IMG/VR virus record: IMGVR_UViG_3300032116_014939 | Span: 1-64,000 of that record | DNA: 64,000 nt | Reading direction: 5' to 3' (one strand) | Part shown: positions 1 to 64,000 of the stretch, piece by piece | Layout of the letters: the number at the start of each line of letters is the position of its first letter | Position numbering within the stretch: the stretch's first letter is position 1 | Program-made: the position numbers and the translations under genes | The notes under the pieces: model-generated | Told to the model about the DNA's origin: nothing | Seen by the model: only the letters and a program-made list of their open reading frames with translations | Database searches by the model: none

Positions 1-64
1 GTAATTGAATTTCATTTAATTTTTCAATCAACTCTTCGTTTTGTTTTTTATTCTTCTTAGCCAT
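1..64 (-). CDS. Partial hypothetical protein (N-terminus MAKKNKKQNEELIEKLNEIQL, runs off the window)
   Basis: ATG at 64, frame open to the window edge; a TAnnTTTG-like box lies near 95-102. Confidence 0.5.
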   Translation of the reverse strand, partial: MAKKNKKQNEELIEKLNEIQL

Positions 65-128
65 AATTTTTATTTTTCGTTTTTATTTCTTTTACAAATA
101 TATAAAGTATTTCTGATACTATCAAATT

Positions 129-728
129 TTATCTTACCAAACTTACAAAACCTTTTTGGTAATGTGGTGTTCCTTTGTCATCACGGTAATACATCTTCCA
201 AGTGTATATGCCCGACTCACAATAGTACCCACTGTTATTAACATTACCAGTCCAATATTGTGATTGTGATTCAATAACACAAACCAGTTGGCCCCATTGG
301 GTATAAATCTCCAATCGTGGATTGAATACATTGGTTCCCTTGAAGGAAAATATATCATTCAACCCATCGTTGTTAGGTGAAAACGAATTGGGAACATAAA
401 GTTTATGACAGGCAGTGGTGGTGATAGTTAAAGAAGCAGTATCAGTACTACACCCATTTAAATCCACACCATACACTTCAATCAAATGATTATCGGTGGT
501 ATCATCCCAAGTCAATGAAATATCATTATCGGATTCAACCTGTCCAACACTATCAACCGTCCAGTAATAAACAACATTGTCTATGTTCTCAACAGAATAG
601 TTATGTGTCTTAAACTCCGAACACATATCAAGTACATTACCATCGTGTGTTATCGTTAGTGGTAAGGTGTCACACTGTCCAAAGAAGTGTGAAGGAATAA
701 ATAATAATACAAATAAAAGTTTTTTCAT
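129..728 (-). CDS. Secreted protein with T9SS type B (gliding-motility/CHU_C) C-terminal sorting domain
   Basis: N-terminal signal peptide; C-terminal YVPNSFSPNNDGLNDIF...IYTQWG...W.G...GIYTW...KGFVSLVR pattern. Confidence 0.85.
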   Translation of the reverse strand: MKKLLFVLLFIPSHFFGQCDTLPLTITHDGNVLDMCSEFKTHNYSVENIDNVVYYWTVDSVGQVESDNDISLTWDDTTDNHLIEVYGVDLNGCSTDTASLTITTTACHKLYVPNSFSPNNDGLNDIFSFKGTNVFNPRLEIYTQWGQLVCVIESQSQYWTGNVNNSGYYCESGIYTWKMYYRDDKGTPHYQKGFVSLVR

Positions 729-775
729 ACGAAATCAATAATATACACTAGACTTTGTAAAGTCAAAAAAAGTTG

Positions 776-847
776 AGGTCGGAGTTGGAATCGAACCAAC
801 ATAAGGGCTTTTGCAGAACCCCACTTAAACCATTCAGACATCCGACC
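776..847 (-). tRNA. tRNA-Cys(GCA)
   Basis: Cloverleaf; acceptor GGTCGGA/TCCGACC, loop CT-GCA-AA, U73. Confidence 0.93.
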
Positions 848-854
848 TTGTAAG

Positions 855-942
855 CGGAGAGCAGTGGACTCGAACCACGCCCAACTTAATGGGTTACTGT
901 TTAGCAAACATTCGGGGTCACCATTACCCTCCTTTACTCTCC
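855..942 (-). tRNA. tRNA-Ser(GCT)
   Basis: GGAGAGT acceptor, loop TT-GCT-AA, long variable arm, G73. Confidence 0.9.
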
Positions 943-949
943 ATGTTAG

Positions 950-1022
950 TGTGTCTAACCAGATTCGAACTGGTGCTAACAGAACCACAATCTGTCGTGC
1001 TCGCCTCTACACCATAGACACC
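950..1022 (-). tRNA. tRNA-His(GTG)
   Basis: Acceptor GTGTCTA/TAGACAC, loop TT-GTG-GT, encoded G-1, A73. Confidence 0.9.
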
Positions 1023-1124
1023 GTGTAAAAAACACACTCTCAAGCATTCTACTCCCTGCATGACGGAATTGTATCTTACTTAGCCCACCGTCCTCAGTAT
1101 GGGTACTTGAGTTTATGTGTTTTG

Positions 1125-1207
1125 TACCCCTTGTAGGAGTCGAACCTACACGTCTTTAAGACAATGGTTTCTAAGACCACCCTGGTTACCAGTTACAGCA
1201 AAGAGGT
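1125..1207 (-). tRNA. tRNA-Leu(TAG)
   Basis: Loop CT-TAG-AA, long variable arm, TTCGACT T-loop, A73. Confidence 0.9.
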
Positions 1208-1214
1208 AAATAAG

Positions 1215-1301
1215 CGGAAGAGATAGGACTCGAACCTACACATCAGTTTCCCGATACCGGTTTTCAAGACCGGGGCGATACCAATTACGCTTTACTCTTC
1301 C
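1215..1301 (-). tRNA. tRNA-Ser(TGA)
   Basis: GGAAGAG/CTCTTCC acceptor, loop CT-TGA-AA, long variable arm. Confidence 0.92.
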
Positions 1302-1525
1302 AAAGTTCCCCACCCTGAGATTATGGTGAGTAGTCATATCGGTTTTTTTGCTGTTTGAAAAACCTGCTGGGCATCCCCGATAAAAAAGTCAGTTCTTTAC
1401 GTCGGCAGTGATGAACCTATCTACTGTTTTATCCCGAATCGATTGCCTTTGGGAGGCGTTTTTTAACCCTATCCATTGTTAAATGAGTCTTGGATAAAAG
1501 ACTGGTGAGTATCTCTTACTCATTG

Positions 1526-1615
1526 TAGTCAGGACAGGATTCGAACCTGTGCTCCCCATTACAGGGAACGTTGTACAGCCCCCGAAGCGGCTGTGACACC
1601 AATTGCCACCTGACT
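1526..1615 (-). ncRNA. tRNA-like RNA A (anticodon loop replaced by a cUUCGg-capped stem)
   Basis: AGTCAGG/CCTGACT-A acceptor, ACAGG-TTCGAAT-CCTGT T-arm, no 7-nt anticodon loop. Confidence 0.75.
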
Positions 1616-1832
1616 ATATAAAAACACCCTTATCTATCCAACTTACAGGTGTTATGGCTGTCCTCATTGCTGAGTTAGGAATAAACTGTCTTGCTCCCCT
1701 TCGTGATGGGTTTTACCGACCTTAGTAGTCAACTAGAAGGTAATATATATACAAACCTTCAACTCTCCCCTATGGTTATCACACCATTTCTCATCGTATG
1801 GGACATACTATCTGATGATTAGTCAGAACGTG

Positions 1833-1899
1833 TAGTCAGAACAGGATTCGAACCTGCAATCTTCCTTGTTAGGAGCTTTGCCAATTAAGTTACCTGACT
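1833..1899 (-). ncRNA. tRNA-like RNA B (67 nt, 4-nt loop at the anticodon position)
   Basis: AGTCAGG/TCTGACT-A acceptor, intact D-loop and T-arm, TCCT-AACA-AGGA mini arm. Confidence 0.75.
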
Positions 1900-2057
1900 A
1901 TGGTGGTAGGATTGCTTTTTTATAGAAGAGCTCGCCTGCCTCAGAACTTCTTTGAGGATGAGAAGTCCTCTGTGTTGTGAAAGTCGGTAAAAATGCACTT
2001 TTACACCCTTTGTCCTGAACATAAACTATTCCTTTCTCAAGGGAACAACACGTTTAG

Positions 2058-2148
2058 TAGTCAGGGCCGGACTCGAACCGGATACCGTTCTCGACGGATT
2101 AGACAACCTTACGGATTTGGGTCCCTCCCTCATTACGCCCACCTGACT
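2058..2148 (-). ncRNA. tRNA-like RNA C (GUAA tetraloop at the anticodon position)
   Basis: AGTCAGG/CCTGACT-A acceptor, CCGG-TTCGAGT-CCGG T-arm, variable-arm hairpin. Confidence 0.7.
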
Positions 2149-2152
2149 CCGA

Positions 2153-2160
2153 CAAAGATA
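2153..2160 (-). promoter_or_regulatory. Bacteroidota-type -7 promoter box (TATCTTTG) for the second RNA block
   Basis: Matches TAnnTTTG; lies 4 nt upstream of tRNA-like RNA C. Confidence 0.65.
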
Positions 2161-2261
2161 TGGTAAGTTTTTCAATCTACCAAATCTTTTTTTATTCTTC
2201 TCTTCCCCATATTAACCATCCTATGAAGATTCCAATTACAATACCTGATGCCATATTTTTC

Positions 2262-2564
2262 TTATTCTGATAAATCTTTTTCTATTTCTTCATACCATTC
2301 TTCAACCGCAAATAATAATTGGATAAATTCACCATCTTCATCCGATTCATATTTTACGTGGAACCCACCTGTTGATACATCTGTTTTTTCTTTAAACGCC
2401 ATCTTTAATAATCGTCTTGCTTCTTGTCTCAATTCAGGAACCGTTGGAATACCTTCGTCAGAAGCCGCCCACTCCCAATTCAATACTTCCATTACTTTTC
2501 GGACTTGTTCAAACTTGAAGTAGTCCATTATACTATCAATTGCGTCTTGTTGTTTCTGTGTCAT
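2262..2564 (-). CDS. Hypothetical protein
   Basis: 100-aa ORF in tandem with 2566..2994. Confidence 0.75.
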   Translation of the reverse strand: MTQKQQDAIDSIMDYFKFEQVRKVMEVLNWEWAASDEGIPTVPELRQEARRLLKMAFKEKTDVSTGGFHVKYESDEDGEFIQLLFAVEEWYEEIEKDLSE

Positions 2565-2565
2565 A

Positions 2566-2994
2566 TTATTTATCTAAATCTTTATCGTTATCCATCAACT
2601 TAATAAGAGCCTCCTTTTGTTTTTCTTTCTTCACCATCTCAATCATCTTCTTGATAACCGCAATGTTCCCTTCTCTCTTATCTTTGAAGAAATCAAAATA
2701 CATCGGTGGAAACTTCCAACTCTTAATCGTATAGTCAAATCCCAAAATCTCATTTGGTGTGGTATCAGTTCTAATATCCACAAAGTATGAATAATTATCT
2801 TCAAACCATCCGAACACTTGTTGGTGTGGTGGTGCGGAACATCCGATTTCAGGTTGTGATTCTCTATCTGAATAGCAAAACGCATACCCAATACTATATC
2901 CCTCATCAATATCGTAATACCCCCAACAAGGTTCATTAAATCCAAGTTCTTTGAGTTCCAAAGCAATTTCGTATGTAACAAATTCTTTTTCCAT
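2566..2994 (-). CDS. Hypothetical phage protein (FVTYEIALELKELGF N-terminus)
   Basis: 142-aa ORF; TATATTTG box just upstream (2999-3006). Confidence 0.8.
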   Translation of the reverse strand: MEKEFVTYEIALELKELGFNEPCWGYYDIDEGYSIGYAFCYSDRESQPEIGCSAPPHQQVFGWFEDNYSYFVDIRTDTTPNEILGFDYTIKSWKFPPMYFDFFKDKREGNIAVIKKMIEMVKKEKQKEALIKLMDNDKDLDK

Positions 2995-3036
2995 AAGACA
3001 AATATAAGGTAAGTTTATTAATTAAACAAAAAAAAG

Positions 3037-3107
3037 TTGTCCCTGATGGATTCGAACCACCATTATCTGAACCAAAATCAGATGTCCTGCCTTTAGACGA
3101 AGGGACA
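3037..3107 (-). tRNA. tRNA-Gln(TTG)
   Basis: TGTCCCT/AGGGACA acceptor, loop TT-TTG-GT. Confidence 0.92.
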
Positions 3108-3167
3108 ATATGGAGCGTAGTGGGGCTGCAGTCCCCTGAGGCACCTACGCAAGTTACTCCTCTTTAG

Positions 3168-3240
3168 CGGCTCCAACGGGATTCGAACCCGTACCACACG
3201 GCGTGACAAGCCGGCATTGTAGCCATTCAACCATGGAGCC
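3168..3240 (-). tRNA. tRNA-Asp(GTC)
   Basis: GGCTCCA/TGGAGCC acceptor, loop TT-GTC-AC, G73. Confidence 0.92.
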
Positions 3241-3397
3241 AAAAGTGGGTGGAATCAGAGGCCTTCTGTCCACCGAGACCTCGTCGTTGACTTTCGTCAG
3301 AGCGTACCGAGACACTTTTTAAAACCCCATCTTCATCGGATTAACGGACCGACTGCCATATCGGAGGTGGGGGTTGTCCTGTTAATTCAGAACCTCG

Positions 3398-3470
3398 TGG
3401 TACCAGGTGGATTCGAACCACCGACACAAGGATTTTCAGTCCTTTGCTCTACCAACTGAGCTATGGTACC
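3398..3470 (-). tRNA. tRNA-Phe(GAA)
   Basis: Canonical cloverleaf, loop CT-GAA-AA. Confidence 0.95.
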
Positions 3471-3477
3471 ATTATAG

Positions 3478-3552
<75 letters not shown>

Positions 3553-3559
3553 AATTAAG

Positions 3560-3634
3560 TTCTCACGGTTGGAATCGAACCAACGACCTTTTGTGTATCA
3601 GACAAATGCTCTAAGCCAACTGAGCTACGTGAGA
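3560..3634 (-). tRNA. tRNA-Ile(GAT)
   Basis: TCTCACG/CGTGAGA acceptor, loop CT-GAT-AC. Confidence 0.88.
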
Positions 3635-3641
3635 ATATTAG

Positions 3642-3715
3642 AGCCTCCAGTCGGAATCGAACCAACGACCTACTGATTACAAATCAGTCGCTCTGACCTG
3701 CTGAGCTATGGAGGC
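3642..3715 (-). tRNA. tRNA-Thr(TGT)
   Basis: GCCTCCA/TGGAGGC acceptor, loop TT-TGT-AA. Confidence 0.95.
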
Positions 3716-3721
3716 TTGTTG

Positions 3722-3792
3722 CACGACAGTAGGGACTCGAACCCCAAACAACGGTTTTGGAGACCGTGATGATACCATTTCACCACTGACGT
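3722..3792 (-). tRNA. tRNA-Trp(CCA)
   Basis: Loop CT-CCA-AA, G73; one U-U mismatch in the acceptor stem. Confidence 0.9.
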
Positions 3793-3799
3793 GTTTAAG

Positions 3800-3874
3800 T
3801 GACCCCGGTGGGACTCGAACCCACGACTCCCTCATTAAAAGTGAGGTGCTCTAAACCTGCTGAGCTACGAAGTC
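3800..3874 (-). tRNA. tRNA-Lys(TTT)
   Basis: Canonical cloverleaf, loop CT-TTT-AA. Confidence 0.95.
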
Positions 3875-3884
3875 ATTATTTTTG

Positions 3885-3956
3885 CGGTGATGGGGAATTT
3901 CGAAATCCCGACCCTCTGATTAACAGTCAGATGCTCCACCTCTGAGCTACATCACC
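3885..3956 (-). tRNA. tRNA-Asn(GTT), first tRNA of the array
   Basis: GGTGATG/CATCACC acceptor, loop CT-GTT-AA. Confidence 0.93.
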
Positions 3957-3968
3957 ATTTTCCCAATA

Positions 3969-3980
3969 TGTCAAAGAACC
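3969..3980 (-). promoter_or_regulatory. boxA-like antitermination element GGTTCTTTGACA
   Basis: Resembles rRNA-operon boxA (TGCTCTTTAACA); a similar element precedes the large ncRNA at 14035-14047. Confidence 0.55.
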
Positions 3981-4017
3981 AAAAAAAAACCCTGAACTTT
4001 TTTGTAGTCCAGGGTTT
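3981..4017 (-). terminator. Intrinsic terminator (attenuator) between the leader ORF and the tRNA array
   Basis: AAACCCTGGACT-ACAAAAA-AGTTCAGGGTTT hairpin running into a U-tract (9 U in total). Confidence 0.85.
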
Positions 4018-4039
4018 CCTTATATATTTGATGATACGA

Positions 4040-4153
4040 TTACATCTTATTAAGAACCCTGAACTTACGGCAATCCTGCCCCTTAATCGTAAACCACGAT
4101 TGGCCCACGTTTGTCGGGAGATTACTTACGTTATGTGTTGAGTTCTGTTTCAT
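4040..4153 (-). CDS. Putative 37-aa leader peptide MKQNSTHNVSNLPTNVGQSWFTIKGQDCRKFRVLNKM
   Basis: ATG 4153 to TAA 4040, A-rich upstream context, lies between a promoter and the terminator; contains the antiterminator segment 4055-4066. Confidence 0.7.
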   Translation of the reverse strand: MKQNSTHNVSNLPTNVGQSWFTIKGQDCRKFRVLNKM

Positions 4154-4182
4154 TGTTTTCTTATTAAATATCAATTGTTTTA

Positions 4183-4214
4183 CAAAAGTACTACTATTTT
4201 TGAGTTATGTCAAG
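4183..4214 (-). promoter_or_regulatory. Bacteroidota sigma-A-type promoter of the leader/tRNA operon
   Basis: -7 box TACTTTTG at 4183-4190; CTTG(AC) 20 nt upstream at 4211-4214. Confidence 0.7.
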
Positions 4215-4268
4215 TTTTTTTTCATTTTAGTTTCAAATTTTAAATAAAATTATTACTATTTACATAAT

Positions 4269-4934
4269 ATGAACACTAGTGAATTACAACTAAAAAGATT
4301 AATGGACACTGTTGTTAAAATGTTATCTGTAATTAATGCAGATGGTATAACATTGCGTTTAACAGGTGAATATAAAAAATCATTTCATTACAAAAAAGCA
4401 CCTGTCTATACAATAGAAAACCCTAAAAACTTACCATACACCCATGAAGCTCTCTCAGGTTACATTGATGAAGAAATACATTCGTTAAGAAAATTTTTTC
4501 CTGAGGTTAACATCGCTCCACAATTTTTATATTATTTAGATTGCGATGATTTATATATCCCACAAAAAAGTTTAAATGAAATTAATAGTTGTCTTGTGGG
4601 AAAACCATTTAAATTAGATTCCCAATATGAACGTAAAAAAATAACGATTGAAGGTCGTTTTTCTAAAGACTTTTATATTGAAGTTGATGCCGAAATGATT
4701 GTCATAGACGTTAATTTATTAGTTAAATCTATGGAAATAACATTAGATGGTGAAGTTTACTATGGATTTGATGAAGATGAAATACTTGACATACTTCACG
4801 ATAAGTTTGACCACCATATTGATGAGCTAATATGGGGATGTCTAACTGAGGATATAACAAACAACAAATCTTTCGTTGATTTTAACTGGATGGGTTGGCA
4901 TGTGAATACTAACTATATGTTACCTTACTCCTGA
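4269..4934 (+). CDS. Hypothetical protein
   Basis: 221-aa ORF. Confidence 0.75.
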   Translation: MNTSELQLKRLMDTVVKMLSVINADGITLRLTGEYKKSFHYKKAPVYTIENPKNLPYTHEALSGYIDEEIHSLRKFFPEVNIAPQFLYYLDCDDLYIPQKSLNEINSCLVGKPFKLDSQYERKKITIEGRFSKDFYIEVDAEMIVIDVNLLVKSMEITLDGEVYYGFDEDEILDILHDKFDHHIDELIWGCLTEDITNNKSFVDFNWMGWHVNTNYMLPYS

Positions 4935-5482
4935 ATAATAAGTGTTTCTAAATCCACAACAACACCAGTCTTATAGGTAATTTCTTCTGTGAAAATTTCA
5001 TCAATAATTTCCTTCACTTCACTTTCAATTTCAAATCCAATAGATTGGTCGTTAAGAGCTTGTTTTAAATCACGTACTCCTTCATCTGTCATTACTAAAT
5101 CCACCTCACCACCCGGTAAAATATAAACATCTACTTTAAAATATTCTCCATCTTCTTGGTCTATTATTTTAGCTTTGAAATCAAAACTGTATCCACCTGA
5201 AAAGTTATATCGGTCTGTTTTGAAGGTTTTCTGTAATAGTTCTTCAGTCAATTTAACCGATTGTTCCCTACCCAAAAAGTCCCTTAATAATTCAATCAGG
5301 ATATTAAAGTCTCTTTCCCACACATCAACTTCAAAGAAATCCATAATCATATTATCAATATGTGGTTGTTCACCTTTCCTAACTTGTTTCTCAAACAATT
5401 TCTTAATCAAATTTTTAAAATTTGGTTTATCCAACTCTTCCTTCAAAAATTTATTTTGTTCCTCTGTTATTAGGTATTTCAT
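4925..5482 (-). CDS. Hypothetical protein with MKYLITEEQ N-terminal motif
   Basis: 185-aa ORF; TATTTAT motif 5 nt upstream. Confidence 0.8.
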   Translation of the reverse strand: MKYLITEEQNKFLKEELDKPNFKNLIKKLFEKQVRKGEQPHIDNMIMDFFEVDVWERDFNILIELLRDFLGREQSVKLTEELLQKTFKTDRYNFSGGYSFDFKAKIIDQEDGEYFKVDVYILPGGEVDLVMTDEGVRDLKQALNDQSIGFEIESEVKEIIDEIFTEEITYKTGVVVDLETLIIQE

Positions 5483-5494
5483 ATTAAATAAATA

Positions 5495-6067
5495 TTACCC
5501 TTCCAAAAAGGATAACACCTTTTCTTTAACTCCAAGTTGTTTGATACCCTCATTGTTCAAAGGTGTTAAGACAAAGTTATCAAGTCCCCACTCGTGTTCA
5601 TATTCCATTGAGTAACGCAATCCAGTCTTCCCCATCTCCAAGTCATCAATCGCTACCCAATGTGTAACTTCGGGATGTTCTTTTAACCACTCTTGAATCT
5701 GAACACTTCTTGTTCCTTCCAAATCCCAATTTCGGTGCCAGGTAACTTTTTCACCATCAATCGTATTGGTTGTGAAATCAATTGGTCGTTTGATGATACC
5801 TTGTTTCTCGTAGTAATCACCCATCTCTTCAACTGAACACCAAACTTTCCAATCAGAAGATACAACGATTTCAGCACCAGTCTGTTCCAAGATTTCATTC
5901 AATACCTTTATTGCCTTCTTGTCAAAGTTATCAAAGCGAGCATCAATAGGCATTGTCAATACTGATTGACTTAACTTTCGTCTAGCCTTTTTTTGTTTCT
6001 TAAATCGTGACCCCCAATTATCTGATAGACAGATAACTCCATCGTGGTCTAAAAAGATTACTTTCAT
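5495..6067 (-). CDS. HAD-family phosphatase, Swiss-Army-Knife RNA-repair-like
   Basis: FLDHDGV, IVVSSDW and WVAIDD motifs. Confidence 0.85.
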   Translation of the reverse strand: MKVIFLDHDGVICLSDNWGSRFKKQKKARRKLSQSVLTMPIDARFDNFDKKAIKVLNEILEQTGAEIVVSSDWKVWCSVEEMGDYYEKQGIIKRPIDFTTNTIDGEKVTWHRNWDLEGTRSVQIQEWLKEHPEVTHWVAIDDLEMGKTGLRYSMEYEHEWGLDNFVLTPLNNEGIKQLGVKEKVLSFLEG

Positions 6068-6234
6068 TTTTTCTTTGAGTATTTTTCCCTGTTGGAAAGT
6101 TTCCTGTCAGGGTCGTATTTGTATTTGATGTCAACAGAAATCGGGCCGTTCTTGAACTTATCCAAATCATAAGTCCAAACAGCAATGGTCTCGTCCGTTT
6201 CGTAGGTTCTTGTAAATTTAGTTTTGTCGCTCAT
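6064..6234 (-). CDS. Small hypothetical protein (56 aa, MSDKTKFTRTYE...), absent from the ORF track
   Basis: Fills the gap; its TGA overlaps the ATG of the HAD gene. Confidence 0.6.
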   Translation of the reverse strand: MSDKTKFTRTYETDETIAVWTYDLDKFKNGPISVDIKYKYDPDRKLSNREKYSKKK

Positions 6235-6254
6235 AAGGGAGCTAAGATACGAAA

Positions 6255-6668
6255 TTATTTTTCGTTTTCCAAATTAATTAATGGAACAAAATCTTTTGAA
6301 GGGGTAAATTCTAAGTTATCAACAACGACAGGCATATCAATACTAAAAAATTTAAGGAATTCCTCAATGTCATGACCTATTTGAACTGAAAATTCATACC
6401 ATCCTTTATTAACACGGTCTCTTCCAATTATCTTTTCTTTATTACCAAATGCACATAAGTAATAATTAACCATACCTTCACCATTAACCAATTTAACTGA
6501 TACAAAAAGGTGGTCTTTCATCTCACCAATACTTATTAGCGGAGCAACTTTATCTATATGGAATTGATAATAACCCTTTTGAGGTTTTTCACTGAAACTA
6601 ACACGGTGGTCATAACCAAAAGTTTTACCCTCAAGAAATTTATTTATCCCGTTAAGTTCTTTATTCAT
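6255..6668 (-). CDS. Hypothetical protein
   Basis: 137-aa ORF with coupled start/stop. Confidence 0.7.
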   Translation of the reverse strand: MNKELNGINKFLEGKTFGYDHRVSFSEKPQKGYYQFHIDKVAPLISIGEMKDHLFVSVKLVNGEGMVNYYLCAFGNKEKIIGRDRVNKGWYEFSVQIGHDIEEFLKFFSIDMPVVVDNLEFTPSKDFVPLINLENEK

Positions 6669-7099
6669 CGTCTAACACCAGGTTTAGAATTACCTCTCTG
6701 TGGTTCATTATTTCTTTTATAATGAGTTACATTTGGTTTAGGAGTATTGATAGTCGGTGAAGGATTGTTGTGTTGTGGTGGAGGTGGTGGTAACGGTAGT
6801 GTCGTCTGTTGATAGTTATAGTTTGGATAATAATTGTTGTTTCTATTATAGTAGTTATAGTCAGGATAGTTGTTGTAATACGTTACAGGTAATACAACTC
6901 TATTACCATAGTAATCCTCACTTGATACTGGTCTTGCTTTAGGTTCGTGATGAGTTACCCAAAACTCTTCAGTTCTGTTCCAATACATCTCATCATCTTC
7001 AGGTCTTGTTCTGTCGTCAGTTAGATTTTCAAAACTAGCACAAGATGTGAATAGTAAGATAAAAAATAATATGTTAAGATTTTTCAATTCCATAGACAC
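6665..7099 (-). CDS. Putative lipoprotein with Tyr/Asn/Pro-rich tail
   Basis: ILFFILLFTSC lipobox-like signal. Confidence 0.65.
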   Translation of the reverse strand: MSMELKNLNILFFILLFTSCASFENLTDDRTRPEDDEMYWNRTEEFWVTHHEPKARPVSSEDYYGNRVVLPVTYYNNYPDYNYYNRNNNYYPNYNYQQTTLPLPPPPPQHNNPSPTINTPKPNVTHYKRNNEPQRGNSKPGVRR

Positions 7100-8117
7100 G
7101 TCCTAAATTTCTTTTTAATTTTTTACCAGCTTTGTTAATTCTTGGTTCATACATTTTAAACAAATCGTAGATACTATTTGTTTTCTCTATGTCCCTTGGT
7201 ACTGTTTTATTAGTTTGTTTAGCAATTTGTCTATACTGTTTCATATAGAACTTATGTAAATTACTTAAATGAAACACAAGAGTGTCCTCACCACTTCTTT
7301 GTTTGATAACATCTACCAACCCATCAAAGAAGTTGTCAGCATTAAACTTTTCCATTTTATCAGCAATAAGCCAATATGGTGATTTTGTAAACTCTTCAGG
7401 TGTCATTTTAAATGATTTTGAATACGCTTCTTGTGACATAGCATTCAATTCATATGGTTCTGAATAATAAACTAAATCTAAAAAATCACTGTAATATTTG
7501 AAAATCTTTTTAGGAACATTCGGATTAATTCCACCAGCAAATGTTTTAGTTAAATCAACTTCACCCTTACCTGTTGACTCCCATCTTTTGTAAAACTCAT
7601 ATAGATGTAACATTTCGTGAGTAATACTATCTCTTAAGTCATCAATCAAATCATCAATATCTTCAGGTTCAAATGTAGGTGTTATTAAAACTTCAACTTC
7701 CATTTTACCTATGATAGTTTTATTAATTTCTTTCAGTATTTTTTCAGGTATTTCAAGTGACGGAAGTTTCATATAAGATTCACCTTCAGATTCTTTTTTA
7801 ATCTGATACATCGCCCCACCTGTTCTAAACTTAGCATCACTATTCGGTTTTTTTACATAACCAAATTTAATCTCAATATCCATTCCTTCAACAGGAAACT
7901 CAATAAATGAATCAGGGTCTGACTTAACAACCTGTTTCATAGTACTATAATCTAAATTAATTGACTCAGAATCATTTTTTTTATTGAATGTCATGTCTTC
8001 AACAATTGGTGTAACTTCATTAAGGACAATATTAATAAAAGGAATTGTTGCACGACTAACACCCAAATCTTCATTCAGTAATCTCTTATATTGTTCTTCG
8101 GTAATAACAACTTTCAT
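7074..8117 (-). CDS. Zincin-like (HExxH) putative metallopeptidase with MKVVITEEQ N-terminus
   Basis: ITHEMLHLYE, followed by an E-x-x-A third-ligand-like motif (ELNA). Confidence 0.6.
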   Translation of the reverse strand: MKVVITEEQYKRLLNEDLGVSRATIPFINIVLNEVTPIVEDMTFNKKNDSESINLDYSTMKQVVKSDPDSFIEFPVEGMDIEIKFGYVKKPNSDAKFRTGGAMYQIKKESEGESYMKLPSLEIPEKILKEINKTIIGKMEVEVLITPTFEPEDIDDLIDDLRDSITHEMLHLYEFYKRWESTGKGEVDLTKTFAGGINPNVPKKIFKYYSDFLDLVYYSEPYELNAMSQEAYSKSFKMTPEEFTKSPYWLIADKMEKFNADNFFDGLVDVIKQRSGEDTLVFHLSNLHKFYMKQYRQIAKQTNKTVPRDIEKTNSIYDLFKMYEPRINKAGKKLKRNLGRVYGIEKS

Positions 8118-8998
8118 TATAACAATGTATTAACTAAATTTTTAAATTCTTCTTTATTTTGTTCTATCCAATTTAAAATATCAGGTCTAATCTTTCCACC
8201 ATAAGGGCCAAAAATCTTGGCAACTTCCTCATCTCTTTGACTTACCTCCAAATATTCTTTACGTTCTTCATCACTTACAATTGGTTTAATAATATCAAAA
8301 GAACTTCCTTTTTTTATAAAAACATCTGATGAAACTCTTAACTCGTTAGAACCCAATTTTCTAGGTTTTCTTATATTACTAGCATCTGAAAACAATTCAA
8401 CCGCATTTTCTTTTGTTAAATAATACGTCTTTAACCTATCGTCAGATTCAAATGTAATAGATGTTATATCAACAAGTATTTTTCTTAAAATTTCTTTTTT
8501 ATATTCAGTCAAACTATCGTCATTAACCAAAAATAAATTGGTTCCTGTTATGTCATATTTTGATAAGGTATTTTTGATATTCGCAACCGCCTCACTACCT
8601 AAACTAGTTAAAGCAGTTGTAAAACCCCCTATTGATGGACTTTCAGTGTTGTCGTTTAAAAATTTTTGTTCAACCTCACCCTGATTTATTTTATAATCCC
8701 ATATACCACTTTTACTTTCATTAAGTGTTCCATTAAATAAACCCGCCATCAATCCTTCAATAGCGTGTCCTCTAATCTCTTTATACTTAACAATACGATT
8801 AATATAATCTTCAAATCTTAATCGGTTAACAACATTTAAACTATTCAAATCAACATCTTGACCCCAATTATAATTTAACCCGTAAGCGTCTAAAATTTCT
8901 TGGATAACATAAACCGCTTCCTGTTTAACAATAGGGATAGGATTGTATAGGTAAAATTTATTTTTACCTTCTTCATTTATAAGTTTTTTCTTTTTCAT
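8117..8998 (-). CDS. Hypothetical protein, possible PD-(D/E)XK-like nuclease
   Basis: RGHAIE...WDY...EQK spacing; function is only tentative. Confidence 0.55.
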   Translation of the reverse strand: MKKKKLINEEGKNKFYLYNPIPIVKQEAVYVIQEILDAYGLNYNWGQDVDLNSLNVVNRLRFEDYINRIVKYKEIRGHAIEGLMAGLFNGTLNESKSGIWDYKINQGEVEQKFLNDNTESPSIGGFTTALTSLGSEAVANIKNTLSKYDITGTNLFLVNDDSLTEYKKEILRKILVDITSITFESDDRLKTYYLTKENAVELFSDASNIRKPRKLGSNELRVSSDVFIKKGSSFDIIKPIVSDEERKEYLEVSQRDEEVAKIFGPYGGKIRPDILNWIEQNKEEFKNLVNTLL

Positions 8999-9315
8999 TA
9001 CTTACCAATCACAATATCATTGTAGTTTAAAGTTTCCATACCTTTCATATCATCAACCACTTCATCATACATGTAAGCCTTAACTACCGATACTATTGAT
9101 TGTTCAGCTTGAGCAATTTTAGATTCCATCCAATCATCTAACTGTTCATCCTCTTCTAAAATCTCCCACATTTGTAATGCTAAAGTACCAATGGTGAAAA
9201 GTTGTTGCTTAGCCATATAATTACCATCTTTATCTTCATTAATAGTTTCAGTATTTTCAGATAAAGCTTTTTTTAATTTTTCAAGTTGTTCTTCTGTGAT
9301 TATAATTTTTGACAT
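8998..9315 (-). CDS. Hypothetical protein (likely start MSKIIITEEQ at 9315)
   Basis: TATTTAT at 9332-9338 and a terminator at 9350-9377 argue against the 9363 start. Confidence 0.75.
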   Translation of the reverse strand: MSKIIITEEQLEKLKKALSENTETINEDKDGNYMAKQQLFTIGTLALQMWEILEEDEQLDDWMESKIAQAEQSIVSVVKAYMYDEVVDDMKGMETLNYNDIVIGK

Positions 9316-9420
9316 AACTATAGTTTTATATATAAATACAAATAAAACTAAAAAAGGGAACACTAATGTTCCCTTTTGAGCCCAACCCGGAAGTTAGTCC
9401 ACCACTTTGTTTAACAAAGA

Positions 9421-9681
9421 TTATTTAGCTTCTGAAAGTTTTGCTAAAACTTGTTCACTATATTGTACCAACTCCATTTCAGTCGTGATTAAAGATTCAA
9501 CCAAAATCTTGTGTGGGATATGTACTAATGTGTCTGTAACGTTAAAGTATCTAAATGCAACTCCGTTATCAATAGCATCATTTACAAGTTTTAAAAACAA
9601 CTTTGTCTGAATTGCATCAACAAAAGACATTGTTAATACTTTACCGAATTTTTCGTGTTGGATGTTTAATGTTACTTTCAT
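9421..9681 (-). CDS. Hypothetical protein
   Basis: 86-aa ORF; TATATTTG box upstream. Confidence 0.7.
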   Translation of the reverse strand: MKVTLNIQHEKFGKVLTMSFVDAIQTKLFLKLVNDAIDNGVAFRYFNVTDTLVHIPHKILVESLITTEMELVQYSEQVLAKLSEAK

Positions 9682-9699
9682 AACACAAATATAGACAAA

Positions 9700-10668
9700 C
9701 TATTCTTCACTTCCAAACTTTTTGAAATAAAAATCAATAGTTCTATCTAACCCTTCGTCAAAATTAACTTTAGGTTCCCATCCAATTTGTTCTTTTGCTT
9801 TAGTATAATCAATGGAGTATCTAAAGTCATGTCCTTTTCTATCTTCAACAAATGTTATTAAGTCCTGTGAGTTTTGTTCCCATTGTTTAAGATTATCAAT
9901 TTTATCACAAACCATCTTAACCAATCTGAGGTTATTTAATTCATTACCACCACCAATACAATAAGTTTCACCTACCTTACCTTTATGGAATACCAAATCA
10001 ATTGCATCCACATGGTCTTGGACATATAACCAATCCCTAACATTCTGTCCGTTACCATACACAGGTATTGGTTCACCATTAAGGATACTTTTAATGATTG
10101 TCGGAATTAATTTTTCTTCATGCTGGTTTGGCCCAAAATTATTTGAGCAGTTTGATATAACAATTGGTAATCCGTAAGTGTGATAATACGCTCTAACAAA
10201 ATGGTCAGAAGAAGCTTTAGACGCTGAGTAAGGACTTCTTGGGTCGTAAGCAGTTTTTTCATCAAAAGAACCCACAGCCCCTAAATGTCCAAAAACCTCA
10301 TCCGTTGATATATGGTAAAATAATTTAATACCATACTTAACAGAAGCATCCAACAAATTCAATGTTCCAATAATATTTGTTTGAACAAACTCCATCGGAT
10401 TTAGTATTGAGTTATCAACATGTGATTCAGCTGCAAAATGTATAACTGAGTCAAAATTATAATTTTCAAATAACTTAAATAATCTTTCTCTCTCAGTAAT
10501 ACTGAACTTAATTATTTTTGCGTTTTGACTATTTTCAATATTACCCTCATCAGCCGCATATGTTTCACTATCAAGGATAACTAAATTATAGTCAGGATAT
10601 TTCTTTTTAAAGGTATTATAAAAATTAGAACCAATAAAACCTAATCCACCAGTTATTAATATATTCAT
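9700..10668 (-). CDS. rfbB: dTDP-glucose 4,6-dehydratase
   Basis: TGGLGFIG, HFAAESHVD, STDEV, YSASK, NCSNNFGP, RDWLYV and DRKGHD motifs. Confidence 0.95.
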   Translation of the reverse strand: MNILITGGLGFIGSNFYNTFKKKYPDYNLVILDSETYAADEGNIENSQNAKIIKFSITERERLFKLFENYNFDSVIHFAAESHVDNSILNPMEFVQTNIIGTLNLLDASVKYGIKLFYHISTDEVFGHLGAVGSFDEKTAYDPRSPYSASKASSDHFVRAYYHTYGLPIVISNCSNNFGPNQHEEKLIPTIIKSILNGEPIPVYGNGQNVRDWLYVQDHVDAIDLVFHKGKVGETYCIGGGNELNNLRLVKMVCDKIDNLKQWEQNSQDLITFVEDRKGHDFRYSIDYTKAKEQIGWEPKVNFDEGLDRTIDFYFKKFGSEE

Positions 10669-10934
10669 TTCTCTATTTCAATTTTAAATTCAGTCTTGTT
10701 CTTACTGAAGTTTTCTTTAATAATAGAATTCCAACTCAATTCTGTTATGAATTTTTTGAACTCTTCATCTTTAATTTTCTTAATATAAGAAAGTAATTCC
10801 TGTTCGGTACAATTTGGATTAACATCCATAAACTGTTTAATAATTGGAAACTTGTCCAAGTCAATTTCCTCAAATTCCCTAACACCTTCGTATTGGTGTT
10901 TTTCAATAACACCCATTTTAATTTTCATATTCAA
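10665..10934 (-). CDS. Hypothetical protein
   Basis: 89-aa ORF. Confidence 0.6.
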   Translation of the reverse strand: MNMKIKMGVIEKHQYEGVREFEEIDLDKFPIIKQFMDVNPNCTEQELLSYIKKIKDEEFKKFITELSWNSIIKENFSKNKTEFKIEIEK

Positions 10935-10947
10935 TATAAAAATTATA

Positions 10948-10971
10948 ATCCCCCATGTTTCAGGGGGATTT
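10948..10971. terminator. Intrinsic terminator hairpin
   Basis: AATCCCCC-ATGTTTCA-GGGGGATT. Confidence 0.6.
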
Positions 10972-10973
10972 TA

Positions 10974-11444
10974 TTATTTAATAATTCTTGTTGTGTAAAA
11001 CTTACCACTATCGTCAGTAAGAGTAATAACATAAGTTCCATTACTTAATGTTTCAGAATCAAACTGAATGTTTTTAGTGAAATATTTTTCTTGATAAACA
11101 CATCTTCCATCAATAGACATAATTCTTAGTGTTCCACTATTTGATGGTGTGTTAATATTAACAATACCTGACACAGGGTTTGGCCAAACTTTAACATTGT
11201 TAGTTAATTCAGTTACATCAACGGTGCAAGGTCCTTCTGTGAAATTTACTATGCCGTGGTAATAGATAGCTTCGCATGAATTTCCATAAGTGATTCCATC
11301 ACATCCGCAAACAGGAGCCCAAATTGCCGGACACATGACATTTAAGTCAATGAGTGTGGAGTCAACACATGTCAATACTTGTGAAGAAGCACTCAATCCA
11401 ATGAATGCGAAAAGGGTTAAAAGAAATAATTTAATTTTTTTCAT
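10974..11444 (-). CDS. Secreted Kazal-type domain protein with T9SS type A C-terminal sorting domain
   Basis: Signal peptide; CPAIWAPVCGCDGITYGNSCEA...GPC Kazal motif; VWPNPV...GTYVI...RIIK sorting domain. Confidence 0.88.
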   Translation of the reverse strand: MKKIKLFLLTLFAFIGLSASSQVLTCVDSTLIDLNVMCPAIWAPVCGCDGITYGNSCEAIYYHGIVNFTEGPCTVDVTELTNNVKVWPNPVSGIVNINTPSNSGTLRIMSIDGRCVYQEKYFTKNIQFDSETLSNGTYVITLTDDSGKFYTTRIIK

Positions 11445-11455
11445 AGTTTGTTTTT

Positions 11456-11728
11456 TTATTTTTTATTATTTGAACACAATTTTGTTGGTTTGTATGGAAT
11501 GACTGGAGCATCTATATATCCTTGCCCGATAGTGTCATCTTGGAACTCACCTTCCAACATAAAAGGTATCAATTCTTTCATCGCTGAGTCATAGTATGGA
11601 TACGTAGTATCACACTTTTCTTTAACACAACAATCTTGTTTAGGAGTTTCATTTGTCTTATTGTCCTTACAGCTATTAATGAATAGTGTAATAAATAAGA
11701 ATACCAATAATAGTTTAATTTTATTCAT
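11456..11728 (-). CDS. Putative lipoprotein
   Basis: Hydrophobic N-terminus ending in FINSC. Confidence 0.6.
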   Translation of the reverse strand: MNKIKLLLVFLFITLFINSCKDNKTNETPKQDCCVKEKCDTTYPYYDSAMKELIPFMLEGEFQDDTIGQGYIDAPVIPYKPTKLCSNNKK

Positions 11729-11787
11729 ATCATGTAATTTTAACTAATAATAGAATAATAGAATGATATAATCAACATATTAATCAG

Positions 11788-11811
11788 AAACCCCCTGTTT
11801 AGAGGGGGTTT
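11788..11811. terminator. Intrinsic terminator hairpin after the endolysin
   Basis: AAACCCCCT...AGGGGGTTT. Confidence 0.65.
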
Positions 11812-11814
11812 AGA

Positions 11815-12657
11815 TTATTTAAGTAGGTTATAATACTCGTTGAAGTGCTTTATTCTATCTGGTAGACCTATCGTACCACCATTAACTCTTTTGGTAACTG
11901 CCGTGACAGTCGCAACATCAGCACCCTTATCACAAATAGACCAAAGTTTGTTTGAATCAAAGAAAAACGCCGCAGAAGCCAAAGGATATTTAGTAGCAAC
12001 TAAATCAGGATTAGACACAGTATCTTCACCAATGAACTTAGCAAAGTTTGTATAGTTATTCTTACCAGTCAATTGGATATATCCTCTTCCACGAAACTTG
12101 AAACCTTCACCTGTTGACTCATCACCATTACCCATTCTTCCACCATAAACACGTGAAGCAATCTTTTCAGGTTGACGAGCGTATGACTCGTTTAAGTTAC
12201 CAGGGAAATACTTACCAAAGATTTTCTTAAGTCCGTCAGCAGAATAGTTAAGGTTTTCAGAAACAGCTTTAAACCCTCCTGACTCGTGACCACACTGAGC
12301 CAAGAAATGAGCCAATCTTAATGGGTTAGTGATATTGAATTTTTTAGCAGTTTCAGGGATTTGAGCAATCACTGCGTCAGGAATATGTCCTTTAAGATTT
12401 TGTAATTTAAATTCAGAACTTGTTGGGATAACAACATCTTCTTTAATCACTTGAGCTGTTTGAGTTGTTGTTCCAAACATTTTAGACCAAGTTCCTTCAC
12501 CAACAATACCATCAGCAGTTAATCCGTTAGCCGCCTGCCATTCTTTAACTTTAGCCGCAGTTCCGTTACCGAAAATACCATCGGCAGTTAATCCTAGTTT
12601 TGCTTGGAGTTGTTTAACGTCTTCTCCCTTAGACCCAACTTTTAGTAACATAATCAA
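11815..12657 (-). CDS. Endolysin: peptidoglycan-binding domain plus GH19 chitinase/lysozyme-like domain
   Basis: LLKVGSKG...DGIFG...DGIVG PG-binding domain; AHFLAQCGHESG, RGRGYIQLTG and VNGG GH19 motifs. Confidence 0.92.
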   Translation of the reverse strand: MIMLLKVGSKGEDVKQLQAKLGLTADGIFGNGTAAKVKEWQAANGLTADGIVGEGTWSKMFGTTTQTAQVIKEDVVIPTSSEFKLQNLKGHIPDAVIAQIPETAKKFNITNPLRLAHFLAQCGHESGGFKAVSENLNYSADGLKKIFGKYFPGNLNESYARQPEKIASRVYGGRMGNGDESTGEGFKFRGRGYIQLTGKNNYTNFAKFIGEDTVSNPDLVATKYPLASAAFFFDSNKLWSICDKGADVATVTAVTKRVNGGTIGLPDRIKHFNEYYNLLK

Positions 12658-12692
12658 TAATTTTTATTATAAATATGTTTAAAGTAAGGAAA

Positions 12693-12878
12693 TTAAGCCG
12701 CCATAATCCAAGTTAAGAGCGAAGCAAATATGAAAAAGAATAAAATTCCCACCCAGATAATACCAGAATTAGAATTTTTTTTATTATTTTTTTTATTATA
12801 AAATTTTCTAACTTCCTCTCCTAACTCATAATTGTTAGGATATTTTTTAACCAATTCTTCAATATCTTGTGGTATCAT
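12693..12878 (-). CDS. Small membrane protein
   Basis: C-terminal TM helix. Confidence 0.6.
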   Translation of the reverse strand: MIPQDIEELVKKYPNNYELGEEVRKFYNKKNNKKNSNSGIIWVGILFFFIFASLLTWIMAA

Positions 12879-12880
12879 AA

Positions 12881-13105
12881 TTATTTTTTTGTATAAATAT
12901 AAAAGTGTTCACCAATATCTACCGTATATCTTTCCATGAACTTACCCTGACAAGCCTCCTTAAGTTTTGGAGTTAAAGCAAAATGTTCATCCTCATCCAA
13001 TGTAGGTTGAAGTCTAATCTCATACTCCATCTTATATGGAAGTTCCTTTTGTGTCACCACCGCCCATGATGGTAATACCTCTTTAAGATTTTCTAATATT
13101 GTCAT
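12881..13105 (-). CDS. Hypothetical protein
   Basis: 74-aa ORF; TATTTAT upstream. Confidence 0.65.
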   Translation of the reverse strand: MTILENLKEVLPSWAVVTQKELPYKMEYEIRLQPTLDEDEHFALTPKLKEACQGKFMERYTVDIGEHFYIYTKK

Positions 13106-13126
13106 AGTTTATAAGTGTCTATAAAT

Positions 13127-13150
13127 AAAAAAACCCGTCAATTGACAGGT
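13127..13150 (-). terminator. Terminator of the large ncRNA
   Basis: ACCTGTCA/TGACGGGT inverted repeat followed by a U-tract. Confidence 0.65.
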
Positions 13151-13161
13151 CAGATTAAAAA

Positions 13162-14030
13162 AGCCTGAGATTACAGCTTATGTTGAGAATCTTTTGAAGT
13201 ATTATTGTTTCACTTCGTATCCACTTCCTTTTGAGAAGTACTTCTCAGTCACGGTCTTTTAGGTGTACCACTCCTTGAGGTCTAAGTTACTCTCTTCTTA
13301 CTCAACTCTTTCCGAGGTTGCCACCCCAGTTCGTCCTTGCGGGATTAAAGGTTTTTCGTAAAACTACAGTCAGACTTGGGGTCTTTCTGTGCAATGAACG
13401 GCTCATTACTATGTAGTGACCTTTCACCTAAACCTGATGGACACTTTTCCTTAGTTATTTTGTAATAATGTTAGGTTTGTGTAGTAGATGTGTCAGAGTA
13501 GTGGTCCAACATAAGCTCTGTCTCCTTTTGAGCGACAGAATACTAAACTACTCCGTGAAGTGTCCCCACCTCCATATTTCAAGATTACTTCATAAAGAGA
13601 CCTTGGTAGGTCTTCCTTAGGGATAGTAGCGACACCACTCGTTCTCCATCTTACCTTTCGGTTTTAAGTCCTCTATCATATTGGGACCCGCAATAGTGTA
13701 ACTGGATGGTCACATTTCTTACAGAGTTCCTATGGGTTATTCTTATTGTTCTTCCGAACTCAACTTGAGAATCTACTTTCCCAAGTCACCCTCCCATTTT
13801 CCCTACGAAGTTATCCTCGGTACTAAAGGTTTGGTGATATCCCACTTGTGTACTTGAGTTCTCTACCCCTCACGGGGTTTCGAACCGCAGTCTCCTCAAC
13901 ACAGGGGAGACCACTTTATCCTACTTTCGTAGTTTATTTAAGGACCATACACGGCCCATTATCGTTTATCAGATTAAATGTCTCATAATCAACCCGAAGG
14001 TCTCATAATCAACTACTGAATGGATAATCT
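13162..14030 (-). ncRNA. Large (~870 nt) structured ncRNA, probably GOLLD-like
   Basis: No ORF of 60 aa or more; GC higher than the flanks; many GNRA/UUCG hairpins; 11-bp long-range helix; bounded by promoters, boxA and a terminator. Family call rests on size and context only. Confidence 0.7.
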
Positions 14031-14034
14031 TTTT

Positions 14035-14206
14035 GTTTCAAAGAACGTATCGGACATTTCCGATTTGTTTTACAAACTTACGACTTTTTTTTCAATCTGT
14101 CAAGTAATTTGTGAACTTTTTTTTTGATTTAACTACCGAGTATCTTTCATTCCCTATAAGTGTTAAATCTTTTACAAACTTACAGCAAATATTCCGTAGT
14201 GTCAAA
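14035..14206 (-). promoter_or_regulatory. Tandem Bacteroidota-type promoters plus boxA-like element for the large ncRNA
   Basis: TAAGTTTG at 14073-14080 and 14175-14182, each with TTG(AC) 20 nt upstream; CGTTCTTTGAAAC at 14035-14047. Confidence 0.7.
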
Positions 14207-14223
14207 TAAATATATCGAAAAAA

Positions 14224-14634
14224 TCAAAAATTTAACACGTCAGTTAAAACTTCCTTAATACCTGATGACATATTAAGTTCTTTAATCTCTTCTAAAGTCA
14301 TATAATCACATTCTGTGTGCTCAAAACCGTCCATAGCATTCTCTAAATCAGGAATGATTTTGGTGTCAGTCTTTAAAAGGAATACATGTAGAATAGTTTT
14401 TATCCCACCTAATTTATTATAACGATTAATTTTACCCAAAGGTTTAATATCTTCCTCAACTGGAACACCCATCTCCTCATAGAACTCTCTATACGCTGCA
14501 TCCTTTGGGTCTTCACCTTCTTCTATTCCACCCATAGGTATTGCCCACTTTGATGGTTCATTAATCTCAGCAGTTCTCTTACAAACTAAACATTTATCAT
14601 TTACTTTCACAATTATTCCAGCACTTTGTTTCAT
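14224..14634 (-). CDS. NUDIX hydrolase
   Basis: GGIEEGEDPKDAAYREFYEEMG Nudix box. Confidence 0.92.
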   Translation of the reverse strand: MKQSAGIIVKVNDKCLVCKRTAEINEPSKWAIPMGGIEEGEDPKDAAYREFYEEMGVPVEEDIKPLGKINRYNKLGGIKTILHVFLLKTDTKIIPDLENAMDGFEHTECDYMTLEEIKELNMSSGIKEVLTDVLNF

Positions 14635-14654
14635 AGAAATATTTATTAATAAGT

Positions 14655-15002
14655 ATGTTGTTAAAAATAAATAAAAATAGTTTTAATGTCAAAGTATTAA
14701 TTGAAAGTTCTGAAACCAGTGAAGGTATGATGAACAAAACTTTTGACAATTTTGACGGTATGTTGTTCATCATGGGTGATGGTTCACATAGTTTTTGGAT
14801 GATGAATTGTATTATCCCTTTAGATATAATCTTTATTGATAAGAACTTTAAAATAACTAAAATACATCATTACTGTGAGCCATGTGAGGTTCAACCTTGT
14901 GAAAGGTTTGTAGGTAAAGGAATGTATGTCTTAGAACTTGAGGGTGGTTCTTGTGAAGAGTTAGGTATCAGAGAAGGACAAGTTTGTGAATTCTTTAAAT
15001 AA
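14655..15002 (+). CDS. DUF192-family protein
   Basis: GMLF...FWMMN...PLDIIFID...YVLEL.GG pattern. Confidence 0.85.
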   Translation: MLLKINKNSFNVKVLIESSETSEGMMNKTFDNFDGMLFIMGDGSHSFWMMNCIIPLDIIFIDKNFKITKIHHYCEPCEVQPCERFVGKGMYVLELEGGSCEELGIREGQVCEFFK

Positions 15003-15003
15003 A

Positions 15004-16407
15004 TTACTTACTTTCTTCAATCTTCTGTTGTAAAACATTAACAAATCTATTCTGTAACATCTTCAAAAACTTGATATAAGGTGAGTCTTCTTTTTCAGAC
15101 TCGTACTTGTACTTACCTTGTGGTGGTCTCTTACTTCTTCCAATATAATTTAATCCTGATATATTTGTAATACACTTGTGTCCACCTGAATTGGCTTGGA
15201 TAACTTCCCATACAGGAACTGAAACACTATCTAACACACTCCATTCTTCTTCAGTCAGTTCAGTTGATTTCTTTTCCATCAAAGATTTAATATCCATAAG
15301 TTCCTCAACACCATCTTTTTTATCCAAGTATTTGTCTCCGTATATTGCAGCAAAATCTTTAAAGGTAAATCCAACTGACTCTTCTTTTGCAGCAGTTTCA
15401 GAAACCCATTTAATTGTTGATAGTGGAACTTGTTTTTCTTTTAATTGTGATTCCCAATGTCCCAATACTTCTTGAGCAATTTCTCCCAAGTTAACACCTT
15501 TAAGTTCTCTTTCTTTTTTGAAAGGGTTACATGACGCTTGTAATAAACCAAGTGGCCAAGCAATAACAAGGAAGTCTGCTTCAGGGTTGTTTCTAAATGG
15601 GGTGTATCTATCATATGAGCCAGGTTTCATCATACTTCCACCACCATATTGAACAATAATATTATCTTTAACCTGAACATTCTTATGTCCTTTCATTGTC
15701 TGAACATAATCTTCTTTATTCTTTTCTAATGAAGATATGTCAGCATACCTATTTGTCTTCATTAATTCCTTAATCTTATTGAAGATTGAGAGGAGTGAAG
15801 GTTTACAATCTAACACTAATGTCTCTAAAAACCCTGGTTTACTTTTGAATGCTAATAATAATTTGTTTGTAACCAAACCTAATAACATTCTATTTTCTTT
15901 AGCACTCTTTTCTTTTGATGTCCCATAAACATAATTCATCACCATTTCAGGTGTGATGTTTTTGGAAGCGTAATCAGCACTATCAACCATAGATATTGTC
16001 GCAACATCTTCAGGTGTAAAAATTTCAGAAGCCGGAACAATCTGTGATAGAGTTTCAACATTTGAACGAGCTCCTCTGAACTGAGTTGACTTAGTTTCGT
16101 CAGCTCCGGCTTGTCTATCGTGGTGGTCGGTATGAACCACAAACATTGGTTTTCCGTGAGCAAAGTCTACAAGGACTGGCATAATTTCACCTTCAGCATC
16201 TGCTTTCTTAACCGCAAATTCCTTATCTCCGTATTGGATTACTTCAACATCAACAACTTTGATTCCGTTGTCTTCTAAATACTTTTTCATCGCTAATGCA
16301 GTTGCAACACCGTCTAAATCTTGGTGGAAGTATATCTTCGCTTTTTTGTATCTATCAGAAAGTTCTCTTATGTTTCTGATACCACCTTCGGAAATTATCT
16401 TTTTCAT
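15004..16407 (-). CDS. DHH-family phosphoesterase-like protein (likely start MKKIISE at 16407)
   Basis: HQDLDG, VDFAH, TDHHD and GGH motifs; TATTTAT at 16413-16419. Confidence 0.7.
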   Translation of the reverse strand: MKKIISEGGIRNIRELSDRYKKAKIYFHQDLDGVATALAMKKYLEDNGIKVVDVEVIQYGDKEFAVKKADAEGEIMPVLVDFAHGKPMFVVHTDHHDRQAGADETKSTQFRGARSNVETLSQIVPASEIFTPEDVATISMVDSADYASKNITPEMVMNYVYGTSKEKSAKENRMLLGLVTNKLLLAFKSKPGFLETLVLDCKPSLLSIFNKIKELMKTNRYADISSLEKNKEDYVQTMKGHKNVQVKDNIIVQYGGGSMMKPGSYDRYTPFRNNPEADFLVIAWPLGLLQASCNPFKKERELKGVNLGEIAQEVLGHWESQLKEKQVPLSTIKWVSETAAKEESVGFTFKDFAAIYGDKYLDKKDGVEELMDIKSLMEKKSTELTEEEWSVLDSVSVPVWEVIQANSGGHKCITNISGLNYIGRSKRPPQGKYKYESEKEDSPYIKFLKMLQNRFVNVLQQKIEESK

Positions 16408-16482
16408 TAATAATAAATATTGTAACAAAAAAAAAGTTCATCATTACGATGAACCTTTTAAAGTAAAAAAGTAATATACCTC

Positions 16483-16854
16483 TTATTTTAAAGTTAACAA
16501 GTATTTCAACTTGTTAATTTCCGCTAACATTTCGTCTCTAATGTTTAATAAATCCGAGTCCATCTTTGGGTCATAGTCTTCAGACAATCCAACCAAATAT
16601 TCACAAACTGAATTGATATATTCAGTTAACTCAAGTTCTTCAATATCACTACCACCTAAAGTATATCCACCTGAAAAACTAGGTCTTCCGTGTTTACCCA
16701 TACAAACTTCAACAAACTTATCAATCAAATCATCAAGTGATTCGTATATTCCACCATAAGCAGAATGTCTAGCAAATGATTTTGTTTGCCAGTGTAATAC
16801 TCTGAATTGAGTTTGTGTTTCTAATAAAAATTTAACAACTTCCGAATTTTTCAT
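16483..16854 (-). CDS. Ferritin/Dps-like four-helix protein (DUF5856-like)
   Basis: LHWQT.SFARH...Y..L.DLIDKFVE...G pattern. Confidence 0.8.
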   Translation of the reverse strand: MKNSEVVKFLLETQTQFRVLHWQTKSFARHSAYGGIYESLDDLIDKFVEVCMGKHGRPSFSGGYTLGGSDIEELELTEYINSVCEYLVGLSEDYDPKMDSDLLNIRDEMLAEINKLKYLLTLK

Positions 16855-16898
16855 TACAATATTTTATTATAAATATATCAATAAATGAAAAATGGTGG

Positions 16899-17756
16899 TT
16901 ATTGACCCCCATTTTCAAATTCTAATTTCTGTTGACTCTTTTGGTCAACAAAACTTTGTATTCGTTGTTTAGCAATTTCACAATAGTTTTCACTCAATTC
17001 AATACCAACCCATCTTCTGTCATGAACAACTGCCGCCACACAACTGGTTCCTGAGCCATTGAAAGGGTCTAAAACAATATCATTTCTATATGATAATATC
17101 TTAATTGCCTTTTCGGGAATATCCATCGAGAACGTTGCCTTTGTTAATGAACGAGTGTCAGCAAAGTATTTCCATTGTCCAAACACCAATTCCATAAACT
17201 CTTTCTTATCTTGTTCAGAATAAGCAACTTTGTTCTTCCCTTCTTCGGTTAGATAAGGTTCACCCTTCCATTGTGGTTCACCTTTAACTTTCTTGATGTG
17301 ATTTTTCTTATAAGCAAGTATCACACATTCTTTTGGGTTGTAGATGTAAGGAGCTGATGGACTCATCCAAGAACCCCAAGCGGTTGTCTTACTTCTATGT
17401 GGTGAGTTCTCTTCAAGGTCAACAATACCATAAAACTTAAACCCAACTTTTTTCATCACCTGATAAAGTTCTGAAGCGAAGAATACTCTACCACCTCTGT
17501 CCTGTACGTTAACTTCATAGGGTATGTTAATCGCAATCCTACCGTCATCTTTTAATAAACGATAAGCCTCAGTTAACCATTTCTTCGACCACTTCCAATA
17601 TTCATCCATAACAATTTCATCGTTATGTGTATCGTATTGGATACCTACATTATATGGTGGTGATGTTACAATCAAGTCAACCCAACCTTCAGGCATTTCA
17701 CTCATCACCTCAATGGTATCACCATTCAGGACTCTGTTAATATAATTCTCAATCAT
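16899..17756 (-). CDS. DNA methyltransferase (N4-C/N6-A, beta class)
   Basis: VTSPPYN precedes VLDPFNGSGTS. Confidence 0.92.
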   Translation of the reverse strand: MIENYINRVLNGDTIEVMSEMPEGWVDLIVTSPPYNVGIQYDTHNDEIVMDEYWKWSKKWLTEAYRLLKDDGRIAINIPYEVNVQDRGGRVFFASELYQVMKKVGFKFYGIVDLEENSPHRSKTTAWGSWMSPSAPYIYNPKECVILAYKKNHIKKVKGEPQWKGEPYLTEEGKNKVAYSEQDKKEFMELVFGQWKYFADTRSLTKATFSMDIPEKAIKILSYRNDIVLDPFNGSGTSCVAAVVHDRRWVGIELSENYCEIAKQRIQSFVDQKSQQKLEFENGGQ

Positions 17757-17977
17757 TCTGTAATTTTTCTATCTTTTTTTCAATATACCATATGGCTTTC
17801 TTCAAGTCCTGAACCACGTTATCTTTTTTACCTGCACGTGATAGGTATTTAACCGCGTTACCCAAATAAAAATCTTTATCTAAATCCCAAGCGTCGATTA
17901 CTTTGATTGCTTCATATGGATTATCTTTACCACCATAGTGTGATGGGTGATTAACCATTTCTTTTTGTTCTGACATA
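17749..17977 (-). CDS. DUF3310-family protein
   Basis: VNHPSHY...GNAVKYLSRAGKK...DLKKA.WY; likely start MSEQKE. Confidence 0.85.
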
Positions 17978-18151
17978 ATATTCTTTTCCATATTTACTTT
18001 CTTCAAGTGTACCCTCACTTACAAGTTTTTCAATTCGTTTTCTTGTTTCATCGATTCCAACTCGTAGGATATAATCAGAAATATAATTAATATGAACTGG
18101 TTTTTCAAGTTTTCTTAACAGAACTTCACTAGGGTCTACATTGTTTCTCAT
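17951..18151 (-). CDS. Small hypothetical protein, possibly winged-HTH
   Basis: ORF, likely ATG at 18151. Confidence 0.55.
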   Translation of the reverse strand: MRNNVDPSEVLLRKLEKPVHINYISDYILRVGIDETRKRIEKLVSEGTLEESKYGKEYYVRTKRNG

Positions 18152-18299
18152 ACTCTTTAAATTTTTTGGCAACATCGTTATTTGTGAAAATGATGGAATC
18201 GGCTTTGAGGTAGTGATTAATAATAGTTAAATCTTTTTCTAAACTTTTGATTTGTTCTTCCCCTATTATTTTTTTGTTGAATCCCATATTACAAAAATA

Positions 18300-19061
18300 C
18301 TAATCTTTTTTTAGATTTACAATTGTTTTTTTCTGAATTATGTAACTTAATACCTTTCTTTTAAAGATTGGTAGAAGTGTGTTTTCAAATGGTAGGTCGT
18401 TGGATGACATTAATTCAAAGATGGGTAAACTTATATCTTGAGTTAATTCATTTAATATTGTTCTGATTACCTTTTTACTTTCACCATCAAATATCAACTG
18501 AACCGAAAACTTACTGTCGTGTTTAACCGTATCAATACCGCCAGTTGTATATTTCCAAATCTTTTTGTTGTTTCCGTTAAGTGTAAAGAAGTAACCTCTT
18601 TCTAAATCCTGTTTCTTATTTTCGTTGGTGTGTTTGATTGAAACCGAGTCGTAGGTTAGTGTCCAAAGAGCTTTGATAACATTAAAGTATTCAAAAAACT
18701 TCGGTCCAGCATATTTTAATATCTTATTTAATTCTTCCAACTCATCGTCATTTAATGCTGGGATGGGTGTGAATTTAAGTTCATTAATTAATATTTCATC
18801 ATCAATAACTTCAAACTTCTTGTTAACAACGATGTATTTAAACTCCGAAGACATCACTTGTAGATTAGCCAAGTGTAATGACATTTCACTAAATAAGGGA
18901 TATAACTCAAACTTCTCAATCTTATCGTCACAGAACTTTAAAAAGTCCATCAACATATAATATTTGTGTTCGTAGTCAATTGGTTCTGTTAATAACCAGT
19001 CTGTCGTTAATCTGAAATGATTATTTTTTTTCGTTCTTCTTTTTTTTGGTTTGGTTTCCAT
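18300..19061 (-). CDS. Hypothetical protein
   Basis: 253-aa ORF. Confidence 0.8.
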   Translation of the reverse strand: METKPKKRRTKKNNHFRLTTDWLLTEPIDYEHKYYMLMDFLKFCDDKIEKFELYPLFSEMSLHLANLQVMSSEFKYIVVNKKFEVIDDEILINELKFTPIPALNDDELEELNKILKYAGPKFFEYFNVIKALWTLTYDSVSIKHTNENKKQDLERGYFFTLNGNNKKIWKYTTGGIDTVKHDSKFSVQLIFDGESKKVIRTILNELTQDISLPIFELMSSNDLPFENTLLPIFKRKVLSYIIQKKTIVNLKKD

Positions 19062-19062
19062 T

Positions 19063-20364
19063 TTACCCTTCTATTTGTAAAATGTAATATGTTTCATCAT
19101 TAAATTCAATAGTATCGTAATCACCATCGTAAGTGTTCAATGTGTGACCGATACCATCAGAACGAAGTAATCCTTCTTTGAACCCTTGTGTGTCTATATA
19201 ATTTTCAATCTCCAAACCATAATTTTCTATTACGCTCATAGGGTCATCAACCAAATCATTAACTAAATCTTCAACCTTTTCCTCAATTAAATTTTCAGGA
19301 ATAGTTTTATCACTATCTTTTAATTCATCCAACTCTTCGTTTAATTCATCATATTGTTCTTGTGATAAATTTTCCGAATCTTTCAAAAACAATTCAATTT
19401 CTTCAATTCTTTCTTGAACTGCTGGGTCTTCATATTCAAACTCATCTTCATCAAAATAGTCTTCTAAATTTTCTCTTACATTATCTTCTTCACTCTCTCT
19501 AAAATAGTCTTTAAGTTCTTCAACATCAATATAATCTTCAACAAAACTTTGATTAAAACCTTTCATTCCAATATCATCAATTAATTCATCAATTCTTTCA
19601 TATGCGGACATGTGGGTGTCGTAATTATCACCAACCGCCCATCTTTCTTTTGATTCTTCTAAGTCGTTGGTTAACACATAGAAAACTCTCATACTATAAT
19701 ATTTGTAGGCGTAAACCAAGTTATATACGTCAATTCTTTTTTCAAGGTATTCAATTTCTTCTTCAACCGCTTCTAAATCCATCAGATTTTCATTATCTTC
19801 CGTTTCTCTTTCAATTTCTTCCATTCTTTCTTTTTCAGCGTAAAGTTGTTGTAACCTAGCATCATCACCAGGTTCTTTAGCCTCATAATCACCAGAAGAT
19901 GAAGTCAAAAATTCAAATAAAACATTTGCCAAAATCGCAATCTCACTAGTTGCAGTTTCTAAATTCCACTCGTCCTCTTGTCGTAAATCGTTTTGTTTGG
20001 CTAATTCAATCTGTCTTTGTTTTTTGATTTGAATTTTTTCATACGGTGTTCCATATGTTGAAATATACTTATATTTAACACCCTCAAGAGAATTAATATT
20101 GGTATATGATAAATCTAAACTACCATTAACTGTGATATTTGTGATGTTATTAGCATCCGTATTTCTCAGACTTAAATCACCATCAATAACAATTCGTTTA
20201 CCTCTGAATTGTTTCATATTTTGAACCAATTTACCGTTATAATTAGTGAACTTTAAAAAATTAATATATTGCTCAGGTGTTATAACAACACTCTCTTGTC
20301 CTTCTTCCTCAACCAACATCTGAACAACCTTTTGTATTTGTGATATATCTATACTAACTCTCAT
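19063..20364 (-). CDS. Acidic hypothetical protein with a short LRR-like segment
   Basis: IDGDLSLRNT...VNGSLDLSYTNINSL; TATTTAT upstream. Confidence 0.75.
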   Translation of the reverse strand: MRVSIDISQIQKVVQMLVEEEGQESVVITPEQYINFLKFTNYNGKLVQNMKQFRGKRIVIDGDLSLRNTDANNITNITVNGSLDLSYTNINSLEGVKYKYISTYGTPYEKIQIKKQRQIELAKQNDLRQEDEWNLETATSEIAILANVLFEFLTSSSGDYEAKEPGDDARLQQLYAEKERMEEIERETEDNENLMDLEAVEEEIEYLEKRIDVYNLVYAYKYYSMRVFYVLTNDLEESKERWAVGDNYDTHMSAYERIDELIDDIGMKGFNQSFVEDYIDVEELKDYFRESEEDNVRENLEDYFDEDEFEYEDPAVQERIEEIELFLKDSENLSQEQYDELNEELDELKDSDKTIPENLIEEKVEDLVNDLVDDPMSVIENYGLEIENYIDTQGFKEGLLRSDGIGHTLNTYDGDYDTIEFNDETYYILQIEG

Positions 20365-20454
20365 GATAAAAATTATATTAATAAATATTAAAATAACTAT
20401 ATTATTTACTATTAAATCACATGTGGTAAATATTTATAATAAAATACCAACAAC

Positions 20455-20580
20455 ATGGGATGTGGATGTAAAAAACAAAACGCTTCACCTGAACAGGTGA
20501 AAAAGTTAAGAACTGAGAGTATTAAAAACGCAGTTCAGAGTACTATTGATAAGTACTACAACAAAAACAAGAAAAAGTAA
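20455..20580 (+). CDS. 41-aa basic peptide MGCGCKKQNASPEQVKK...
   Basis: ATG 20455 to TAA 20580; TATTTAT at 20431-20437. Confidence 0.65.
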   Translation: MGCGCKKQNASPEQVKKLRTESIKNAVQSTIDKYYNKNKKK

Positions 20581-20604
20581 TAAACCTCTAATAAATTAAA
20601 AACA

Positions 20605-20646
20605 ATGAAAAACAACGGCGGTGGTGGTTGCGGATGTGGAAAATAA
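20605..20646 (+). CDS. 13-aa micropeptide MKNNGGGGCGCGK
   Basis: A-rich initiation context, GCGC motif shared with the upstream ORF, terminator at 20671-20696. Confidence 0.45.
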   Translation: MKNNGGGGCGCGK

Positions 20647-20708
20647 TCTTTCCCGCAACATAAGAAAACTAAAAGGGGAATTTTTCCCCTTTTTTTATAT
20701 TTATAATT

Positions 20709-21821
20709 ATGGAATTTAAAATTTTCAAAAAATTAAACGAAGAAGAGGAAAAACCAGCACTAACATCTTTCCAAAATAAGTTAGTAAAACTTATTACTCT
20801 ATTCCAAAACGGAGATGTTACTGAAGAGGATATTGAAAATGCCATGGGTAGTTTTGATAAATTTTTTGAGTTAATAGTTAAATATGATTTATCACATTAT
20901 ATTGACCCTTTTAATTCTGATTGGGCTGATTATCAAAATAAAATAATTTATCAAATTATACAGAAAGACCCAAATTACATCTATAAGATGATGGAAATGG
21001 AATTTTCAGATATAACTGAAATTGATGGGAAATATTATGTTGATTTAGAAGATTCAGGTGAACTAGCACAATTCTTCAGTAGTGGTAGAAACGATATTAG
21101 TGAAGATAGAATTGCCGAAATATTAAATGGAGATTATGATGGTTATTTTTATGGTGATTTAACAAATGATGTATTCAAAGATGTTTATGAAGACCTAGAA
21201 CCAGAATACCAACAACAAATAAAAAATTATCTTAAAGAAGAATTACTTAAACTTGGTGAGTTATCTGTTGAATATAAAACACCTGAATTCATAGAAGATT
21301 TAGCTAAAGAACAAGGTGATGAGTCAACACTTAAATTAGATGATAATATTGTAACACAAATTATTAATGACAACAATTGTTTGGAATATTGTTTGAATAA
21401 TCTTAGTTTAGACCTGAACCATGATTTATACTCATTATACTCAAGTTGTTATTCGTCGGTTTATGCTAACGAATTGTATGAATCACTTATAGGACAATTA
21501 GTCGGTGAGGTTATTGATAATAAAAAATCAGAAGAGTATAAATACAAAAAATACAACAACTCTAAAATTGGATACACAGATAGATATGGTGTAAGATATG
21601 AAGTTACAAACACCGCATATCATAATATTCAACTTTGGTTGGAAAGTAACGTAAATAACCAATATGAAAATTTAAATTATTTCAGAGGTTATCTCGACTT
21701 ACTTAAAAACTTATTTGATAATGGTGACTTAACTTGGTTGAGTTCTGGTAGAGTTCCTGACTACCCCGATTTAGGTGACGTTAAAAAATGTCTTAATATT
21801 GAGTTTAATAGTTATTTATAA
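20709..21821 (+). CDS. Acidic hypothetical protein
   Basis: 370-aa ORF; TATTTAT at 20698-20704. Confidence 0.8.
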   Translation: MEFKIFKKLNEEEEKPALTSFQNKLVKLITLFQNGDVTEEDIENAMGSFDKFFELIVKYDLSHYIDPFNSDWADYQNKIIYQIIQKDPNYIYKMMEMEFSDITEIDGKYYVDLEDSGELAQFFSSGRNDISEDRIAEILNGDYDGYFYGDLTNDVFKDVYEDLEPEYQQQIKNYLKEELLKLGELSVEYKTPEFIEDLAKEQGDESTLKLDDNIVTQIINDNNCLEYCLNNLSLDLNHDLYSLYSSCYSSVYANELYESLIGQLVGEVIDNKKSEEYKYKKYNNSKIGYTDRYGVRYEVTNTAYHNIQLWLESNVNNQYENLNYFRGYLDLLKNLFDNGDLTWLSSGRVPDYPDLGDVKKCLNIEFNSYL

Positions 21822-22022
21822 TAACAAATTTATTCAAGATTTGTTAATAATTCCTTAACACACTTTCAACATTCCATACCTATATATTGGTATGATTAGT
21901 TTAATTTTTATTTCGATATTTTTATTTTTTAACGTTTCTTTAGTCATCCGAGACAGAAAAGAATATTTTAAATACAATAGAAAATAATTTACACTTTAAC
22001 CTTTAAAATTTTAGTTTTAAAA

Positions 22023-22655
22023 TTGAGTATGGAAAAAGAGAGTTGTATTTTAAATCAGGAATTTGTTAATAAGTTTGCAGATTTCTTATGTCAAGAAATA
22101 AGTGAAAATAATACTTACAAAACTAAACTATCCGTCGTTGATTGTAATAGTTTATTCATAATCAAAGGTTATACCAAGAACCCAAACGTACTTGTCCTTA
22201 ACAACTTAACTGATAAGTTCATAGAACAAGAACAAGATAATTATTCAGACCTAACAGGACTTAACCTTAAGACATTAGACATCATAGATTACGACACTAA
22301 AGACGTGAACTTTGAGGACACTAATTTTGTATATAAGTTCCCTGAAAAGTTTGAAGTAAATAAACTATCCTCAATCACAATCCAATCAACTTTCCCTCAC
22401 GGATATTCTAAAAATTACTTGGGTAATCTATACTCATACTTAACATTAATATCTCAGAAGACACAACCATACTTTAAATTCAAAAACCTATCTTTAGAAT
22501 TTAAAACAGACAATGGTAATCTAACATTCACCAAACTGAATTCAGATAGTTACTATAGTCCTCAGTTACTACTTGAGATACTCAACGATAACTTTGAAGG
22601 GACTATCCCTGAAGATTTACATCTACCATCCAACCTGTTCTTAAACGTTCTTTAA
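22023..22655 (+). CDS. Hypothetical protein, possibly a degenerate MetK-like fold
   Basis: N-terminus weakly resembles the SAM-synthetase N-domain; no catalytic motifs seen. Confidence 0.55.
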   Translation: MSMEKESCILNQEFVNKFADFLCQEISENNTYKTKLSVVDCNSLFIIKGYTKNPNVLVLNNLTDKFIEQEQDNYSDLTGLNLKTLDIIDYDTKDVNFEDTNFVYKFPEKFEVNKLSSITIQSTFPHGYSKNYLGNLYSYLTLISQKTQPYFKFKNLSLEFKTDNGNLTFTKLNSDSYYSPQLLLEILNDNFEGTIPEDLHLPSNLFLNVL

Positions 22656-23179
22656 ACACGTTTAGAATAACCTACGATTTGGTAGAAGTCCCTCTCACCA
22701 TCAATATATTGTTTAACCATAACCAACAGATTTCTAAACATGAACGCTCCTGGTGTTTGTTTTTCACACTTGGAGAACAACTCAACAAACGAAATTAAAA
22801 CTTCAATAGAATAATAACCACATCCTTGTAACTCAAGATACTTTGGTGTTAGTTTATTAACATACTGTAACTGGTAGGTATCTCTTGATGTCTCACAATT
22901 AAATGGTTCGGTTTCATCATAGATTTTTATCAGGTCATCAATAAACCCTTTAATAACATTCGGAGCACATTGTTTCTTAGCAATCAAATCAACAATCCAA
23001 TGTGTATGTGATGGTGTCCGTAATCTCTTACCTTCTTCCTTATGTTTTACGATAAAATCCAAATCAGGACGAGCTCCTCTTCCACCTTGATAGATAGCAA
23101 TCTTTGATGTGGGGTCAACTTGCCAAAATGTCAAAGGGGTATGAACTACCCCTTTCTTTTTAAATGTTAGTTCCTTCAT
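22652..23179 (-). CDS. Hypothetical protein
   Basis: 175-aa ORF. Confidence 0.75.
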   Translation of the reverse strand: MKELTFKKKGVVHTPLTFWQVDPTSKIAIYQGGRGARPDLDFIVKHKEEGKRLRTPSHTHWIVDLIAKKQCAPNVIKGFIDDLIKIYDETEPFNCETSRDTYQLQYVNKLTPKYLELQGCGYYSIEVLISFVELFSKCEKQTPGAFMFRNLLVMVKQYIDGERDFYQIVGYSKRV

Positions 23180-23188
23180 GGAACAAAA

Positions 23189-23461
23189 CTACAAAATATT
23201 TTTGATAATTCCAACAGCTTCGTTTATGTCTTGGAAATCTCTGTCGGGAGCAAATAACTTCGCTTCTTCTGTTTCAGTATCAACAATCATAAATGCCGGA
23301 ACAAAATCATTACCAGTCACTTCAACAAAAAGGTTATACTCCTCTTCGTGTTTTTCGATGTCTCTTTCCTTAAATTTAATCTTGTTTTCTTTGAGTTGTT
23401 TTTTAAACTCCGTACACCAATGACATCCTTTCATAGTATACGCAACCAATAAATTAGCCAT
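23189..23461 (-). CDS. Glutaredoxin-like protein
   Basis: YTMKGCHWC...VP motif. Confidence 0.85.
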   Translation of the reverse strand: MANLLVAYTMKGCHWCTEFKKQLKENKIKFKERDIEKHEEEYNLFVEVTGNDFVPAFMIVDTETEEAKLFAPDRDFQDINEAVGIIKNIL

Positions 23462-23766
23462 TAGTTCTCAATGTGTTCAAGGATTAGTGATGATACGGTA
23501 TCTGCCGGTTTTAAACCAACCATTGTATGTGTGTCAACACCTTCTTTATAGAATTTTAAAACTGGTACATTTCTAACGCCCAAACTTTTTGAGAAATTAA
23601 TATCACTCTCAACGTCAAACTCATAAATTGGTACCTCAGTTGTAATTTTCTTTAATTCTTCTGTTAATTGTTTACAAGGGCCACACCATGTGGCATACAT
23701 CTTTAATATAAAATCTTCCCCGTTATTAATTTTTTCTTGTATCTGAATACTTGTTAATTGTTCCAT
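23461..23766 (-). CDS. Thioredoxin
   Basis: ATWCGPCK and VRNVP motifs. Confidence 0.92.
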   Translation of the reverse strand: MEQLTSIQIQEKINNGEDFILKMYATWCGPCKQLTEELKKITTEVPIYEFDVESDINFSKSLGVRNVPVLKFYKEGVDTHTMVGLKPADTVSSLILEHIEN

Positions 23767-23770
23767 AACT

Positions 23771-24112
23771 TTAAATATTTTTACTTTCTTTTTTTTGTTT
23801 CAAAAGTTGTGCAATGAAGAACTTAACCTCATTCAACTTTTCAGCATTATAATATATTTTTATTTTATATTCAACCCCATCAGTTTTAGATAAATAAATA
23901 AAACTACCATTAGGTAGTTTACATATCAAATCAGATATAATTTCACCATCTGAATATTGGGTGGAATTGATAAATACTTTTTGAATATTATCCCTTTCAA
24001 TAAAATCTTTTGGTATAAACTTATGTCCGTCAGATAGTTCTAAGATTGAAAGTAATCCTTCCTTTTCTAAAAACTTTTCTTCAAATAGAAATATCTTTTT
24101 TTCGTTTACCAT
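23771..24112 (-). CDS. Hypothetical protein
   Basis: 113-aa ORF. Confidence 0.65.
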   Translation of the reverse strand: MVNEKKIFLFEEKFLEKEGLLSILELSDGHKFIPKDFIERDNIQKVFINSTQYSDGEIISDLICKLPNGSFIYLSKTDGVEYKIKIYYNAEKLNEVKFFIAQLLKQKKESKNI

Positions 24113-25806
24113 TCAAAGTCAATGTAAGGTAAGTCGTCCCCAATGTCAATTGAATTTGTTAAATGTTCCCAGTTAAGTTGTCCGTCTTTATCAAAAACAA
24201 AGTTATATTCTTTTCTTCCACCACCAGTAACAAACTCAGCAATAGGATTACCCCACACTCCGGTAGTGATTGTTTTTAATGTAACATCTAAATAAAAAAT
24301 TGCATCATCCCAAGTATCATCTAACACATTATTAAACCTTCCAAGTGTCTGAACTCGTTTAAAATTAATTGGTTGGTTAACATTCATACCAAACTTACCG
24401 ATTGACGGTCTATATTCAATTGACGCTCTCTCCCCGTCTTCCTTACGAAGTGATATAATTAATGATGAAGGTCTATCTTGATAAGTTCTAACACAATTAG
24501 ACTGATGTACTGACTCATTAACATATTCTTCACTACTTTGTAAAACAACAGGGGTAAATACCATACCATCTTTTGTTATAATTGGTCTTGAAACTCGTTC
24601 AACAAATTCATTGGAGTATTGTCTTGAATATTTTCCTCTGGTGTAAAAGTCAACTTTATCTGACCAAGTACTATGTTCAGCGTTAAATTCTTTCAAAGTT
24701 TTAGACATCCATTTAATCGGCTCGTTTCTTGATAGAACATCAAAAAATCTTACGTGGTCGTAAAAACTATGAGTAGATGCTAAATGGTCTGTTTTAGATA
24801 TTAAGTAAATCTGATAACAATTACTCATATCCCTTTTACTGAAATTTTCAAAGTAATGTCTTACAGGTTGAAATGGTGATTCGTCAATTTTAGTATTAAA
24901 AATAATACACAATTCTTCTTCAGGTCTTTGTAAAATAAAATCTCTCCCAAAGATATCCATCAACATTTTAATACTTTTGAAACAAGGGTTTTGGACTTTG
25001 TGTAACACTTTTTTGATTTTCTCTGAACTTACATTGTGTAATTTCATGTAAGTATCAACCATCTTAAACCCGTTTTTCTGATAATCTTTTTTAGTTGGTT
25101 TTGGATATACCTTGTAATACCCTCTCCAATTGTCAGGTTTCTTAACACCTTGTTTGTCCAACAAACATCCAAATAAAGACATCGGTAACTCAGTGTAGTT
25201 TAAAACTTTTTCAGCTCCGATTTTAGATAAAAATAGATTAATACCTTCAATAATTTCCAAATTATATTTTTGGGTATCATCTAACCCATTCATAAATGAA
25301 TGATAAGCATCCGTAGTTAACGATATCGGGAATGAGTTTCGTCTAAGAACACTACCCTTACCCTTACCTCTTTTTTTATGGTATTCAGTGTTTTTACCAA
25401 CCGTAAAAATATTGGTTTTCTTATTAAATGTAATGTAGTTTAATTTGGTACTTTTACGAAAAAATACTTCTCCAGCCTTTCTATGTTTCCCACAATAGAA
25501 TACTTTTAAGCAAATCTTATCCTCATTCTCCTCAACAACAAAAGTACTTCTTTGTACAGTTACCTCACAAAGAGGATTACCATAGTTTTTTTCAAACTCT
25601 TCTTTACTACCATTTACAGATTTATCAAACGTATAAAACAAATGTTTACCATCAAAATGGTCTCTAGGATTTGACTTACGTAATGTAAATAATGGCTCGT
25701 CATCCTCATTAAAATCGGAATTATTCTCCCCCACCGAATTGTAGGGGAGATAGTGACCGACATAATATTTTTCGTTGATGAGTGTGAATAGGTTGTCCAT
25801 TAGCAA
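24106..25806 (-). CDS. PcfJ-like domain protein
   Basis: E...ESVHQSNCVRTY...IISLR...RASIE pattern. Confidence 0.7.
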   Translation of the reverse strand: MLMDNLFTLINEKYYVGHYLPYNSVGENNSDFNEDDEPLFTLRKSNPRDHFDGKHLFYTFDKSVNGSKEEFEKNYGNPLCEVTVQRSTFVVEENEDKICLKVFYCGKHRKAGEVFFRKSTKLNYITFNKKTNIFTVGKNTEYHKKRGKGKGSVLRRNSFPISLTTDAYHSFMNGLDDTQKYNLEIIEGINLFLSKIGAEKVLNYTELPMSLFGCLLDKQGVKKPDNWRGYYKVYPKPTKKDYQKNGFKMVDTYMKLHNVSSEKIKKVLHKVQNPCFKSIKMLMDIFGRDFILQRPEEELCIIFNTKIDESPFQPVRHYFENFSKRDMSNCYQIYLISKTDHLASTHSFYDHVRFFDVLSRNEPIKWMSKTLKEFNAEHSTWSDKVDFYTRGKYSRQYSNEFVERVSRPIITKDGMVFTPVVLQSSEEYVNESVHQSNCVRTYQDRPSSLIISLRKEDGERASIEYRPSIGKFGMNVNQPINFKRVQTLGRFNNVLDDTWDDAIFYLDVTLKTITTGVWGNPIAEFVTGGGRKEYNFVFDKDGQLNWEHLTNSIDIGDDLPYIDFEW

Positions 25807-26546
25807 AATGTTTCAGCTAGTTCCCAAAGTTTTGTGTTAATCATGTTATCCATATTCAAGGATTGGATACCCTTTACTGAACGAGTGTTACGTCCTTGTT
25901 GTTTGATGAACCCTCCACGGATTAACTTCTCTTGTACCACGTTGAAGGTAGTCCAAAGGTTGTCATCACTATCACCATCACGAAGTGGGTCAATGATTGT
26001 TTCTAAAGTTAGAGTTGAAATATCCTCGGTGTTCTTCCAACGGATACCAACTGCCTTAGATACGAAGTCAATCTTTCTTTCAGTATCCATAGTCACTTCC
26101 ATCATACGGGTTACTGACTTTTGGATTTTTGGAGTATTCAATACAAACTGCTCAGTAATCAATTCAACATCACTCATACTCAAGTTCAAGTGAGTTTGTT
26201 TCATGTCCCCAAAGGTTGATACAGGAACAGTCAAACCGTTACTACATACAAGTCGGAATAAACCTGCCCCTACTTGGAGAGTTGAAGTTCCGTTGTGTGA
26301 GTTGGTGATTACCGCCTCTAATAACGAGTCACCTACTTGTGGAAGTTCTGCGTTACGAAGACGAACTTGGTGTTTACCAAATGAGCTCTTACCCACTTGT
26401 TTTGCTCCGCTCACTTGCCATCCGTTTTGGATGAACTTGTCAACTACATCAATGGTAGGAACCATAGTGTAACGGTCAGACAATTTTGAAAGTTTTTCAG
26501 TTTGGAATAACGCTGGTACTGTTGTTTTTAAATCTTGTAGGTTCAT
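25800..26546 (-). CDS. DUF932/DUF945-family protein
   Basis: LSDRY..VPT, NSHNG.S, GLFRLVCSNG and LWTTFNVVQE motifs. Confidence 0.88.
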   Translation of the reverse strand: MNLQDLKTTVPALFQTEKLSKLSDRYTMVPTIDVVDKFIQNGWQVSGAKQVGKSSFGKHQVRLRNAELPQVGDSLLEAVITNSHNGTSTLQVGAGLFRLVCSNGLTVPVSTFGDMKQTHLNLSMSDVELITEQFVLNTPKIQKSVTRMMEVTMDTERKIDFVSKAVGIRWKNTEDISTLTLETIIDPLRDGDSDDNLWTTFNVVQEKLIRGGFIKQQGRNTRSVKGIQSLNMDNMINTKLWELAETFC

Positions 26547-26624
26547 AGTGTTTATTGTTTTATTTCTACAAATATAGTAAACTTTTTTAGATGTGCAGCA
26601 TATTTATTTAGAAAATAACAAACT

Positions 26625-27239
26625 ATGAAAAAACTATTAGATATTTCTTCTGAAGAAAGAAACAGAATACTTGAAATGCACCAAGAAGCTACAAGAAAAA
26701 ATTATTTGACTGAAGCACCATTAGAAACACCACTTGGTAGTGCTAGAATTGCTAATCCACAATTACCTATAAATTCAGCACCAATGTTTTATATTACAAG
26801 TTTATTTGCGCCTAACGAACTTATTAAGTCAACATTGTATTTGTATAACCCTAATACTCCAACACTAAGACAAAGTTCAGGAGAAGCTAAAATTTTAAGT
26901 AGAGCAGTAACTGTGACCGAGTATGGTAAAAAATTAGGGATTGACCAAAGTAAAGTTAAAGTAACAATACCAACTGGTAGTATATATTATGGAGTCCAAC
27001 CAGGTACTAAACTTGGCGAAGTTGTTACACAAAAAATAGGTGATTATATAGTAGCACCTGTCACAGTATCATTCCCAGCACCTCAAACACCATTTAAAAG
27101 TACACCAGAAACCGCTAAACAACCGGTTATGACAGTTACTTTTGAAACTAATGATAAAAATAAACCTACTCAATCTATAAATGTTTATTTTGCAGATAAA
27201 GCAGGTGTTGCGGTAGGAGCAGAAACAACACCTCGATAA
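26625..27239 (+). CDS. Hypothetical protein with ISSEERNRILEMH N-terminal motif
   Basis: 204-aa ORF; TATTTAT at 26601-26607. Confidence 0.75.
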   Translation: MKKLLDISSEERNRILEMHQEATRKNYLTEAPLETPLGSARIANPQLPINSAPMFYITSLFAPNELIKSTLYLYNPNTPTLRQSSGEAKILSRAVTVTEYGKKLGIDQSKVKVTIPTGSIYYGVQPGTKLGEVVTQKIGDYIVAPVTVSFPAPQTPFKSTPETAKQPVMTVTFETNDKNKPTQSINVYFADKAGVAVGAETTPR

Positions 27240-27257
27240 ATTTTAAAAAAATATAAC

Positions 27258-27290
27258 AAAAAAAAGGTCTTTTTAAAAGACCTTTTTTTT
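27258..27290. terminator. Bidirectional terminator between convergent genes
   Basis: A-tract, AGGTCTTTT/AAAAGACCT hairpin, T-tract. Confidence 0.75.
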
Positions 27291-27302
27291 GTTTATTAAT
27301 TT

Positions 27303-27737
27303 TTAATTAACAATTTTAAATTTTGTAAAGTTCCAAGCCATTGTTTTACCTGTAACCTCATTAAAGTATGTGTAAACAACGGTGTTTTTATTATTATCAA
27401 TTATCAACTTTACATTTGTGTTATCTTTAGTTCCTCCGTAAGTATCAATAATAACTACTTCAAAGACCCCATCATTCTCACTAAAAGATTTAATCTTCTT
27501 AGTACCTTTAGTTTCACGAATAACAAAATCAACAGTTTTATTAGTAGTGTCAATAACATAAGAAGTTTTAACTTCAAATGGGTCATTATCCCACAATGGA
27601 TTATCAATTACTTCAGTATAATCTACATTACCGTAGTGTGTAAACTCTTTAACTTCGGTTACATTAACCGTGATGGTTTGAGAAAATACAAGAAGACTTA
27701 CGACTGAAAACAAAAAACTCAAAATTAACTTTTTCAT
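27303..27737 (-). CDS. Secreted hypothetical protein
   Basis: MKKLILSFLF...FSQ signal peptide. Confidence 0.75.
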   Translation of the reverse strand: MKKLILSFLFSVVSLLVFSQTITVNVTEVKEFTHYGNVDYTEVIDNPLWDNDPFEVKTSYVIDTTNKTVDFVIRETKGTKKIKSFSENDGVFEVVIIDTYGGTKDNTNVKLIIDNNKNTVVYTYFNEVTGKTMAWNFTKFKIVN

Positions 27738-27826
27738 TGTGTTTAAGTATTAAAGGGTTAGTGACTAATTCTTTTACAAATATATATGTTTTTTTTAATT
27801 CCACAAACTTTTTTTTGATTTTTTTT

Positions 27827-28117
27827 TCAATTAAGAAAAATAATCCCATAGTTTGTTTTGATGACAGGTGTTTTAATCTCTATTGGATTAACCTTTTTGT
27901 TTGTTTCATCATACATACCAACAACAATATCAATAAGCTGTTGCTGAGTAAGGATAAGTTCCAAACCATTCTCAAGATTTTCGTAAACTTTTTCTTTAAC
28001 CCTTTCGTAAAAAGTATTTTTCTTAAGTTTCCCAATTAAGTCAATCAAGTCGTTGGGGTTCTTTTCGAAGAACCCTATCAACTGATTTAAGTAAATTTCC
28101 GCATCTACATTTTTCAT
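27827..28117 (-). CDS. Hypothetical protein
   Basis: 96-aa ORF; TATCTTTG box upstream. Confidence 0.7.
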   Translation of the reverse strand: MKNVDAEIYLNQLIGFFEKNPNDLIDLIGKLKKNTFYERVKEKVYENLENGLELILTQQQLIDIVVGMYDETNKKVNPIEIKTPVIKTNYGIIFLN

Positions 28118-28155
28118 AGGCAGTAAGATTAGGAAACAAAGATATAACTAATTTA

Positions 28156-29508
28156 TTAAACTACATAATAATAACCATCACCTTCCTCATGTAAAACATC
28201 TTTAAGTTCTTCAGGAAGTTTAACGTTACTTCCACTTACATTCAAGAAACCTAACATAGGTAAATCTTTAATACACGCTGGGATAGTCGTTAACTGAGGG
28301 TTGTTTGGTAAAGCAAGTAATAGTAAACTTGTCAAATTACAAATACTATCAGGAACAGATTTAACCATACCACCTAATAAAAGTGTTTGTAACTTATCAA
28401 ATCTTCCAATACTTTCAGGAACTTCAAGAGCAATTGTTTCTTTAATGTTCTTTGAAGTTTGGATGATTAATTGCTCCAAGTCATCTGGTAGGTTGTCAAA
28501 CAATTCTTTAAATCCATATAATCCAACAAACTTACCAGCCGAAGATTCAGGATAAACAATATCAACTCTCTTACCATTCTCTTTAGCCAATCCTTTAGCA
28601 AATTCAGGTTTGAAGAAATCTTTAAGTTCAGCCAACTTACCTTGTAACATTTCAACAATATTCACACTTCTATCGTGTCTATCCATGAATTGATTAGACT
28701 GGAAGTGCCACTGGTATCTTTCAACAGGAAGACCTGATTTCTTACCCACGTCAGAACTGTCATTAGGTAAAATAACATATAATGGCCCTTGTTTAATATA
28801 AGTGTTAAAATAATTCAAACCAGGTGATGAAGTACACCATCTTGTTTCACCCATATCAGGTTCGTGATAACCACCAAAGAAACAAGCCGCATTTTTACCA
28901 AGTTCAGTTTGGTCTTCAATTTTAACCACAGTCCAGTTCGGCCCTTTAAATGCAACAGTCGAACCAGGGTATTGGTAAGTTGATTTAGCCTGTTCTTTTT
29001 CTTGTTTAGTTCCTTTTGTTTTTTCTAACTTAAAGTCCTTAACTGCATCAAATAATGTATCAACTGTCAATTTATTAATATCTCTTTTGTCAGCGTCTAA
29101 TTGACCTTTGAATCTTTCAAACTTCTTTAAGTCGTCAGTAACCTTGTATAAATCCTCAAGATATAAATCACGATATCTTTTAACTAATTGTTTATATTCA
29201 GGTGAACCAACTTCAACATCCGCTCTTTCATCACTAAATGATGGTTTTAAGAAATTCTTTAATATCCAGTTAGTATACTTACCAACCTTAACAATTTCCA
29301 TTTGTTCAGGTGTTAAACTATTAATATTTTGAAGTAAACTTTGCGGAGCTCTTGTTGTAGGGTCAGCAAAGATAATAGTTCTCAATGTTTCAAAAGGGAT
29401 TTTACCTGGTTCAGGTTTTTTTCCACCTTTATCAACTAATTTATCATATAGAAGGTTAAATCTTGAATCTTCTAAAATAATGTTTGTTAAGATATTAGTA
29501 AATTTCAT
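28156..29508 (-). CDS. Protein with a WCTS-motif domain and C-terminal leucine-rich repeats
   Basis: TRWCTS...PLYVI; VPESIG...LQTLLL, VPDSICNLTSLLLL and IPACIKDL LRRs. Confidence 0.75.
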   Translation of the reverse strand: MKFTNILTNIILEDSRFNLLYDKLVDKGGKKPEPGKIPFETLRTIIFADPTTRAPQSLLQNINSLTPEQMEIVKVGKYTNWILKNFLKPSFSDERADVEVGSPEYKQLVKRYRDLYLEDLYKVTDDLKKFERFKGQLDADKRDINKLTVDTLFDAVKDFKLEKTKGTKQEKEQAKSTYQYPGSTVAFKGPNWTVVKIEDQTELGKNAACFFGGYHEPDMGETRWCTSSPGLNYFNTYIKQGPLYVILPNDSSDVGKKSGLPVERYQWHFQSNQFMDRHDRSVNIVEMLQGKLAELKDFFKPEFAKGLAKENGKRVDIVYPESSAGKFVGLYGFKELFDNLPDDLEQLIIQTSKNIKETIALEVPESIGRFDKLQTLLLGGMVKSVPDSICNLTSLLLLALPNNPQLTTIPACIKDLPMLGFLNVSGSNVKLPEELKDVLHEEGDGYYYVV

Positions 29509-29532
29509 TTCTAAAGTTTTTATATAAATATA

Positions 29533-30372
29533 TCAATAATTCATAATTAATAGTTCTTCACCCATATTTTGGGACTTTCCTTTCTTCGCAGCCGCCGCTT
29601 TAGCGAATTCTTTCTTTTCCCATTTATATTCCTCCTTTGGGAACCACTCATTCAATAACTGAAAATCGTAGTAAGATAAACTAAACTTACCCTGAATTCC
29701 TTTCAAACAATCTGCTAATCTTTCATGGTCTTCCCTATCAAAATCGTGGTTTGAGTAATAGTTCTCAGTCTTCCAATATGGTGGGTCAACATAAAAATAT
29801 GTTGTCGGACTATCAAACTCTTTAATCACGTCTTCAAAATCACCCAATCTAAACTCTGATATTTTATTGAAATGTTCTACCCACTCAGGTTTAGATAATT
29901 TATCTCTAAAGGTAAGATATTTTGACTTATACTTACCCTTCAAATCAATAAAACTTGAGGTCTCAGGTTTTGAACCACTGAAAACCTGTGTCAGAACATA
30001 GGCATATTTTGCTGCAACACCATAATCAGGATAGTTAATTGTTAAACCATGAGAGAAAATTTCCTTTTGAAACTCATTAAATTGTTCTTTGTAAACTGGT
30101 GGTGTCACTTCCACTCCTTGTTGTTGACACGGAATGTTATTAATCGCAGATAACAAAGTCTCAGGGTTCTGAAGACACATAAACAAATTATAGTTCAACG
30201 GATTGAAGTCGTTATAAACAACTCTTTTCAAATTAGGATATAATTTCAAATCCATATTGAAGAAACACCAAAACATACCACCAAACGTTTCAACATACGT
30301 TTCCATATCTGTTGGGTAGAATGGGACAATCCACTTACCTATCTTACTCTTACCACCAATATAACTTAACAT
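29533..30372 (-). CDS. dam: Dam-family DNA adenine methyltransferase
   Basis: YIGGKS, YVETFGG and YVDPPY motifs. Confidence 0.9.
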   Translation of the reverse strand: MLSYIGGKSKIGKWIVPFYPTDMETYVETFGGMFWCFFNMDLKLYPNLKRVVYNDFNPLNYNLFMCLQNPETLLSAINNIPCQQQGVEVTPPVYKEQFNEFQKEIFSHGLTINYPDYGVAAKYAYVLTQVFSGSKPETSSFIDLKGKYKSKYLTFRDKLSKPEWVEHFNKISEFRLGDFEDVIKEFDSPTTYFYVDPPYWKTENYYSNHDFDREDHERLADCLKGIQGKFSLSYYDFQLLNEWFPKEEYKWEKKEFAKAAAAKKGKSQNMGEELLIMNY

Positions 30373-30395
30373 ACTTTTTTTTCTAAAATATAGTT

Positions 30396-30533
30396 TTAAT
30401 CTTGGTATATATCAACCTTATTAACTCTCTTACGGGAATAAACCTTACCTGATGGTACAACTTTTGTAATCATATTTCGTCTCACAATTTGAGCGACGTG
30501 ACGAAGATTAAGTGGTAGTGTTTCCTGTTTCAT
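30396..30533 (-). CDS. 45-aa basic protein with an ArfA-like C-terminal motif
   Basis: MKQETLPLNLRHVAQIVRRNMITKVVPSGKVYSRKRVNKVDIYQD; TATCTTTG box at 30538-30545. Confidence 0.55.
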   Translation of the reverse strand: MKQETLPLNLRHVAQIVRRNMITKVVPSGKVYSRKRVNKVDIYQD

Positions 30534-30604
30534 AAGACAAAGATATATCAAAAAAAGTTTAAATTTTATTTTTTTATTCGGGATATTCTATTTATATTTG
30601 TATT

Positions 30605-30752
30605 CAAGTTAAACGAATGGGGTCAACTTAATAACCCAACCAAATCATTAAGTCGGAATTGAACCACGGTGTGTTCAAAGGCAAAAGCCTCAACCGTTAG
30701 GTGAAAAAGATAGAAACCCTCATTACATCGGATGTTTTGGGGGTTTTTATTT
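30605..30752 (+). ncRNA. Candidate small RNA with two pseudoknots
   Basis: TATATTTG box at 30593-30600, no ORF, terminator at 30714-30752. Confidence 0.45.
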
Positions 30753-31137
30753 ATACGTAAATTTGGAAATCGTTTTTACCAGTGGTGTAAAATCTTTTCT
30801 TACGGATGGTAGTGACAATATTGATTTGGAAATTATAACAATCTTGTTCTTCTAAATTAGTAACAACATTGAGGAATGGATAATCTTTTTGTGAAACTAC
30901 TATTGATGAATCTTGTCCTAACTCTCCCTCTTTAATACCATTTAATATTTCAGGTAATCCAAGATTTAATATGTTTAAGATTTCATCATTAGTAATTACT
31001 TCATCTTTACCATGTCTAAACCTTTGTGTATTACCATGTGCCGAGTTTTCAATAGACACTTTTACTTTAATGTCCCCAAAAAGCTTTCCAATCCTTTCTT
31101 CCTTTATTATGTTTTTAATACAATTTAAAAGTCTCAT
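30751..31137 (-). CDS. Hypothetical protein
   Basis: 128-aa ORF; TATTTAT at 31142-31148. Confidence 0.7.
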   Translation of the reverse strand: MRLLNCIKNIIKEERIGKLFGDIKVKVSIENSAHGNTQRFRHGKDEVITNDEILNILNLGLPEILNGIKEGELGQDSSIVVSQKDYPFLNVVTNLEEQDCYNFQINIVTTIRKKRFYTTGKNDFQIYV

Positions 31138-31148
31138 AATTATAAATA

Positions 31149-31319
31149 ATGGAAAACATGGAAAATTTAAAAAATTCAGAAGAAAAAACTTGTACTAAAT
31201 GTCAAAAAACAAGACAAAAAATGACACCATATATTATTATGTCTGTAGTTGTTTTAGGTTTAATAATTTATGCTGTAGTCGACATCACAAAAAACATTAT
31301 TGAATTACTTGCTAAGTAA
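31149..31319 (+). CDS. 56-aa CxxC plus TM protein, absent from the ORF track
   Basis: MENMENLKNSEEKTCTKCQK...YIIMSVVVLGLIIYAVV. Confidence 0.55.
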   Translation: MENMENLKNSEEKTCTKCQKTRQKMTPYIIMSVVVLGLIIYAVVDITKNIIELLAK

Positions 31320-33437
31320 TTCAATAATTTTTTCTTTTACCATATCCGATGTTATCTTTTTAGAACATTCAAACATCTTGTCATTTCCTTTATTTATAGG
31401 ACACCAATTCCAATCACCTGGGTCTAATCTAAATTTATTAGCACATCCTCTACAAGTATTTTCAGGTGCGCTTACTTTATAAACGTTTTCATAAGGTTCG
31501 TTAAACTCTTCCGTAAATCCTGATATCAATACCGTTGGGATATCCAAAGCCCATGTAACCCATGAAATACCACTTGATATTCCAATAAAGAATTCACAGG
31601 TGGATAGTTCTTCTATCAGTTTATAGATTGAGCCAGGAGGGTTTTGTTTAGCACCTTTAGGATAATAATTACCCATATACCCATCTTCCTCTTTTGAATA
31701 GATAATCACCTCATAACCAAGAGATATTAGATAATCAGTAATCTCTTGCCACCCATTTGGGTTGTTCCAGTATTTTGATTGGGCAGTTGAGTGAATACCA
31801 AGTCCAACTCGTTTTTTCTTTATCTTATTAGGATTTTTAATTAAAGGTTTTACCTCTTTATATTCTAATCCTAAAATATCTGTTGCAGTTTTTTGTAGTG
31901 GGCCTAATTTGAAATCACTTGGGTGTCTATCCGTTCTAACATTATCACCATCATAGAACCAACCTATCTCATACATTGCATATAGATTATGAACGGTACT
32001 TCCAGGTGAAACAAATTGTATCTCAGGATATTGTTTTACAAATAAATCATTAAAGAATGTTGAACAAATAACCTTACAATTGTGTTTCTTTCTGAATTCC
32101 TCAGCGTAAGGTACCCAAGCAAATGTATCACCCAAAGATTTTGAATCTAATGCAATATATACTCGTTTGTTTTCAGCGTTGTATTTCTTTTCACTGATTA
32201 AATTACCTTCAGAATAAATTTTTAAAGTATATTCATCAAAATACTTCTTACTTAATCTGACCCACATATTACAACCAATCTCCTCACGATATTCACAGTT
32301 ACCATCCTGATTCCAAAACTCAACCAAATATCGTTTATCACTATTACCTTTAATCTCTACCAACGCTCCGTTGATGTAATGATTAATTACTTCAATTTTT
32401 TCAACCATCTCTTTTGGTTTTATTTCAGTATTTTCAAATACTTTATCAAATCTTTGTTTTGTCTCAAGACTATTCAAATTTTTTCTACTGTTAATAAGGT
32501 CTTCGTAAATTCTAACCATCCTTCTGGTAATAACACTCCAATCGTATTTTTGTCTATCTAATTCAGTGTTATTTAAATATAAATCATAGTTGTCAATTAC
32601 TTGTTTAATACCACTAACTATTTGATTTACATCTCTTTCAACTACAACCATTCCTTCTATTGTTTGTGAACCCAAATAAGTACCAACAACTGGCATATTA
32701 CAAGACACAGCTTCTAATAATGTTAGGTTTGGGTGACCAGCTTCTAACATAGAAGGATGTAAGAATATTGAATGACTTTTATATAATTCTAATATCTGTT
32801 CTTCATTCGGATTTGAGAACATTAAAGTTAATTTATCGTAATTTAATAAGTCGTTATGATGTTCAAAAAATATTCTATTGTTTTCAGGGCCGGCAACAGT
32901 AATAGGTAAATCTAATTTGATTGCCGCTTCAATAGCATATCTAAATCCTTTTCTATCGTAGGTTGAATCACCTCCAATACCATTGTTCGCTAAACATAAT
33001 AATTTATGTTCAGTTCTTTTTGGGTTATCATTCTTAAAGAACTCTGTATTAACCCCGTGTGATAAATAAAACAATTTATCTGTTTCATCAAAGTAATCAA
33101 CTAAAAACTCAGCATGAGTAAAAGATACCACAGACCTTTTAATTGCCTCTAAATTTTGTTGGTAGTTAGATGAGTCCTTACCATAATAAACAACGTGGTG
33201 GTCATGTAACGAGAAGATATAAGGGATACCTCTGTTTGCAGCCTCAATAGCTAAGTTAGCCATATGAATATGAATAATATCACTACTATTAATATCCACT
33301 TCATTAAGATATTTTATATCACATTGGTGTCCTAATTCTTTAATGTTATTGTAATATTCCCATATTACTTTTTCAACTGCACCCCATCCATTCGGTGGTA
33401 TTGTAATTATTCCTGGTGTTACTTGTGTTATTCTCAT
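31305..33437 (-). CDS. GT4 glycosyltransferase fused to an Aah/TibC-like O-heptosyltransferase
   Basis: IPPNGWGAVE...LLEA GT-B half; SLGDTFAW, FIGISSGISW and CRGC...WCP...FECSKKI in the C-terminal half. Confidence 0.8.
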   Translation of the reverse strand: MRITQVTPGIITIPPNGWGAVEKVIWEYYNNIKELGHQCDIKYLNEVDINSSDIIHIHMANLAIEAANRGIPYIFSLHDHHVVYYGKDSSNYQQNLEAIKRSVVSFTHAEFLVDYFDETDKLFYLSHGVNTEFFKNDNPKRTEHKLLCLANNGIGGDSTYDRKGFRYAIEAAIKLDLPITVAGPENNRIFFEHHNDLLNYDKLTLMFSNPNEEQILELYKSHSIFLHPSMLEAGHPNLTLLEAVSCNMPVVGTYLGSQTIEGMVVVERDVNQIVSGIKQVIDNYDLYLNNTELDRQKYDWSVITRRMVRIYEDLINSRKNLNSLETKQRFDKVFENTEIKPKEMVEKIEVINHYINGALVEIKGNSDKRYLVEFWNQDGNCEYREEIGCNMWVRLSKKYFDEYTLKIYSEGNLISEKKYNAENKRVYIALDSKSLGDTFAWVPYAEEFRKKHNCKVICSTFFNDLFVKQYPEIQFVSPGSTVHNLYAMYEIGWFYDGDNVRTDRHPSDFKLGPLQKTATDILGLEYKEVKPLIKNPNKIKKKRVGLGIHSTAQSKYWNNPNGWQEITDYLISLGYEVIIYSKEEDGYMGNYYPKGAKQNPPGSIYKLIEELSTCEFFIGISSGISWVTWALDIPTVLISGFTEEFNEPYENVYKVSAPENTCRGCANKFRLDPGDWNWCPINKGNDKMFECSKKITSDMVKEKIIELLSK

Positions 33438-33455
33438 ATTACTATAATAATATTT

Positions 33456-34481
33456 TTAGTTATTAACATAAACAGGTATATTAAAATTTAAAGACAAATC
33501 TTCATATTCTTTTAATGTATTGTTATATATTTGATTATCATCAATAAAAATTCTAATTTCAACGTCGTCAGTATATAATTGATTATCATACGGGTCAATA
33601 ATATCAAATTTATACCAACCATTACTAAAAGTTTCAAAATATTTAAGAATAGTCCTACCTTTATTAAAATTTTGTAAAATTGCAATTTTAATTACAAATT
33701 TATTTTCAGACAATAATTCAACAAAAAAATCAGATATATTTTTTTTAATTTTTATTTCAAAATTTGTTAATTTTTCAGTTAAATTAAAATCAACTATTTC
33801 AGTTTCAAAATTTTTTAAGTATTCACCATAATGTATATCACCAAATGACTGACTCGAATCTCCCCATGAATTAAAAATTTCATCAGAATGATTAGTATGT
33901 CGTTTACTAATTTTTTTGTGGGTAAATAAATCTTTATTTATATAAATTTTTTTATCTACTATTTTGTATTTTCTATTAAAAATAGAATATGATATGTGTT
34001 TTAAATTTTCCGATTTTGACAAATAATAAATGTATTTGTCATAATTATAACCCCACCAAACAGCCTTTTTAAAATGAGATAACCTTATTGCAAAATCATC
34101 ATCTTCAAATTCAGCCCCAATAAATTTCTCATCTAGCATTCCAACCCTTCTAATTAATTCTTTCGAAAATCCAAAAAATCCAAAACTAACAACTGACACA
34201 AAACAATACCCATTTGAAAGTTTATCTATCATAAATTCAATATCTTTAGATGTGAAATTTGTTTTAGGATTACAAAAAATCATAAATTCACTGTCAGTAT
34301 CATCTATCGCATCATTAATCATTTGAGAAAATGAAACATACTTAGATAGATTCCTGTCTTTTCTATACCATCTTTCAATTTGAAATTTATCCGAAAGTTT
34401 TGTTAATTCACATTCTTGTCTTTCAATATCTGTATCATACTGTGACAAAAAACAAAAAGCAAAATTATTAATTACTATCAT
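33456..34481 (-). CDS. GT2-like glycosyltransferase
   Basis: VGMLDEKFIGAEFEDDDFAIR motif. Confidence 0.7.
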   Translation of the reverse strand: MIVINNFAFCFLSQYDTDIERQECELTKLSDKFQIERWYRKDRNLSKYVSFSQMINDAIDDTDSEFMIFCNPKTNFTSKDIEFMIDKLSNGYCFVSVVSFGFFGFSKELIRRVGMLDEKFIGAEFEDDDFAIRLSHFKKAVWWGYNYDKYIYYLSKSENLKHISYSIFNRKYKIVDKKIYINKDLFTHKKISKRHTNHSDEIFNSWGDSSQSFGDIHYGEYLKNFETEIVDFNLTEKLTNFEIKIKKNISDFFVELLSENKFVIKIAILQNFNKGRTILKYFETFSNGWYKFDIIDPYDNQLYTDDVEIRIFIDDNQIYNNTLKEYEDLSLNFNIPVYVNN

Positions 34482-34493
34482 AATATTTTTAAT

Positions 34494-35213
34494 TTATTTT
34501 AAAAATATTTTATTTTCTTTATCAATAAATGACTCACCATCAGCCTGAGTCGTTATTCTCTTCTTTAGAACACCCATAGTTAATCTCTGTTCCGCACATA
34601 TAATATTAAAAAATGTGTCAGCACAGTCCCATCTATGCGTTCTCAACTGATTCATAATTGTTTTACGTGATTTTTTTGAGAACATAATACATTGTAAACC
34701 AATTATTTTATTTGTTATAAACAATAAATCCTGATTAGGTATTTCTCTAACAACATCTGATTGATGCCATCCGTAATCTAAAGTCTTAGTATCACCAAAT
34801 GAAAAATAAGAAATATCTTCCTGATTAACAATACTACAAACCTGATTAACTTTATCTATAAATTCTTCAATTGGAACTTCAATAATACAGTCCCCTTCAC
34901 ATACAATTAAAAAATCCAAATCGTTATCAAATTCTGATAATATCCCAATTTTAAACGCCTCAAAACATCCATAGTGAGCCGGAGTTAAAGCGTTTCCATA
35001 TTCAGGGTCATTAACGTCTTCATATTTACCCATCCTAACATTATGTGGTCTAACACTGGTATGAACAGGTGGTAATGAAATATATAATTCATTTTGATGT
35101 AACACATATTCAATTCCATAAGGAATTACCTGTTGTACAGATTTTCTCGATTCTTTTTCTCTGTGTTCATTTTGTGTTGTCTGTAAATGAACTAATTTAA
35201 TTTTATAATTCAT
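34494..35213 (-). CDS. GT25-like glycosyltransferase
   Basis: HYGCFEAF...IVCEGD pattern. Confidence 0.6.
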   Translation of the reverse strand: MNYKIKLVHLQTTQNEHREKESRKSVQQVIPYGIEYVLHQNELYISLPPVHTSVRPHNVRMGKYEDVNDPEYGNALTPAHYGCFEAFKIGILSEFDNDLDFLIVCEGDCIIEVPIEEFIDKVNQVCSIVNQEDISYFSFGDTKTLDYGWHQSDVVREIPNQDLLFITNKIIGLQCIMFSKKSRKTIMNQLRTHRWDCADTFFNIICAEQRLTMGVLKKRITTQADGESFIDKENKIFLK

Positions 35214-35214
35214 A

Positions 35215-35787
35215 TCAATTTTTTATAAACGAACCCCATAAAACTTGTTTAAAATCATCATACATGTATGTACTTAAATTAAGTTCAGGTAAATATCTTT
35301 CAATATTTTTATAATGCGACTCTGAGTTTGTTGGCCAATTTATTCTTTGTTTAATAACATTATATTCTTCATCACTATGTGAATAATCGTGAAGCATTAT
35401 AACATCATTCTTTTTCAAGTACTTTGAATATAATCGAAACTCAAGTTCCTTGTCCCCACCATCACATAAAAAAAGAGTTCTCCCTGAATTATTAATTAAA
35501 TCACGAATATCTCTCATAATATCAATATCAAAACAATCTCCAATTCTTAATTCAGTGTCTTTAAGATTATTAACTTCACAATAATCAGGATTAATATCGT
35601 AAGAAATTATTTTACAATTGTCTGATTTATTTTCAGACAACCATAAAGTGAACGCACCTGTAAATGTTCCAATTTCAATTATTAATTCGAAATTTTTTAA
35701 TATTTTAGGAAAAACATCAACAACAAATTGACTTTGTGCCGACCTATGATAAGTGGTCTTTGGCACCCATAAAAAATTGTAATCCAT
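35215..35787 (-). CDS. Class I SAM-dependent methyltransferase (CmcI/Methyltransf_24-like)
   Basis: IIEIGTFTG...SYD...CDGG...LHD. Confidence 0.75.
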   Translation of the reverse strand: MDYNFLWVPKTTYHRSAQSQFVVDVFPKILKNFELIIEIGTFTGAFTLWLSENKSDNCKIISYDINPDYCEVNNLKDTELRIGDCFDIDIMRDIRDLINNSGRTLFLCDGGDKELEFRLYSKYLKKNDVIMLHDYSHSDEEYNVIKQRINWPTNSESHYKNIERYLPELNLSTYMYDDFKQVLWGSFIKN

Positions 35788-36554
35788 TATCTTAAAGAAT
35801 TGTTTAAATTATATGATGAATTTTCATCTCCAATATGATAACAAATTCTTTCTGAATGTAAAAAAGATTTGAATCTTTTTGAGAATCTTATTGCAAATTC
35901 TAATTCAAAAGAATCCATATTATTATTAAAAGTGTCAATTTGATTTAATTTATTTACATCATGAATTGCCGGTCTAAAACCAAAGTATGGCCAATTAATA
36001 TATTTAATCCACAATCCCTTAACCGCATGTAAATCTTCTTCAACAGTATCATCAAACAAAGGTTCGTTTAAATAATGTTTATCAGAATAATACCATTCCC
36101 AAAAATTACCAATCACTCTCGGTTGAAATAACTCTTTTGGGAATATCTTTTTTTTCCAAGAGAATCCTACCATACCAACATCTTCATTATTTTTTAATAA
36201 TTCAACTCCTTCATAAAGGTTAAATGGATTTTCAAAAAACCAATCATCTTCCAAATGAAAAACATAATCAATATTAAAAAATTTAATATCTTCTTTCCAT
36301 TTTTTCATTATTTCCAAATGTCTTCGATTAGTATTAAATGAATTAGTATTAAATCTTTTAGACACTATTAAAGTTTCAGGAAATAATCTATTCAGTAAAG
36401 AAAACATTATATCTCTATCTTCTAAAGAAGAAGAATCATCGTAGTGGATTATAATATCAATTAAATTTAAATCTTCACATTCTTTGGTAAAAGAAATTAT
36501 TGTTTTTTCAAATAAATCAATTCGTTTACAAGTTGTTATAGTTAATCCAATCAT
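35787..36554 (-). CDS. GT2-like glycosyltransferase
   Basis: ITTCKR...YDDSS...YVFHLEDDW...HIG. Confidence 0.8.
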   Translation of the reverse strand: MIGLTITTCKRIDLFEKTIISFTKECEDLNLIDIIIHYDDSSSLEDRDIMFSLLNRLFPETLIVSKRFNTNSFNTNRRHLEIMKKWKEDIKFFNIDYVFHLEDDWFFENPFNLYEGVELLKNNEDVGMVGFSWKKKIFPKELFQPRVIGNFWEWYYSDKHYLNEPLFDDTVEEDLHAVKGLWIKYINWPYFGFRPAIHDVNKLNQIDTFNNNMDSFELEFAIRFSKRFKSFLHSERICYHIGDENSSYNLNNSLR

Positions 36555-38287
36555 GAAAAAATAATGTAATCAAGAATATTTTTATTTATAAAATCATATA
36601 AAAATTCATCATCTTGAGTATCGTACACTGATATTTTTTCAACTTTATTTTCAAAAATATTAAATGACCAATGTCCATAATTTTCTAACCCGTGGTATAT
36701 AGTTTCTAAACTACCATCAATATAGTTAACAACTATTTTTCTTTCCGACCTAAAATGATTGTAATTGTAGGATAATAACATTATAGAATTTTGTCCTGAC
36801 ATATTATAAAGTTTTGTAGAACATCCTTTGAATTTTGAAGATACATTACTAACAGTTGTTTCCGTATTCCATAAGGTATTTTGGAAATCAGTGTTCATAT
36901 CAACTTCTCCGTCTTTTCGAATTATTAAACCATAATCTTTTCTATTTATGTTATCATAAAGATATTTTTCAACATTTATAAAGTCAGTACCATACCCATT
37001 ATTTTGTAAATAATTTTTATAATCTTCCTCACAATTAATCCTATTAATTATCTGTTGGAAGTATTCTATTTCACAATAAAAATAATGGAACGAAACATCT
37101 CTACCTTCATTAAAATAAAACATTCCCTTTTTGTTTTGAGTAGAACAAATCACTGGTACAGTTGTCATATATTCATAACCTTCTTCACTATATAAATCAT
37201 CAACTTCAATTCTTTGGAAATGTGTAAACCCAAATGACTTACACAAATCTAATGAGTTAAACAAATTAACCATAACAGGTAATCCATGTTTTTGTATTGT
37301 GTTTGTAACTTCATGAGTTGTTAATGAACCAAGGTTTTTCCAAAAAATAACTGGTTCGGAATTAGTGTATTCACCTTCAAAAAGAATATTATTTGAGTTA
37401 TATAAATGATAATCAACAATTTTTAATATATGTTCAGGAACAATAGTATTAGACACAAGAAGTATTGTATGGTTATACTTTTTTAAGTTATTAACACATA
37501 ACTCCAACTTATTTAAAACATTTTCATTATGAATAAAACAATCAACTATTGTTATTGTTTTAAACTCATCTTTAATATTTTGTTTTTTGAGTTCATTAGA
37601 AACTATTATGTTTTTTTTGTTTTTTTCCTCTTCTGAAACATTTGAAAACATACCATCATTTGATATTCGATAAATTCCCCCACATTTATGAATACACTTA
37701 ATTAAACCGTGTTTACTAATTTCATAATTGAGTGGCCAATCAACATAAGGTAAATTTGTAAAATAATCCTTTATTAAATTTGGAATGTTTCTAAACACCC
37801 TTGCAAAAGATGCGTGATTGATAGTTAATAAATCATTTGTTGTTACATCGTCAAGAAATGAACTAATAAACAATTCAGGCACTGTAGGTATCTTGGTACC
37901 ATCAGGATACAAGTATCTTGTTCCTGTACAGACCATACTATAATTTGGGCTGTTTTCTAAAAACTCAACTTCTTCATTTAAGATTGTATAATTATCAAAA
38001 TAATCATCACCATCAATATATGCAATGTATTTTGTTTTACAGTAATTTAATAAAGTTCTAATATTTTCAAGAGCACCTAAATTAACATCACCATTTAAAA
38101 TAACTAAATCAGGATACTTTTCTTTTAATTCAACTAAAACATCTTTAGTATTGTCTGTTGAACAATCATCTCTAACTACTACCTGAAAACCATAGGTGAT
38201 TTTTTGTTTATAAATTGAATCAACACACTCCTTGAGGTATTTCTCAAAATTATATGACGATACAATGACCGAAAGTAATTTTTCCAT
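36551..38287 (-). CDS. GT2 glycosyltransferase with additional C-terminal domain(s)
   Basis: SVIVSSYN, DDCSTD and YIDGDD motifs. Confidence 0.88.
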   Translation of the reverse strand: MEKLLSVIVSSYNFEKYLKECVDSIYKQKITYGFQVVVRDDCSTDNTKDVLVELKEKYPDLVILNGDVNLGALENIRTLLNYCKTKYIAYIDGDDYFDNYTILNEEVEFLENSPNYSMVCTGTRYLYPDGTKIPTVPELFISSFLDDVTTNDLLTINHASFARVFRNIPNLIKDYFTNLPYVDWPLNYEISKHGLIKCIHKCGGIYRISNDGMFSNVSEEEKNKKNIIVSNELKKQNIKDEFKTITIVDCFIHNENVLNKLELCVNNLKKYNHTILLVSNTIVPEHILKIVDYHLYNSNNILFEGEYTNSEPVIFWKNLGSLTTHEVTNTIQKHGLPVMVNLFNSLDLCKSFGFTHFQRIEVDDLYSEEGYEYMTTVPVICSTQNKKGMFYFNEGRDVSFHYFYCEIEYFQQIINRINCEEDYKNYLQNNGYGTDFINVEKYLYDNINRKDYGLIIRKDGEVDMNTDFQNTLWNTETTVSNVSSKFKGCSTKLYNMSGQNSIMLLSYNYNHFRSERKIVVNYIDGSLETIYHGLENYGHWSFNIFENKVEKISVYDTQDDEFLYDFINKNILDYIIFS

Positions 38288-38874
38288 TATTTAATTTTAT
38301 TTACAGGAACCCCAACATAAGTTCCAGGTTTATCTATATCTTTAACAACACTTCCATTCATCCCAATTATAACATCATCACAAATTGTTATCTTTTCTCT
38401 TATTGATGAGTTATTACCCATATAACAATTATCACCAATTAAAACACTACCTGAAACAACAGAACCAGCCATAGCACTAAAACAATCACCTATTACAACA
38501 TCGTGTCCGATATTAACATTTCTATTTAAAATAGCATGATTACCAATCTTAACATTAGTAGTTATAACACAATTAGCTCCAATAAATGAACCTTCACCAA
38601 TTACAATATTTCTATTCAGTAAAATTGATGATGGGTGGATAAATGAAAAATATTTAGTATCTTCAGGTAATGATTTTTGAATTCTTGACCTAACCTGACT
38701 ATCAGCAATTGCAATCATAATTGAATATTCTTTTGAATTAAATTGTGATAATGGTAATGTTTTATCCTCCCCTTTGAAATACTCATCTTCAACAAATCTA
38801 GTTACATCATAATTTGTATGTGCAATTACTTCCCTTAAATGACCTCCATTACCAATAAACGCTTTCTTAATCAT
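38287..38874 (-). CDS. Sugar O/N-acetyltransferase, NeuD/PglD family
   Basis: IGNGGH, IHPS, hexapeptide repeats, IGHD, YVGVP. Confidence 0.9.
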   Translation of the reverse strand: MIKKAFIGNGGHLREVIAHTNYDVTRFVEDEYFKGEDKTLPLSQFNSKEYSIMIAIADSQVRSRIQKSLPEDTKYFSFIHPSSILLNRNIVIGEGSFIGANCVITTNVKIGNHAILNRNVNIGHDVVIGDCFSAMAGSVVSGSVLIGDNCYMGNNSSIREKITICDDVIIGMNGSVVKDIDKPGTYVGVPVNKIK

Positions 38875-39494
38875 ATTTTTTTTAAATAAAATGCATCACC
38901 CCAAACACCGTCAACATTCCATGTCTCTTGTCTTTGAAATCCAAATGGCAATAAAAACTCATCAAGTTGTTCAATAGACGGACAACCATCATACATTTCA
39001 ATCAAATTAAACTCTGTAAATATATAATCAATATTCTTTAAAGTATTAATTGAACCTTTAAGAGCATTTAACTCATATCCTTGTGTATCTAAAACTAAAA
39101 CATTACAAGAAGTTATATTATAAAAATCTAATGTACTTAAAGTAATGTTAATAGTGTTTTCATCACTAAATTTAATATGTGGGTAAAAACTTTGATGTTC
39201 CTTAGGTTTCAATAATGAAGAACTTTGTTGTCCATTACCTTCATCAAGATACATTTTGTGTATACCATTTCTTTCACCTATCGCAACATTATAATAAAAT
39301 GTGTTAGGTTTACCATTTAAATTTTTAGATAGTTCTTTATACACATGTGGTATAGGTTCAAACCAATATGTAGATATCATACCAAATGTTCTTAAATATT
39401 CATCATACTCTTGACCAACATGGGCACCAACATGAATTACACCAGTAACATTAAAGTTGTACTTATGTTTATATTCGTTGAAACCTACAATCAT
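38871..39494 (-). CDS. FkbM-family methyltransferase
   Basis: HVGAH.G, FEP and LDTQGYEL motifs. Confidence 0.9.
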   Translation of the reverse strand: MIVGFNEYKHKYNFNVTGVIHVGAHVGQEYDEYLRTFGMISTYWFEPIPHVYKELSKNLNGKPNTFYYNVAIGERNGIHKMYLDEGNGQQSSSLLKPKEHQSFYPHIKFSDENTINITLSTLDFYNITSCNVLVLDTQGYELNALKGSINTLKNIDYIFTEFNLIEMYDGCPSIEQLDEFLLPFGFQRQETWNVDGVWGDAFYLKKI

Positions 39495-42091
39495 TTATAG
39501 ATATCAAATTTTGATAGGTCAGGGTATGGTAATTCCAAATCCTCGTTGTGTTTAGGTGTACCATCCATATTATAGAACTGATTCATAAGTAATAAACCTC
39601 TTGAAGCAATTTCAGGCATCATGTAAAAATTCCATCCTAACATGTCAAAATTATCATCATGATATGAAACTTCATTTCTACCTGAGTATCTCGCCCGTTT
39701 AAACCATTTATAAGCCTCAAAGTCATCAGTTAGGATTGCTCCACCCTTACCTAGTTTCAAGTGTTTATACGGTCCAGTAAAAGATAAACACATATGAGTT
39801 CCTGGTATATACATGTCATTGGTGAATCTTAGTGCTGAATCCCAAACATTTGTTGGTGATAGTTGGTAAGCTCCTTTAATCGTAGAACCATAGACTGGTT
39901 CAAATTCAACTTTACCACCAGCATGGATAATCTCACAAGGAACTGATGGATATGTTCTACTTGGTATTTTAATTGTTTTACCAGTAATTTTTTCATAATA
40001 CAATGCTAAGAACAAAGCGTTACTTTGATTATCAATCGTAACTGCGTAAGGTGCTCCTGTATATTCTGCTAATCGTTCTTCAAAACTCTTTGTAACATCA
40101 TAAACGGATTTAGATAGTGTACCAGGTGTTCTTAATTTAACATTTTTAGGTTTAGCAAAAATAACTCCGTGTTTAGCATTTTTATTTGACTTAGTTTTTT
40201 TACCTAATTCATAAACAATAATATCATATTCAAAATTATTTCTATCTAATTTTTCAAGTATAATATTAATTTCACCGTTAGTATTTTCATGAAACTCAAT
40301 CATAAATCTATCCACCAATCCAATTTGTTCATCAGTAATTGATTCAAAAATTGGGTACTCACCACCCTCAATATCACATTTAAATAATGATATCCTACCA
40401 TAGTTATTATCTTTGTAGATATCATCAATAGTAATAGTATCACAACTAATTAAATTATTAAGTTGTCCATATTCTCCCACATTACCGTCAAAAACATTTG
40501 ACCCAATAGTTGAATTTTCTTTTGAAAATCTGAAATCAATCTTGGTATGTTCCTTATAAACAGGATTCATATAGATAGTTGATTTATTCAAATCACCATC
40601 TAAATGATATTCAATACTTTCTCTTAAGTATGGATTTGCTTCAACTAAAATAACTTTTTTAGCGTTTACCGAATACATATACTTAGCAAATAACCCAACA
40701 TTAGCACCAATATCTATTACCGTATCAAGATTTTCTAACTTTAAATCATCAAAACATCTATCAACAAAAAACTCATAATAGTTAATGTAGTTACAGTCCA
40801 AAGGTTTAAATTTAAACTCAGGTATTCTTGGGTAAAAATTAGGATTAACAATCAACTCTTGACCAAAAACTAACTCATTTGTTTGAGAATCATAAAACTC
40901 AACTAAGAATCCTCTAAAATTACGATTATCTTTGAATTTCTTAATGTGTATTGGAATAGGTATTGTCCAATAAAATATTGGGTACTCCAATGGTAAATTA
41001 AACCAATACATTGGAGCCTTTGAAGTCATATCTCTAATACTAACATTAAAATCAAACTTTTGGTTACCGGTATAGTTAATAGTAATTTGATTATTATCAC
41101 CATTGAAACCAAAACTGAAAAGAGAGTCAATACCCCCCACATTTAACACATCCATCATATTATTTACATCTTTATCTATATCTCCAGTTAAAAATGTAAC
41201 TTGAGGTAGTTTATCATATTTTCCACAATACACATCCAAATTATACATCATCATAGGAATACCATATTCAATGGCTTCCTTAATTGCAATTGGATTTAAT
41301 TCTTTATTATTTCTATCACCTTTTGATGGGAACATGAACAAATCGGACGCTTCTAAAAATTCATTTACATTATCCTTTTCACCCCAAACAATACAGTTTT
41401 CAGGTTTATTGTTCATCAATGGTTCCCAATAACTTCTAAAGTTATCTGCTTGATTTCCAATAAAATGAAATTTAATTTTGTTGTTTTCTAACTTACGAGC
41501 AATTTCAAAAATGTATTTTTGATTTTTTCTTTCAGTGAATAACCCGACATTAACAACGTGTTTCCACCCTTTATCGAACCCAAGTTTTTCTTGGAATAAT
41601 TCCTTTCTCTTTTCTCGGTTTTCAATAGGATACTCAATTACCTCATAAGGTATGTCAAACATTGAATACTGAATAGCATTAAACACACTAACAAAAATAA
41701 ACTTGTCAGGAAACCAAACCTTAGATGTTGGTTTGAAACTTGAGTCGTGTGTTGTTTCAAATATTTTGTATGAACGGTTTTGTCTATAAATTTGTCTTGT
41801 AATGTTGTTATCCATGAAAAATTCAGGGAACTCCTCCATCGATATAATATCAGGTTGGAAATCGTTAATAACATTAATCAAAACATTCTTATCATCCCAT
41901 AAAGTGATAAGATTATCTTCACCAATCATATTTTTAATTCTGTTCTTCTGAACAACAAAATCCCATGAATAACATCCGTATTCAATACATTTTATAATAT
42001 AATCATCTTTAAGAAGTTGAATCTTATTTGTAGTAACCTGTGGAAGTCCCCCTGTAGATAGATGTGGGACTATAAATAATATTTTCTTCAT
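39491..42091 (-). CDS. Fusion of GT4 glycosyltransferase, FkbM methyltransferase and DegT/DnrJ-type aminotransferase
   Basis: PHLSTGG...RKNQ...KEA; IDIGANVG...KCDIEGGE; FEERLAEY...DSA...SF...KHL..G.GG. Likely start MKKILF. Confidence 0.85.
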   Translation of the reverse strand: MKKILFIVPHLSTGGLPQVTTNKIQLLKDDYIIKCIEYGCYSWDFVVQKNRIKNMIGEDNLITLWDDKNVLINVINDFQPDIISMEEFPEFFMDNNITRQIYRQNRSYKIFETTHDSSFKPTSKVWFPDKFIFVSVFNAIQYSMFDIPYEVIEYPIENREKRKELFQEKLGFDKGWKHVVNVGLFTERKNQKYIFEIARKLENNKIKFHFIGNQADNFRSYWEPLMNNKPENCIVWGEKDNVNEFLEASDLFMFPSKGDRNNKELNPIAIKEAIEYGIPMMMYNLDVYCGKYDKLPQVTFLTGDIDKDVNNMMDVLNVGGIDSLFSFGFNGDNNQITINYTGNQKFDFNVSIRDMTSKAPMYWFNLPLEYPIFYWTIPIPIHIKKFKDNRNFRGFLVEFYDSQTNELVFGQELIVNPNFYPRIPEFKFKPLDCNYINYYEFFVDRCFDDLKLENLDTVIDIGANVGLFAKYMYSVNAKKVILVEANPYLRESIEYHLDGDLNKSTIYMNPVYKEHTKIDFRFSKENSTIGSNVFDGNVGEYGQLNNLISCDTITIDDIYKDNNYGRISLFKCDIEGGEYPIFESITDEQIGLVDRFMIEFHENTNGEINIILEKLDRNNFEYDIIVYELGKKTKSNKNAKHGVIFAKPKNVKLRTPGTLSKSVYDVTKSFEERLAEYTGAPYAVTIDNQSNALFLALYYEKITGKTIKIPSRTYPSVPCEIIHAGGKVEFEPVYGSTIKGAYQLSPTNVWDSALRFTNDMYIPGTHMCLSFTGPYKHLKLGKGGAILTDDFEAYKWFKRARYSGRNEVSYHDDNFDMLGWNFYMMPEIASRGLLLMNQFYNMDGTPKHNEDLELPYPDLSKFDIYK

Positions 42092-42165
42092 ACCTAAAAA
42101 AAATAACAATATTTATTTCATAAATCCATAGAATACACTATCTTTACAAAAAAATATATAACACA

Positions 42166-42552
42166 ATGAAAAAATTTATCTTATCAATCTTTTTGGTTCT
42201 TTCAACACTATTATCATTCTCTCAAGAAGTAGGTTTTGCTAAAGCCGTAGAACTCTATACAGGCTACAGAGACACAAATAACGAAATCGTATGGAATGGT
42301 TCACCAACATCCGTAGACATCCTGATTAAACTTGAGGATGATAAAGTAACCATCTTTAGTCAACAAACACAAATATATCGTGTTGTTACTAAAATACGTG
42401 ATGAAGAATCAATTATTACTTATAGAATGCTCGATTCAAATGGTATCAATTGTAACTTCCATATGGGACCATCTGAGACTCAAGGTTATATATTTATTGC
42501 AATTGAATACAGTGATTACGCTTGGATGTATCTAACAGAGATAGACGAATAA
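42166..42552 (+). CDS. Secreted hypothetical protein
   Basis: MKKFILSIFL...FSQ signal peptide. Confidence 0.75.
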   Translation: MKKFILSIFLVLSTLLSFSQEVGFAKAVELYTGYRDTNNEIVWNGSPTSVDILIKLEDDKVTIFSQQTQIYRVVTKIRDEESIITYRMLDSNGINCNFHMGPSETQGYIFIAIEYSDYAWMYLTEIDE

Positions 42553-42554
42553 GT

Positions 42555-43475
42555 CTACCCCCTCTTATGTTTAACATACATCTTAACATAAAAATCCCCA
42601 AGACCTTCATTTCTAAAACCCTTACCTTTAATACGTAAGGGTTTTTGTGTATCTATAGTTTCAGGTAATTTAATATTCAAATTTCCCGATGGGTGTGGTA
42701 TATCTAAATTATCTTTATTAAAGTCATCTAAAGACATTTGATAGTTGTAAACTAAATCATTATTAAGTTTTTCAAAACCATTTTGTTCAACCACTTGAAC
42801 TTTCAAAATTGCATCCCCAAACATACCATCGTGCCAGTCACCATAACCTGAAGCTTTAATCATTTGACCATCGCTAATTCCATGTGGGATATTTAAATTA
42901 ATGGTTTGCATTTCATTATTCTTACCTTCACCCGCACATGAATAACAAACATTTTTAAGATTAAATCCCTTACCATTACAACTATTACAAGTAACTTGAA
43001 AAATGTTTGAGAAGAATGAATTACCAACTCTTTGAGTTATTCTACCAGACCCATTACAAGTGTTACAAGTAGTTCTTTCACCACCTTGTCCCCCACAACT
43101 ATTACACATATTTTTACGTTGGAATCTTATGTCTATGTTTTTACTCAAGAATGAATCAAGAGTTCCTATCTGAACATCAATAACTTTATCAGGTGCCTTT
43201 CTAACTCTTTGCCCTGTCATGTTTGAAAAGAAGTCCCCAAACGATGAAAATGGGTCACCTCCCATATCACCAAAAGGATTACTTCTTCTCATATCATAAT
43301 CTTTTCTTTTTTGTTCATCACCTAAGGTATCATAGGCTTCAGATATTTTTTTAAATATTTCTTCATCTCCACCTTTATCAGGGTGTGATTCAACGGCTTT
43401 TTTTCTATAAGCCTTTTTAATTTCATCCTGTGATGCCGTTTCTGTAACACCTAAAATATCGTAAAAATTTTCCAA
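42555..43475 (-). CDS. dnaJ: DnaJ co-chaperone
   Basis: J-domain with HPD, G/F region, four CxxCxGxG repeats, C-terminal domain. Confidence 0.92.
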   Translation of the reverse strand: MENFYDILGVTETASQDEIKKAYRKKAVESHPDKGGDEEIFKKISEAYDTLGDEQKRKDYDMRRSNPFGDMGGDPFSSFGDFFSNMTGQRVRKAPDKVIDVQIGTLDSFLSKNIDIRFQRKNMCNSCGGQGGERTTCNTCNGSGRITQRVGNSFFSNIFQVTCNSCNGKGFNLKNVCYSCAGEGKNNEMQTINLNIPHGISDGQMIKASGYGDWHDGMFGDAILKVQVVEQNGFEKLNNDLVYNYQMSLDDFNKDNLDIPHPSGNLNIKLPETIDTQKPLRIKGKGFRNEGLGDFYVKMYVKHKRG

Positions 43476-43513
43476 CTGTTTTTATTTTTGAAAAGTTTAT
43501 TAATTTATATTCT

Positions 43514-44146
43514 ATGAACGATAAATTTCATATATACATCTTTAAGAATAATAAAAAAAAGAAAAAACTCAAATCCTTTGTGAGAGAAAAACTTGCAAAA
43601 GATTATTACGAAAATTTAATTAAAAAGTCAAATGAAATAATTTTTGATAAGAAATTTGAATCAGGTAAAGAATGTCGTTTTCACATTGCACTTATCACCA
43701 ATAAATTTATTGATGGTAACATTCATTATTTAGATGAATTTGGTAGGAATATCACAATATCCCCTAAAATTGATGATACAAATTATATCCAAATTATTAA
43801 AACGTATAAAGTTGAAGAATCAATATATGATGTAAAAAATGATACCCGTATTTCAATTGACGACTTTTTTAAACAATACATTAAAAAAGATAAAATATAT
43901 ATGGTCTCTCAACTTAAGAATAAATTTATACTTCAAAATGATGATGATTATAAATTATTCTCTTTAAAAAATTCTGAAGATTGTGATAGATTATTGGAAA
44001 TATTCACAACACTTAGAGATAAAGGTAATATGATAATAGTTAAAGATATCTCAACTGTTCAAAGAAAATATCTCTATAATTTACTTATTGAAAGGGGGTT
44101 TAATAAGAAATTTTTATATACAAGTTACACTACTTATCCAAGATAA
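43514..44146 (+). CDS. Hypothetical basic protein
   Basis: 210-aa ORF. Confidence 0.7.
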   Translation: MNDKFHIYIFKNNKKKKKLKSFVREKLAKDYYENLIKKSNEIIFDKKFESGKECRFHIALITNKFIDGNIHYLDEFGRNITISPKIDDTNYIQIIKTYKVEESIYDVKNDTRISIDDFFKQYIKKDKIYMVSQLKNKFILQNDDDYKLFSLKNSEDCDRLLEIFTTLRDKGNMIIVKDISTVQRKYLYNLLIERGFNKKFLYTSYTTYPR

Positions 44147-44345
44147 AAATAAAATCAGTTCCTGAGATGTCAATTTTAAACGTCTCACTATCATAGTTAC
44201 CATCAACATTTGCAACTACATGATAATACTCTTGTTCTTTTAATTCAAATATAACACTCGCCTTACCATTAAAAAGGTTTTGTGATGCATCCGCAATTAT
44301 TGCTAATTTACTTAAAAGTTCAGTACCTTCTTTATCCTTTGCCAT
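44130..44345 (-). CDS. Hypothetical protein
   Basis: 71-aa ORF in an operon. Confidence 0.6.
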   Translation of the reverse strand: MAKDKEGTELLSKLAIIADASQNLFNGKASVIFELKEQEYYHVVANVDGNYDSETFKIDISGTDFIFILDK

Positions 44346-44509
44346 AATGTTATTTTTTTTGGTTTTTCAAACAAATCGTCTTTTTTTAACTCTTTGAAGA
44401 AGTTTGCCGTGTTTTCTTTTTCTCTTTTTAAATCTTCATTGAGTTTATTCCTCAATGAGTTCAGAGATTCCAGCTGTTTCTGTATTTCCTTGTTTTGGTC
44501 CATTGTCAA
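44312..44509 (-). CDS. Hypothetical protein
   Basis: 65-aa ORF. Confidence 0.55.
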   Translation of the reverse strand: MTMDQNKEIQKQLESLNSLRNKLNEDLKREKENTANFFKELKKDDLFEKPKKITLWQRIKKVLNF

Positions 44510-44882
44510 CTAAAACATTTTGTGTTAATTCAAATTTTAATTTCTTAAGATTTTCTAAATTTTCTTTATCAAATATATTTTTAAGTTCAGAAACTCTATC
44601 TTCAAATAGTTTTTCCTTAGCCTCTCTTTCTAAATTGTATCTAACAATACCTAATATATTATTCTGAATTAAGTTAAGATTATTCTCATCAAAATCAGAA
44701 ACAAATGATAAATATAATTTATCTTCTAAAGTTCCATTATTCAAAAATTTATCTTCAACTATATATTTTTTAGGTATTTTCCATGTTTTAGAAAATAACA
44801 CATCGAAAACAATATAGTTTTCAAGTTTTCTAACTTGGTGTAGGTAGTCAAATATTGGACTAATTTCTTTGTAAAAACTCAT
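44445..44882 (-). CDS. Hypothetical protein
   Basis: 145-aa ORF. Confidence 0.7.
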   Translation of the reverse strand: MSFYKEISPIFDYLHQVRKLENYIVFDVLFSKTWKIPKKYIVEDKFLNNGTLEDKLYLSFVSDFDENNLNLIQNNILGIVRYNLEREAKEKLFEDRVSELKNIFDKENLENLKKLKFELTQNVLVDNGPKQGNTETAGISELIEE

Positions 44883-45070
44883 ACTGAAAGTATTATATAT
44901 GTAATAAAATAAGTTAATGTAAAATGGAATAAAAAAGCTTCCCCATTACCTAACACCATTTTTTTAGGTGGTGTTTGTAATAGGGAAGTTATAAACACTG
45001 TTGAAATTTTCAAAACATTTAAAATGCTAAATACAAAAATAAATAAAAATAAATTTTCTAAATTAATCAT
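44879..45070 (-). CDS. Small two-TM membrane protein
   Basis: Two hydrophobic segments; likely start MINLE. Confidence 0.6.
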   Translation of the reverse strand: MINLENLFLFIFVFSILNVLKISTVFITSLLQTPPKKMVLGNGEAFLFHFTLTYFITYIILSV

Positions 45071-45239
45071 TTTGTTTTCTTCCTTGTAAAATTTCACCTC
45101 TGAACTGTTGAAGTAACGCTTTCAATTCTTGAGCAGTTTTTCTTGCTCTAGTACCAGCACTTTTGTTGCCATTATAGAACTTACCAGCATCAACAGAAAG
45201 AGATTCAGTCAATTCTTTGATTTTGTCTACTGTTTCCAT
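45063..45239 (-). CDS. Histone H1-like (Hc1-family) protein, 58 aa, absent from the ORF track
   Basis: METVDKIKELTESLSVDAGKFYNGNKSAGTRARKTAQELKALLQQFRGEI...; GNKxAGTRARK signature. Confidence 0.85.
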   Translation of the reverse strand: METVDKIKELTESLSVDAGKFYNGNKSAGTRARKTAQELKALLQQFRGEILQGRKQND

Positions 45240-45292
45240 TTTCTTAAATATAAAATTTGTTTATTACACTATCAAGAGTAAGGATTATTTAT

Positions 45293-45766
45293 CTATTGTA
45301 AACTTAATTTTAAAGATTTATCTAATGATTTGTAAATTGATGTTAGTAAATCTAAATCTGACTTTGTTGGTGATTTATCAAGATTAAAAACCTCATCAAA
45401 AAACTTATTCAAAGACATTTTAACTTCTTTAATCTTTTGTCTATAAAAAGTTTCTTCTAAAAAACTTTTCATAAAATCTTTATGGTCACCCTTTTCACCA
45501 AAAAAGATACCCTCTTTATTAAAATTTTCAATTGTTTTACCCCAACACCATTCAAAGTGTTTGATATTATCCTCATCTGTTATGTTTATATTAGTTTCTT
45601 GACCTTCTGGGTCACCTAAATAGGTTTTATATACCAAGGAAACCAAAGATTTAACAAAGTCTTCAAACAACTCTAATTTTTGATGACAGATATCATTACT
45701 ATCAATCCAAAATTGTAGCTCTTCGTCAGTAACTGGCTTAGATATATAAGAAAAAAAATTCTCCAT
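45293..45766 (-). CDS. Hypothetical protein
   Basis: 157-aa ORF. Confidence 0.75.
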   Translation of the reverse strand: MENFFSYISKPVTDEELQFWIDSNDICHQKLELFEDFVKSLVSLVYKTYLGDPEGQETNINITDEDNIKHFEWCWGKTIENFNKEGIFFGEKGDHKDFMKSFLEETFYRQKIKEVKMSLNKFFDEVFNLDKSPTKSDLDLLTSIYKSLDKSLKLSLQ

Positions 45767-45810
45767 AGTTATATGGAGAATTATAATTTAAAATATTTTA
45801 AAGTAACTAA

Positions 45811-47307
45811 TTATTTTTTATACTGATAACCAATTAACTTTTTCATGTTTTCCATTTCTTCATTCAACAATTTACTTGTTTCACTTTCTTTTGATTCTCC
45901 AAGATTATTCAATATTTTTTCAGCCTTATTAACTGAAGAAGTTTTTGAACCTTTTTTCTTAATAGAACCCTTTTGAGTCGTTTCACCAGCAACATCAACA
46001 GGTTGTGATTGTCTCTTATATGACGCTTCTAATTGTTCAGCACCATATAAATTTTCTTCATAGTTCTTATAAAATTTATCACCTGTCTCTGTTGGTACAA
46101 CATTACCAAGTGGGTTACCGTCGGCATCAACTTGAGCGTTTCCAGTTTTAGAACTACCTTTTAGATTCATTTCAATCCACTCATCATTTGGTTTGATTTC
46201 ATCGAATACAAGATTTGTCTGTCCAGGATAAGCAAAAGCATCTACATATTCATCAACATATTCTGATGGAATATACGCCTTTTTACTCATTTTAGAAATT
46301 TCACCATTACCTTTTGGAAACATTACAGGATTAGATTCAAACTTACCTTTAGAACCATCCTTAACGTACTCTGCCATTTTTTTGAATGAATCTTTATTTG
46401 CTTTAGAGTTTTCATTTTTTTCTTTTTTAGAAACTCTGTCATATTGAACCATTCCAGCAGATTTACCCGTCTTCTTAAGATTATCCTTAGTTTTTTCTTC
46501 AAGAACTAATTCTTCAATCATTTCAATTAATTCAGATTCCTTTAAATCAAGAAAATCACCATCACCCATTTTAATTCTATAATTAATTGAATCTTTATCG
46601 TCACCCGAAACAAAATCAACTTCTTGGTCAACTTCTTCAGGATAATTTCTCATGTACTTTTTCTTCAACGATTGTACTCTTGGGTTTTCATCATCAGATA
46701 GATTAATATCTTCAAAGTCATCGTGTCCCATACCTAAACCCATACCACCTAAATCTTCAGTCACTTCATATTCTTTACCATCAACTTCAAAAGATTTTTT
46801 ACCTTCTTTTTTCGCCTTTGCTAAAGCCCCAGTAAAAGCATTTCCTTCTTCCACTTCTTCTTCCATTTTTTGTAATTTTAAAAAATCCGCTTTAGTGAGT
46901 TTACCTTTAGGTTCTGCAACATCTAATTTTTTTTGACCACCATGTAGTCTTTCAGTTGTTTCACTTCTTGCATCTTTAGAATCTAACGCTAATGCTAAAT
47001 CAGTGTCTTGGTCTTCTTTAATTCTTTTTTTCATGTTTGATATTTGTTTTTCACCAAAGGCGACTTCGCCACCTTTTTTATTTCTTTTAAAATGAAACGG
47101 CCCATGTGACGAATGTTTACCTCTTCTCATAAACGTATAATCTTCTTCGTCATCATCAAAAACATAGTCATTACCAACTTCTAAATCGTACTTATCAACA
47201 TCTTCATTTGATTCAATTTTTTTGTTGATAGTGTCAGTAATTTCGTTAGCCCTTTCAGTTAAACTTTCATTAACTAAACTTTTTATTATTTCATCAAATT
47301 TTGACAT
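45811..47307 (-). CDS. Highly charged protein, possible head core/scaffold component
   Basis: 498 aa, D/E/K-rich, many (L/I/V)-x-E sites; TATTTAT upstream. Confidence 0.6.
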   Translation of the reverse strand: MSKFDEIIKSLVNESLTERANEITDTINKKIESNEDVDKYDLEVGNDYVFDDDEEDYTFMRRGKHSSHGPFHFKRNKKGGEVAFGEKQISNMKKRIKEDQDTDLALALDSKDARSETTERLHGGQKKLDVAEPKGKLTKADFLKLQKMEEEVEEGNAFTGALAKAKKEGKKSFEVDGKEYEVTEDLGGMGLGMGHDDFEDINLSDDENPRVQSLKKKYMRNYPEEVDQEVDFVSGDDKDSINYRIKMGDGDFLDLKESELIEMIEELVLEEKTKDNLKKTGKSAGMVQYDRVSKKEKNENSKANKDSFKKMAEYVKDGSKGKFESNPVMFPKGNGEISKMSKKAYIPSEYVDEYVDAFAYPGQTNLVFDEIKPNDEWIEMNLKGSSKTGNAQVDADGNPLGNVVPTETGDKFYKNYEENLYGAEQLEASYKRQSQPVDVAGETTQKGSIKKKGSKTSSVNKAEKILNNLGESKESETSKLLNEEMENMKKLIGYQYKK

Positions 47308-47328
47308 TTATGTTTTATATATAAATAC

Positions 47329-47859
47329 TTAATTAATTGAGTTTTTTAAAATATCTTCTTTAATTATTTTACTTAAAATATTTTTGTCAATTTGGTATTC
47401 CTTTGATAATTTTTCAAGTAAACTTTCAAAAATATCTAATTCAGTTAATTTTAAAGCGTTAATATCTCCTTGATTACAATATGGGTATTTTAAACATTTC
47501 TTTTTTACTTTAACAAACTTACCACCTTTATATAAAGGTTTTGAAGCTCCTCTCCAATCTTTCTTACTTTGGGATTTAGCTAAAAATGATGGCCCTGAAT
47601 ATTGTCCCGCAGAAGACGCCCCTGTCGCCTCAGTCGCTTCAACTTTTTTAATGTCATCAGAATTTTCTTCTTCCATTTTACTACCAAATAACGGTGCCGA
47701 AAAACTACCAGCACTACCAGCACCAGTCGCTTCAGTATTCTCTTCTTTTTTCTCACTCAGTTCTTCTGAGAATTTGTTAAAATCACGAATTGAATCTGAA
47801 TCTTTTGTTGTATAATTTGACTTAATCGCCTTCATTAAATTTTGTTTCAAGTTTTCCAT
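47329..47859 (-). CDS. Hypothetical protein with an internal EATGAxSAG repeat
   Basis: 176-aa ORF. Confidence 0.7.
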   Translation of the reverse strand: MENLKQNLMKAIKSNYTTKDSDSIRDFNKFSEELSEKKEENTEATGAGSAGSFSAPLFGSKMEEENSDDIKKVEATEATGASSAGQYSGPSFLAKSQSKKDWRGASKPLYKGGKFVKVKKKCLKYPYCNQGDINALKLTELDIFESLLEKLSKEYQIDKNILSKIIKEDILKNSIN

Positions 47860-47864
47860 CTCTA

Positions 47865-48119
47865 TTATTTTTTAATTTTTGATTCCCAAACACTTCTATT
47901 CATCCAAAGATATTCATAGAAATCTTTCATGGATTTTGCGATTAAATCTCTAACATTTTTTTCTAACTTACCTCTTTCAATTTCTTTGGAAATTAACTCT
48001 AACATTTTGTTTTCAAATTGTTTAACAGTTTGTGAATCTAAAAAACTTTTGATTTCAGATTTAACAATTTTTTCTATTTCGTTTTTTTCAGATTGATTGA
48101 AAGCCATTTTAAAATGCAA
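47865..48119 (-). CDS. Hypothetical protein
   Basis: 84-aa ORF (likely start MAFNQ). Confidence 0.6.
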   Translation of the reverse strand: MHFKMAFNQSEKNEIEKIVKSEIKSFLDSQTVKQFENKMLELISKEIERGKLEKNVRDLIAKSMKDFYEYLWMNRSVWESKIKK

Positions 48120-48531
48120 GTATTAATAATAATAGTGTTAATCCTCCACCTGTGAAGGTTCCGACTTTCCACCATTTAGTTTTATCGTTATTGGTTTTAA
48201 TCTCATCTTTTAAATCATCAGTCATATTAACATACAAACCAATTTGTTTATCTTTCTCCCCAATGATTATTTGATTGTTTTTATCTTTCTCTTCTAAAAT
48301 CTCAATCTTCTTATCTTTATCCCCTTCTCTCTTTTCTAATAAGGAAATTTTAGAATATAATTGTTGGTTTTCTTCAACACAACCATCTAACTTAATTAAA
48401 TCTTTGGCAATCTTTCTTGCAACTTCAGAACTGATAACAACCTTTGTAGTATCTTTACTTACCGTATTTGTCTGTGAAAAAATGTTGAAGCTCATCATTA
48501 CCGAGATTATCAACAGAAGCAACTTTTTCAT
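48109..48531 (-). CDS. Signal peptide, coiled-coil and C-terminal TM protein (spanin-like)
   Basis: Topology and position near the amidase. Confidence 0.55.
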   Translation of the reverse strand: MKKLLLLIISVMMSFNIFSQTNTVSKDTTKVVISSEVARKIAKDLIKLDGCVEENQQLYSKISLLEKREGDKDKKIEILEEKDKNNQIIIGEKDKQIGLYVNMTDDLKDEIKTNNDKTKWWKVGTFTGGGLTLLLLILAF

Positions 48532-48799
48532 TTGTTTTCTTTTTAATTACGTTTATGTTGTTATCAACTAATTGAATTTCTTGAGTTATTTCAGATATAT
48601 TAACATCAAGTTCTACCAATTTATTATCCAATTCTTTGTTTAGAATTGAAACTGAATCAATTTTTGTTTGAATACTATCAATTGAGTTTTGATACTTTTC
48701 AACATCAGTTTTAATTTGGTTTGTCGTAATAATATTATAGACAAACAAACCAATAATAATTAAAAATAAAATTCCAATTATATTATTCTTATTGCTCAT
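48455..48799 (-). CDS. N-terminal TM plus coiled-coil protein (i-spanin-like)
   Basis: Topology; overlaps the next gene by 77 nt. Confidence 0.55.
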   Translation of the reverse strand: MSNKNNIIGILFLIIIGLFVYNIITTNQIKTDVEKYQNSIDSIQTKIDSVSILNKELDNKLVELDVNISEITQEIQLVDNNINVIKKKTNEKVASVDNLGNDELQHFFTDKYGK

Positions 48800-49400
48800 T
48801 TGTCTCAGGTTTTGTTTTCTTTCTACTAGCGATTATTTTAGCCCATTTAGACTTAAACTTTTCATAATAGGTTTGTAACTTATTAATTGCTTCAGTAAAG
48901 TTTTCATCAACTTTCACCATATCACCACTAATATATAATCCGTTATTCTCACCAATAGTGAAATAGAATTCAATATCAAAATCAACAATTTTACCACTCC
49001 AATCAACATTATTTTGATAAACGTTTAATTGATTAAAATTAACCAAATCTGAAACTTCGGCAACAAACTCATCCATTGTTTCTTGGAAAGCTTTCTTATC
49101 ATCCGTTGTTAATTCAACATCTTTTCTATCTTTTCCGTGTATAGTTAAAATACCTCCTGAAATTCTGTAACCTTGTTCGATTTCATTTTTCTTTTCTTCA
49201 TCGTCTTGAATTTCATCTTCAACAGCCGCAGGTACATTATACTTTGTTGCAATTGTATCAACTTCAGGTTTTTCAGATTGTTCAAACAAATAAGTTTTCT
49301 TTATCTCTTGGATATGTTCCTTAACAACAGAATTATTGTTGTTAACCAAATCTCTCATTTTTTTAATTTGGTCTTTAATGTCTTGGTTATCTCTCATCAT
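48789..49400 (-). CDS. Hypothetical protein
   Basis: 203-aa ORF. Confidence 0.7.
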   Translation of the reverse strand: MMRDNQDIKDQIKKMRDLVNNNNSVVKEHIQEIKKTYLFEQSEKPEVDTIATKYNVPAAVEDEIQDDEEKKNEIEQGYRISGGILTIHGKDRKDVELTTDDKKAFQETMDEFVAEVSDLVNFNQLNVYQNNVDWSGKIVDFDIEFYFTIGENNGLYISGDMVKVDENFTEAINKLQTYYEKFKSKWAKIIASRKKTKPETNEQ

Positions 49401-49989
49401 TTTCTATTAAGTTTTTAAATTTTTCATAATCAAATGCCGGACTTATATCGGTATATCTACTATTATAATTACTTCTACATACAATACCGTTGAATAATTT
49501 AACACCATCAACTTTTGTATTATGTCCAATAAACTTATTGTCTATTGAAAATTTTACAAGTAATTTTTTTGAGAGCTCTACAAGTGAATTTAATTGTTCT
49601 TCACTATATGGTTCCCAATATAACTTATCCTTCCATTTTTTTTGAAAAATAGATTTACTATAAATATCCCCAATCCAATTAGAATACGATAAACCTAATG
49701 GTGTTTTTTGTAACCATCCAAGATTTTCTAAACAAATTACGATTGAATTTCGATTTACCTCTTGGTCATCAAAATAGTTAGTATAACTATCATCTGAAAT
49801 TAAGTTTAAAATATTCCCTTCTTTTGTTATAAAGTAGTTCGGTATCTTATCATAAGAACCATTCTTACGATATTTTAATGAATTAAGAAAATTTTCAGCG
49901 GGACGAAAACTATGACAAAGAACTATTTGTCTTTTTTTCTTATTTTTTTCAAACTTAGGAAACTTTCCATATTTTTTAATATTAAGCAT
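49387..49989 (-). CDS. N-acetylmuramoyl-L-alanine amidase-like (Amidase_2) protein
   Basis: IVLCHS, NYFITKEG, SIVICLEN, EQLNSL..L, IGHN, D.SP. Confidence 0.7.
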   Translation of the reverse strand: MLNIKKYGKFPKFEKNKKKRQIVLCHSFRPAENFLNSLKYRKNGSYDKIPNYFITKEGNILNLISDDSYTNYFDDQEVNRNSIVICLENLGWLQKTPLGLSYSNWIGDIYSKSIFQKKWKDKLYWEPYSEEQLNSLVELSKKLLVKFSIDNKFIGHNTKVDGVKLFNGIVCRSNYNSRYTDISPAFDYEKFKNLIENDER

Positions 49990-50920
49990 CCCTCTTTGTA
50001 TAGTTTAAAACCTTGTAAACTTCACCCTGTTCGGAAAGTTCATTATTTTTTTTTTCAACCTCTTCAGGTTGTATATCAATTTCTTTATCAAGTAATCCCA
50101 TGTAGACAGTATTATCATACTGACTTTCTTCAGTAATAGGTTTAATTTCTTCGATAGGTTCTTCTACAACATCTTTAGTTATTATTTGATTATTATTAAT
50201 ATTTTCATTAACAATTTCAGTATAAGCATTTAAAACTTCTTCAATTTTACGTAAATCTTCTTCTGATGGTTGGTATGGGTTACTTTTAGGTTTTTGTTCA
50301 ACAGGATAGTTATTTTTTATTATTTCCTCTAACTTATCCAATTCTTCACTAGTAGGTGTCCATTTTTCTTTCTCTTTCTCTTTAATTTGTTCTTCAAATA
50401 TCTTTTGAACATCTTCCTCGGTCAATTCAGTTTTAATATCCTCAACCACTTCTTTATTCTTTTCAGTAAATTTAACCAACATGTGAGCAAATGTAAGAGA
50501 GATGATTGGTAGTAATCCACCAGTTAAAAAAGCTAAAACTGTCTTATGACTATTCAAATCAGTTTTTTCAATTCCCATATTCTCAAACAAACCTCCAACC
50601 ATTGAAATCCAATCTTGGAATGTTTGTGATGTTTCATCAATATATGTAAATGAAAAGAATATGTTCCCCAACATTTGAATAAATGTTACGATGATAAACG
50701 GGAAATAAACAAACCTACCCATGTTAACTGACACCGCTGCCAAGGCCGATAATGCCGCAATTTCAATACCCACCGAAAGGTATATAGCCCAAGTAAAAGG
50801 ATTAGATAAACCATAAAAACTCGTAACGTGTGATATAGACACAAACGCTACGAGTAATATTGGAATAACAAAAGCTAAAGAAATTATGTTTGTTAAATTT
50901 CTACTAAACCAATTTTTCAT
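49982..50920 (-). CDS. Four-TM membrane protein with an acidic tail
   Basis: Four hydrophobic helices in the first ~150 aa. Confidence 0.75.
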   Translation of the reverse strand: MKNWFSRNLTNIISLAFVIPILLVAFVSISHVTSFYGLSNPFTWAIYLSVGIEIAALSALAAVSVNMGRFVYFPFIIVTFIQMLGNIFFSFTYIDETSQTFQDWISMVGGLFENMGIEKTDLNSHKTVLAFLTGGLLPIISLTFAHMLVKFTEKNKEVVEDIKTELTEEDVQKIFEEQIKEKEKEKWTPTSEELDKLEEIIKNNYPVEQKPKSNPYQPSEEDLRKIEEVLNAYTEIVNENINNNQIITKDVVEEPIEEIKPITEESQYDNTVYMGLLDKEIDIQPEEVEKKNNELSEQGEVYKVLNYTKRDA

Positions 50921-51195
50921 TGACCCAACTCATTCTTGTAATGGTTTATGGGCATATGATTCTTATCCGACAATTCTTCAATTTCCAAAGTTTTCCAACT
51001 TGGAGTTTCTTTGATAATGTTAACTAGTTTATCTTGAGATACTACGATAGTACTTAAAGAGTCAACTTTCTTTGTTAACAACTCAACTTGTTTTTCGGTT
51101 GTCTTAACTTGTGTTGATGTTCCACATCCTTTAAAAAAGGATAGTAATACGATTACTAAAATCGCGGGAATAAAGTATTTCTGTAATTTTTCCAT
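50917..51195 (-). CDS. Small membrane or lipoprotein
   Basis: FIPAILVIVLLSFFKGC. Confidence 0.6.
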   Translation of the reverse strand: MEKLQKYFIPAILVIVLLSFFKGCGTSTQVKTTEKQVELLTKKVDSLSTIVVSQDKLVNIIKETPSWKTLEIEELSDKNHMPINHYKNELGQ

Positions 51196-51243
51196 AATGT
51201 TTTTATATAATTTAAAATTAAATTTATAACAATAAATAGTTGA

Positions 51244-52044
51244 TTACATATAATCGAACAAGGTAACACTCTCATTACGTAACTTACGAAGAGCTTTTTC
51301 TTTGATTTGTCTAACTCTTTCTTTAGTTAAACTGAAATCTGAACCGATATCTTCAAGTGTTCTTGGGGTACCTGAAATACCATAGTAATCTTCAATAATC
51401 TGTCTTTCTCGTTCATCTAAAATATTCATGATGTTGAATAACCCGTCTTTAAGTTGTTGGTCATTATTGAATACTTCATCAGGCATATCACTATCCTTAT
51501 TCACAATCAAATCAATCAATGTATCACCATCCTCATTAATCTGAGTTTGTAGGTTAATCGTTGATGGTAGGTTAGCAAATCGGTCATCAATTCTTTCACC
51601 TGTCTTATCTGTACGTTTTTTCTCTTTGTATAAGTCTTGGATGACATTTACAGGAATACGAATTGTTCTTGAGTGTTCGTTCAAAGATTGTAGGATAGAT
51701 TGTCTAATCCACCATACCGCATATGATATAAAACGAAGGTTCTTTGTCCAATCAAAACTTTGAATTGCTTTCATAAGTCCGATATTACCTTCAGCAACTA
51801 AGTCACTGAAATCAACACCCTGCCCTTGATATTGTTTAGCGACTGTAATAACAAATCGTAGGTTACCTTCTAACAATTCTTTACATATACCCGCCTTTTC
51901 ACTATCCGATGTTTCAGGACTTTGCATCTTCGCAGATAATTCCCTTTCTCTCTCAGGAGTCATTACCTTAATACGTCTAAGTTCTTTAAGGTAGATTTGT
52001 ACTTCGTCTTGATTAATTGGTATAACTTGGTTTTTTTCCATCAT
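51244..52044 (-). CDS. RNA polymerase sigma70-family factor (RpoD/SigA-like)
   Basis: YLKEL, NLRFVITVAKQY, DLVAEGNIGL, RFISYAVWWIRQ, TLEDIG...LTKERVRQI. Confidence 0.95.
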   Translation of the reverse strand: MMEKNQVIPINQDEVQIYLKELRRIKVMTPERERELSAKMQSPETSDSEKAGICKELLEGNLRFVITVAKQYQGQGVDFSDLVAEGNIGLMKAIQSFDWTKNLRFISYAVWWIRQSILQSLNEHSRTIRIPVNVIQDLYKEKKRTDKTGERIDDRFANLPSTINLQTQINEDGDTLIDLIVNKDSDMPDEVFNNDQQLKDGLFNIMNILDERERQIIEDYYGISGTPRTLEDIGSDFSLTKERVRQIKEKALRKLRNESVTLFDYM

Positions 52045-52616
52045 ATTATTTGTTTTGAGTAAATTTCTAATTGTTTTAATTGGTTTGCCGACAAACTATC
52101 TATACCTTTCTCTTTAATCTTATCCAATAAATCATTAAGCGTCATGACTGGTTCTTCTTGAATAACTTCTTCATAAAAGAGCTTAAAGAAATCATCAAAA
52201 GAACGAGACTTGTGAATATGAATACCTCCGAAAAATTCTGGAATTCCCGTACTATCACTTGTGTATTTATTATATTTTAATTCTTCTTTTTCTGTCAAAA
52301 TGTCAGTGTTTCCAAACAAATGTTTTTCTATCTCTTCGTTCATAGAATATATCATGTCAGGGTCAATAGGAAAAACAAAATACATTGCCGTTAATTTAAC
52401 AATATTTTTTTTCATATAGTCGTCTATATGTTCCCAATCCAACTTCGTGCCAAATGTTATTATGACACCACTATCCCCATGTTGGAATTTTATCTCACCA
52501 TTTGATATCTGTGATACTGTTTCAGTTAAAAGGTTTAAAGCCTGTGGGTTTTCTTTATATTCCCCGAATGCGAATAATATGTAATCCATAATCATAGTTC
52601 TACAAAGATAATACAA
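52041..52616 (-). CDS. Hypothetical protein
   Basis: ORF; likely start near 52589-52595, downstream of a TATCTTTG box. Confidence 0.7.
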   Translation of the reverse strand: MYYLCRTMIMDYILFAFGEYKENPQALNLLTETVSQISNGEIKFQHGDSGVIITFGTKLDWEHIDDYMKKNIVKLTAMYFVFPIDPDMIYSMNEEIEKHLFGNTDILTEKEELKYNKYTSDSTGIPEFFGGIHIHKSRSFDDFFKLFYEEVIQEEPVMTLNDLLDKIKEKGIDSLSANQLKQLEIYSKQII

Positions 52617-52634
52617 TTTTTTAATTTACCAAAC

Positions 52635-55016
52635 TTATTGTGAAACTTTGGAAATGTTGTCAGTTTTTGTAATCTTGATAATGTTATCAGACCAATTCGA
52701 AATCATAGGGTTGTGAGTAATAACAAGTATGTTTTCAAAGTATTCTTTAATCTTAATAAAGAACTCATAAACCATTTCTAAGTTGTCGTTAGAAATCTTA
52801 CCAAATACCTCATCAAATACTGTAATGTTTGGTTTAGGTAAAGAACATACTTTAGCCATCACCGCTCTCAATGCCAGTGACGCAATTGTCTTTTCATATC
52901 CTGAACCTGAAGTCATTAACTTTTCAATTTGAGTATTATTGTCTATCATCCAAAATTCAACCTCATTCTTTTCACTAATACGAATTTCCAATCTGAAGTA
53001 ACAAGAGTCCTGCAATAATCGTTGAAGTTCAGAGTTAATCAAAGGCATCATACTCTTCATAATTCTTTTTGAAATACCGTTCTTACCAAACAACTCTAAA
53101 TAAACTTTATACTTAACTTCTTTTTGTTGTTCTTCGGAAATCTTAATGATTAAGTTGTTGTTAGAATTAATCTTTTCAAGGTTATTAGTTATCTTAAATC
53201 TTGTATTAGAAACCTCTTGTTGGACAAGTTGTTCCTCTCGTTTTAATTCTTCTAATCTTAGATTTGCCTTAATAATTTGACTTTCAATCTGTTCGTTAGA
53301 TTTAATAACATCTTGTAGCTCATCATACCTTTTTAACTTGTCTAACAAACTTTCTTTCTTTAATTCAAAGTTTTCAATAGTCGCTTGGTATTTTTCGTAT
53401 ACAAGTTTGTTTCTTTCATACTCATCAAAGTCCTTTTTAAGTTTAACAAATCCTTGTTCTTTGTCCGATAATTCTTGCATTAACCCCTCAATTTGGGTTT
53501 TTTTCCCGATAAGTCCGTCAAGTTCAGCAATTCTTGATTGGGTAATTGCGGCGTTCATAAGTTCAATACCACAGTGTTCACACTTGATACCACCACTTAC
53601 CGAACTCTTTAACTTTTGAATGGATGATATGTTGGTATCTAACTCAACCTTTTGCTTATAGGTTTTCTGATACTCTTCCTTAACCTTATCATGTTCATTC
53701 TCATAATAAAACTCCGAAGGTTCAACAATCTTAACACCATCTCTTAACTGAACGTTTTGTTTGATTTGATGTTCAAAGTTTTCAACTTCTTTCTTTGTAT
53801 TGTCAGGATTAAGTAATGAAATTTCTCTATCAACAACAACCTTTGATTTCAAAAGATTATCACGATATTCTTGTCCTTTAACAATCCTACCCTTAACATC
53901 TTCAATCTTAACTTCACTTTCTATAATGTTCTTTTCAAACTCTTGGTTTTTAACCAATAGTTCTTCGTTCTCATTCTTCAATGTTTCAGTATTGTAAATG
54001 TTTGAAATCATTGACTTGGAAAACTCTGAATAGATTTCTTTACCAGTCTCTTCTTTTCTTTTAAGAAAATCTAATCCTAAAAATCTTGATAGGACTTGTC
54101 CACGAGCCGTTGGTTTTGCCTCCAACAAGTCCTCAAGGTTAGTACCAGTAGTTAATATCGTCATCAAGAAGTCCTCATAACTTCCAATGGATGTCTTAAT
54201 GAACTTTTCAGTTTCACGTCGTTGTTCACCTGTAAATTTAACCAATGAACCATCGGGAAACTTCTTAAAAAAATCTAATTCTGTTTTAACATTCCATTCA
54301 CCTGACTTAGATTTCTTACGTTCAAGTTCACGAACAATAATATAATCTTCACCATCAATCACAATTTCACCTCGAACAGATACTTTATCTTTGTCAGAAT
54401 ATCTGTTGAATATTTCTTCAGCTTTGTTTGTTTTTGTTGTTGTATTGAAAAACAAGAACATTAACAAATCCACAGACAACACAGTTTTACCTCCAAAGTT
54501 AGGTGGGTCTGATTCAATCACAGTAATCCCACCCAACTTTTCGAAGTTTATATGTTGGTTTTCACCATAAGATAGAAAGTTAGAAAACTCAATCTTCTTG
54601 ATATACCACTTTTTAAATGAAGCAATCTCATCTTGTTCGGCAATCATCTTATTGTTTACCGCCGAGTCAATCTTCAGTATATCTTCGTAAAGGTTTTCTT
54701 GAGATTTAGATTGAAGGATGGACTTAATCAAATCGTGTTGATAGTTCTCGTCCATAATGTTGATAGTTACATCAACATTGTCTTGTACCTCTTCTGTTTT
54801 CTTTAACTTGGTAATAACATTTACGCTTGTAGTTGAATACTTTTTTTGAAAGTATGCTTTCACACTTTTTAACTTTTCTTGTGTAAAATTCTCTGGTGTG
54901 TCTTCCCATACTACTTGTACGTAAGGATTCTCAAGTTTTGAAAAATCTAAATCTTTTATCATTCTAACTTTTGTGAAATTAATTTGCGGGCTGAACAGGT
55001 CCATTTGTTTCTTCAC
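52635..55016 (-). CDS. SbcC/Rad50 (gp46-like) ATPase with an N-terminal extension
   Basis: FSNFLSYG, NFGGKT Walker A, CEHC zinc hook, SGYEK signature, VFDE Walker B, ITH. Confidence 0.9.
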   Translation of the reverse strand: MKKQMDLFSPQINFTKVRMIKDLDFSKLENPYVQVVWEDTPENFTQEKLKSVKAYFQKKYSTTSVNVITKLKKTEEVQDNVDVTINIMDENYQHDLIKSILQSKSQENLYEDILKIDSAVNNKMIAEQDEIASFKKWYIKKIEFSNFLSYGENQHINFEKLGGITVIESDPPNFGGKTVLSVDLLMFLFFNTTTKTNKAEEIFNRYSDKDKVSVRGEIVIDGEDYIIVRELERKKSKSGEWNVKTELDFFKKFPDGSLVKFTGEQRRETEKFIKTSIGSYEDFLMTILTTGTNLEDLLEAKPTARGQVLSRFLGLDFLKRKEETGKEIYSEFSKSMISNIYNTETLKNENEELLVKNQEFEKNIIESEVKIEDVKGRIVKGQEYRDNLLKSKVVVDREISLLNPDNTKKEVENFEHQIKQNVQLRDGVKIVEPSEFYYENEHDKVKEEYQKTYKQKVELDTNISSIQKLKSSVSGGIKCEHCGIELMNAAITQSRIAELDGLIGKKTQIEGLMQELSDKEQGFVKLKKDFDEYERNKLVYEKYQATIENFELKKESLLDKLKRYDELQDVIKSNEQIESQIIKANLRLEELKREEQLVQQEVSNTRFKITNNLEKINSNNNLIIKISEEQQKEVKYKVYLELFGKNGISKRIMKSMMPLINSELQRLLQDSCYFRLEIRISEKNEVEFWMIDNNTQIEKLMTSGSGYEKTIASLALRAVMAKVCSLPKPNITVFDEVFGKISNDNLEMVYEFFIKIKEYFENILVITHNPMISNWSDNIIKITKTDNISKVSQ

Positions 55017-55161
55017 CTTCTGTTTTTTCAGAAGCCGCTTGTCTCATTTTTTCAAACAATTCTGACATTGTTCTTTGATAGCGTCTTTCAGCATGGATGT
55101 TTCTTAATTTCCACGCAGCAACCTTCTGCTTGTGGTTTGGTCTTAATCTTGACTTTGGCAT
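54979..55161 (-). CDS. Small basic hypothetical protein
   Basis: MPKSRLRPNH... Confidence 0.6.
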   Translation of the reverse strand: MPKSRLRPNHKQKVAAWKLRNIHAERRYQRTMSELFEKMRQAASEKTEGEETNGPVQPAN

Positions 55162-55181
55162 ATATTTATTTGGTTTTTAAA

Positions 55182-55532
55182 TTAATCTATTTTAGCTGGT
55201 CGGTTTACTTCAAACCATTCGATGAAAGCGTTGATTGCCCATACCGCACCTGACGCGAATAATCCGTCAAAGAACCATGAAATGTATGGACTTGTTCCGA
55301 AAAATTGATATGTAGGTGAGAATAAAACTGCTCCCACGAAAAATCCTACCCAAGTGGAACAACACATCATACAGGATAAAATACCTGAAATAAAATTGAA
55401 TGTGTCTGAAAAAATTAAATCGGAGTTTCCATAAGCTTTGATAAAATCTCTCATTCCTTTAAAGATGGTTCCATAAACCATAATTGTTGAAAACCCGTAG
55501 GCTAAAATCATAAATAATACTAACTGTGTCAT
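55182..55532 (-). CDS. Membrane protein with CxxC (DUF1360-like)
   Basis: LSCMMCCSTWVG within TM segments. Confidence 0.65.
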   Translation of the reverse strand: MTQLVLFMILAYGFSTIMVYGTIFKGMRDFIKAYGNSDLIFSDTFNFISGILSCMMCCSTWVGFFVGAVLFSPTYQFFGTSPYISWFFDGLFASGAVWAINAFIEWFEVNRPAKID

Positions 55533-55987
55533 ATTCTATTTGTTAAGTTTGAATTCTTCAGGTAGAAAGCATAAGAAGTTTTTGTCATATCTTCAAGCTC
55601 ATTCACCTTTCTTGTTAATTCTTTTATTGTGTTATTTTTATCACTTAATTGTCTGTTTAGTTCAAAAAGGGTTTCCTGTAGTTTACCACATTCTACTTCC
55701 TTTTTATCTTCCAATTTACCTTTAAGAATGTAAATTTCATTTTGTAGTTCTTCAATCTTTGAGTTATCCTCAACAACAACTTCCTTTTCAAATTCTCTGT
55801 CAATTACATCAGGTAAGTTCCCTTGGTTAAGTAATCCATATTTTTCAATATAGTATCCTTTACGGAAACATAATTTAACAAAACCATTAGGGTCGGTTAT
55901 TTCATTAATCTTACAGAACGAGTTAAAATCCTCAACATCCTGTTTAGATAACTCAATAGTTAACGAATTTTTCTGTTCCATTTTCAA
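55529..55987 (-). CDS. Coiled-coil hypothetical protein
   Basis: 152-aa ORF. Confidence 0.65.
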   Translation of the reverse strand: MKMEQKNSLTIELSKQDVEDFNSFCKINEITDPNGFVKLCFRKGYYIEKYGLLNQGNLPDVIDREFEKEVVVEDNSKIEELQNEIYILKGKLEDKKEVECGKLQETLFELNRQLSDKNNTIKELTRKVNELEDMTKTSYAFYLKNSNLTNRI

Positions 55988-56732
55988 TATCTTCGTATGA
56001 GTTTATTCTAAATGATATGAAAGGTTTTGGGTTGAATAAATCAACTGTCGTGTATTCATCCTTTTCAACATCGTAAATTCCATATCCGTGTTTGGTTACC
56101 GTTTCACCATAGTTCTGTCCAATGGTTGAACCAATCATATAAGCCTTCTTACCACCAGGTATATCAAAGATTTGTCTCTTGTGAATATCACCACATAATA
56201 CCAAGTCACATCCATCAAACTTTGATGTTTCAAACCCATCCTCAAACTTAAATCCTAAGTTGGTTGTAAGTCCCTGAACTGGCCCGTGAAATAATCCAAT
56301 CTTAACTCTATCAGTTTTTTCAATTGTAGGTGGGATGTTATGGTCCATAAGTGAATACACACACCAATCAATGTTATCATCCTGATACACACCTCTGTTC
56401 TTGTAGTAAACCACCATATCATTTTTAAGTGAATCAACCACAGGTGTTAGAGCGTCCAATCGTTCCATATTGTTTTCAAGGAAGTCGTGGTTACCAGGTA
56501 TTAAGATTGTTTTAGCAATCTTTGAACACTCGGTCAATACCCACGCGATGAACTCAACAAGTTCAGGTGTCATTTGGTTCTTACTATGAACCAAGTCACC
56601 AGTGAATACAATTCTATCAGGAGCAATATCTTTCCATTGTTTAAACGCCTCTTCTAAAATTGACTTATACAATTGGTGGTCTTTGAACAACCTAATGTGT
56701 AAATCAGAAAAATGAACTAATTTTTTTATCAT
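55953..56732 (-). CDS. SbcD/Mre11 (gp47-like) metallophosphoesterase nuclease
   Basis: SDLH, TGDLVH, PGNHD, FHG and GDIH motifs. Confidence 0.9.
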   Translation of the reverse strand: MIKKLVHFSDLHIRLFKDHQLYKSILEEAFKQWKDIAPDRIVFTGDLVHSKNQMTPELVEFIAWVLTECSKIAKTILIPGNHDFLENNMERLDALTPVVDSLKNDMVVYYKNRGVYQDDNIDWCVYSLMDHNIPPTIEKTDRVKIGLFHGPVQGLTTNLGFKFEDGFETSKFDGCDLVLCGDIHKRQIFDIPGGKKAYMIGSTIGQNYGETVTKHGYGIYDVEKDEYTTVDLFNPKPFISFRINSYEDIENGTEKFVNY

Positions 56733-56962
56733 AGTTCTAATTTCGGAGATTCAATATGAAATGGGTTTAACTCTTCATTTACATTACCACAAGCTAAACA
56801 AGCGTATGTTGGAAATGGTACAACGGTATCATCAGGTGAGCCAGTTAGTAACTTTGGTACACGTTTTAGGTAAGTGACTTCTTTAAACTCGTTATGACCA
56901 CATTTGTCACAAACGATGAAATCCATTTCTCGTAAATTAATTCTTGGTTTTTCTAGTTCCAT
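56729..56962 (-). CDS. Zinc-ribbon protein
   Basis: CDKCG and CLACG. Confidence 0.75.
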   Translation of the reverse strand: MELEKPRINLREMDFIVCDKCGHNEFKEVTYLKRVPKLLTGSPDDTVVPFPTYACLACGNVNEELNPFHIESPKLEL

Positions 56963-56963
56963 A

Positions 56964-57161
56964 TTATTCTTCTATAAACATTATTGTATTATTAATCGGT
57001 ACTCTAAGTACTGGTTTAGATTTCTCATCAATTTTAATCATTACTTCGTAGTAACCTTCCCTTACTTGTACGGTTGACACATTAAGATAGTTATTACTCG
57101 TTTGATTTCCAAAATCAACAAACGCTGTTTTGTCTGTTGTGTTAAATGTTAGTTTTATCAT
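56964..57161 (-). CDS. Hypothetical protein
   Basis: 65-aa ORF. Confidence 0.6.
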   Translation of the reverse strand: MIKLTFNTTDKTAFVDFGNQTSNNYLNVSTVQVREGYYEVMIKIDEKSKPVLRVPINNTIMFIEE

Positions 57162-57194
57162 AGTTGTTAAATATATAACTTTTTAGTGGGATTG

Positions 57195-58049
57195 TCAATT
57201 CAGATAGTCCTTTACATTCATAGTCATCACAGTATCTATCACATCTTGTGGTACTCTAAACTCTTTGAACTCTGAATCCTCTTGCAATAATACGACAATA
57301 CATCCATATAATTTCATGTTTTCGTATTTTGTTCCTTCCAACATTTTTAAGATTAACTTACCGTATAAAGGTAGTTGAACATAATAGTGCCCAAGAGCCG
57401 TATTTGGTAGGTTTTGGAATGGTTTATACATAGGTTTTGTAAAGTTATTACTTTCAAAGTTTTTAGGTTTGTTTGTCTTCCAGTCAGTTATCAATAACCC
57501 AAACCCGTCTTTCTTCTTATTTATCACTAACCAAACCTTATCGGGTTGTCCTGTATATCCTAATTCAGGATGACCCAAAACAATCTCCGTATCCAACAAA
57601 ACAACTTCACGTTCTTTCATTAGTTTTAGAAATTTGGAACCTGCAGTAATCATACTATCACCCTTTAGAATCTGTGTAACATCACAATCAAAAATTGGTT
57701 GACGAACTTCTTTATAACTTCCACTACTTTCAATCAACTTCTTCTCCAAAAAGAAGTGAACCCTACTACCCATATTGGTAGAATAATCACCAGCGGCCGC
57801 CCATTCCTCAATCAGTTGTTGTTTAATTACAGGGTCACCTTTTGATTTCTTTTCCGCAGCTTCGTCAGTTGGGAACTCAGGGTAGAACTTCTTTAACACC
57901 TTTGATACTGATGGGAAATTGTTTTTAACAACACCATCAACATCTTTCATAAAATACGTGTGGGTATCCTCAATAAAGGTTAACTCCAACTCTTTTCTTT
58001 TGTTCTCTAAAATTTCTCGTAATTCTAAAGCAATTTCTTTTAATTCCAT
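57195..58049 (-). CDS. PD-(D/E)XK exonuclease-like protein
   Basis: H.YF, PSVS, GS.VH, GQPD, DWKT and QL.LY motifs. Confidence 0.85.
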   Translation of the reverse strand: MELKEIALELREILENKRKELELTFIEDTHTYFMKDVDGVVKNNFPSVSKVLKKFYPEFPTDEAAEKKSKGDPVIKQQLIEEWAAAGDYSTNMGSRVHFFLEKKLIESSGSYKEVRQPIFDCDVTQILKGDSMITAGSKFLKLMKEREVVLLDTEIVLGHPELGYTGQPDKVWLVINKKKDGFGLLITDWKTNKPKNFESNNFTKPMYKPFQNLPNTALGHYYVQLPLYGKLILKMLEGTKYENMKLYGCIVVLLQEDSEFKEFRVPQDVIDTVMTMNVKDYLN

Positions 58050-58050
58050 T

Positions 58051-58983
58051 TTAATAACTCATTTCATAAAAATAATCATCTATCTTACCTTTCAAATCTG
58101 CAATGTCAGAATCTTTTGGTAATTTTAGAATCTTCACTCTCCCTCTTAACTTCCCTCCATTTAGTTGGTTATAAAGTTTTTGAGCGTCTTTCCAAGCATC
58201 AGCGTCCAAACATATAATAACATCGGACTTAGCTTTGGTATATATTGTTTCAAATAATAAATCGGATAGCACCTTACCTAATAGAACAACAGGGTTAGGT
58301 GTAAAGTACCCATCTATGGCGCCTTCACAGATATAAATAGGTTTCTCCCAATCAATTAGTTTCTCATTGAATATAATTGTTTCCTTTGGGTATTCAGGGT
58401 TTTTATATTTGTTCTTTGTCTTAAACCAAGCTCTTGAAATAAAGTAATTAATCTCTCCGTCTAATCCATATGACGGCATAATAATTCGTCCACCATATTC
58501 ACCTTCAGTTGCAAAACCAATGTTAAACTTTTCAATCATCTCATCAGTAATACCACGTGTCTTAATATATTTTAAAACTTCTCTATGTGGAATATGAAGT
58601 GGGTTAGCATCCTTAATAGAAATAAACTCTTTTGGTAACTTTAACTTTTTTAATTCAACATGTTTTGATTTGTGTTCTTCAGGTTTAAATAAATCGTAAG
58701 TTTTCTTTTGATTTTTTGTCCCAAATAAATCAATTAGTTTACCTAAAACACCATGTGTCCCGTTGAACTCAGAACAAGCCCAACATTTATAAACGTGTTC
58801 ATTAATATTAATCTCAAGATTCCCCTTGTTTTTTCCATCATCACAATAAGGACAATTTACAGAAATCTGACCCTTTGAAGCATAATAATGTTTCTCTTTA
58901 CCAAATAAGTCCCTTATAATTTCAAGTAAAATTTCGTCTTCGTCCATTTTCTTAATAATAAGATAAAAACTTATTGTTGTCAA
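58051..58983 (-). CDS. DNA primase (zinc finger plus TOPRIM)
   Basis: CPYC...CWAC, RG, ICEGAID, CLDADA; likely start MDEDE. Confidence 0.88.
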   Translation of the reverse strand: MTTISFYLIIKKMDEDEILLEIIRDLFGKEKHYYASKGQISVNCPYCDDGKNKGNLEININEHVYKCWACSEFNGTHGVLGKLIDLFGTKNQKKTYDLFKPEEHKSKHVELKKLKLPKEFISIKDANPLHIPHREVLKYIKTRGITDEMIEKFNIGFATEGEYGGRIIMPSYGLDGEINYFISRAWFKTKNKYKNPEYPKETIIFNEKLIDWEKPIYICEGAIDGYFTPNPVVLLGKVLSDLLFETIYTKAKSDVIICLDADAWKDAQKLYNQLNGGKLRGRVKILKLPKDSDIADLKGKIDDYFYEMSY

Positions 58984-59021
58984 ACTTCACAAAGTTTTAA
59001 ACCCTTTTATATTTATATCAT

Positions 59022-59246
59022 ATGCCAACAACAATTACACTAAGTAACGTTATTTCAGGAGCATCCCCCTTTGATGTTTATATATGTCTTTCAGGTGGTT
59101 CTCCTTGTTATTATATTACAAGTATTGATAGCGGCGATTTACCTTATGATTTTACAGTTCCTTCTCCAATAGAAAAATTTACTTACTATTGTATGAAGGT
59201 CGTTGATTCAGATGGGTGTATAATAACAGGTTGCACAAGTATATAA
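59022..59246 (+). CDS. Small Cys-containing putative virion protein
   Basis: 74-aa ORF; TATTTAT at 59010-59016. Confidence 0.65.
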
Positions 59247-59250
59247 AAAA

Positions 59251-61707
59251 TTGGCATTAAGTTGGTATTCATTTTCGGGTTGTTGTAGTGGAACTACGTT
59301 CCAAATTCAATCAACGTATTCTGCTGGAACGTTCACTTCCGGTTATTCGTATTATTTGGTAACAGATTTTTACACAGGTTGTTCACAATATATAACAACA
59401 GGTTTTGTAACAGGAACACCAATATACAATATTATATCTTTAGATGTAAAATCATATTCATCTTGTACCGCATGTACCACAGTTAATCCTTGTGTCCCCG
59501 GTCCAACACCAACACCTACATCAACACCAGCGCCAAGCCCCACTCCAACAAAAACTCCAACACCTACTCCTACGGTAACAAAAACCCCAACTAATACTCC
59601 AACACAAACTAAAACCCCAACACCAACCAAAACATCAACTAGTACTCCAACACCATCAGTAACCGCAACTATAACACCAACTCCAAGTATAACACCAACT
59701 AATACACCTACAGTAACAAAAACACCAACTAACACCCCAACACCAAGTATTACTCCAACACATACACCAACAAGAACGGTTACCCCAACACCAAGTGTTA
59801 CACCAACAATAACACCAACAGCAACTGTAACAAGTTCACCAACACCAACTTTATCAATAACGCCAACAACAACTCCAACACCAACAGTTACTAAAACACC
59901 TTTACCAACTTTTTGTGAAACACCAACACCAACATTATCAACAACTCCAACATCAACCCCAACACCATCACCTGTATATACCGCATGTCCACAATCGAGT
60001 TATTGTGTATTCACAAATTTGAGTGGTTATACAAATTATGATGGCACTTATTACAACTATGATGTGTTTAATGGTAAAAATGTATTTTATAAACCAGATA
60101 ATACAAATCCTTATTACATATACTACAACACAGGTGAAACAAGATGGTGTCTATCAACTTGTGTAAACGGTGAATGTAAACTATTTGGGCCAACAGGTAG
60201 TAATACCGTTTGCCCTGATTTAGATGTAACCTATTTTGGGTCGTCATGTCCAACACCTACCCCATCAAATACCGACGCTTGTAACACTTTTGATTTTACA
60301 GCAGTATTTGATTGTAACGTAACTTCAGGAGCAACTCCGACACCAACACCAACGTTAACACCAACTAACACACCAACAACAACACCTACACCAACTCCTT
60401 TATGTAATGGTAAATCATTATCGTTTAGTGGTGTAAACTACAATTATCCAGGTCCTTCACCAACACCAAGTGTAACACCGACAAATGCAGTTAAAGGTGT
60501 TGTTGTAAGTGGTTCGGTAATATACGATACGTTTTCATCTAAATTTACAAGTTTATATTCAAAGTTACTTTTAGATTGTAACTCATCTAACAAATACGTT
60601 GTCGGTGAAACAATACCTTTTAATACAGGTTCTACATTTAGCGCAATAATTGATTTTAAATCTGTTTGTGTAACTTACGATTCTGATATTTTAGGTTCCC
60701 CTACTAATATTCTTCAATCTATTGAAAGTGGTAATTTATTTGATTGTGAGTTTTGTTCTCCAATTCCAACCGCAACACCAACACCAACTGTAACACCAAC
60801 ACCAACTGCCACTCAATCATGTCCAAACATAATACAAACAATATCAGTGGGAACAGGTCCATTCTTTATAGTATTTGACGAAGTTAATGAATACATGTAT
60901 GTAATTAACGAAACAAGTAATAATGTTTCAGTAATCGATATTAATGATTACTCTATTGTATCAACAATTTCTGTTGGTAATCAACCTAGAGGTGGGGTAT
61001 TAAGTAATGATAGTAAATTACTATACGTTACTAATTTCGCAGATAATACAATATCAGTTATAAATCCTCTTACACTTACCGTTCTATCAACAATACCTGT
61101 TGGTAATGGCCCTTATGGTTTAACATATGATACAGTTAATGAGGTATTATATGTTGCTGAATATAACGCAGGAACTGTGAGTTCAATACCTGTTAGTACA
61201 ATTGTTAACACTTACACTACCGGTACTAGACCAATTCAACCAGGATTTAATGAAAATAATTTACAAGTATACGTTCCAAATAGTTTAAGTAATACCGTCG
61301 TATCTATTGATACAATAAAAGGTATTACCGCATCAACTATAACAATGCCTTCAGGTTCTTTACCAAGATATTGTTTATATGTTCCAACAAATAATACGGT
61401 ATACACAGTATTAAATGGTACTAACCAAGTAATAACAATTAATCCAGTAACAAATACAACAGGAACAACTATTACAGTTGGTATTGGTACAAATCCTCAA
61501 AGTATGGCATTTGATGTTAATAGTAATAGATTATATGTCACTAATTTAGTAACTGATAATGTATCAGTAATCGATATTAACACTAATGAAGTCGTTAAAA
61601 CAATCACTGTTGGTGACGGTCCAAGAGGTATTGCTTATGACGCTAAATACGATAGAATTTACGTTGAAAATAGTATATCAAATACTGTATCAGTATTATG
61701 TACATAA
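59251..61707 (+). CDS. Cys-rich, Pro/Thr mucin-like protein with a C-terminal YVTN beta-propeller (putative virion surface protein)
   Basis: Long (PT)n tracts; repeated YVxN...VSVID...TI.VG..P.G motifs. Confidence 0.85.
59500..59970 (+). repeat. Low-complexity ACA/CCA coding repeat (Pro-Thr linker)
   Basis: Degenerate TPTPTxTK/TPTNTPT units. Confidence 0.85.
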
Positions 61708-61753
61708 CAAAAAAGGTGTCGAATGACACCTTAAATTTTAAATAAAAATCTTA

Positions 61754-62347
61754 TTATTTTTTAGCGTTTAGATAACTTAATACAACAGTATAAGCATCTG
61801 TCATATCAAAATTCTCTTTCTTTAAAGTATTGTTTCTTGTATATAACCAATTAATTTGTGGTTCTCTTTTCGCAACAAGTTCCCATATAATCATCTTCTT
61901 ATCACAATCTTTTGGGTAACCACCAAATAAAACAAACTTACCTTTTTCGTTTTTTCTAACTAATTCAGGCCAAGCCTCTTTTCTTGAATTATACGTTGAG
62001 ATATATTCAGGGACAATACCTAACACATCATATACCTCTTTACTAATCAATGTATTATATCGTAATAAAGTACCAATGGTATAAGCATTATTACTATTTA
62101 ATAAAGGTTCTTCAATTACACATCTAACAACACCAACACCTTTATATTCCTCAAGCTTCTTTCTGAATGTTGCAGACTTAAGAAGTAGTTCCTCCATCTT
62201 ATTATCGGGTTGAGGTTTCGGTTGTGGTGAAACATGTGTCAACTCTAATAAATCTCTTGAAGATAAATCAAATAACGCAACACCAATAGTTTTAGTTGAA
62301 ACGTCTAAACCCAAAATCTTAGGAGAATTTTTTATACTTTTTGCCAT
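61754..62347 (-). CDS. RuvC-like Holliday junction resolvase
   Basis: ILGLDVST..IG, VIEE, K..IWE, D.TDA motifs. Confidence 0.8.
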   Translation of the reverse strand: MAKSIKNSPKILGLDVSTKTIGVALFDLSSRDLLELTHVSPQPKPQPDNKMEELLLKSATFRKKLEEYKGVGVVRCVIEEPLLNSNNAYTIGTLLRYNTLISKEVYDVLGIVPEYISTYNSRKEAWPELVRKNEKGKFVLFGGYPKDCDKKMIIWELVAKREPQINWLYTRNNTLKKENFDMTDAYTVVLSYLNAKK

Positions 62348-62403
62348 ATCTAATATTAGTTATTAGATTTAATATTAAAGTAATTAACTTAATTGTAAAT
62401 AAT

Positions 62404-63999
62404 TTAGAAATCTAACTTAACAACTGCTTGTTGTATACCTTGTCTAACTTGAGGTGATTGGAATTTAGATAATACAAGTAAGTTTTTGTTAGCGTCATAT
62501 AATCCTATTTCAGACATATAAGGTGTAACACCTTGTGTCCAAGTAGGATTTGATGAATTTACAAATTGAGCGTTTGGTAAATTTATAAGATATCTCATTT
62601 CGTAAATTGTTGCCTGAATATCAGTATTAACATTTCCGTAGAAGAAATATTCATCACCAAAATATAATGTTGACGAACTACCACTAATAGTTGGTAATTC
62701 TAATTGATTACCTAAATTATATGTTGCCCCATTAGCATAAGTTGTAGGTGTAATTGTAAATGTTGTTGCCGTAAGACCTGATGGATTGATATAACCACCT
62801 GATAATGCGGTAGAATAGTTCATTCTAACCCAATTGTTTGGATTAGGTCTATTCTGAGATGTTGTTCCTGTTTGTGCTAAAATGTAAAAGTCAGTTGCAG
62901 AAAATCCTTGTGTTGTACCTGTTGTCATACATTTAAATTCGTTTCCAAATTTAACTGTTACGTTTTGTTCAGTTAGACCACATCCAGTAACAGGCCCAAT
63001 TATCTTTTGATAATAGTTACAATGCATCCCTGTCCAAGGACTATCAAAACCATATGTTACCCATACACATTGATTATCATTGTCAAGTAATCCATCAGTT
63101 GATGTATCGTTACAAAGTCCAGGTGCACTATATCCAAGTTTTGGTGCAGGTAGTGTATAGTTTCTATTTGCAACATAAGTCATTGCCGCAATAATTTCCT
63201 CATCATCAAAAACAATTACCTTATCATCAGGAAATACTTTACCAACTCTACTTGGTCTTCCATCAGGATTTGGGTGAGTATCATATAAATGAAAATACCT
63301 AATACCCGGATTATTCATATCAAGATTTTCATTTGATTGAATATAATAAGGTGTTAATAAATCATATCCATCAAACCCTGGAGGGTCAATCCAAAATGTT
63401 TCTCCACTACAACAACTTATTGGATTTTTATGCCACATTAACCAAGGTAGGTTAATTGTAAAATTCCTTGCTTGTCCTGTTGCACCAGGATTTGTTGTAT
63501 CATATGCCTCACAAGCAAATTTCTCACCATAAAAATTAATTATTGTATTGTTTGTATAGTGAACAATTGAAATTGCTTTTTGTTCTTCAGGGGTTACTAA
63601 TATTTGTTCACCGTATGAATTATAATATGTAACACCTGATGTATCTGTTTGTCCACTTGAAGACATATACCCGTAATATTCTTTGGTACTAATATAATCT
63701 TTGGAACCAAATTCACCATATTGACTATATAATGTGGAAATTAATCCCGCAGGACTTTCAGACCACGGAATATTCATATTCCAAATTTTAACTAACCCAT
63801 CTTCAGGTGTACAAACTGATTCATAATTAATAACACTATCACTCCAATAATTCATAGGTGTCGGTAAATCATAACCTGTCATACCTGATGGGTAGAAAAA
63901 TAATCTAGCTTGACCAGTATTACCTGATAAATTAGGTAATAATCTATCAACAACAAGTTGTGTTGTTCCTGAATTCCAACTCTGAACTTGGTAGGTTAA
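62404..63999 (-). CDS. Large tail/baseplate-associated structural protein, 5' truncated by the window
   Basis: Frame stays open from 63882 to the window edge; C-terminal SEIGLYD...LLVLSK tail-collar-like motif. Confidence 0.7.
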   Translation of the reverse strand, partial: LTYQVQSWNSGTTQLVVDRLLPNLSGNTGQARLFFYPSGMTGYDLPTPMNYWSDSVINYESVCTPEDGLVKIWNMNIPWSESPAGLISTLYSQYGEFGSKDYISTKEYYGYMSSSGQTDTSGVTYYNSYGEQILVTPEEQKAISIVHYTNNTIINFYGEKFACEAYDTTNPGATGQARNFTINLPWLMWHKNPISCCSGETFWIDPPGFDGYDLLTPYYIQSNENLDMNNPGIRYFHLYDTHPNPDGRPSRVGKVFPDDKVIVFDDEEIIAAMTYVANRNYTLPAPKLGYSAPGLCNDTSTDGLLDNDNQCVWVTYGFDSPWTGMHCNYYQKIIGPVTGCGLTEQNVTVKFGNEFKCMTTGTTQGFSATDFYILAQTGTTSQNRPNPNNWVRMNYSTALSGGYINPSGLTATTFTITPTTYANGATYNLGNQLELPTISGSSSTLYFGDEYFFYGNVNTDIQATIYEMRYLINLPNAQFVNSSNPTWTQGVTPYMSEIGLYDANKNLLVLSKFQSPQVRQGIQQAVVKLDF

Positions 64000-64000
64000 T

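What the first reader, a model, noticed from the sequence alone, without database searches (positions are those of the whole stretch)
4925..47307. Shared N-terminal (I/L)-x-E motif on many unrelated proteins: candidate capsid-targeting propeptide
Seen: MKYLITEEQ..FLKEE (4925), MKVVITEEQYKRLLNE (7074), MKKKKLINEE (8117), MSKIIITEEQLEKL (9315), MKKIISE (15004), MEFKIFKKLNEE (20709), MKKLLDISSEERNRILEMH (26625), MKFTNILTNIILE (28156), MRLLNCIKNIIKEE (30751) and MSKFDEIIKSLVNE (45811). Most follow a TATTTAT motif. Established: T4 internal proteins carry a short N-terminal capsid-targeting sequence that the prohead protease cleaves after (I/L)-x-E. Inference: this phage packages a set of cargo proteins (zincin, DHH phosphoesterase, LRR protein, possible nuclease) for injection into the host.
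Basis: partly seen in the sequence, partly recalled or inferred. Interest (0 to 1): 0.62.

Follow-up and report, generated by a model that had tools for sequence, protein, structure and literature searches.

The report
Shared N-terminal leader on phage proteins

Summary
All ten N-termini are real. But the loose (I/L)-x-E motif in this window is no commoner than in control phages once three genes are removed: 1.22x over shuffles, against 1.26-1.28x in T4 and phage K.

The real signal is more specific. The genome is a far-T4-like jumbo phage with a gp21-type S77 protease and a gp23-type capsid protein. Its clade carries a 22-residue leader, MKK-h-h-RLTESDL-x-R-h-h-KR-h-h-x-E, on more than 120 otherwise unrelated small proteins in over 116 viral contigs. 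Conservation stops exactly at h-x-E, the T4 protease site type. The codons vary synonymously. The genes share the promoter-like TATTTAT found before head genes. Their cargo is specifically depleted in [IL]xE (0.70 against 1.18).

Three window genes (4925, 7074, 8998) carry a shorter related leader, MKxxITEEQ...h-x-E. In the HExxH family at 7074 the junction Glu is invariant and AlphaFold leaves the leader detached.

Four more (15004, 28156, 30751, 45811) keep an N-terminal h-x-E in orthologues. Three (8117, 20709, 26625) are at chance level.

The ten window proteins show no [IL]xE avoidance. Cleavage and packaging are inferred, not shown.

The parts
7074..8117 (-). 347-aa protein with an invariant HExxH; ITEEQ-class leader MKVVITEEQYKRLLNE|DLGV
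   Evidence: 61 homologues were found. In 31 aligned, M1, E16, G19, V20, H167, E168, H171 and E174 are invariant; P3 is always I or L, and P2 is N, K, T, L, S or A. The AlphaFold2 model has pLDDT 89, with residues 1-14 below 55 and the body above 90. No Pfam, PHROG or fold match.
8070..8117 (-). 16-codon leader of the HExxH protein, ending L-N-E
   Evidence: Huge-phage homologues have QLNE|KVGL and SINE|AVGL at the same junction.
4925..5482 (-). 185-aa protein of unknown function; ITEEQ-class leader MKYLITEEQNKFLKE (codons at 5438-5482)
   Evidence: The G003 orthologue starts MKFIITEEQQ. TATTTAT lies at 5488-5494.
8998..9315 (-). 105-aa protein; ITEEQ-class leader MSKIIITEEQLEKLKKALSE (codons at 9256-9315). 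The start is the ATG at 9315, not the GTG at 9363.
   Evidence: The G003 orthologue has ITQEQ...IVKE|N, so the second h-x-E is the conserved one. TATTTAT lies at 9332-9338.
30751..31137 (-). 128-aa protein; a truncated canonical leader (second half only), MRLLNCIKNIIKE (codons at 31099-31137)
   Evidence: It scores 6.2 bits against the model of the leader's second half, which hits only N-termini in the clade and nothing in T4. TATTTAT lies at 31142-31148.
45811..47307 (-). 498-aa protein; N-terminal h-h-x-E junction, ...IIKSLVNE|SLTE (codons at 47266-47307)
   Evidence: Orthologues read IISE|SLSE, IINE|TIHE and ILNE|TLED, while the upstream sequence differs. TATTTAT lies at 47321-47327.
28156..29508 (-). 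450-aa protein with a C-terminal leucine-rich-repeat region; N-terminus MKFTNILTNIILE|D (codons at 29470-29508)
   Evidence: LRR_14 matches at E 2e-6, below Pfam's cut-off. Orthologues read LILE|N and VVKE|N. TATTTAT lies at 29524-29530.
15004..16407 (-). 467-aa DHH-like phosphoesterase, a core gene of the clade; N-terminus MKKIISE|GGIR (codons at 16387-16407)
   Evidence: The DHH match is weak (E 0.003). There are 3826 homologues. In the 120 listed, the N-terminus is M[KR][KR]-h-h-x-E|[SG]G[IL]R, with P2 = S, K, L, T, N, I, F or V and P1 Glu kept. TATTTAT lies at 16413-16419.
8117..8998 (-). 293-aa protein, MKKKKLINEE; the motif is not supported beyond chance
   Evidence: No orthologue covers the N-terminus and there is no TATTTAT.
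20709..21821 (+). 370-aa protein, MEFKIFKKLNEE; the motif is not conserved
   Evidence: The G003 orthologue has KMYE and the G008 orthologue has no motif. TATTTAT lies at 20698-20704.
26625..27239 (+). 204-aa protein with a different shared N-terminus, MKKLLDISSEERNRILEMH...NYLTE|A; its status is open
   Evidence: It shares only about the first 40 residues with G001 34130-34825. Compare own 233179-233637 and G003 44761-45174. TATTTAT lies at 26601-26607.

Best explanation
The window belongs to an uncultured jumbo phage distantly related to T4. Its clade uses N-terminal leader peptides that end in hydrophobic-x-Glu. The canonical form is 22 residues: MKK-h-h-RLTESDL-x-R-h-h-KR-h-h-x-E. The window holds a shorter relative of about 16 residues (MKxxITEEQ-x-K-x-h-h-x-E) on three genes. 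It also holds minimal h-h-x-E N-termini on several conserved proteins.

The proposed mechanism, all inferred:
- These genes are transcribed late, from the same TATTTAT element as the head genes.
- The leader helix docks the protein into the assembling scaffold core of the prohead.
- The gp21-type S77 protease then cuts after the Glu, and probably also after the internal LTE or ITE.
- The mature cargo stays in the head with the DNA and enters the host cell on infection.

For: What is shown:
1. The genome has an S77 protease with ELNHP and SSRG conserved against T4 gp21, a gp23-type capsid protein, a scaffold and a portal. The capsid protein site homologous to T4's FLTE|A is [FH]LINE|A, invariant in four genomes.
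3. Residues 13-22, which the pattern left free, stay conserved: [ILV]20 in 99%, position 21 variable, E22 in 93%. Entropy then jumps from below 1.5 to above 3.5 bits.
4. Conserved residues use several synonymous codons, for example R18 as AGA 48, CGA 29, CGT 14 and AGG 12. Selection is therefore on the peptide.
5. The bodies are unrelated: one homologous pair among 23 proteins, and no significant Pfam domain in 20 long leader proteins.
6. All 8 of 8 complete leader-bearing genomes have the gp23-type capsid protein and the S77 protease.
7. TATTTAT precedes 96 of 127 leader genes and 67 of 261 genes in this genome, including scaffold, protease and large structural genes. It precedes 6 of 249 genes in T4 and 2 of 230 in phage K.
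8. Conserved head-module proteins carry full, truncated or different leaders, but always h-x-E right before the conserved body. Among the listed homologues of the 199305-200600 family (2896 in all), leaders of 6-17 residues end LKE|, INE|, IKE| or LNE|. The G003 orthologue extends this to 43 residues.
9. Cargo of 121 canonical-leader proteins is depleted in [IL]xE: O/E 0.70, 95% CI 0.57-0.84. Ex[IL] is 1.17, [IL]xD 1.30, [IL]xQ 1.46. Non-leader proteins of the clade have [IL]xE at 1.18.
10. For the window genes: E16 is invariant and the leader is detached, with low pLDDT, in the HExxH family. ITEEQ leaders in IMG/VR have a second [ILV]xE at residue 15 or 16 in 25 of 59, with no other position above 6. 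The DHH family keeps h-x-E with a free P2.

From the literature: T4 internal proteins are diverse, share only a conserved CTS, and have propeptides of 10-20 residues removed by gp21 (PMC3012670, PMC5694885).
Against: There is no experimental evidence of cleavage, packaging or ejection for any member, and no cultured relative carries the leader.

The leader has no sequence similarity to the T4 CTS.

The ITEEQ class, the one actually present in the window, shows no [IL]xE avoidance (1.16).

The avoidance is heterogeneous. The 38 leader proteins of the four whole genomes give O/E 1.01.

N-terminal [IL]xE is mildly enriched even in phage K, which has no gp21-type protease.

Orthologue conservation of N-terminal [IL]xE is only modestly higher than that of internal motifs, 51% against 44%.

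That TATTTAT is a late promoter is inferred only from which genes it precedes.

My gene calls are crude, and homologue N-termini rely on database gene calls.
Confidence: 0.55

Rival explanations
1. The leaders are real, conserved N-terminal modules with a role other than capsid loading, and they may not be cleaved. Examples would be a common docking helix for a phage or host partner, a localisation signal for another structure, or an assembly or chaperone handle.
For: The peptide is conserved on unrelated bodies. This shows a shared interaction but not its target. The ITEEQ class and the ten window proteins show no [IL]xE avoidance. The first half (RLTESDL or ITEEQL) is more conserved than a cleavage site alone would need.
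Against: Conservation ends precisely at h-x-E with a free P2, which is the gp21 site type. Core head-module proteins carry the leader. Canonical-leader cargo avoids exactly [IL]xE and not the mirror or Asp/Gln/Asn variants. The leader co-occurs with the S77 protease in 8 of 8 complete genomes.
Confidence: 0.25
2. For most of the reader's list, the (I/L)-x-E is ordinary N-terminal sequence bias in an AT-rich genome (Lys, Ile and Glu-rich amphipathic starts) plus ordinary orthologue conservation. It is not a signal.
For: Window enrichment is 1.22x after removing three genes, equal to T4 (1.28) and phage K (1.26). The motifs at 8117, 20709 and 26625 are not conserved or have no informative orthologues. 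There is no avoidance in the ten proteins.
Against: This does not explain the ITEEQ and canonical leaders. It also does not explain the spike of Glu at residue 7 (15 proteins against about 3 expected), the 3x excess of [IL][ST]E specific to the clade, or the invariant junction Glu with variable P2 in three large families.
Confidence: 0.12
3. The shared start is a nucleic-acid feature: a recombination cassette that shuffles genes, or a translation-initiation enhancer.
For: The starts are A-rich (ATGAAAAAA) and each gene has its own promoter-like motif, often with a terminator upstream, like mobile morons.
Against: Conserved residues are encoded by several synonymous codons, including six-fold Leu, Arg and Ser families, and conservation runs 22 codons at the amino-acid level.
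Confidence: 0.04

Closest known systems
Capsid targeting sequence (CTS) of phage T4 internal proteins IPI, IPII, IPIII and Alt, removed by the gp21 prohead protease
   Same: It is a short N-terminal leader on otherwise diverse proteins, conserved while the cargo varies, and it ends in (I/L)-x-E. The genome encodes a gp21-family protease, and the genes sit in variable clusters (PMC3012670, PMC5694885).
   Different: There is no sequence similarity to MKTYQEFIAE. The leader is longer (16-26 residues against about 10), has two halves and an internal second site, and sits on 10-20 or more genes per genome instead of a handful. It is also found on conserved head-module proteins. It is near-identical across genomes of 240-412 kb whose capsid proteins are only about 75% identical. 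Nothing has been tested experimentally.
Propeptides of head and ejection proteins in giant phages phiKZ, 201phi2-1 and SPN3US
   Same: Many head-internal proteins are processed by a gp21-related protease after x-x-Glu. Paralogues share identical N-termini although their bodies have diverged (PMC5694885).
   Different: Those sites are (A/S/G)-x-E and the propeptides are mostly over 100 residues. Here P3 is Ile, Leu or Val and the leaders are short. The protease here matches Pfam S77 directly.
Double-glycine leader peptides of bacteriocins and RiPPs
   Same: There is a superficial resemblance between L-T-x-x-D-L-x-x-I and the LSxxELxxIxGG consensus, which I recalled from memory rather than tested.
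   Different: There is no Gly-Gly. The cargo is 80-500 residues. I did not search for a C39 peptidase or a transporter. The leader ends in h-x-E.

Membership tests
T4-type capsid targeting sequence / gp21-cleaved propeptide | Located at the extreme N-terminus, about 10-20 residues long | tested here: met
   The leaders are 16-26 residues and begin at Met1. A model of the second half hits only N-terminal windows: 11 hits against 0 internal in this genome.
T4-type capsid targeting sequence / gp21-cleaved propeptide | Ends in (I/L)-x-E, the gp21 cleavage consensus | tested here: met
   [ILV]20 in 99%, position 21 variable, E22 in 93%. E16 is invariant with P3 always I or L in the 7074 family. The capsid protein site is LINE|A.
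T4-type capsid targeting sequence / gp21-cleaved propeptide | The genome encodes a gp21-family prohead protease | tested here: met
   Pfam S77 matches at 94 bits at G000 193292-194011. ELNHP and SSRG align to T4 gp21 H85 and S140. All 8 of 8 complete leader-bearing genomes have it.
T4-type capsid targeting sequence / gp21-cleaved propeptide | The leader is conserved while the cargo is diverse | tested here: met
T4-type capsid targeting sequence / gp21-cleaved propeptide | Sequence homology to the T4 CTS (MKTYQEFIAE) | tested here: not met
   By inspection, the leaders share nothing with MKTYQEFIAE, which occurs twice in T4; the leader model finds nothing in T4. This is an analogue, not a homologue.
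T4-type capsid targeting sequence / gp21-cleaved propeptide | Expressed late, together with the prohead genes | tested here: inconclusive
   The leader genes share a TATTTAT element with the scaffold, protease and large structural genes. There are no RNA data.
T4-type capsid targeting sequence / gp21-cleaved propeptide | The cargo is exposed to the protease, so it is under pressure to lack accessible sites | tested here: inconclusive
   Canonical-leader cargo has [IL]xE O/E 0.70 (CI 0.57-0.84) against 1.18 in controls. ITEEQ cargo is at 1.16, the ten window proteins at 1.14, and the four-genome subset at 1.01.
T4-type capsid targeting sequence / gp21-cleaved propeptide | Actually cleaved after the Glu, and the protein is found inside virions | not testable with these tools
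   No cultured member and no proteome exist. The complex-prediction tool was out of quota.
Single paralogous protein family | Similarity extends through the body of the proteins | tested here: not met
   BLASTP of bodies from residue 29 on found one pair among 23 proteins.
Sec, Tat or lipoprotein signal peptide | Hydrophobic core of 10 or more residues after a basic N-region | tested here: not met
   The leader is an amphipathic, charged helix (consensus). True lipoprotein-type signals occur on other genes of the window, for example 129-728 and 10974-11444.

The most novel reading that the evidence does not exclude
The 22-residue leader and its short variants act as a clade-wide capsid-delivery 'address label'. 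One half docks onto the scaffold core; the other is the protease site. The label would mark, from sequence alone, a very large and fast-evolving repertoire of proteins that jumbo far-T4 phages pack into their heads and inject. That is ten to twenty or more per genome, with unrelated folds and almost none with a known domain. It would be the largest catalogue of candidate phage-injected effectors, and a ready-made packaging tag for this phage group.
Probability: 0.45. Interest if true: 0.8.

Novelty: new variant of a known kind. Interest (0 to 1): 0.64.

Why it matters
If the leader is a capsid address label, injected or packaged proteins of a whole uncultured clade of 240-412-kb phages could be listed from sequence alone. 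In T4 this class holds counter-defence proteins such as IPI*, so the list would be a rich source of new anti-defence or host-takeover functions. Almost none of these proteins has a known domain.

It would also extend the T4 CTS principle to distant relatives, with a much longer, two-part and remarkably invariant signal. It gives concrete tests as well: cleavage after E22, E16 or E7, and motif avoidance in the cargo.

Tried and rejected
It says nothing either way.
- tblastn of a 24-residue leader, and of a whole 100-residue leader protein, against 50,697 deposited phage genomes gave no leader matches.
- Pfam and PHROGs gave nothing useful for the window proteins, for 20 long leader proteins, or for most head-module neighbours.
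- Foldseek against the PDB and an exhaustive VIA-align search with the good model of 7074-8117 gave no convincing fold. The best Z was 5.6, for generic helical bundles. 'Zincin' therefore rests on the invariant HExxH only.
- The N-terminus of the capsid protein (MGALLESGL...KVIKE|D) looks like the leader by eye, but it scores 1.2 bits against the leader model, so I rejected it as evidence.
- The orthologue-conservation test gave only a modest difference, 51% against 44%.
- Comparing orthologue retention of leader genes with other genes was uninformative, because BLAST can match on the leader alone.
- A search for the motif strings in the paper library found no relevant paper.
- I considered and dropped the double-glycine leader and signal-peptide readings on sequence grounds.
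- My first shuffle script timed out and I rewrote it.

Full report
**What the window is.** The 64-kb window is the first quarter of a 242,064-bp linear IMG/VR contig with 32% G+C, estimated 82% complete. The genome encodes:
- a Pfam Peptidase_S77 (T4 gp21-type) prohead protease at 193292-194011;
- a Gp23-type major capsid protein of 616 residues at 189654-191504;
- an acidic scaffold protein, a portal and a large terminase, arranged as in T4.

The protease aligns with T4 gp21 through the ELNHP (His85) and SSRG (Ser140) motifs. The nearest deposited phages by capsid protein are only 34-47% identical. They are Microcystis phage Mel-JY01, Flavobacterium phage immuto, uncultured 'huge phages' and Rhodothermus RM378. 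This is a distant T4 relative with no cultured close kin.

**The observation.** All ten N-termini are present. TATTTAT lies in the sense orientation 4-17 nt before the ATG of eight of the ten.

Taken as a loose (I/L)-x-E motif, the window is not special. 25 of 75 genes have it in residues 2-20, against 19.6 +/- 3.2 after shuffling each N-terminus. Over residues 2-33 the ratio is 1.36. It falls to 1.22 once three genes are removed, the same as in T4 (1.28) and in Staphylococcus phage K (1.26). A generic N-terminal bias therefore explains part of the list.

**The specific signal.** MKxxITE[ES]Q occurs six times in the six-frame translation of the genome. Five are at ORF starts, and three of those are in the window: 4925-5482, 7074-8117 and 8998-9315.

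Genome-wide, [IL]xE in residues 2-33 is 1.52x over shuffles (z 6.4) and [IL][ST]E is 3x (z 7.3). The reverse motif and [IL]xD/K are not enriched, and there is a spike of Glu at residue 7. Three related genomes reproduce this; T4 and phage K do not.

Listing the N-termini revealed a stronger family: MKK-h-h-RLTESDL-x-R-h-h-KR-h-h-x-E. It sits on eight or nine genes at 222-242 kb. That is the other end of the contig, next to the window's ITEEQ genes if the genome is circularly permuted.

**How widespread and how conserved.** It hit only three places in 596 Gb of bacterial and archaeal genomes, all in MAG contigs, two of them Bacteroidetes or Prevotella.

In 127 non-redundant proteins, residues 13-22 were not fixed by the pattern yet remain conserved: R14, h15, V16, K17, R18, V19, and [ILV]20 in 99%. 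Position 21 is variable and E22 is present in 93%. After that the entropy jumps to over 3.5 bits.

A 26-residue variant (…LH-R-I-V-K-E-S-V-x-K-I-L-x-E) also ends in h-h-x-E.

Conserved residues are written with several synonymous codons, so the selection is on the peptide and not the DNA.

The bodies are unrelated. One homologous pair was found among 23 proteins in this genome, and there was no significant Pfam domain in 20 long examples.

All eight complete genomes that carry the leader (257-412 kb) have the gp23-type capsid protein and the S77 protease.

**Links to the head.**
- The capsid protein site homologous to T4's FLTE|A is [FH]LINE|A, invariant in four genomes. It resembles the commonest leader ends (VINE|, VIKE|, VISE|).
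- Conserved head-module proteins carry full, truncated or different leaders, but always h-x-E directly before the conserved body. The 'YMFFSNLEQM' protein next to the capsid gene has QVLKE|Q here, a near-complete canonical-type leader ending RVLEE|Q in G003, and the full canonical leader in another contig.
- The 431-residue protein beside the terminase gene has 2896 homologues. Among those listed, the leaders are 6-17 residues and the junctions are LKE|A, INE|A, INE|Q, IKE|Q or LNE|A, with a few T/S-x-E. The G003 orthologue has a 43-residue leader.
- TATTTAT, followed by an A-rich stretch, precedes 96 of 127 leader genes and 67 of 261 genes in this genome. These include the scaffold, the protease and structural genes of 1859, 1592, 1063 and 671 residues. 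It precedes 6 of 249 genes in T4 and 2 of 230 in phage K. I read it as the clade's late promoter, but that is an inference.

**An independent test: motif avoidance.** Proteins that sit in a prohead with an [IL]xE-specific protease should avoid that motif. In the bodies of 121 canonical-leader proteins, [IL]xE is depleted: 117 observed against 167 expected, O/E 0.70, bootstrap 95% CI 0.57-0.84.

Every control motif is enriched: Ex[IL] 1.17, [IL]xD 1.30, [IL]xK 1.21, [IL]xQ 1.46, [IL]xN 1.39. Non-leader proteins of the same clade have [IL]xE at 1.18, and T4 and phage K at 1.15-1.18. Fisher's test against [IL]xD gives p = 2e-12. The depletion is strongest in small proteins (0.52).

It is not uniform.

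**The window's genes one by one.**
- **7074-8117** (HExxH protein). In 31 homologues at 33-83% identity, E16 is invariant, P3 is always I or L, and P2 varies. One homologue lacks the ITEEQ half but keeps LLKE|DLGV. Two huge-phage homologues have QLNE|KVGL and SINE|AVGL. The AlphaFold2 model (pLDDT 89) leaves residues 1-14 below 55 while the body is above 90.
- **ITEEQ leaders in IMG/VR.** There are 59 non-redundant examples, all at ORF starts. 25 of the 59 have a second [ILV]xE at residue 15 or 16, and no other position has more than 6. Some lie on the same contigs as canonical leaders.
- **8998-9315.** The orthologue has ITQEQ but keeps IVKE|N, which points to the second site.
- **30751-31137.** It scores as a truncated canonical leader.
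- **45811-47307, 28156-29508 and 15004-16407.** These keep h-x-E at the same N-terminal place in orthologues. P2 varies, and in 45811 the upstream sequence differs too.
- **8117-8998, 20709-21821 and 26625-27239.** These have no such support.

**Mechanism and confidence.** The best explanation is a capsid-targeting propeptide system that works like the T4 CTS. It would involve late expression, docking into the scaffold core, cleavage after the junction Glu (and probably after the internal LTE or ITE) by the S77 protease, and retention of the cargo in the head. For T4, the literature states that the internal proteins are a diverse set sharing only a conserved CTS, and that propeptides of 10-20 residues are removed by gp21 (PMC3012670, PMC5694885). 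T4's own CTS was recovered twice in the T4 genome as a check.

Shown here: the leaders' existence, their distribution, their boundary, peptide-level selection, co-occurrence with the protease, and motif avoidance for the canonical class.

Inferred: late timing, docking, cleavage, packaging and injection.

I put about 0.7 on this mechanism for the canonical leader and about 0.45-0.5 for the window's ITEEQ and minimal leaders, hence 0.55 overall.

**Limits.**
- The gene calls are my own simple ORF caller, with first-ATG starts.
- The leader sets were gathered with exact patterns, so residues 1-12 are fixed by design.
- Homologue N-termini depend on database gene calls.
- The complex prediction could not be run.

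Noticed in passing
window 13162-13555 (-): A full-length GOLLD RNA (Rfam RF02032) matches at 313 bits, E 9e-89, in an ORF-poor stretch between 13.1 and 14.2 kb. GOLLD is a large structured non-coding RNA of unknown function. Here it sits in a jumbo T4-like phage.
   Followed up: no
window 775-3956 (-): An array of 14 tRNA genes found by ARAGORN, plus one more by Rfam at 1833-1899. This is the G+C-rich first 4 kb of the window.
   Followed up: no
whole genome; in the window e.g. 5488-5494, 9332-9338, 16413-16419, 20698-20704, 29524-29530, 47321-47327: The promoter-like element (A)TATTTAT(A), followed by an A-rich run, lies in sense orientation before 67 of 261 genes, in two spacing classes. In one class the motif ends only 4-5 nt before the ATG, which would give leaderless or near-leaderless mRNAs.
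   Followed up: partly
G000 227409-229196 (-), outside the window: A 595-residue fusion of polyphosphate kinase 2 (PPK2, E 2e-70) and a phage lysozyme domain (E 7e-10). Its N-terminus, MRNLLTEVSKMKNIMGLTE|A, has two h-x-E sites, and it has its own TATTTAT.
   Followed up: no
G008 14400-18422 (-), a related genome: The portal gene is 1340 codons, against about 600-615 in the three other genomes. The sequence diverges after ...YESMEY into CIAGDTKI..., which looks like an intein insertion.
   Followed up: no
G000 187188-187643 (+), residues 103-139: The C-terminal 35 residues of a head-module leader protein are 70-82% identical to small ORFs beside scaffold genes in Pelagibacter and Prochlorococcus podophages and T4-like cyanophages (phrog_27331). 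This is a small mobile domain shared across very different phages.
   Followed up: no
window 26625-27239 (+); G000 233179-233637; G001 34130-34825; G003 44761-45174: A third shared N-terminus (MKKLLDISSEERNRILEMH / MKHLLNDLSEEVKNSIREQH) sits on proteins that differ downstream.
   Followed up: partly
window 31305-42109 (-): A low-G+C (27-29%) block of large genes. One DNA match is to an FkbM methyltransferase region of a Microcystis phage, and a piece is shared with 735-kb uncultured phages. It is probably a sugar or surface-modification island.
   Followed up: no
G000 215-242 kb and window 4.9-9.3 kb: The leader genes cluster at both ends of the linear contig. The two clusters are probably one variable region that the contig break splits.
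   Followed up: no

What the first reader, a model, noticed from the sequence alone, without database searches (positions are those of the whole stretch)
13127..14206. Stand-alone ~870-nt ornate RNA gene transcribed like an rRNA operon (GOLLD-like or new)
Seen: about 1.1 kb without ORFs in an otherwise packed genome. It has two identical TAAGTTTG promoter boxes about 100 nt apart, a boxA-like sequence and a terminator. Inside are many GNRA/UUCG hairpins (CUAC-GAAA-GUAG, ACC-GAAA-GGU, CCCC-GUGA-GGGG, CC-GCAA-GG) and a perfect 11-bp long-range helix (AGCUUAUGUUG near 13507-13517 with CAACAUAAGCU near 13175-13185). Established: GOLLD RNAs are ~800 nt, occur in phage and lake sequences often near tRNAs, and have no known function. 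Inference: this is a highly expressed GOLLD-type RNA, here separated from the tRNA array and next to the endolysin.
Basis: partly seen in the sequence, partly recalled or inferred. Interest (0 to 1): 0.72.

Follow-up and report, generated by a model that had tools for sequence, protein, structure and literature searches.

The report
GOLLD RNA gene with rRNA-style leader
The gene-free 1.1 kb is a GOLLD RNA, a known giant phage RNA of unknown function that builds RNA-only cages, here in a 242-kb lake phage, abundant in lake RNA samples and preceded by rRNA-operon-style start signals.

Summary
The Rfam GOLLD model (RF02032) matches window 13555..13162 on the minus strand at 313 bits (cut-off 150). 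No other Rfam family matches credibly.

The part upstream, 13959..13556, is colinear with the 5' domain of GOLLD env-38, whose 14-chain cage was solved by cryo-EM. In 62 related phage sequences it shows strong covariation: 83 of 125 predicted pairs carry compensatory changes.

In four freshwater metatranscriptomes, contigs over 13170..14004 reach depths of hundreds to 20,000. The flanking genes reach 0-5.

The gene has two tandem Bacteroidota-type promoters, each TTGAC-N18-TAAGTTTG, 102 nt apart. A covarying hairpin follows, then an invariant GTTCTTTGAA. That motif is identical to the boxA found 75-210 nt upstream of 16S rRNA in Bacteroidota genomes. An intrinsic terminator ends the gene.

The "perfect 11-bp helix" is real in the sequence but not conserved: a 99.5%-identical relative breaks it. 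The position next to the endolysin is shared only by the closest relatives.

Many relatives carry a tRNA-Met gene, often initiator-like, directly beside the RNA. This copy has a terminator instead.

Verdict: a new member of a known family, with an rRNA-like leader that I found no published link for.

The parts
14175..14205 (-). Upstream promoter P1. -33 TTGAC at 14205..14201; -7 box TAAGTTTG at 14182..14175; predicted start near 14170.
   Evidence: Exact match to TTGAC-N18-TAANTTTG. One of only 3 such sites in the 242-kb record. TAnnTTTG at -12 to -5 is the sigma-A consensus of flavobacteria (PMC9723704). 28 of 64 unique sequences have two or more such promoters.
14073..14103 (-). Downstream promoter P2. 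-33 TTGAC at 14103..14099; -7 box TAAGTTTG at 14080..14073; predicted start near 14068.
   Evidence: The TTG and TA..TTTG columns are more than 90% conserved across 64 sequences. 56 of 64 have such a promoter, usually ending 26-28 nt before the boxA.
14049..14064 (-). Leader hairpin AUCGG-AAAUGU-CCGAU, in a boxB-like position just before the boxA.
   Evidence: Compensatory variants occur in relatives (UCUC..GAGA, UCAG..CUGA, CAGG..CCUG, UUGG..CCAA). Tandem promoters in the 16S leader of a Niabella genome (phylum Bacteroidota) are each followed by the same hairpin-then-boxA-like order.
14037..14046 (-). boxA-like motif GUUCUUUGAA, nearly invariant in the clade.
   Evidence: Present 59-122 nt upstream of the core in 60 of 64 unique sequences. 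GTTCTTTGA(A/C) lies 75-210 nt upstream of 16S rRNA in 7 of 30 sampled Bacteroidota leaders, where about 0.05 would be expected by chance. It lies outside the env-38 cryo-EM construct.
13970..14030 (-). Variable leader segment. It holds UUAUCC, a short UCAG/CUGA helix, a GACC-UUCG-GGUU hairpin, and two direct repeats GUUGAUUAUGAGAC (14013..14000 and 13993..13980).
   Evidence: Low conservation (0.39-0.64) and many gaps. Length varies among relatives. The small helices covary. Direct reading.
13556..13959 (-). GOLLD 5' domain (forms the cap of the cage in env-38).
   Evidence: Colinear with the env-38 construct from its first base. An env-38 20-mer matches exactly at 13930..13911 and a 29-mer matches with 1 mismatch at 13764..13736. 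RNAalifold: 96 pairs, 68 with compensatory changes. Ribosum alifold: 125 pairs, 83 with double changes, 95.5% of cells paired against 36-41% when the partner is slid.
13162..13555 (-). GOLLD 3' domain (the part covered by the Rfam model).
   Evidence: RF02032: 313.2 bits, E 8.6e-89, model positions 1-416 of 416, not truncated.
13440..13497 (-). A-rich unpaired linker after the first hairpin of the 3' domain. No tRNA is inserted here.
   Evidence: Aligned to the unpaired model positions 64-136. The same region holds a tRNA-Gly in Caulobacter phage Ccr34. The env-38 paper describes the linker as disordered and facing the cage interior.
13278..13435 (-). Span bounded by the family's conserved long-range helix: 13435..13426 pairs with 13287..13278 (10 bp).
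   Evidence: This is the outermost nested helix of the Rfam structure line. All 10 pairs in the window are standard or G-U (direct reading).
13311..13346 (-). Two adjacent hairpins whose loops carry self-complementary GC. They most likely correspond to the L21a and L21b kissing loops that bridge chains in env-38.
   Evidence: The first loop reads CGCAA in 46 of 64 sequences, GUCGAA in 14 and CAUAA in 4, so the core is GC, (U)CG(A) or AU, always self-complementary. The second loop keeps GC in all 64. The paper reports the same GC/CG switching for L21a at residues 656-657. My residue mapping is approximate.
13125..13151 (-). Intrinsic terminator GACCUGUC-AAUU-GACGGGUU followed by U7.
   Evidence: In many relatives a tRNA-Met occupies this position instead.
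13507..13517 (-). Not conserved.
   Evidence: Broken in L025, L004 and L022. The L025-type letters at 13509, 13511 and 13519 are also seen in RNA contigs.

Best explanation
This is a GOLLD RNA gene (Rfam RF02032) on the minus strand of a 242-kb freshwater phage record. The host is most likely a member of the Bacteroidota.

Shown:
- The 3' domain (13555..13162) matches the family model in full.
- The 5' domain (13959..13556) is homologous to that of the structurally solved GOLLD env-38 and is held in place by extensive covariation.
- RNA from this locus and close relatives is far more abundant in lake metatranscriptomes than RNA from the neighbouring genes.
- The gene has its own signals: two tandem host-type sigma-A promoters, a leader hairpin, a motif identical to the host rRNA-leader boxA, and an intrinsic terminator.

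Inferred mechanism:
1. Host RNA polymerase starts at P1 and P2.
2. The nascent hairpin-boxA leader recruits the NusB/S10 antitermination complex, as in rRNA operons. This gives fast, termination-resistant and folding-friendly synthesis of a roughly 0.95-1.05 kb precursor.
3. The leader may then be trimmed.
4. The roughly 800-nt core assembles without protein into a homo-14-mer cage like env-38. The loops that carry self-complementary GC, which bridge chains in env-38, are kept here.

What the cage does is unknown. My best guess is that it acts on the translation apparatus, holding or organising tRNA, initiator tRNA or ribosomes during infection. The reasons are that the gene is wired like a stable-RNA gene, that its relatives sit directly beside tRNA-Met and near tmRNA genes, and that a pull-down of ribosomes with GOLLD has been cited.
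For: Identity: (313 bits, full model). (colinear with env-38, shared blocks).

Structure: (68 of 96 pairs compensated). (83 of 125 pairs with double changes, 95.5% paired, against 36-41% in slid controls).

Family size: (88 full-length homologues, 63 unique, in viral contigs).

Expression. Summed depth over 13170..14004 is 1,300-20,800 in X16, 1,800-15,300 in X18, 1,280-5,140 in X19 and 11-198 in X15. The flanks give 0-5. Near-identical contigs reach depths of 604 and 815, against 3 for an exact endolysin contig in X16.

Promoters.

boxA. The same promoter and boxA-like logic precedes the phage's tRNA array.

Host phylum: a T9SS sorting-domain protein at 10974..11444. The only database relatives are uncultured phage genomes of 634-735 kb.

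Cage contacts: together.

Link to translation: tRNA-Met beside the RNA in at least 25 unique relatives, many of them initiator-like. The paper's statements on tRNAs in the linker and on the ribosome pull-down.
Against: The RNA evidence comes from assembled contigs. They carry no strand and no true ends, and they pool all relatives that are at least 90% alike. Transcript ends, leader trimming and the share contributed by this exact phage are therefore not established.

Nus-factor binding to the boxA was not tested.

The boxA is invariant even where a tRNA rather than a promoter precedes it (L002), which leaves room for a role within the RNA itself. The one GOLLD checked from another host phylum, Caulobacter phage Ccr34, has no boxA-like motif nearby, so the leader is clade-specific.

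Cage formation is inferred from homology, not measured. The biological function is a guess.
Confidence: 0.8

Rival explanations
1. The invariant GUUCUUUGAA is not a transcription signal. Instead it is a structural strand of the RNA, for example a closing helix with the invariant GAAG at 13591..13588, and its match to the host boxA is coincidence.
For: RNAalifold pairs CUUUG (14043..14039) with (U/C)GAAG (13592..13588) in all 62 sequences. The motif is kept in L002, where a tRNA-Met directly precedes it.
Against: There are no compensatory changes, because both sides are invariant. A second fold pairs the motif with a different partner, 13857..13850, and pairs GAAG with the core strand around 13668..13666. 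The env-38 cryo-EM construct starts about 80 nt downstream of where the motif would be and still forms the 14-mer. Identity of 11 nt with Bacteroidota 16S-leader boxA has roughly a 2e-4 chance for a 900-nt RNA. A near-copy sits in front of the tRNA array.
Confidence: 0.15
2. The stretch is a long structured 5' leader that controls the downstream small ORFs and the endolysin, so it is a lysis-timing element rather than a stand-alone RNA gene.
For: It has the same orientation as the 74-aa ORF, the 61-aa ORF and the endolysin. The paper states that GOLLD expression rises at lysis of phage-infected cells.
Against: A strong terminator lies between them. RNA depth falls from thousands to 0-14 at 13169 and stays at 0-5 over the lysis genes. 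The endolysin is adjacent only in L025 and L034. Many other relatives have a tRNA-Met or unrelated genes there.
Confidence: 0.04
3. It belongs to another large RNA class (ROOL, group I or II intron, RNase P, tmRNA), or it is a decayed, non-functional remnant.
For: None was found.
Against: A permissive Rfam scan at E<=1 lists only GOLLD, plus a 23.8-bit CRISPR-repeat hit that is below its cut-off of 40. Covariation, conservation across 63 unique sequences and high RNA abundance argue against decay.
Confidence: 0.01

Closest known systems
GOLLD env-38 (marine metagenome scaffold JCVI_SCAF_1096627009515/1239-410; cryo-EM homo-14-mer, Nature 2025, PMC12286853)
   Same: Both domains are colinear. 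Blocks of the 5' domain are identical or nearly so (20 of 20 and 28 of 29 bases). The 3' domain belongs to the same Rfam family. The core length is similar (798 nt against about 830 nt). The loops that bridge chains keep self-complementary GC.
   Different: env-38 lies downstream of a tRNA-Met, whereas this copy has its own two promoters, a hairpin-boxA leader and a terminator. This one comes from a freshwater phage of a likely Bacteroidota host. Several peripheral hairpins differ in length. For example, the CCCC-GUGA-GGGG extension at 13877..13866 is missing in most relatives.
GOLLD of Caulobacter phage Ccr34 (phiCbK-like, KY555147)
   Same: An Rfam GOLLD match in a phage of more than 200 kb, within a cluster of tRNA genes and a permuted tmRNA gene.
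   Different: It scores only 165 bits and has a tRNA-Gly inserted in the linker. No boxA-like motif lies nearby. The host is an alphaproteobacterium.
GOLLD of a phage/prophage in which expression rises at host-cell lysis (cited in PMC12286853)
   Same: Same family, phage-borne, and an abundant transcript.
   Different: It could not be compared here, because that sequence is not in the collections I could reach.
ROOL RNA
   Same: A large ornate phage RNA, often near tRNAs, that forms an RNA-only cage (an 8-mer).
   Different: Unrelated sequence and fold. No Rfam ROOL match here.
Bacterial rRNA-operon leader (tandem promoters, boxB hairpin, boxA, Nus-factor antitermination)
   Same: Tandem promoters, a hairpin and then a boxA identical to the Bacteroidota 16S-leader motif, at a similar distance from the structured RNA.
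   Different: It drives a phage RNA that is not ribosomal. No boxC or spacer boxA was sought. Factor binding is untested.

Membership tests
GOLLD RNA (Rfam RF02032) | Covariance-model score at or above the curated gathering score, over the whole conserved 3' domain | tested here: met
   313.2 bits against a cut-off of 150. Model positions 1-416 of 416, not truncated.
GOLLD RNA (Rfam RF02032) | Consensus helices of the 3' domain, including the outer long-range helix | tested here: met
   13435..13426 pairs with 13287..13278: 10 of 10 standard or G-U pairs. There are few non-standard pairs across the alignment to the model.
GOLLD RNA (Rfam RF02032) | A large structured 5' domain of about 400 nt, less conserved than the 3' domain | tested here: met
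   13959..13556 is colinear with env-38. 83 of 125 predicted pairs have compensatory changes, and 95.5% of cells are paired against 36-41% in slid controls.
GOLLD RNA (Rfam RF02032) | Total length near or above 800 nt | tested here: met
   The core is 798 nt. Predicted primary transcripts are about 945-1045 nt.
GOLLD RNA (Rfam RF02032) | Encoded in phages or prophages, often near tRNA genes | tested here: met
   The source is a 242-kb virus record. A tRNA array lies 9 kb away. A tRNA-Met sits beside the RNA in at least 25 unique relatives.
GOLLD RNA (Rfam RF02032) | Transcribed as an abundant RNA | tested here: met
   Four metatranscriptomes: depth over the gene is hundreds to 20,000 against 0-5 on the flanks. 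The contigs give no strand and no ends.
GOLLD RNA (Rfam RF02032) | Protein-free homo-14-mer cage with D7 symmetry | not testable with these tools
   Indirect only: the loops that bridge chains stay self-complementary (GC, UCGA or AU) across the clade.
ROOL RNA and other large RNAs (group I/II introns, RNase P, tmRNA) | An Rfam model match over this stretch | tested here: not met
   No match at E<=1 other than GOLLD and one sub-threshold CRISPR-repeat hit.
rRNA-operon-type antitermination leader | A boxA sequence matching that of the host's rRNA leaders | tested here: met
   GTTCTTTGAA at 14046..14037. GTTCTTTGA(A/C) lies 75-210 nt upstream of 16S in 7 of 30 Bacteroidota leaders, and related forms in 12 of 30.
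rRNA-operon-type antitermination leader | A hairpin (boxB-like) next to the boxA, and tandem promoters | tested here: met
   Hairpin 14064..14049 with compensatory variants. Two promoters here, and two or more in 28 of 64 sequences. The Niabella (Bacteroidota) 16S leader has the same modules.
rRNA-operon-type antitermination leader | NusB-S10 binding and termination-resistant transcription | not testable with these tools
   The complex-prediction job was not folded. A binding assay or a reporter is needed.

The most novel reading that the evidence does not exclude
In this large clade of freshwater Bacteroidota phages, GOLLD is produced as a true stable RNA through the host's rRNA antitermination machinery (hairpin plus boxA, NusB/S10). 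That machinery also chaperones co-transcriptional folding and cage assembly. Together with the tight linkage to initiator-like tRNA-Met genes, this would place the GOLLD cage in a phage take-over of translation initiation. It would also give the first handle on how, and for what purpose, these RNA cages are made.
Probability: 0.3. Interest if true: 0.6.

Novelty: new member of a known kind. Interest (0 to 1): 0.42.

Why it matters
GOLLD is one of the largest bacterial or phage non-coding RNAs. It forms a protein-free 14-chain cage, yet its function is unknown.

This locus adds no new kind of element, but it offers four useful handles:
- A stand-alone copy with clean, host-type start and stop signals.
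- A 63-sequence clade with both domains alignable to the solved structure. This gives rich covariation, including self-complementary loop switching that supports the contacts between chains.
- Evidence from natural lake communities that the RNA vastly outnumbers neighbouring phage transcripts.
- An rRNA-style leader and a recurrent initiator-like tRNA-Met neighbour, both of which point toward the translation apparatus.

These make specific experiments possible: Nus-factor dependence, assembly of this variant, and tRNA or ribosome binding.

Tried and rejected
1. A scan of 185,579 species genomes with the pattern that found 107 viral loci gave 91 loci, but none is a GOLLD by nhmmer. They were chance matches. 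I reused them only as handles to reach Bacteroidota genomes.
2. A GOLLD model search in 151 sampled Bacteroidota genomes found nothing. The tool itself warns that this does not show absence.
3. An exact 37-mer of env-38 was not found in the viral contigs. A full computed alignment to env-38 was therefore not made, because its sequence has no reference and I did not type it. Comparison was by reading and by two short blocks.
With E. coli references it was accepted but not folded. This is no evidence either way.
6. Pairing of the boxA with GAAG was considered and set aside, because the partner differs between folds and the motif is absent from the env-38 construct.
7. The endolysin link was tested by synteny and is not conserved.
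8. The 474-aa neighbour has only a weak DHH/RecJ-like N-terminal match and no relative in the PDB by sequence. Its relatives are only in uncultured phage genomes of 634-735 kb.
9. A search of papers for GOLLD together with boxA found nothing relevant.
Full report
WHAT IS THERE. The window is the first 64 kb of a 242,064-bp virus record, estimated 82% complete. Between a 74-aa ORF (12881..13105) and a NUDIX gene (14224..14634), both on the minus strand, lies 1.1 kb with no ORF longer than 50 aa. Scanning the whole window against Rfam gives one non-tRNA match: GOLLD (RF02032) at 13555..13162 on the minus strand. It scores 313.2 bits against a gathering score of 150 (E 8.6e-89) and covers model positions 1-416 of 416. 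A permissive rescan of 12900..14400 at E<=1 adds only a 23.8-bit CRISPR-repeat hit on one hairpin, well below its cut-off of 40.

THE 5' HALF. The Rfam model covers only the conserved 3' domain. The pattern GAGTTGAGTAANNNNNGAGTA found 107 loci in viral contigs. Of these, 88 align to the window's RNA over almost its full length by nhmmer, giving 63 unique sequences. Identities are 99.5%, 94%, 90% and 88% for the four closest, and 59-75% for the rest. The supplement of the cryo-EM paper gives the GOLLD env-38 construct. Its first base corresponds to window 13959, and the two RNAs run in parallel from there. An env-38 20-mer is found exactly at 13930..13911, and a 29-mer with one mismatch at 13764..13736. 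On the 62-sequence alignment of the 5' part, RNAalifold predicts 96 pairs, 68 of them with at least one compensatory double change. A second fold with ribosum scoring gives 125 pairs, 83 with double changes, and 95.5% of cells paired. When the 3' partner is slid by 1-3 columns, only 36-41% of cells pair and 26-37 pairs show double changes. So the 5' domain is a real, conserved structure of the same type as in the solved GOLLD.

All four tetraloop hairpins are present. The 11-bp complement between 13517..13507 and 13185..13175 is also present, but it is not a conserved helix. Only the window and L034 have it. L025 is 99.5% identical and differs at only six positions in the whole region, yet two of those differences break this helix. 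Over 45 distinct sequences the best complementary run between the two segments averages 5.2, against 5.1 for shuffles. The L025-type letters also appear in RNA contigs. Both arms fall in segments that the family model leaves unpaired. The family's long-range helix is 13435..13426 with 13287..13278.

TRANSCRIPTION SIGNALS. TAAGTTTG occurs at 14182..14175 and at 14080..14073. Each copy lies within an identical TAAGTTTGTAAAA, and each has TTGAC exactly 18 nt upstream. TAnnTTTG at -12 to -5 is the sigma-A consensus of flavobacteria (PMC9723704), which puts the predicted starts near 14170 and 14068. In the whole 242-kb record, TTGAC-N17-19-TAnnTTTG occurs three times: these two sites and one in front of the tRNA array. 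The downstream promoter is conserved across the clade. 56 of 64 unique sequences have such a promoter, and 28 have two or more.

After P2 comes a hairpin (14064..14049) that shows compensatory variants in relatives. Then comes GTTCTTTGAA (14046..14037), present in 60 of 64 sequences 59-122 nt upstream of the core. GTTCTTTGA(A/C) lies 75-210 nt upstream of the 16S gene in 7 of 30 leaders, and related forms in 12 of 30. About 0.05 exact matches would be expected by chance. One leader, from a Niabella genome (phylum Bacteroidota), has three tandem TAnnTTTG promoters, each followed by a hairpin and AGTTCTTA(G/A)AA, and then AAGTTCTTTGAAAG at -148. The architecture of promoter, hairpin and boxA is therefore that of host rRNA leaders. 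A near-copy, GGTTCTTTGAC, precedes the phage's first tRNA.

The motif lies outside the env-38 construct, which assembles into the cage without it. Its predicted pairing partner also changes between folds. I therefore read it as a transcription signal rather than a structural strand. That it recruits NusB/S10 is inference. The one attempt at complex prediction was not folded. A GOLLD from another host phylum, in Caulobacter phage Ccr34, has no such motif nearby, so the leader is specific to this clade. The gene ends with an 8-bp hairpin and a run of U at 13151..13125.

EXPRESSION. Six freshwater or river metatranscriptome runs hold 41-52% of the sampled words of the RNA. I laid four of them, from four different studies, on 11500..16500 at 90% likeness or better. 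Summed contig depth over 13170..14004 is 1,300-20,800 (X16), 1,800-15,300 (X18), 1,280-5,140 (X19) and 11-198 (X15). The genes on either side give 0-5, and 14172..15800 gives 0. Near-identical contigs exist at depth 604 (239 nt, 3 differences) and 815 (127 nt, 0 differences). An exact contig of the endolysin gene in X16 has depth 3. The RNA is thus a few hundred times more abundant than its neighbours' transcripts.

There are caveats. These are assembled contigs without strand or true ends, and the depths pool relatives. The roughly 100-fold lower depth over the leader (27-60 in 14005..14171) could therefore mean trimming, or only that leaders differ among the relatives that dominate these samples.

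CONTACTS BETWEEN CHAINS. The cryo-EM paper supports the 14-mer with loops that pair with their own copy on a neighbouring chain. L21a switches its central dinucleotide between GC and CG, and L21b is conserved. In this clade the hairpin at 13346..13332 has loop CGCAA in 46 sequences, GUCGAA in 14 and CAUAA in 4. The core is always self-complementary: GC, (U)CG(A) or AU. The next hairpin keeps GC in all 64 sequences. Residue mapping to env-38 is approximate (model position about 237, residue about 652-657). The pattern is nevertheless what an intermolecular kissing contact predicts, and the window carries the GC form.

SURROUNDINGS. Downstream lie two small ORFs and an endolysin with PG_binding_1 and GH19 domains. 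That neighbourhood is shared only by L025 and L034. Upstream, the module MTase, 123-aa ORF, 474-aa ORF, DUF192 and NUDIX is found next to the RNA in 14-31 of the loci. The tRNA array (14 genes, none for Met) begins 9 kb away. In relatives, a tRNA-Met (anticodon CAT) lies within 15 nt of the RNA's 3' end in at least 14 unique sequences, and 30-500 nt upstream in about 11, including the 634,780-bp uncultured phage LR745206. Many of these have initiator hallmarks: CGCG...GCAAC ends and a GGG/CCC anticodon stem. The window's lineage has replaced that tRNA with a terminator. ARAGORN calls tmRNA genes near the RNA in six relatives, and at 208565..208959 of this record.

A T9SS sorting-domain protein, the promoter type and the boxA type all point to a Bacteroidota host. 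The only database relatives of the neighbouring 474-aa protein are uncultured phage genomes of 634-735 kb. The RNA was not found in 151 sampled Bacteroidota genomes.

HOW IT MOST LIKELY WORKS. Shown: a GOLLD gene with its own host-type promoters, an rRNA-like leader and a terminator, abundant in natural communities. Inferred: Nus-factor-modified transcription, possible leader trimming, and protein-free assembly into a 14-chain cage as for env-38. Guessed: a role on the translation apparatus. The grounds are the stable-RNA wiring, the tRNA-Met and tmRNA neighbours, tRNAs inside the linker in other phages, and the cited ribosome pull-down.

NOVELTY. The element is a new member of a known family, so the finding is largely explained. 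The rRNA-type leader, the in-situ abundance, the self-complementary loop switching in a new clade and the initiator-like tRNA-Met linkage are incremental additions. A search of the paper library for GOLLD together with boxA found nothing relevant.

Noticed in passing
window 3970-4213 (minus strand): The tRNA array has its own CTTGAC-N18-TACTTTTGTAAAA promoter. A leader of about 200 nt follows, with a hairpin plus a T9 run, and then a boxA-like GGTTCTTTGAC directly before the first tRNA (Asn, 3956). This is the same logic as at the GOLLD gene. The leader could hold another small RNA.
   Followed up: partly
related loci, e.g. L017:8675-8747, L041:6263-6333, L003:5607-5680, L002:3956-4029: A tRNA-Met (CAT) gene lies within 15 nt of the 3' end of the GOLLD in at least 14 unique relatives, or 30-500 nt upstream in about 11. 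Many look like initiator tRNA (CGCG...GCAAC ends, GGG/CCC anticodon stem). The window's own lineage lacks it, and no tRNA-Met is found in the 242-kb record.
   Followed up: partly
window 13980-14013 (minus strand): There are two direct repeats GUUGAUUAUGAGAC, 20 nt apart, around a UUCG hairpin. Each contains UUAUGAG, the exact complement of the 7-nt tRNA-Met anticodon loop CUCAUAA. The motif is altered in several relatives, so this may be chance.
   Followed up: partly
window 14224-17756: A gene module is conserved upstream of the GOLLD in 14-31 related loci: NUDIX hydrolase, DUF192 (opposite strand), a 474-aa protein with only a weak DHH/RecJ-like N-terminal match, a 123-aa ORF and a DNA methyltransferase. 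These could be partners or processing factors of the RNA. This was not tested.
   Followed up: partly
G000:C1:208565-208959 (outside the window); L017, L042, L073, L082, L096, L020; L240:2268-2586: tmRNA genes are called in this phage record and near the GOLLD in six relatives. Caulobacter phage Ccr34 has a permuted tmRNA beside its GOLLD. GOLLD tends to sit in islands of stable-RNA genes.
   Followed up: no
window 10974-11444 (minus strand): A 156-aa protein has a Kazal-type protease-inhibitor motif and a T9SS C-terminal sorting domain. It looks like a secreted, host-like protein and is a marker of a Bacteroidota host.
   Followed up: no
window 1214-1301 and 1525-1615: Rfam scores the tRNA at 1216-1301 as tRNA-Sec by 1 bit (48 against 47), while ARAGORN calls it tRNA-Ser (tga). 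ARAGORN also calls a 91-nt tRNA-Pro (cgg) that Rfam does not list, and Rfam lists a tRNA at 1833-1899 that ARAGORN does not.
   Followed up: no
window 9700-10668 (minus strand): A nucleotide-sugar epimerase/dehydratase gene (GDP-mannose 4,6-dehydratase family, E 1e-85) is carried by the phage. It is probably an auxiliary gene for surface-sugar metabolism.
   Followed up: no

What the first reader, a model, noticed from the sequence alone, without database searches (positions are those of the whole stretch)
31305..42109. 11-kb glycosylation cluster with a protein O-heptosyltransferase-like fusion: probable virion glycosylation
Seen: nine contiguous genes carrying about seven glycosyltransferase domains, three methyltransferase domains, an acetyltransferase and an aminotransferase; RmlB lies elsewhere in the window. 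No Wzx/Wzy/ABC exporter is evident. Established: Aah/TibC-type enzymes heptosylate Ser residues of proteins. Inference: a cytoplasmic pathway builds methylated and acetylated glycans on phage proteins. The Thr/Ser/Pro-rich protein at 59251-61707 is an obvious candidate substrate.
Basis: partly seen in the sequence, partly recalled or inferred. Interest (0 to 1): 0.6.

Follow-up and report, generated by a model that had tools for sequence, protein, structure and literature searches.

The report
Phage glycosylation cluster for serine-rich fibres
A 242-kb aquatic jumbo phage carries a nine-gene, membrane-free sugar-adding gene set whose lead enzyme is a relative of the bacterial protein-glycosylating enzyme TibC; across many phages and bacteria that relative sits beside proteins made of long Gly-Ser-Ser repeats, so the cluster most likely coats the phage's own giant serine-rich fibres with sugars.

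Summary
Window 31305-42109 has nine overlapping or abutting minus-strand genes. They carry up to eight glycosyltransferase(-like) domains (four by Pfam, two by fold, two by language-model lead only), two FkbM methyltransferases plus one weak SAM methyltransferase, a PglD/VioB-like acetyltransferase and a compact DegT-like aminotransferase.

The C-terminal half of the 710-aa protein belongs to the Aah/TibC family (TIGR04414, 264 bits against a cut-off of 200; TibC E=1e-53). The catalytic Asp, the phosphate and sugar contacts and the four iron-finger Cys are kept. The Arg that contacts adenine is not, so the donor may not be ADP-heptose.

The 242-kb record holds no lipid-carrier initiator, no polytopic membrane protein and no DNA-hydroxymethylase, which favours cytoplasmic protein glycosylation.

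Better candidates lie just outside the window: fibre-like proteins of 2636, 1998 and 1370 aa with Gly-(Ser/Thr)-(Ser/Thr) tracts, the longest 486 uninterrupted triplets.

- TibC-like genes occur in 34 of 108 viral records found by that repeat alone, against 1 of 89 generic collagen-like controls (p=2e-9).
- They often lie directly next to the repeat gene, also in methanotrophs and Polaromonas.
- On a tree these enzymes form a clade separate from the classical autotransporter enzymes.

No glycan has been observed; the enzyme-substrate link is inferred.

The parts
31305..33437 (-). g1, 710 aa: fusion of a GT4-type GT-B glycosyltransferase with an Aah/TibC-family protein O-glycosyltransferase
   Evidence: Pfam; NCBIfam TIGR04414 264.5 bits against cut-off 200; PDB TibC E=1.4e-53. 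Present in every relative examined.
32418..33437 (-). g1 N-terminal GT4/GT1 domain (about residues 1-340)
   Evidence: PF00534 E=3e-9, PF13692 E=7e-9
31323..32333 (-). g1 C-terminal TibC-like domain (residues 369-705). Kept: D437, T551, K555, W626 and the iron-finger C662/C665/C679/C691. The adenine-contact Arg of TibC is L607 here.
   Evidence: Alignment to 4rap, motif positions, conservation, residue roles from PMC4358343
33456..34481 (-). g2, 341 aa: probable GT-A-type glycosyltransferase; accessory (absent in several near-identical relatives)
   Evidence: No Pfam/NCBIfam hit. Atlas nearest clusters are viral GT2/Glyco_transf_7C-like, 0.96. Presence/absence.
34494..35213 (-). g3, 239 aa: GT25-like GT-A glycosyltransferase; core gene of the cluster
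   Evidence: AF2 pLDDT 86. Foldseek: COLGALT1 TMq 0.65, Mimivirus R699/R655, LH3. Homologues named 'GR25 family' by JGI. Always present.
35215..35787 (-). g4, 190 aa: weak class-I SAM-dependent methyltransferase; accessory
   Evidence: FtsJ 23.7 bits (cut-off 24.1), Methyltransf_24/31 E about 1e-3
35787..36554 (-). g5, 255 aa: probable GT-A-type glycosyltransferase; accessory
   Evidence: Atlas 0.97, 197 shared features, viral GT2-like clusters. Replaced by a 39%-identical version in some relatives.
36551..38287 (-). g6, 578 aa: GT2 domain (residues 3-235), then a second GT-A-like domain and a beta-sandwich (residues 240-578); core gene
   Evidence: PF00535 E=2.5e-22. C-terminal model pLDDT 88. 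Foldseek hits GnT-I, glycogenin, XylT1. The C-terminal domain is fused to the TibC-like domain in L022/L024.
38287..38874 (-). g7, 195 aa: PglD/VioB/NeuD-type hexapeptide N-acetyltransferase for amino-sugar nucleotides; accessory
   Evidence: Hexapep E=9e-16, PglD_N 24.3 bits; TIGR03570 147 bits, cut-off 160.8
38871..39494 (-). g8, 207 aa: FkbM-family methyltransferase; accessory
   Evidence: PF05050 E=1.5e-16; TIGR01444 60 bits against cut-off 37.7
39491..42109 (-). g9, 872 aa: GT-B glycosyltransferase (residues 8-330; 41120-42088), FkbM methyltransferase (463-627; 40229-40723), compact DegT-like aminotransferase (670-872; 39494-40102); core gene
   Evidence: Pfam. DegT profile positions 23-90 and 165-231 matched. 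The N-terminal GT domain shares an ORF with the TibC-like domain in 8 distant viral loci.
9700..10668 (-). RmlB, dTDP-glucose 4,6-dehydratase: likely supplier of the 4-keto-6-deoxyhexose that the aminotransferase/acetyltransferase pair would use
   Evidence: TIGR01181 401 bits against cut-off 365. No RmlA-type nucleotidyltransferase in the record.
59251..61707 (+).
   Evidence: Pfam; sequence. Pro/Thr-linker ORFs lie near only 1 of 50 loci of this enzyme clade.

Best explanation
The nine genes are a cytoplasmic protein O-glycosylation system that needs no lipid carrier. Its acceptors are most likely the phage's own fibre proteins with enormous collagen-like Gly-(Ser/Thr)-(Ser/Thr) tracts. These are encoded 28-56 kb downstream of the cluster's 42109 end in the same record (G000:C1 70258-78168, 78319-84315, 93651-97763).

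Proposed order of events, all inferred:
1. The TibC-like domain of g1 puts the first sugar on Ser/Thr hydroxyls of the repeats, using Asp437 as the base.
2. The GT4 domain fused to it, and the core enzymes g9 (GT-B), g6 (two GT-A domains) and g3 (GT25-like), extend the glycan.
3. RmlB, the compact DegT-like domain of g9 and the PglD/VioB-like g7 would make an N-acetylated 4-amino-4,6-dideoxyhexose donor from host dTDP-glucose.
4. The FkbM/SAM methyltransferases O-methylate the glycan.
5. The accessory genes (g2, g4, g5, g7, g8) are swapped in and out between near-identical phages, so the glycan differs from strain to strain.

Shown here: the domain identities, conservation of the catalytic residues, absence of export machinery from the record, and the statistical, positional and phylogenetic link between this enzyme clade and the repeat proteins.

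Inferred: that the fibres are glycosylated at all, the sugar identities, the order of steps, and that the fibres are part of the virion.
For: 1. Family identity: TIGR04414 is above cut-off, and TibC matches at E=1e-53. Across 63 non-redundant domains, D110 is kept in 62, T226 in 62 (one Ser), K230 in all 63, W305 in 62 and each of the four Cys in 62.
2. Candidate acceptors: three ORFs hold 1461, 1521 and 174 aa of G-[ST]-[ST] triplets, the longest uninterrupted run being 1458 aa. They have no signal peptide and lie in the minus-strand block that also holds the tail sheath, tube and baseplate hub.
3. Reverse association: of IMG/VR records found only by a (GGN WSN WSN)x8 DNA pattern, 34 of 108 carry a TibC-family gene. 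Of records found by a generic (GGNNNNNNN)x8 pattern, 1 of 89 does (Fisher p=2e-9). That single control positive is the only Ser/Thr-rich control locus. For records of 50 kb or more the counts are 22 of 37 against 1 of 23.
4. Adjacency: the repeat ORF lies 30-70 bp from the TibC-like ORF on the same strand in L022, L024, L025 and L076, and about 310 bp away in G146. In L023 two homologues of the 2636-aa fibre lie directly upstream.
5. The same pairing is seen in cellular genomes. In Methylobacter, Methylomicrobium, Polaromonas, Burkholderiaceae and Arenicellales, the gene is flanked within 0-180 bp by a signal-peptide or lipoprotein ORF with (G-T/S-S/T)n tracts.
6. Tree: all 35 repeat-adjacent rows fall in one 50-row clade (SH-aLRT 95). 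It is separate from a 13-row clade that holds the Citrobacter locus (whose ORF just downstream is autotransporter-sized) and the other rows with no repeat neighbour.
7. Fusions tie g9-type and g6-type GT domains to the TibC-like domain in other phages.
8. No Bac_transf, no WecA/MraY, and no ORF with more than 4 hydrophobic segments in 242 kb.
9. More glycosyltransferases sit among the fibre genes, among them a PF11397/GT60 member (a family of polypeptide O-GlcNAc transferases), E=2.7e-68.
10. The only cultured phage with this domain, Microcystis phage Mel-JY01, has an open frame of at least 1016 aa with the same repeats 1.7 kb upstream of it.
Against: - No glycan, glycopeptide or virion proteome exists for this phage. 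Everything rests on sequence.
- In this genome the cluster and the fibre genes are 37 kb apart, not adjacent.
- Only about a third of repeat-bearing records have the enzyme. Most are fragments, but 5 of 11 records at least 90% complete also lack it, so the repeats do not strictly need it.
- Matches of the fibres to tail-fibre PHROGs come from the low-complexity repeat itself. The globular N-terminal domain has only unannotated relatives.
- Related phages share both traits by descent, so the Fisher test overstates independence. The spread over viral and bacterial lineages on the tree mitigates this but does not remove it.
- TibC acts on a folded beta-helix as a dodecamer; whether this clade can act on a Gly-Ser-Ser tract is untested.
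- The complex prediction could not be run.
- g2 and g5 are called glycosyltransferases only on a language-model lead.
Confidence: 0.6

Rival explanations
1. The cluster remodels a host surface polysaccharide (O-antigen, capsule or T9SS-linked glycan) during infection, for example to block superinfection. This is how glycosyltransferase clusters near the tail-fibre genes of aquatic myophages are usually read.
For: GT2, GT4, FkbM, PglD-like and RmlB genes are the normal content of O-antigen loci. Cassette-like gain and loss of accessory genes between near-identical phages resembles serotype loci. The pelagimyophage literature adopts this reading (PMC7029224). The host is probably a Bacteroidota member with T9SS.
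Against: No initiating phosphoglycosyltransferase, flippase, polymerase, ligase or any polytopic membrane protein is found in 242 kb. All nine proteins are soluble. The lead enzyme belongs to a family known only to glycosylate proteins (PMC4358343). This enzyme clade tracks Gly-Ser-Ser repeat genes, not polysaccharide genes. The record is 82% complete, so missing genes are not fully excluded, and host enzymes could supply the missing steps.
Confidence: 0.12
2. The cluster glycosylates proteins, but not the Gly-Ser-Ser fibres. The acceptors would be the Pro/Thr-linker protein at 59251-61707, capsid or tail-tube subunits as in mycobacteriophages, or host proteins.
For: Pro/Thr linkers are O-glycosylated in some bacteria (my own knowledge). 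Mycobacteriophage capsid and tail-tube glycosylation is documented (Freeman et al. 2023, cited in PMC12619734). The cluster is not adjacent to the fibre genes in this genome. Other Ser/Thr-rich structural proteins exist (S+T fraction 0.20-0.31).
Against: Pro/Thr-linker ORFs lie near only 1 of 50 loci of this enzyme clade, against 35 of 50 for the repeat ORFs. There is no comparable neighbourhood signal for capsid genes. The pairing with the repeats recurs in bacteria that have no phage structural genes nearby.
Confidence: 0.15
3. The enzymes glycosylate phage DNA (hypermodified bases) to evade restriction.
For: Phage glycosyltransferases often do this. A weak TET-associated-glycosyltransferase match (E=0.0027, below cut-off) lies in a gene outside the cluster at 85949-87619. 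A dUTPase lies in the second sugar cluster.
Against: No thymidylate-synthase-type hydroxymethylase is present. No Tet/JBP match was found, though the control genomes were silent, so this is weak. A Dam methylase is present instead. The TibC family and the repeat association point to protein. Eight GT domains plus methyl, acetyl and amino tailoring far exceed known DNA sugar modifications.
Confidence: 0.03

Closest known systems
TibC / Aah bacterial autotransporter heptosyltransferases (BAHT; TIGR04414; PDB 4rap/4rb4; PMC4358343)
   Same: Homologous over about 320 residues (about 40% identity). It passes the curated family cut-off. The catalytic Asp, the beta-phosphate Thr/Lys, the sugar-contact Trp and the four iron-finger Cys are conserved. 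The enzyme is cytoplasmic, and in many relatives its gene lies next to the presumed substrate gene, as tibC-tibA and aah-aidA do.
   Different: It falls in a separate clade from the Citrobacter, Selenomonadaceae and Acetobacteraceae rows that stand for the classical enzymes. The adenine-contact Arg286 is Leu, and mostly I/V/L/T across the clade. The domain is fused to a second glycosyltransferase. The neighbour is a Gly-Ser/Thr-Ser/Thr repeat protein, not an autotransporter beta-helix. No heptose-synthesis genes are present. Dodecamer formation is untested.
BclA exosporium nap of Bacillus anthracis (collagen-like glycoprotein with anthrose-capped oligosaccharides; PMC6222408)
   Same: A collagen-like triplet-repeat filament protein O-glycosylated on the hydroxy amino acid of the repeat. 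Its capping sugar is a methylated, N-acylated 4-amino-4,6-dideoxyglucose, the kind of sugar that RmlB + aminotransferase + acyltransferase + methyltransferase here could make.
   Different: The repeat differs (Gly-Pro-Thr against Gly-Ser/Thr-Ser). The glycosyltransferases are unrelated and none is TibC-like. BclA is a bacterial spore protein, not a phage protein. The sugar identity here is only inferred.
Mimivirus/Megavirinae fibril glycosylation clusters (PMC10117803, PMC8456856)
   Same: A virus-encoded, host-independent, clade-variable gene cluster makes rare bacterial-type amino-deoxy sugars (viosamine, methylated and acetylated forms) and decorates long surface fibrils. The g3 model resembles Mimivirus R699/R655 and collagen glycosyltransferases.
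   Different: The host is eukaryotic and the particle is a giant icosahedral virus. The fibril proteins are GMC oxidoreductases. No TibC-like enzyme has been reported there.
Mycobacteriophage virion glycosylation (Freeman et al. 2023, cited in PMC12619734)
   Same: Phage-encoded glycosyltransferases modify the phage's own structural proteins in the cytoplasm.
   Different: That system uses one or two glycosyltransferases acting on C-terminal tails of capsid and tail-tube subunits. It has no TibC-like enzyme, no repeat fibres and no tailoring enzymes.
Serine-rich-repeat adhesin glycosylation (GtfA/GtfB and followers) in Gram-positive cocci (my own knowledge, not tested here)
   Same: Cytoplasmic, sequential O-glycosylation of very long Ser-rich repeats by a GT4-type initiator and several extending glycosyltransferases.
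   Different: The initiator family differs, and the substrate is exported by an accessory Sec system. No homology was tested.
'Moraphages', large aquatic phages with DnaK/DnaJ and four core glycosyltransferase groups (PMC12619734)
   Same: A large aquatic phage with a DnaJ gene next to the cluster, Bacteroidota host signals and many glycosyltransferases.
   Different: Membership was not tested. That paper mentions neither TibC-like enzymes nor repeat fibres.

Membership tests
Aah/TibC autotransporter O-heptosyltransferases (BAHT, TIGR04414) | Score above the curated equivalog cut-off | tested here: met
   264.5 bits against cut-off 200, profile positions 28-372 of 374
Aah/TibC autotransporter O-heptosyltransferases (BAHT, TIGR04414) | Catalytic base Asp110; beta-phosphate Thr226/Lys230; sugar-contact Trp305 | tested here: met
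   D437, T551, K555, W626. Conserved in at least 123 of 125 nearest homologues.
Aah/TibC autotransporter O-heptosyltransferases (BAHT, TIGR04414) | Four-Cys iron-finger motif (C339, C342, C358, C370) | tested here: met
   C662, C665, C679, C691. Iron binding itself cannot be tested here.
Aah/TibC autotransporter O-heptosyltransferases (BAHT, TIGR04414) | Arg286 contacting adenine N1 (basis of ADP-sugar specificity) | tested here: not met
   L607 here. Arg in 12 of 13 classical-clade domains but only 5 of 50 in this clade.
Aah/TibC autotransporter O-heptosyltransferases (BAHT, TIGR04414) | ADP-heptose as donor | not testable with these tools
   No GmhA (SIS_2) or HldE-type (CTP_transf_like) gene in the record. 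The host supply is unknown.
Aah/TibC autotransporter O-heptosyltransferases (BAHT, TIGR04414) | Partner substrate is an AIDA/TibA-type autotransporter encoded next to the enzyme | tested here: not met
   No such neighbour. In this clade the recurrent neighbour is a Gly-Ser/Thr-Ser/Thr repeat protein.
Aah/TibC autotransporter O-heptosyltransferases (BAHT, TIGR04414) | N-terminal beta-barrel (residues 1-97), beta-hairpin thumb and dodecameric ring | tested here: inconclusive
   The alignment starts at TibC residue 62 / profile position 28, and the upstream part is replaced by a GT4 domain. The oligomeric state cannot be tested.
Lipid-carrier polysaccharide pathways (Wzx/Wzy or ABC type) | Initiating phosphoglycosyltransferase (Bac_transf or WecA/MraY family) | tested here: not met
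   No match in 242 kb, while the control genomes ring
Lipid-carrier polysaccharide pathways (Wzx/Wzy or ABC type) | Polytopic flippase, polymerase or ligase | tested here: not met
   No ORF with more than 4 hydrophobic 19-mers among 250 ORFs. This is a crude hydropathy test on a record 82% complete.
Phage DNA sugar hypermodification | Base hydroxymethylase (thymidylate-synthase family) or Tet/JBP oxygenase that creates the acceptor | tested here: not met
   PF00303 has no match and the controls ring. PF12851 has no match but the controls were silent, so that half is inconclusive.
dTDP-4-acetamido-4,6-dideoxyhexose (viosamine-type) donor pathway | RmlA, RmlB, a sugar aminotransferase and an N-acetyltransferase | tested here: inconclusive
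   RmlB is met and RmlA is absent. The aminotransferase is a shortened DegT domain of about 200 aa. The acetyltransferase scores 147 bits against a cut-off of 160.8.
Collagen triple-helix repeat proteins (PF01391) | Gly-X-Y triplet tract recognised by the family model | tested here: met
   30.7 bits against cut-off 27.2 on the short tract of the 1998-aa protein. Uninterrupted 486-triplet tract. Triple-helix formation is untested, and there is no Pro in X or Y.

The most novel reading that the evidence does not exclude
A sister clade of the autotransporter heptosyltransferases, found in aquatic phages and in free-living bacteria (methanotrophs, Polaromonas and others), is a dedicated O-glycosyltransferase for collagen-like (Gly-Ser/Thr-Ser/Thr)n proteins and uses a donor other than ADP-heptose. 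In jumbo phages it seeds a strain-variable, methylated and acetylated glycan coat on fibres that could reach about 0.4 micrometre. That would be a phage counterpart of the Mimivirus fibril layer and the BclA nap. It would also mean that many 'LPS-modifying' glycosyltransferase clusters in the tail-fibre regions of aquatic phages dress the virion instead.
Probability: 0.45. Interest if true: 0.8.

Novelty: new variant of a known kind. Interest (0 to 1): 0.7.

Why it matters
Glycosyltransferase clusters in large aquatic phages are common and are usually put down to host-surface or DNA modification without a test. This work gives a specific, testable alternative with a named enzyme and a named substrate class.

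Three things follow:
- The Aah/TibC family would gain a second substrate type. It has been known only from enterobacterial virulence adhesins.
- Glycan-coated fibres could affect host recognition, and a glycan that varies between near-identical phages points to diversifying selection on a surface-exposed structure.
- The pairing occurs in the cultured Microcystis phage Mel-JY01 and in isolated methanotroph strains (Methylobacter luteus IMV-B-3098, Methylomicrobium sp. Wu6), so it can be tested at the bench now.

The word search found 3705 proteins with this domain at E <= 0.001 within the searched length range, so the phenomenon is not rare.

Tried and rejected
- Megablast of the cluster against GenBank phages: no match.
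- Sigma-70 promoter and terminator scan of 30300-43600: fewer promoter-like sites than in shuffles, so uninformative. Bacteroidota-type promoters are not covered.
Nothing can be said either way.
- Sequence search of PDB with the g3 profile: nothing. The fold search then gave a GT-A/GT25-like result.
- Fibre-1 N-terminal domain against PDB sequences, NCBIfam and annotated phages: no informative hit. A virion role could therefore not be confirmed by homology.
- Pro/Thr-rich protein as substrate: rejected as the leading candidate on neighbourhood counts.
- DNA glycosylation: rejected as the leading reading.
- ADP-heptose self-supply: no GmhA or HldE-type genes.
- One call with a wrong reference was an error.
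- Sequencing-run and read-laying tools were not used.


Full report
**What the window is.** The window is the first 64 kb of a 242,064-bp IMG/VR virus record (linear, CheckV 82% complete, 32% G+C). It is a tailed jumbo phage. The record holds a 1063-aa tail sheath, a tail tube and a baseplate hub, 14 tRNA genes, DnaJ, a Dam methylase, primase-like and SbcC-like genes. Host signals point to Bacteroidota: a T9SS C-terminal sorting domain on a small Kazal-domain protein and SprB repeats in fibre-like proteins. A recent paper describes a lineage of large aquatic phages ('moraphages') with DnaJ/DnaK, predicted Flavobacteriales hosts and four core glycosyltransferase groups. It does not mention TibC-like enzymes (PMC12619734). 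I did not test membership of that lineage.

Nine minus-strand ORFs fill 31305-42109 with overlaps of 0-4 bp or gaps of at most 18 bp.

Curated models identify:
- a GT4 and a GT9-type domain in g1;
- a GT2 in g6;
- a GT1-type domain, an FkbM domain and part of a DegT domain in g9;
- an FkbM methyltransferase (g8);
- a hexapeptide/PglD_N acetyltransferase (g7);
- a weak class-I methyltransferase (g4).

Three ORFs and the C-terminal 340 residues of g6 had no family hit.
- g3 folds with confidence (pLDDT 86) into a GT-A domain. Its best structural neighbours are the collagen hydroxylysine galactosyltransferase COLGALT1 (GT25), Mimivirus R699/R655 and LH3.
- The g6 C-terminus (pLDDT 88) is a second GT-A-like domain followed by a beta-sandwich.
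- g2 and g5 are placed among viral GT-A/GT2-like clusters only by the Atlas language-model search (0.96 and 0.97). That is a lead, not a test.

The cluster therefore has up to eight glycosyltransferase(-like) domains. None of the nine proteins has a membrane-spanning-like segment. RmlB at 9700-10668 passes its equivalog cut-off.

**The TibC-like domain is genuine but not classical.** Residues 369-705 of g1 score 264.5 bits on TIGR04414 (cut-off 200) and match TibC (4rap) at E=1.4e-53. The TibC structure paper gives the residue roles (PMC4358343). The catalytic base Asp110, the beta-phosphate contacts Thr226 and Lys230, the heptose-O4 contact Trp305 and the four iron-finger cysteines are all present: D437, T551, K555, W626, C662, C665, C679, C691. 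They are nearly invariant in the 125 nearest domains. Arg286, which hydrogen-bonds adenine N1 and is given as the basis for ADP-sugar specificity, is Leu607. The position that sets heptose stereoselectivity (Pro300 in TibC, Ser294 in Aah) is Ser621. The record has no GmhA-type or HldE-type genes. I therefore call the domain a TibC-family protein O-glycosyltransferase and leave the donor open.

**What the cluster does not look like.** The whole record lacks a Bac_transf or WecA/MraY-type initiator. It has no ORF with more than four hydrophobic segments, so no flippase, polymerase or ligase candidate. It also lacks a thymidylate-synthase-type hydroxymethylase. The Tet/JBP search found nothing, but its controls were silent. 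This argues against a lipid-linked polysaccharide pathway and against DNA sugar modification. The limits of the argument are an 82%-complete record and possible help from host enzymes.

**The likely substrate lies just outside the window.** Scanning all 250 ORFs of the record for composition turned up two giant proteins with 45% and 52% Ser+Thr.
- G000:C1 70258-78168 encodes 2636 aa: a globular N-terminal part of about 1080 aa, then 1461 aa of Gly-X-Y triplets.
- G000:C1 78319-84315 encodes 1998 aa, with one uninterrupted tract of 1458 aa (486 triplets).
- G000:C1 93651-97763 encodes 1370 aa, of which 174 aa are such triplets.

Taking the two giant proteins together, X is Ser in about 72% of triplets and Thr in 25%; Y is Ser in about 84%. 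The tracts score on Pfam Collagen (30.7 against 27.2 bits) and on 'collagen-like minor tail' and tail-fibre PHROGs, although those matches rest on the repeat itself. If the long tract were a collagen-type helix at about 0.29 nm per residue, it would span about 0.4 micrometre. That figure is my own inference. The proteins have no signal peptide. They lie in the long minus-strand block that holds the tail genes, lectin-like and SprB-repeat proteins and three more glycosyltransferase genes. One of these is a PF11397/GT60 member (E=2.7e-68), a family that holds the cytoplasmic Skp1 hydroxyproline GlcNAc-transferase (Pfam's description; the trypanosome mucin Thr enzyme is from my own knowledge).

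**Test of the enzyme-repeat link.**

*From enzyme to repeat.* Among IMG/VR loci found with g1, the close relatives have no repeat within 10 kb. Of the 16 distant loci, 10 do. In L022, L024 and L025 the repeat ORF starts 55-70 bp after the TibC-like ORF on the same strand. In L023 two homologues of the 2636-aa fibre lie directly upstream.

*From repeat to enzyme.* I scanned IMG/VR with a DNA pattern for eight Gly-(Ser/Thr)-(Ser/Thr) codon triplets and searched the whole records of the hits for TIGR04414. 34 of 108 records were positive, 32 of them above the curated cut-off.

*Control.* Records found with a pattern for any eight Gly-X-Y triplets are almost all Pro-, Gln-, Asp- or Lys-rich collagen-like genes. 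1 of 89 was positive, and that record is the single Ser/Thr-rich control locus, with the repeat starting 310 bp after the enzyme gene. Fisher's test gives p=2e-9. For records of at least 50 kb the counts are 22 of 37 against 1 of 23 (p=1e-5).

*Distances.* Where coordinates were listed, the two genes are mostly 0.03-9 kb apart.

**The pairing extends to bacteria and defines a clade.** A scan of one genome per prokaryote species with a profile of the domain gave 60 loci. In the 40-46%-identical loci of Methylobacter, Methylomicrobium, other Methylococcales, Polaromonas and Burkholderiaceae, and in the 37-40%-identical Arenicellales and related gammaproteobacterial loci, an ORF of 100-340 aa lies within 0-180 bp of the gene. 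That ORF has a signal peptide or lipoprotein box followed by (Gly-Thr/Ser-Ser/Thr)n. The 33-37%-identical enterobacterial, Selenomonadaceae and Acetobacteraceae loci have none. The Citrobacter loci have a large autotransporter-sized ORF just downstream instead.

A quick maximum-likelihood tree of 63 non-redundant domains splits into two groups, each supported at SH-aLRT 95 (the careful search did not finish, and the root is at the midpoint):
- a 13-row 'classical' group with no repeat neighbour;
- a 50-row group that holds all 35 repeat-adjacent rows, 15 viral and 20 from genome records.

The adenine-contact Arg is present in 12 of 13 classical rows and 5 of 50 rows of the other group. All other key residues are shared.

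**The rest of the cluster is tied to the TibC-like enzyme.**
- In distant phages the TibC-like domain shares its ORF with a g9-type GT-B domain (eight loci) or a g6-C-type GT-A domain (two loci). In L032 the g9-type gene is the immediate upstream neighbour.
- Database architectures also include GT4-FkbM-TibC-like and methyltransferase-TibC-like fusions.
- Among relatives whose flanking genes are 92-100% identical, g1, g3, g6 and g9 are found in every locus that covers their position. g2, g4, g5, g7 and g8 are present, absent or replaced in at least five arrangements.

That pattern fits a conserved initiation-and-extension core with variable tailoring, as expected for an exposed glycan under diversifying selection.

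**A plausible donor branch (inferred).** Host dTDP-glucose would be converted in three steps: RmlB makes the 4-keto-6-deoxyhexose, the compact DegT-like domain aminates it, and g7 N-acetylates it. By my reading of the g9 sequence printed, that domain keeps the region of the PLP-lysine motif. O-methylation by the FkbM enzymes would follow. This parallels anthrose on BclA (PMC6222408) and methylated N-acetylviosamine on Mimivirus fibrils (PMC10117803, PMC8456856).

**Wider picture in this genome.** A second sugar cluster lies at 160.8-177 kb on the plus strand. It has about seven more glycosyltransferase genes, a WecB-like 2-epimerase, a GDP-mannose 4,6-dehydratase-like enzyme, a second compact DegT, an RmlD-like reductase and a methyltransferase. 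With the three genes in the fibre block, the phage spends about 30 kb on glycan genes.

**Known or new.** TibC-like genes in phage contigs already carry automatic names: JGI's 'autotransporter strand-loop-strand O-heptosyltransferase' and one NCBI 'Glycosyltransferase Aah/TibC [uncultured Caudovirales phage]'. Only 4 of 50,697 GenBank phage records have the domain: Microcystis phage Mel-JY01 and three huge uncultured phages. In Mel-JY01 the gene is annotated 'methyltransferase FkbM'. The repeat region upstream is annotated on the wrong strand as hypothetical proteins with Pro-Glu-Val-Pro repeats, while the plus-strand frame is open for at least 1016 aa with Gly-Ser-Ser tracts. Full-text searches found no paper linking heptosyltransferases with collagen-like proteins in phages. 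The pelagimyophage literature reads such glycosyltransferases as host O-chain modifiers. I rate this a new variant of a known kind.

Noticed in passing
G000:C1 70258-78168, 78319-84315, 93651-97763 (same record, beyond the window's end): Three minus-strand ORFs of 2636, 1998 and 1370 aa with Gly-(Ser/Thr)-(Ser/Thr) triplet tracts. The longest is 486 uninterrupted triplets, and the two giant proteins together hold about 1700 Ser. These became the proposed substrates.
   Followed up: yes
G000:C1 160793-176874, plus strand: A second sugar cluster: about seven glycosyltransferase genes, a WecB-like UDP-GlcNAc 2-epimerase, a GDP-mannose 4,6-dehydratase-like enzyme, a second compact DegT, an RmlD-like reductase and a methyltransferase. 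A PolB-type exonuclease and a dUTPase are interspersed.
   Followed up: partly
G000:C1 89724-90968 (also 85949-87619 and 87616-88179): A PF11397/GT60 glycosyltransferase (polypeptide O-GlcNAc-transferase family, E=2.7e-68; phrog_24687 E=8e-171) lies among the fibre genes, with homologues 75-77% identical near TibC-like genes in distant phages. Next to it are an HtrL/YibB-like protein with a weak TAGT-like match and a weak GT2.
   Followed up: partly
L285 = Microcystis phage Mel-JY01 PP395634.1, 1-3052 and 9361-9898: The GenBank annotation calls minus-strand hypothetical CDSs with Pro-Glu-Val-Pro repeats over what reads on the plus strand as an open frame of at least 1016 aa with Gly-Ser-Ser tracts. 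The TibC-like fusion (4750-8430) is annotated 'methyltransferase FkbM'.
   Followed up: partly
L290-L319, L345 (Methylobacter, Methylomicrobium, Polaromonas, Burkholderiaceae, Arenicellales genomes): Small secreted or lipoprotein ORFs with (Gly-Thr/Ser-Ser/Thr)n tracts lie within 0-180 bp of a TibC-clade gene in free-living bacteria. This looks like an undescribed bacterial enzyme-substrate pair.
   Followed up: partly
window 39494-40102 (g9 C-terminus) and G000:C1 169997-170605: Two DegT-family domains of only about 200 aa (the profile is 360 long). They match profile positions about 23-90 and 165-243, as if the segment between were deleted. Whether they are active aminotransferases is unknown.
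   Followed up: partly
window 10974-11444: A 156-aa protein with a Kazal-type inhibitor motif and a T9SS C-terminal sorting domain (Por_Secre_tail, E=3e-12). It is a phage gene that would use the host's type IX secretion, which implies a Bacteroidota host.
   Followed up: no
window 775-3956: An array of 14 tRNA genes on the minus strand.
   Followed up: no
window 11815-12657: A peptidoglycan-binding domain plus a glycoside hydrolase family 19 (chitinase class I / lysozyme-like) domain: a probable endolysin.
   Followed up: no
window 28156-30372 and 42555-43475: The cluster is flanked by a leucine-rich-repeat protein and a Dam-type N6-adenine methylase on one side and a full DnaJ (J, CXXCXGXG and C-terminal domains) on the other.
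   Followed up: no
G000:C1 66910-69607: Three tandem paralogues of 292-302 aa, two of which match the Gly_rich_2 domain (PF21722) and all of which have Gly-rich C-termini, lie just upstream of the giant fibre genes.
   Followed up: no
L287 (CAIWBA010000291.1, 254,203-bp contig in a 'Bacteroidetes' MAG) and L286, L288, L289, L331: The best 'bacterial' matches to the phage TibC-like domain (52-56% identity) sit on low-GC contigs, and in the tree they cluster with viral rows. One contig is of jumbo-phage size. They are probably phage contigs binned into MAGs.
   Followed up: no
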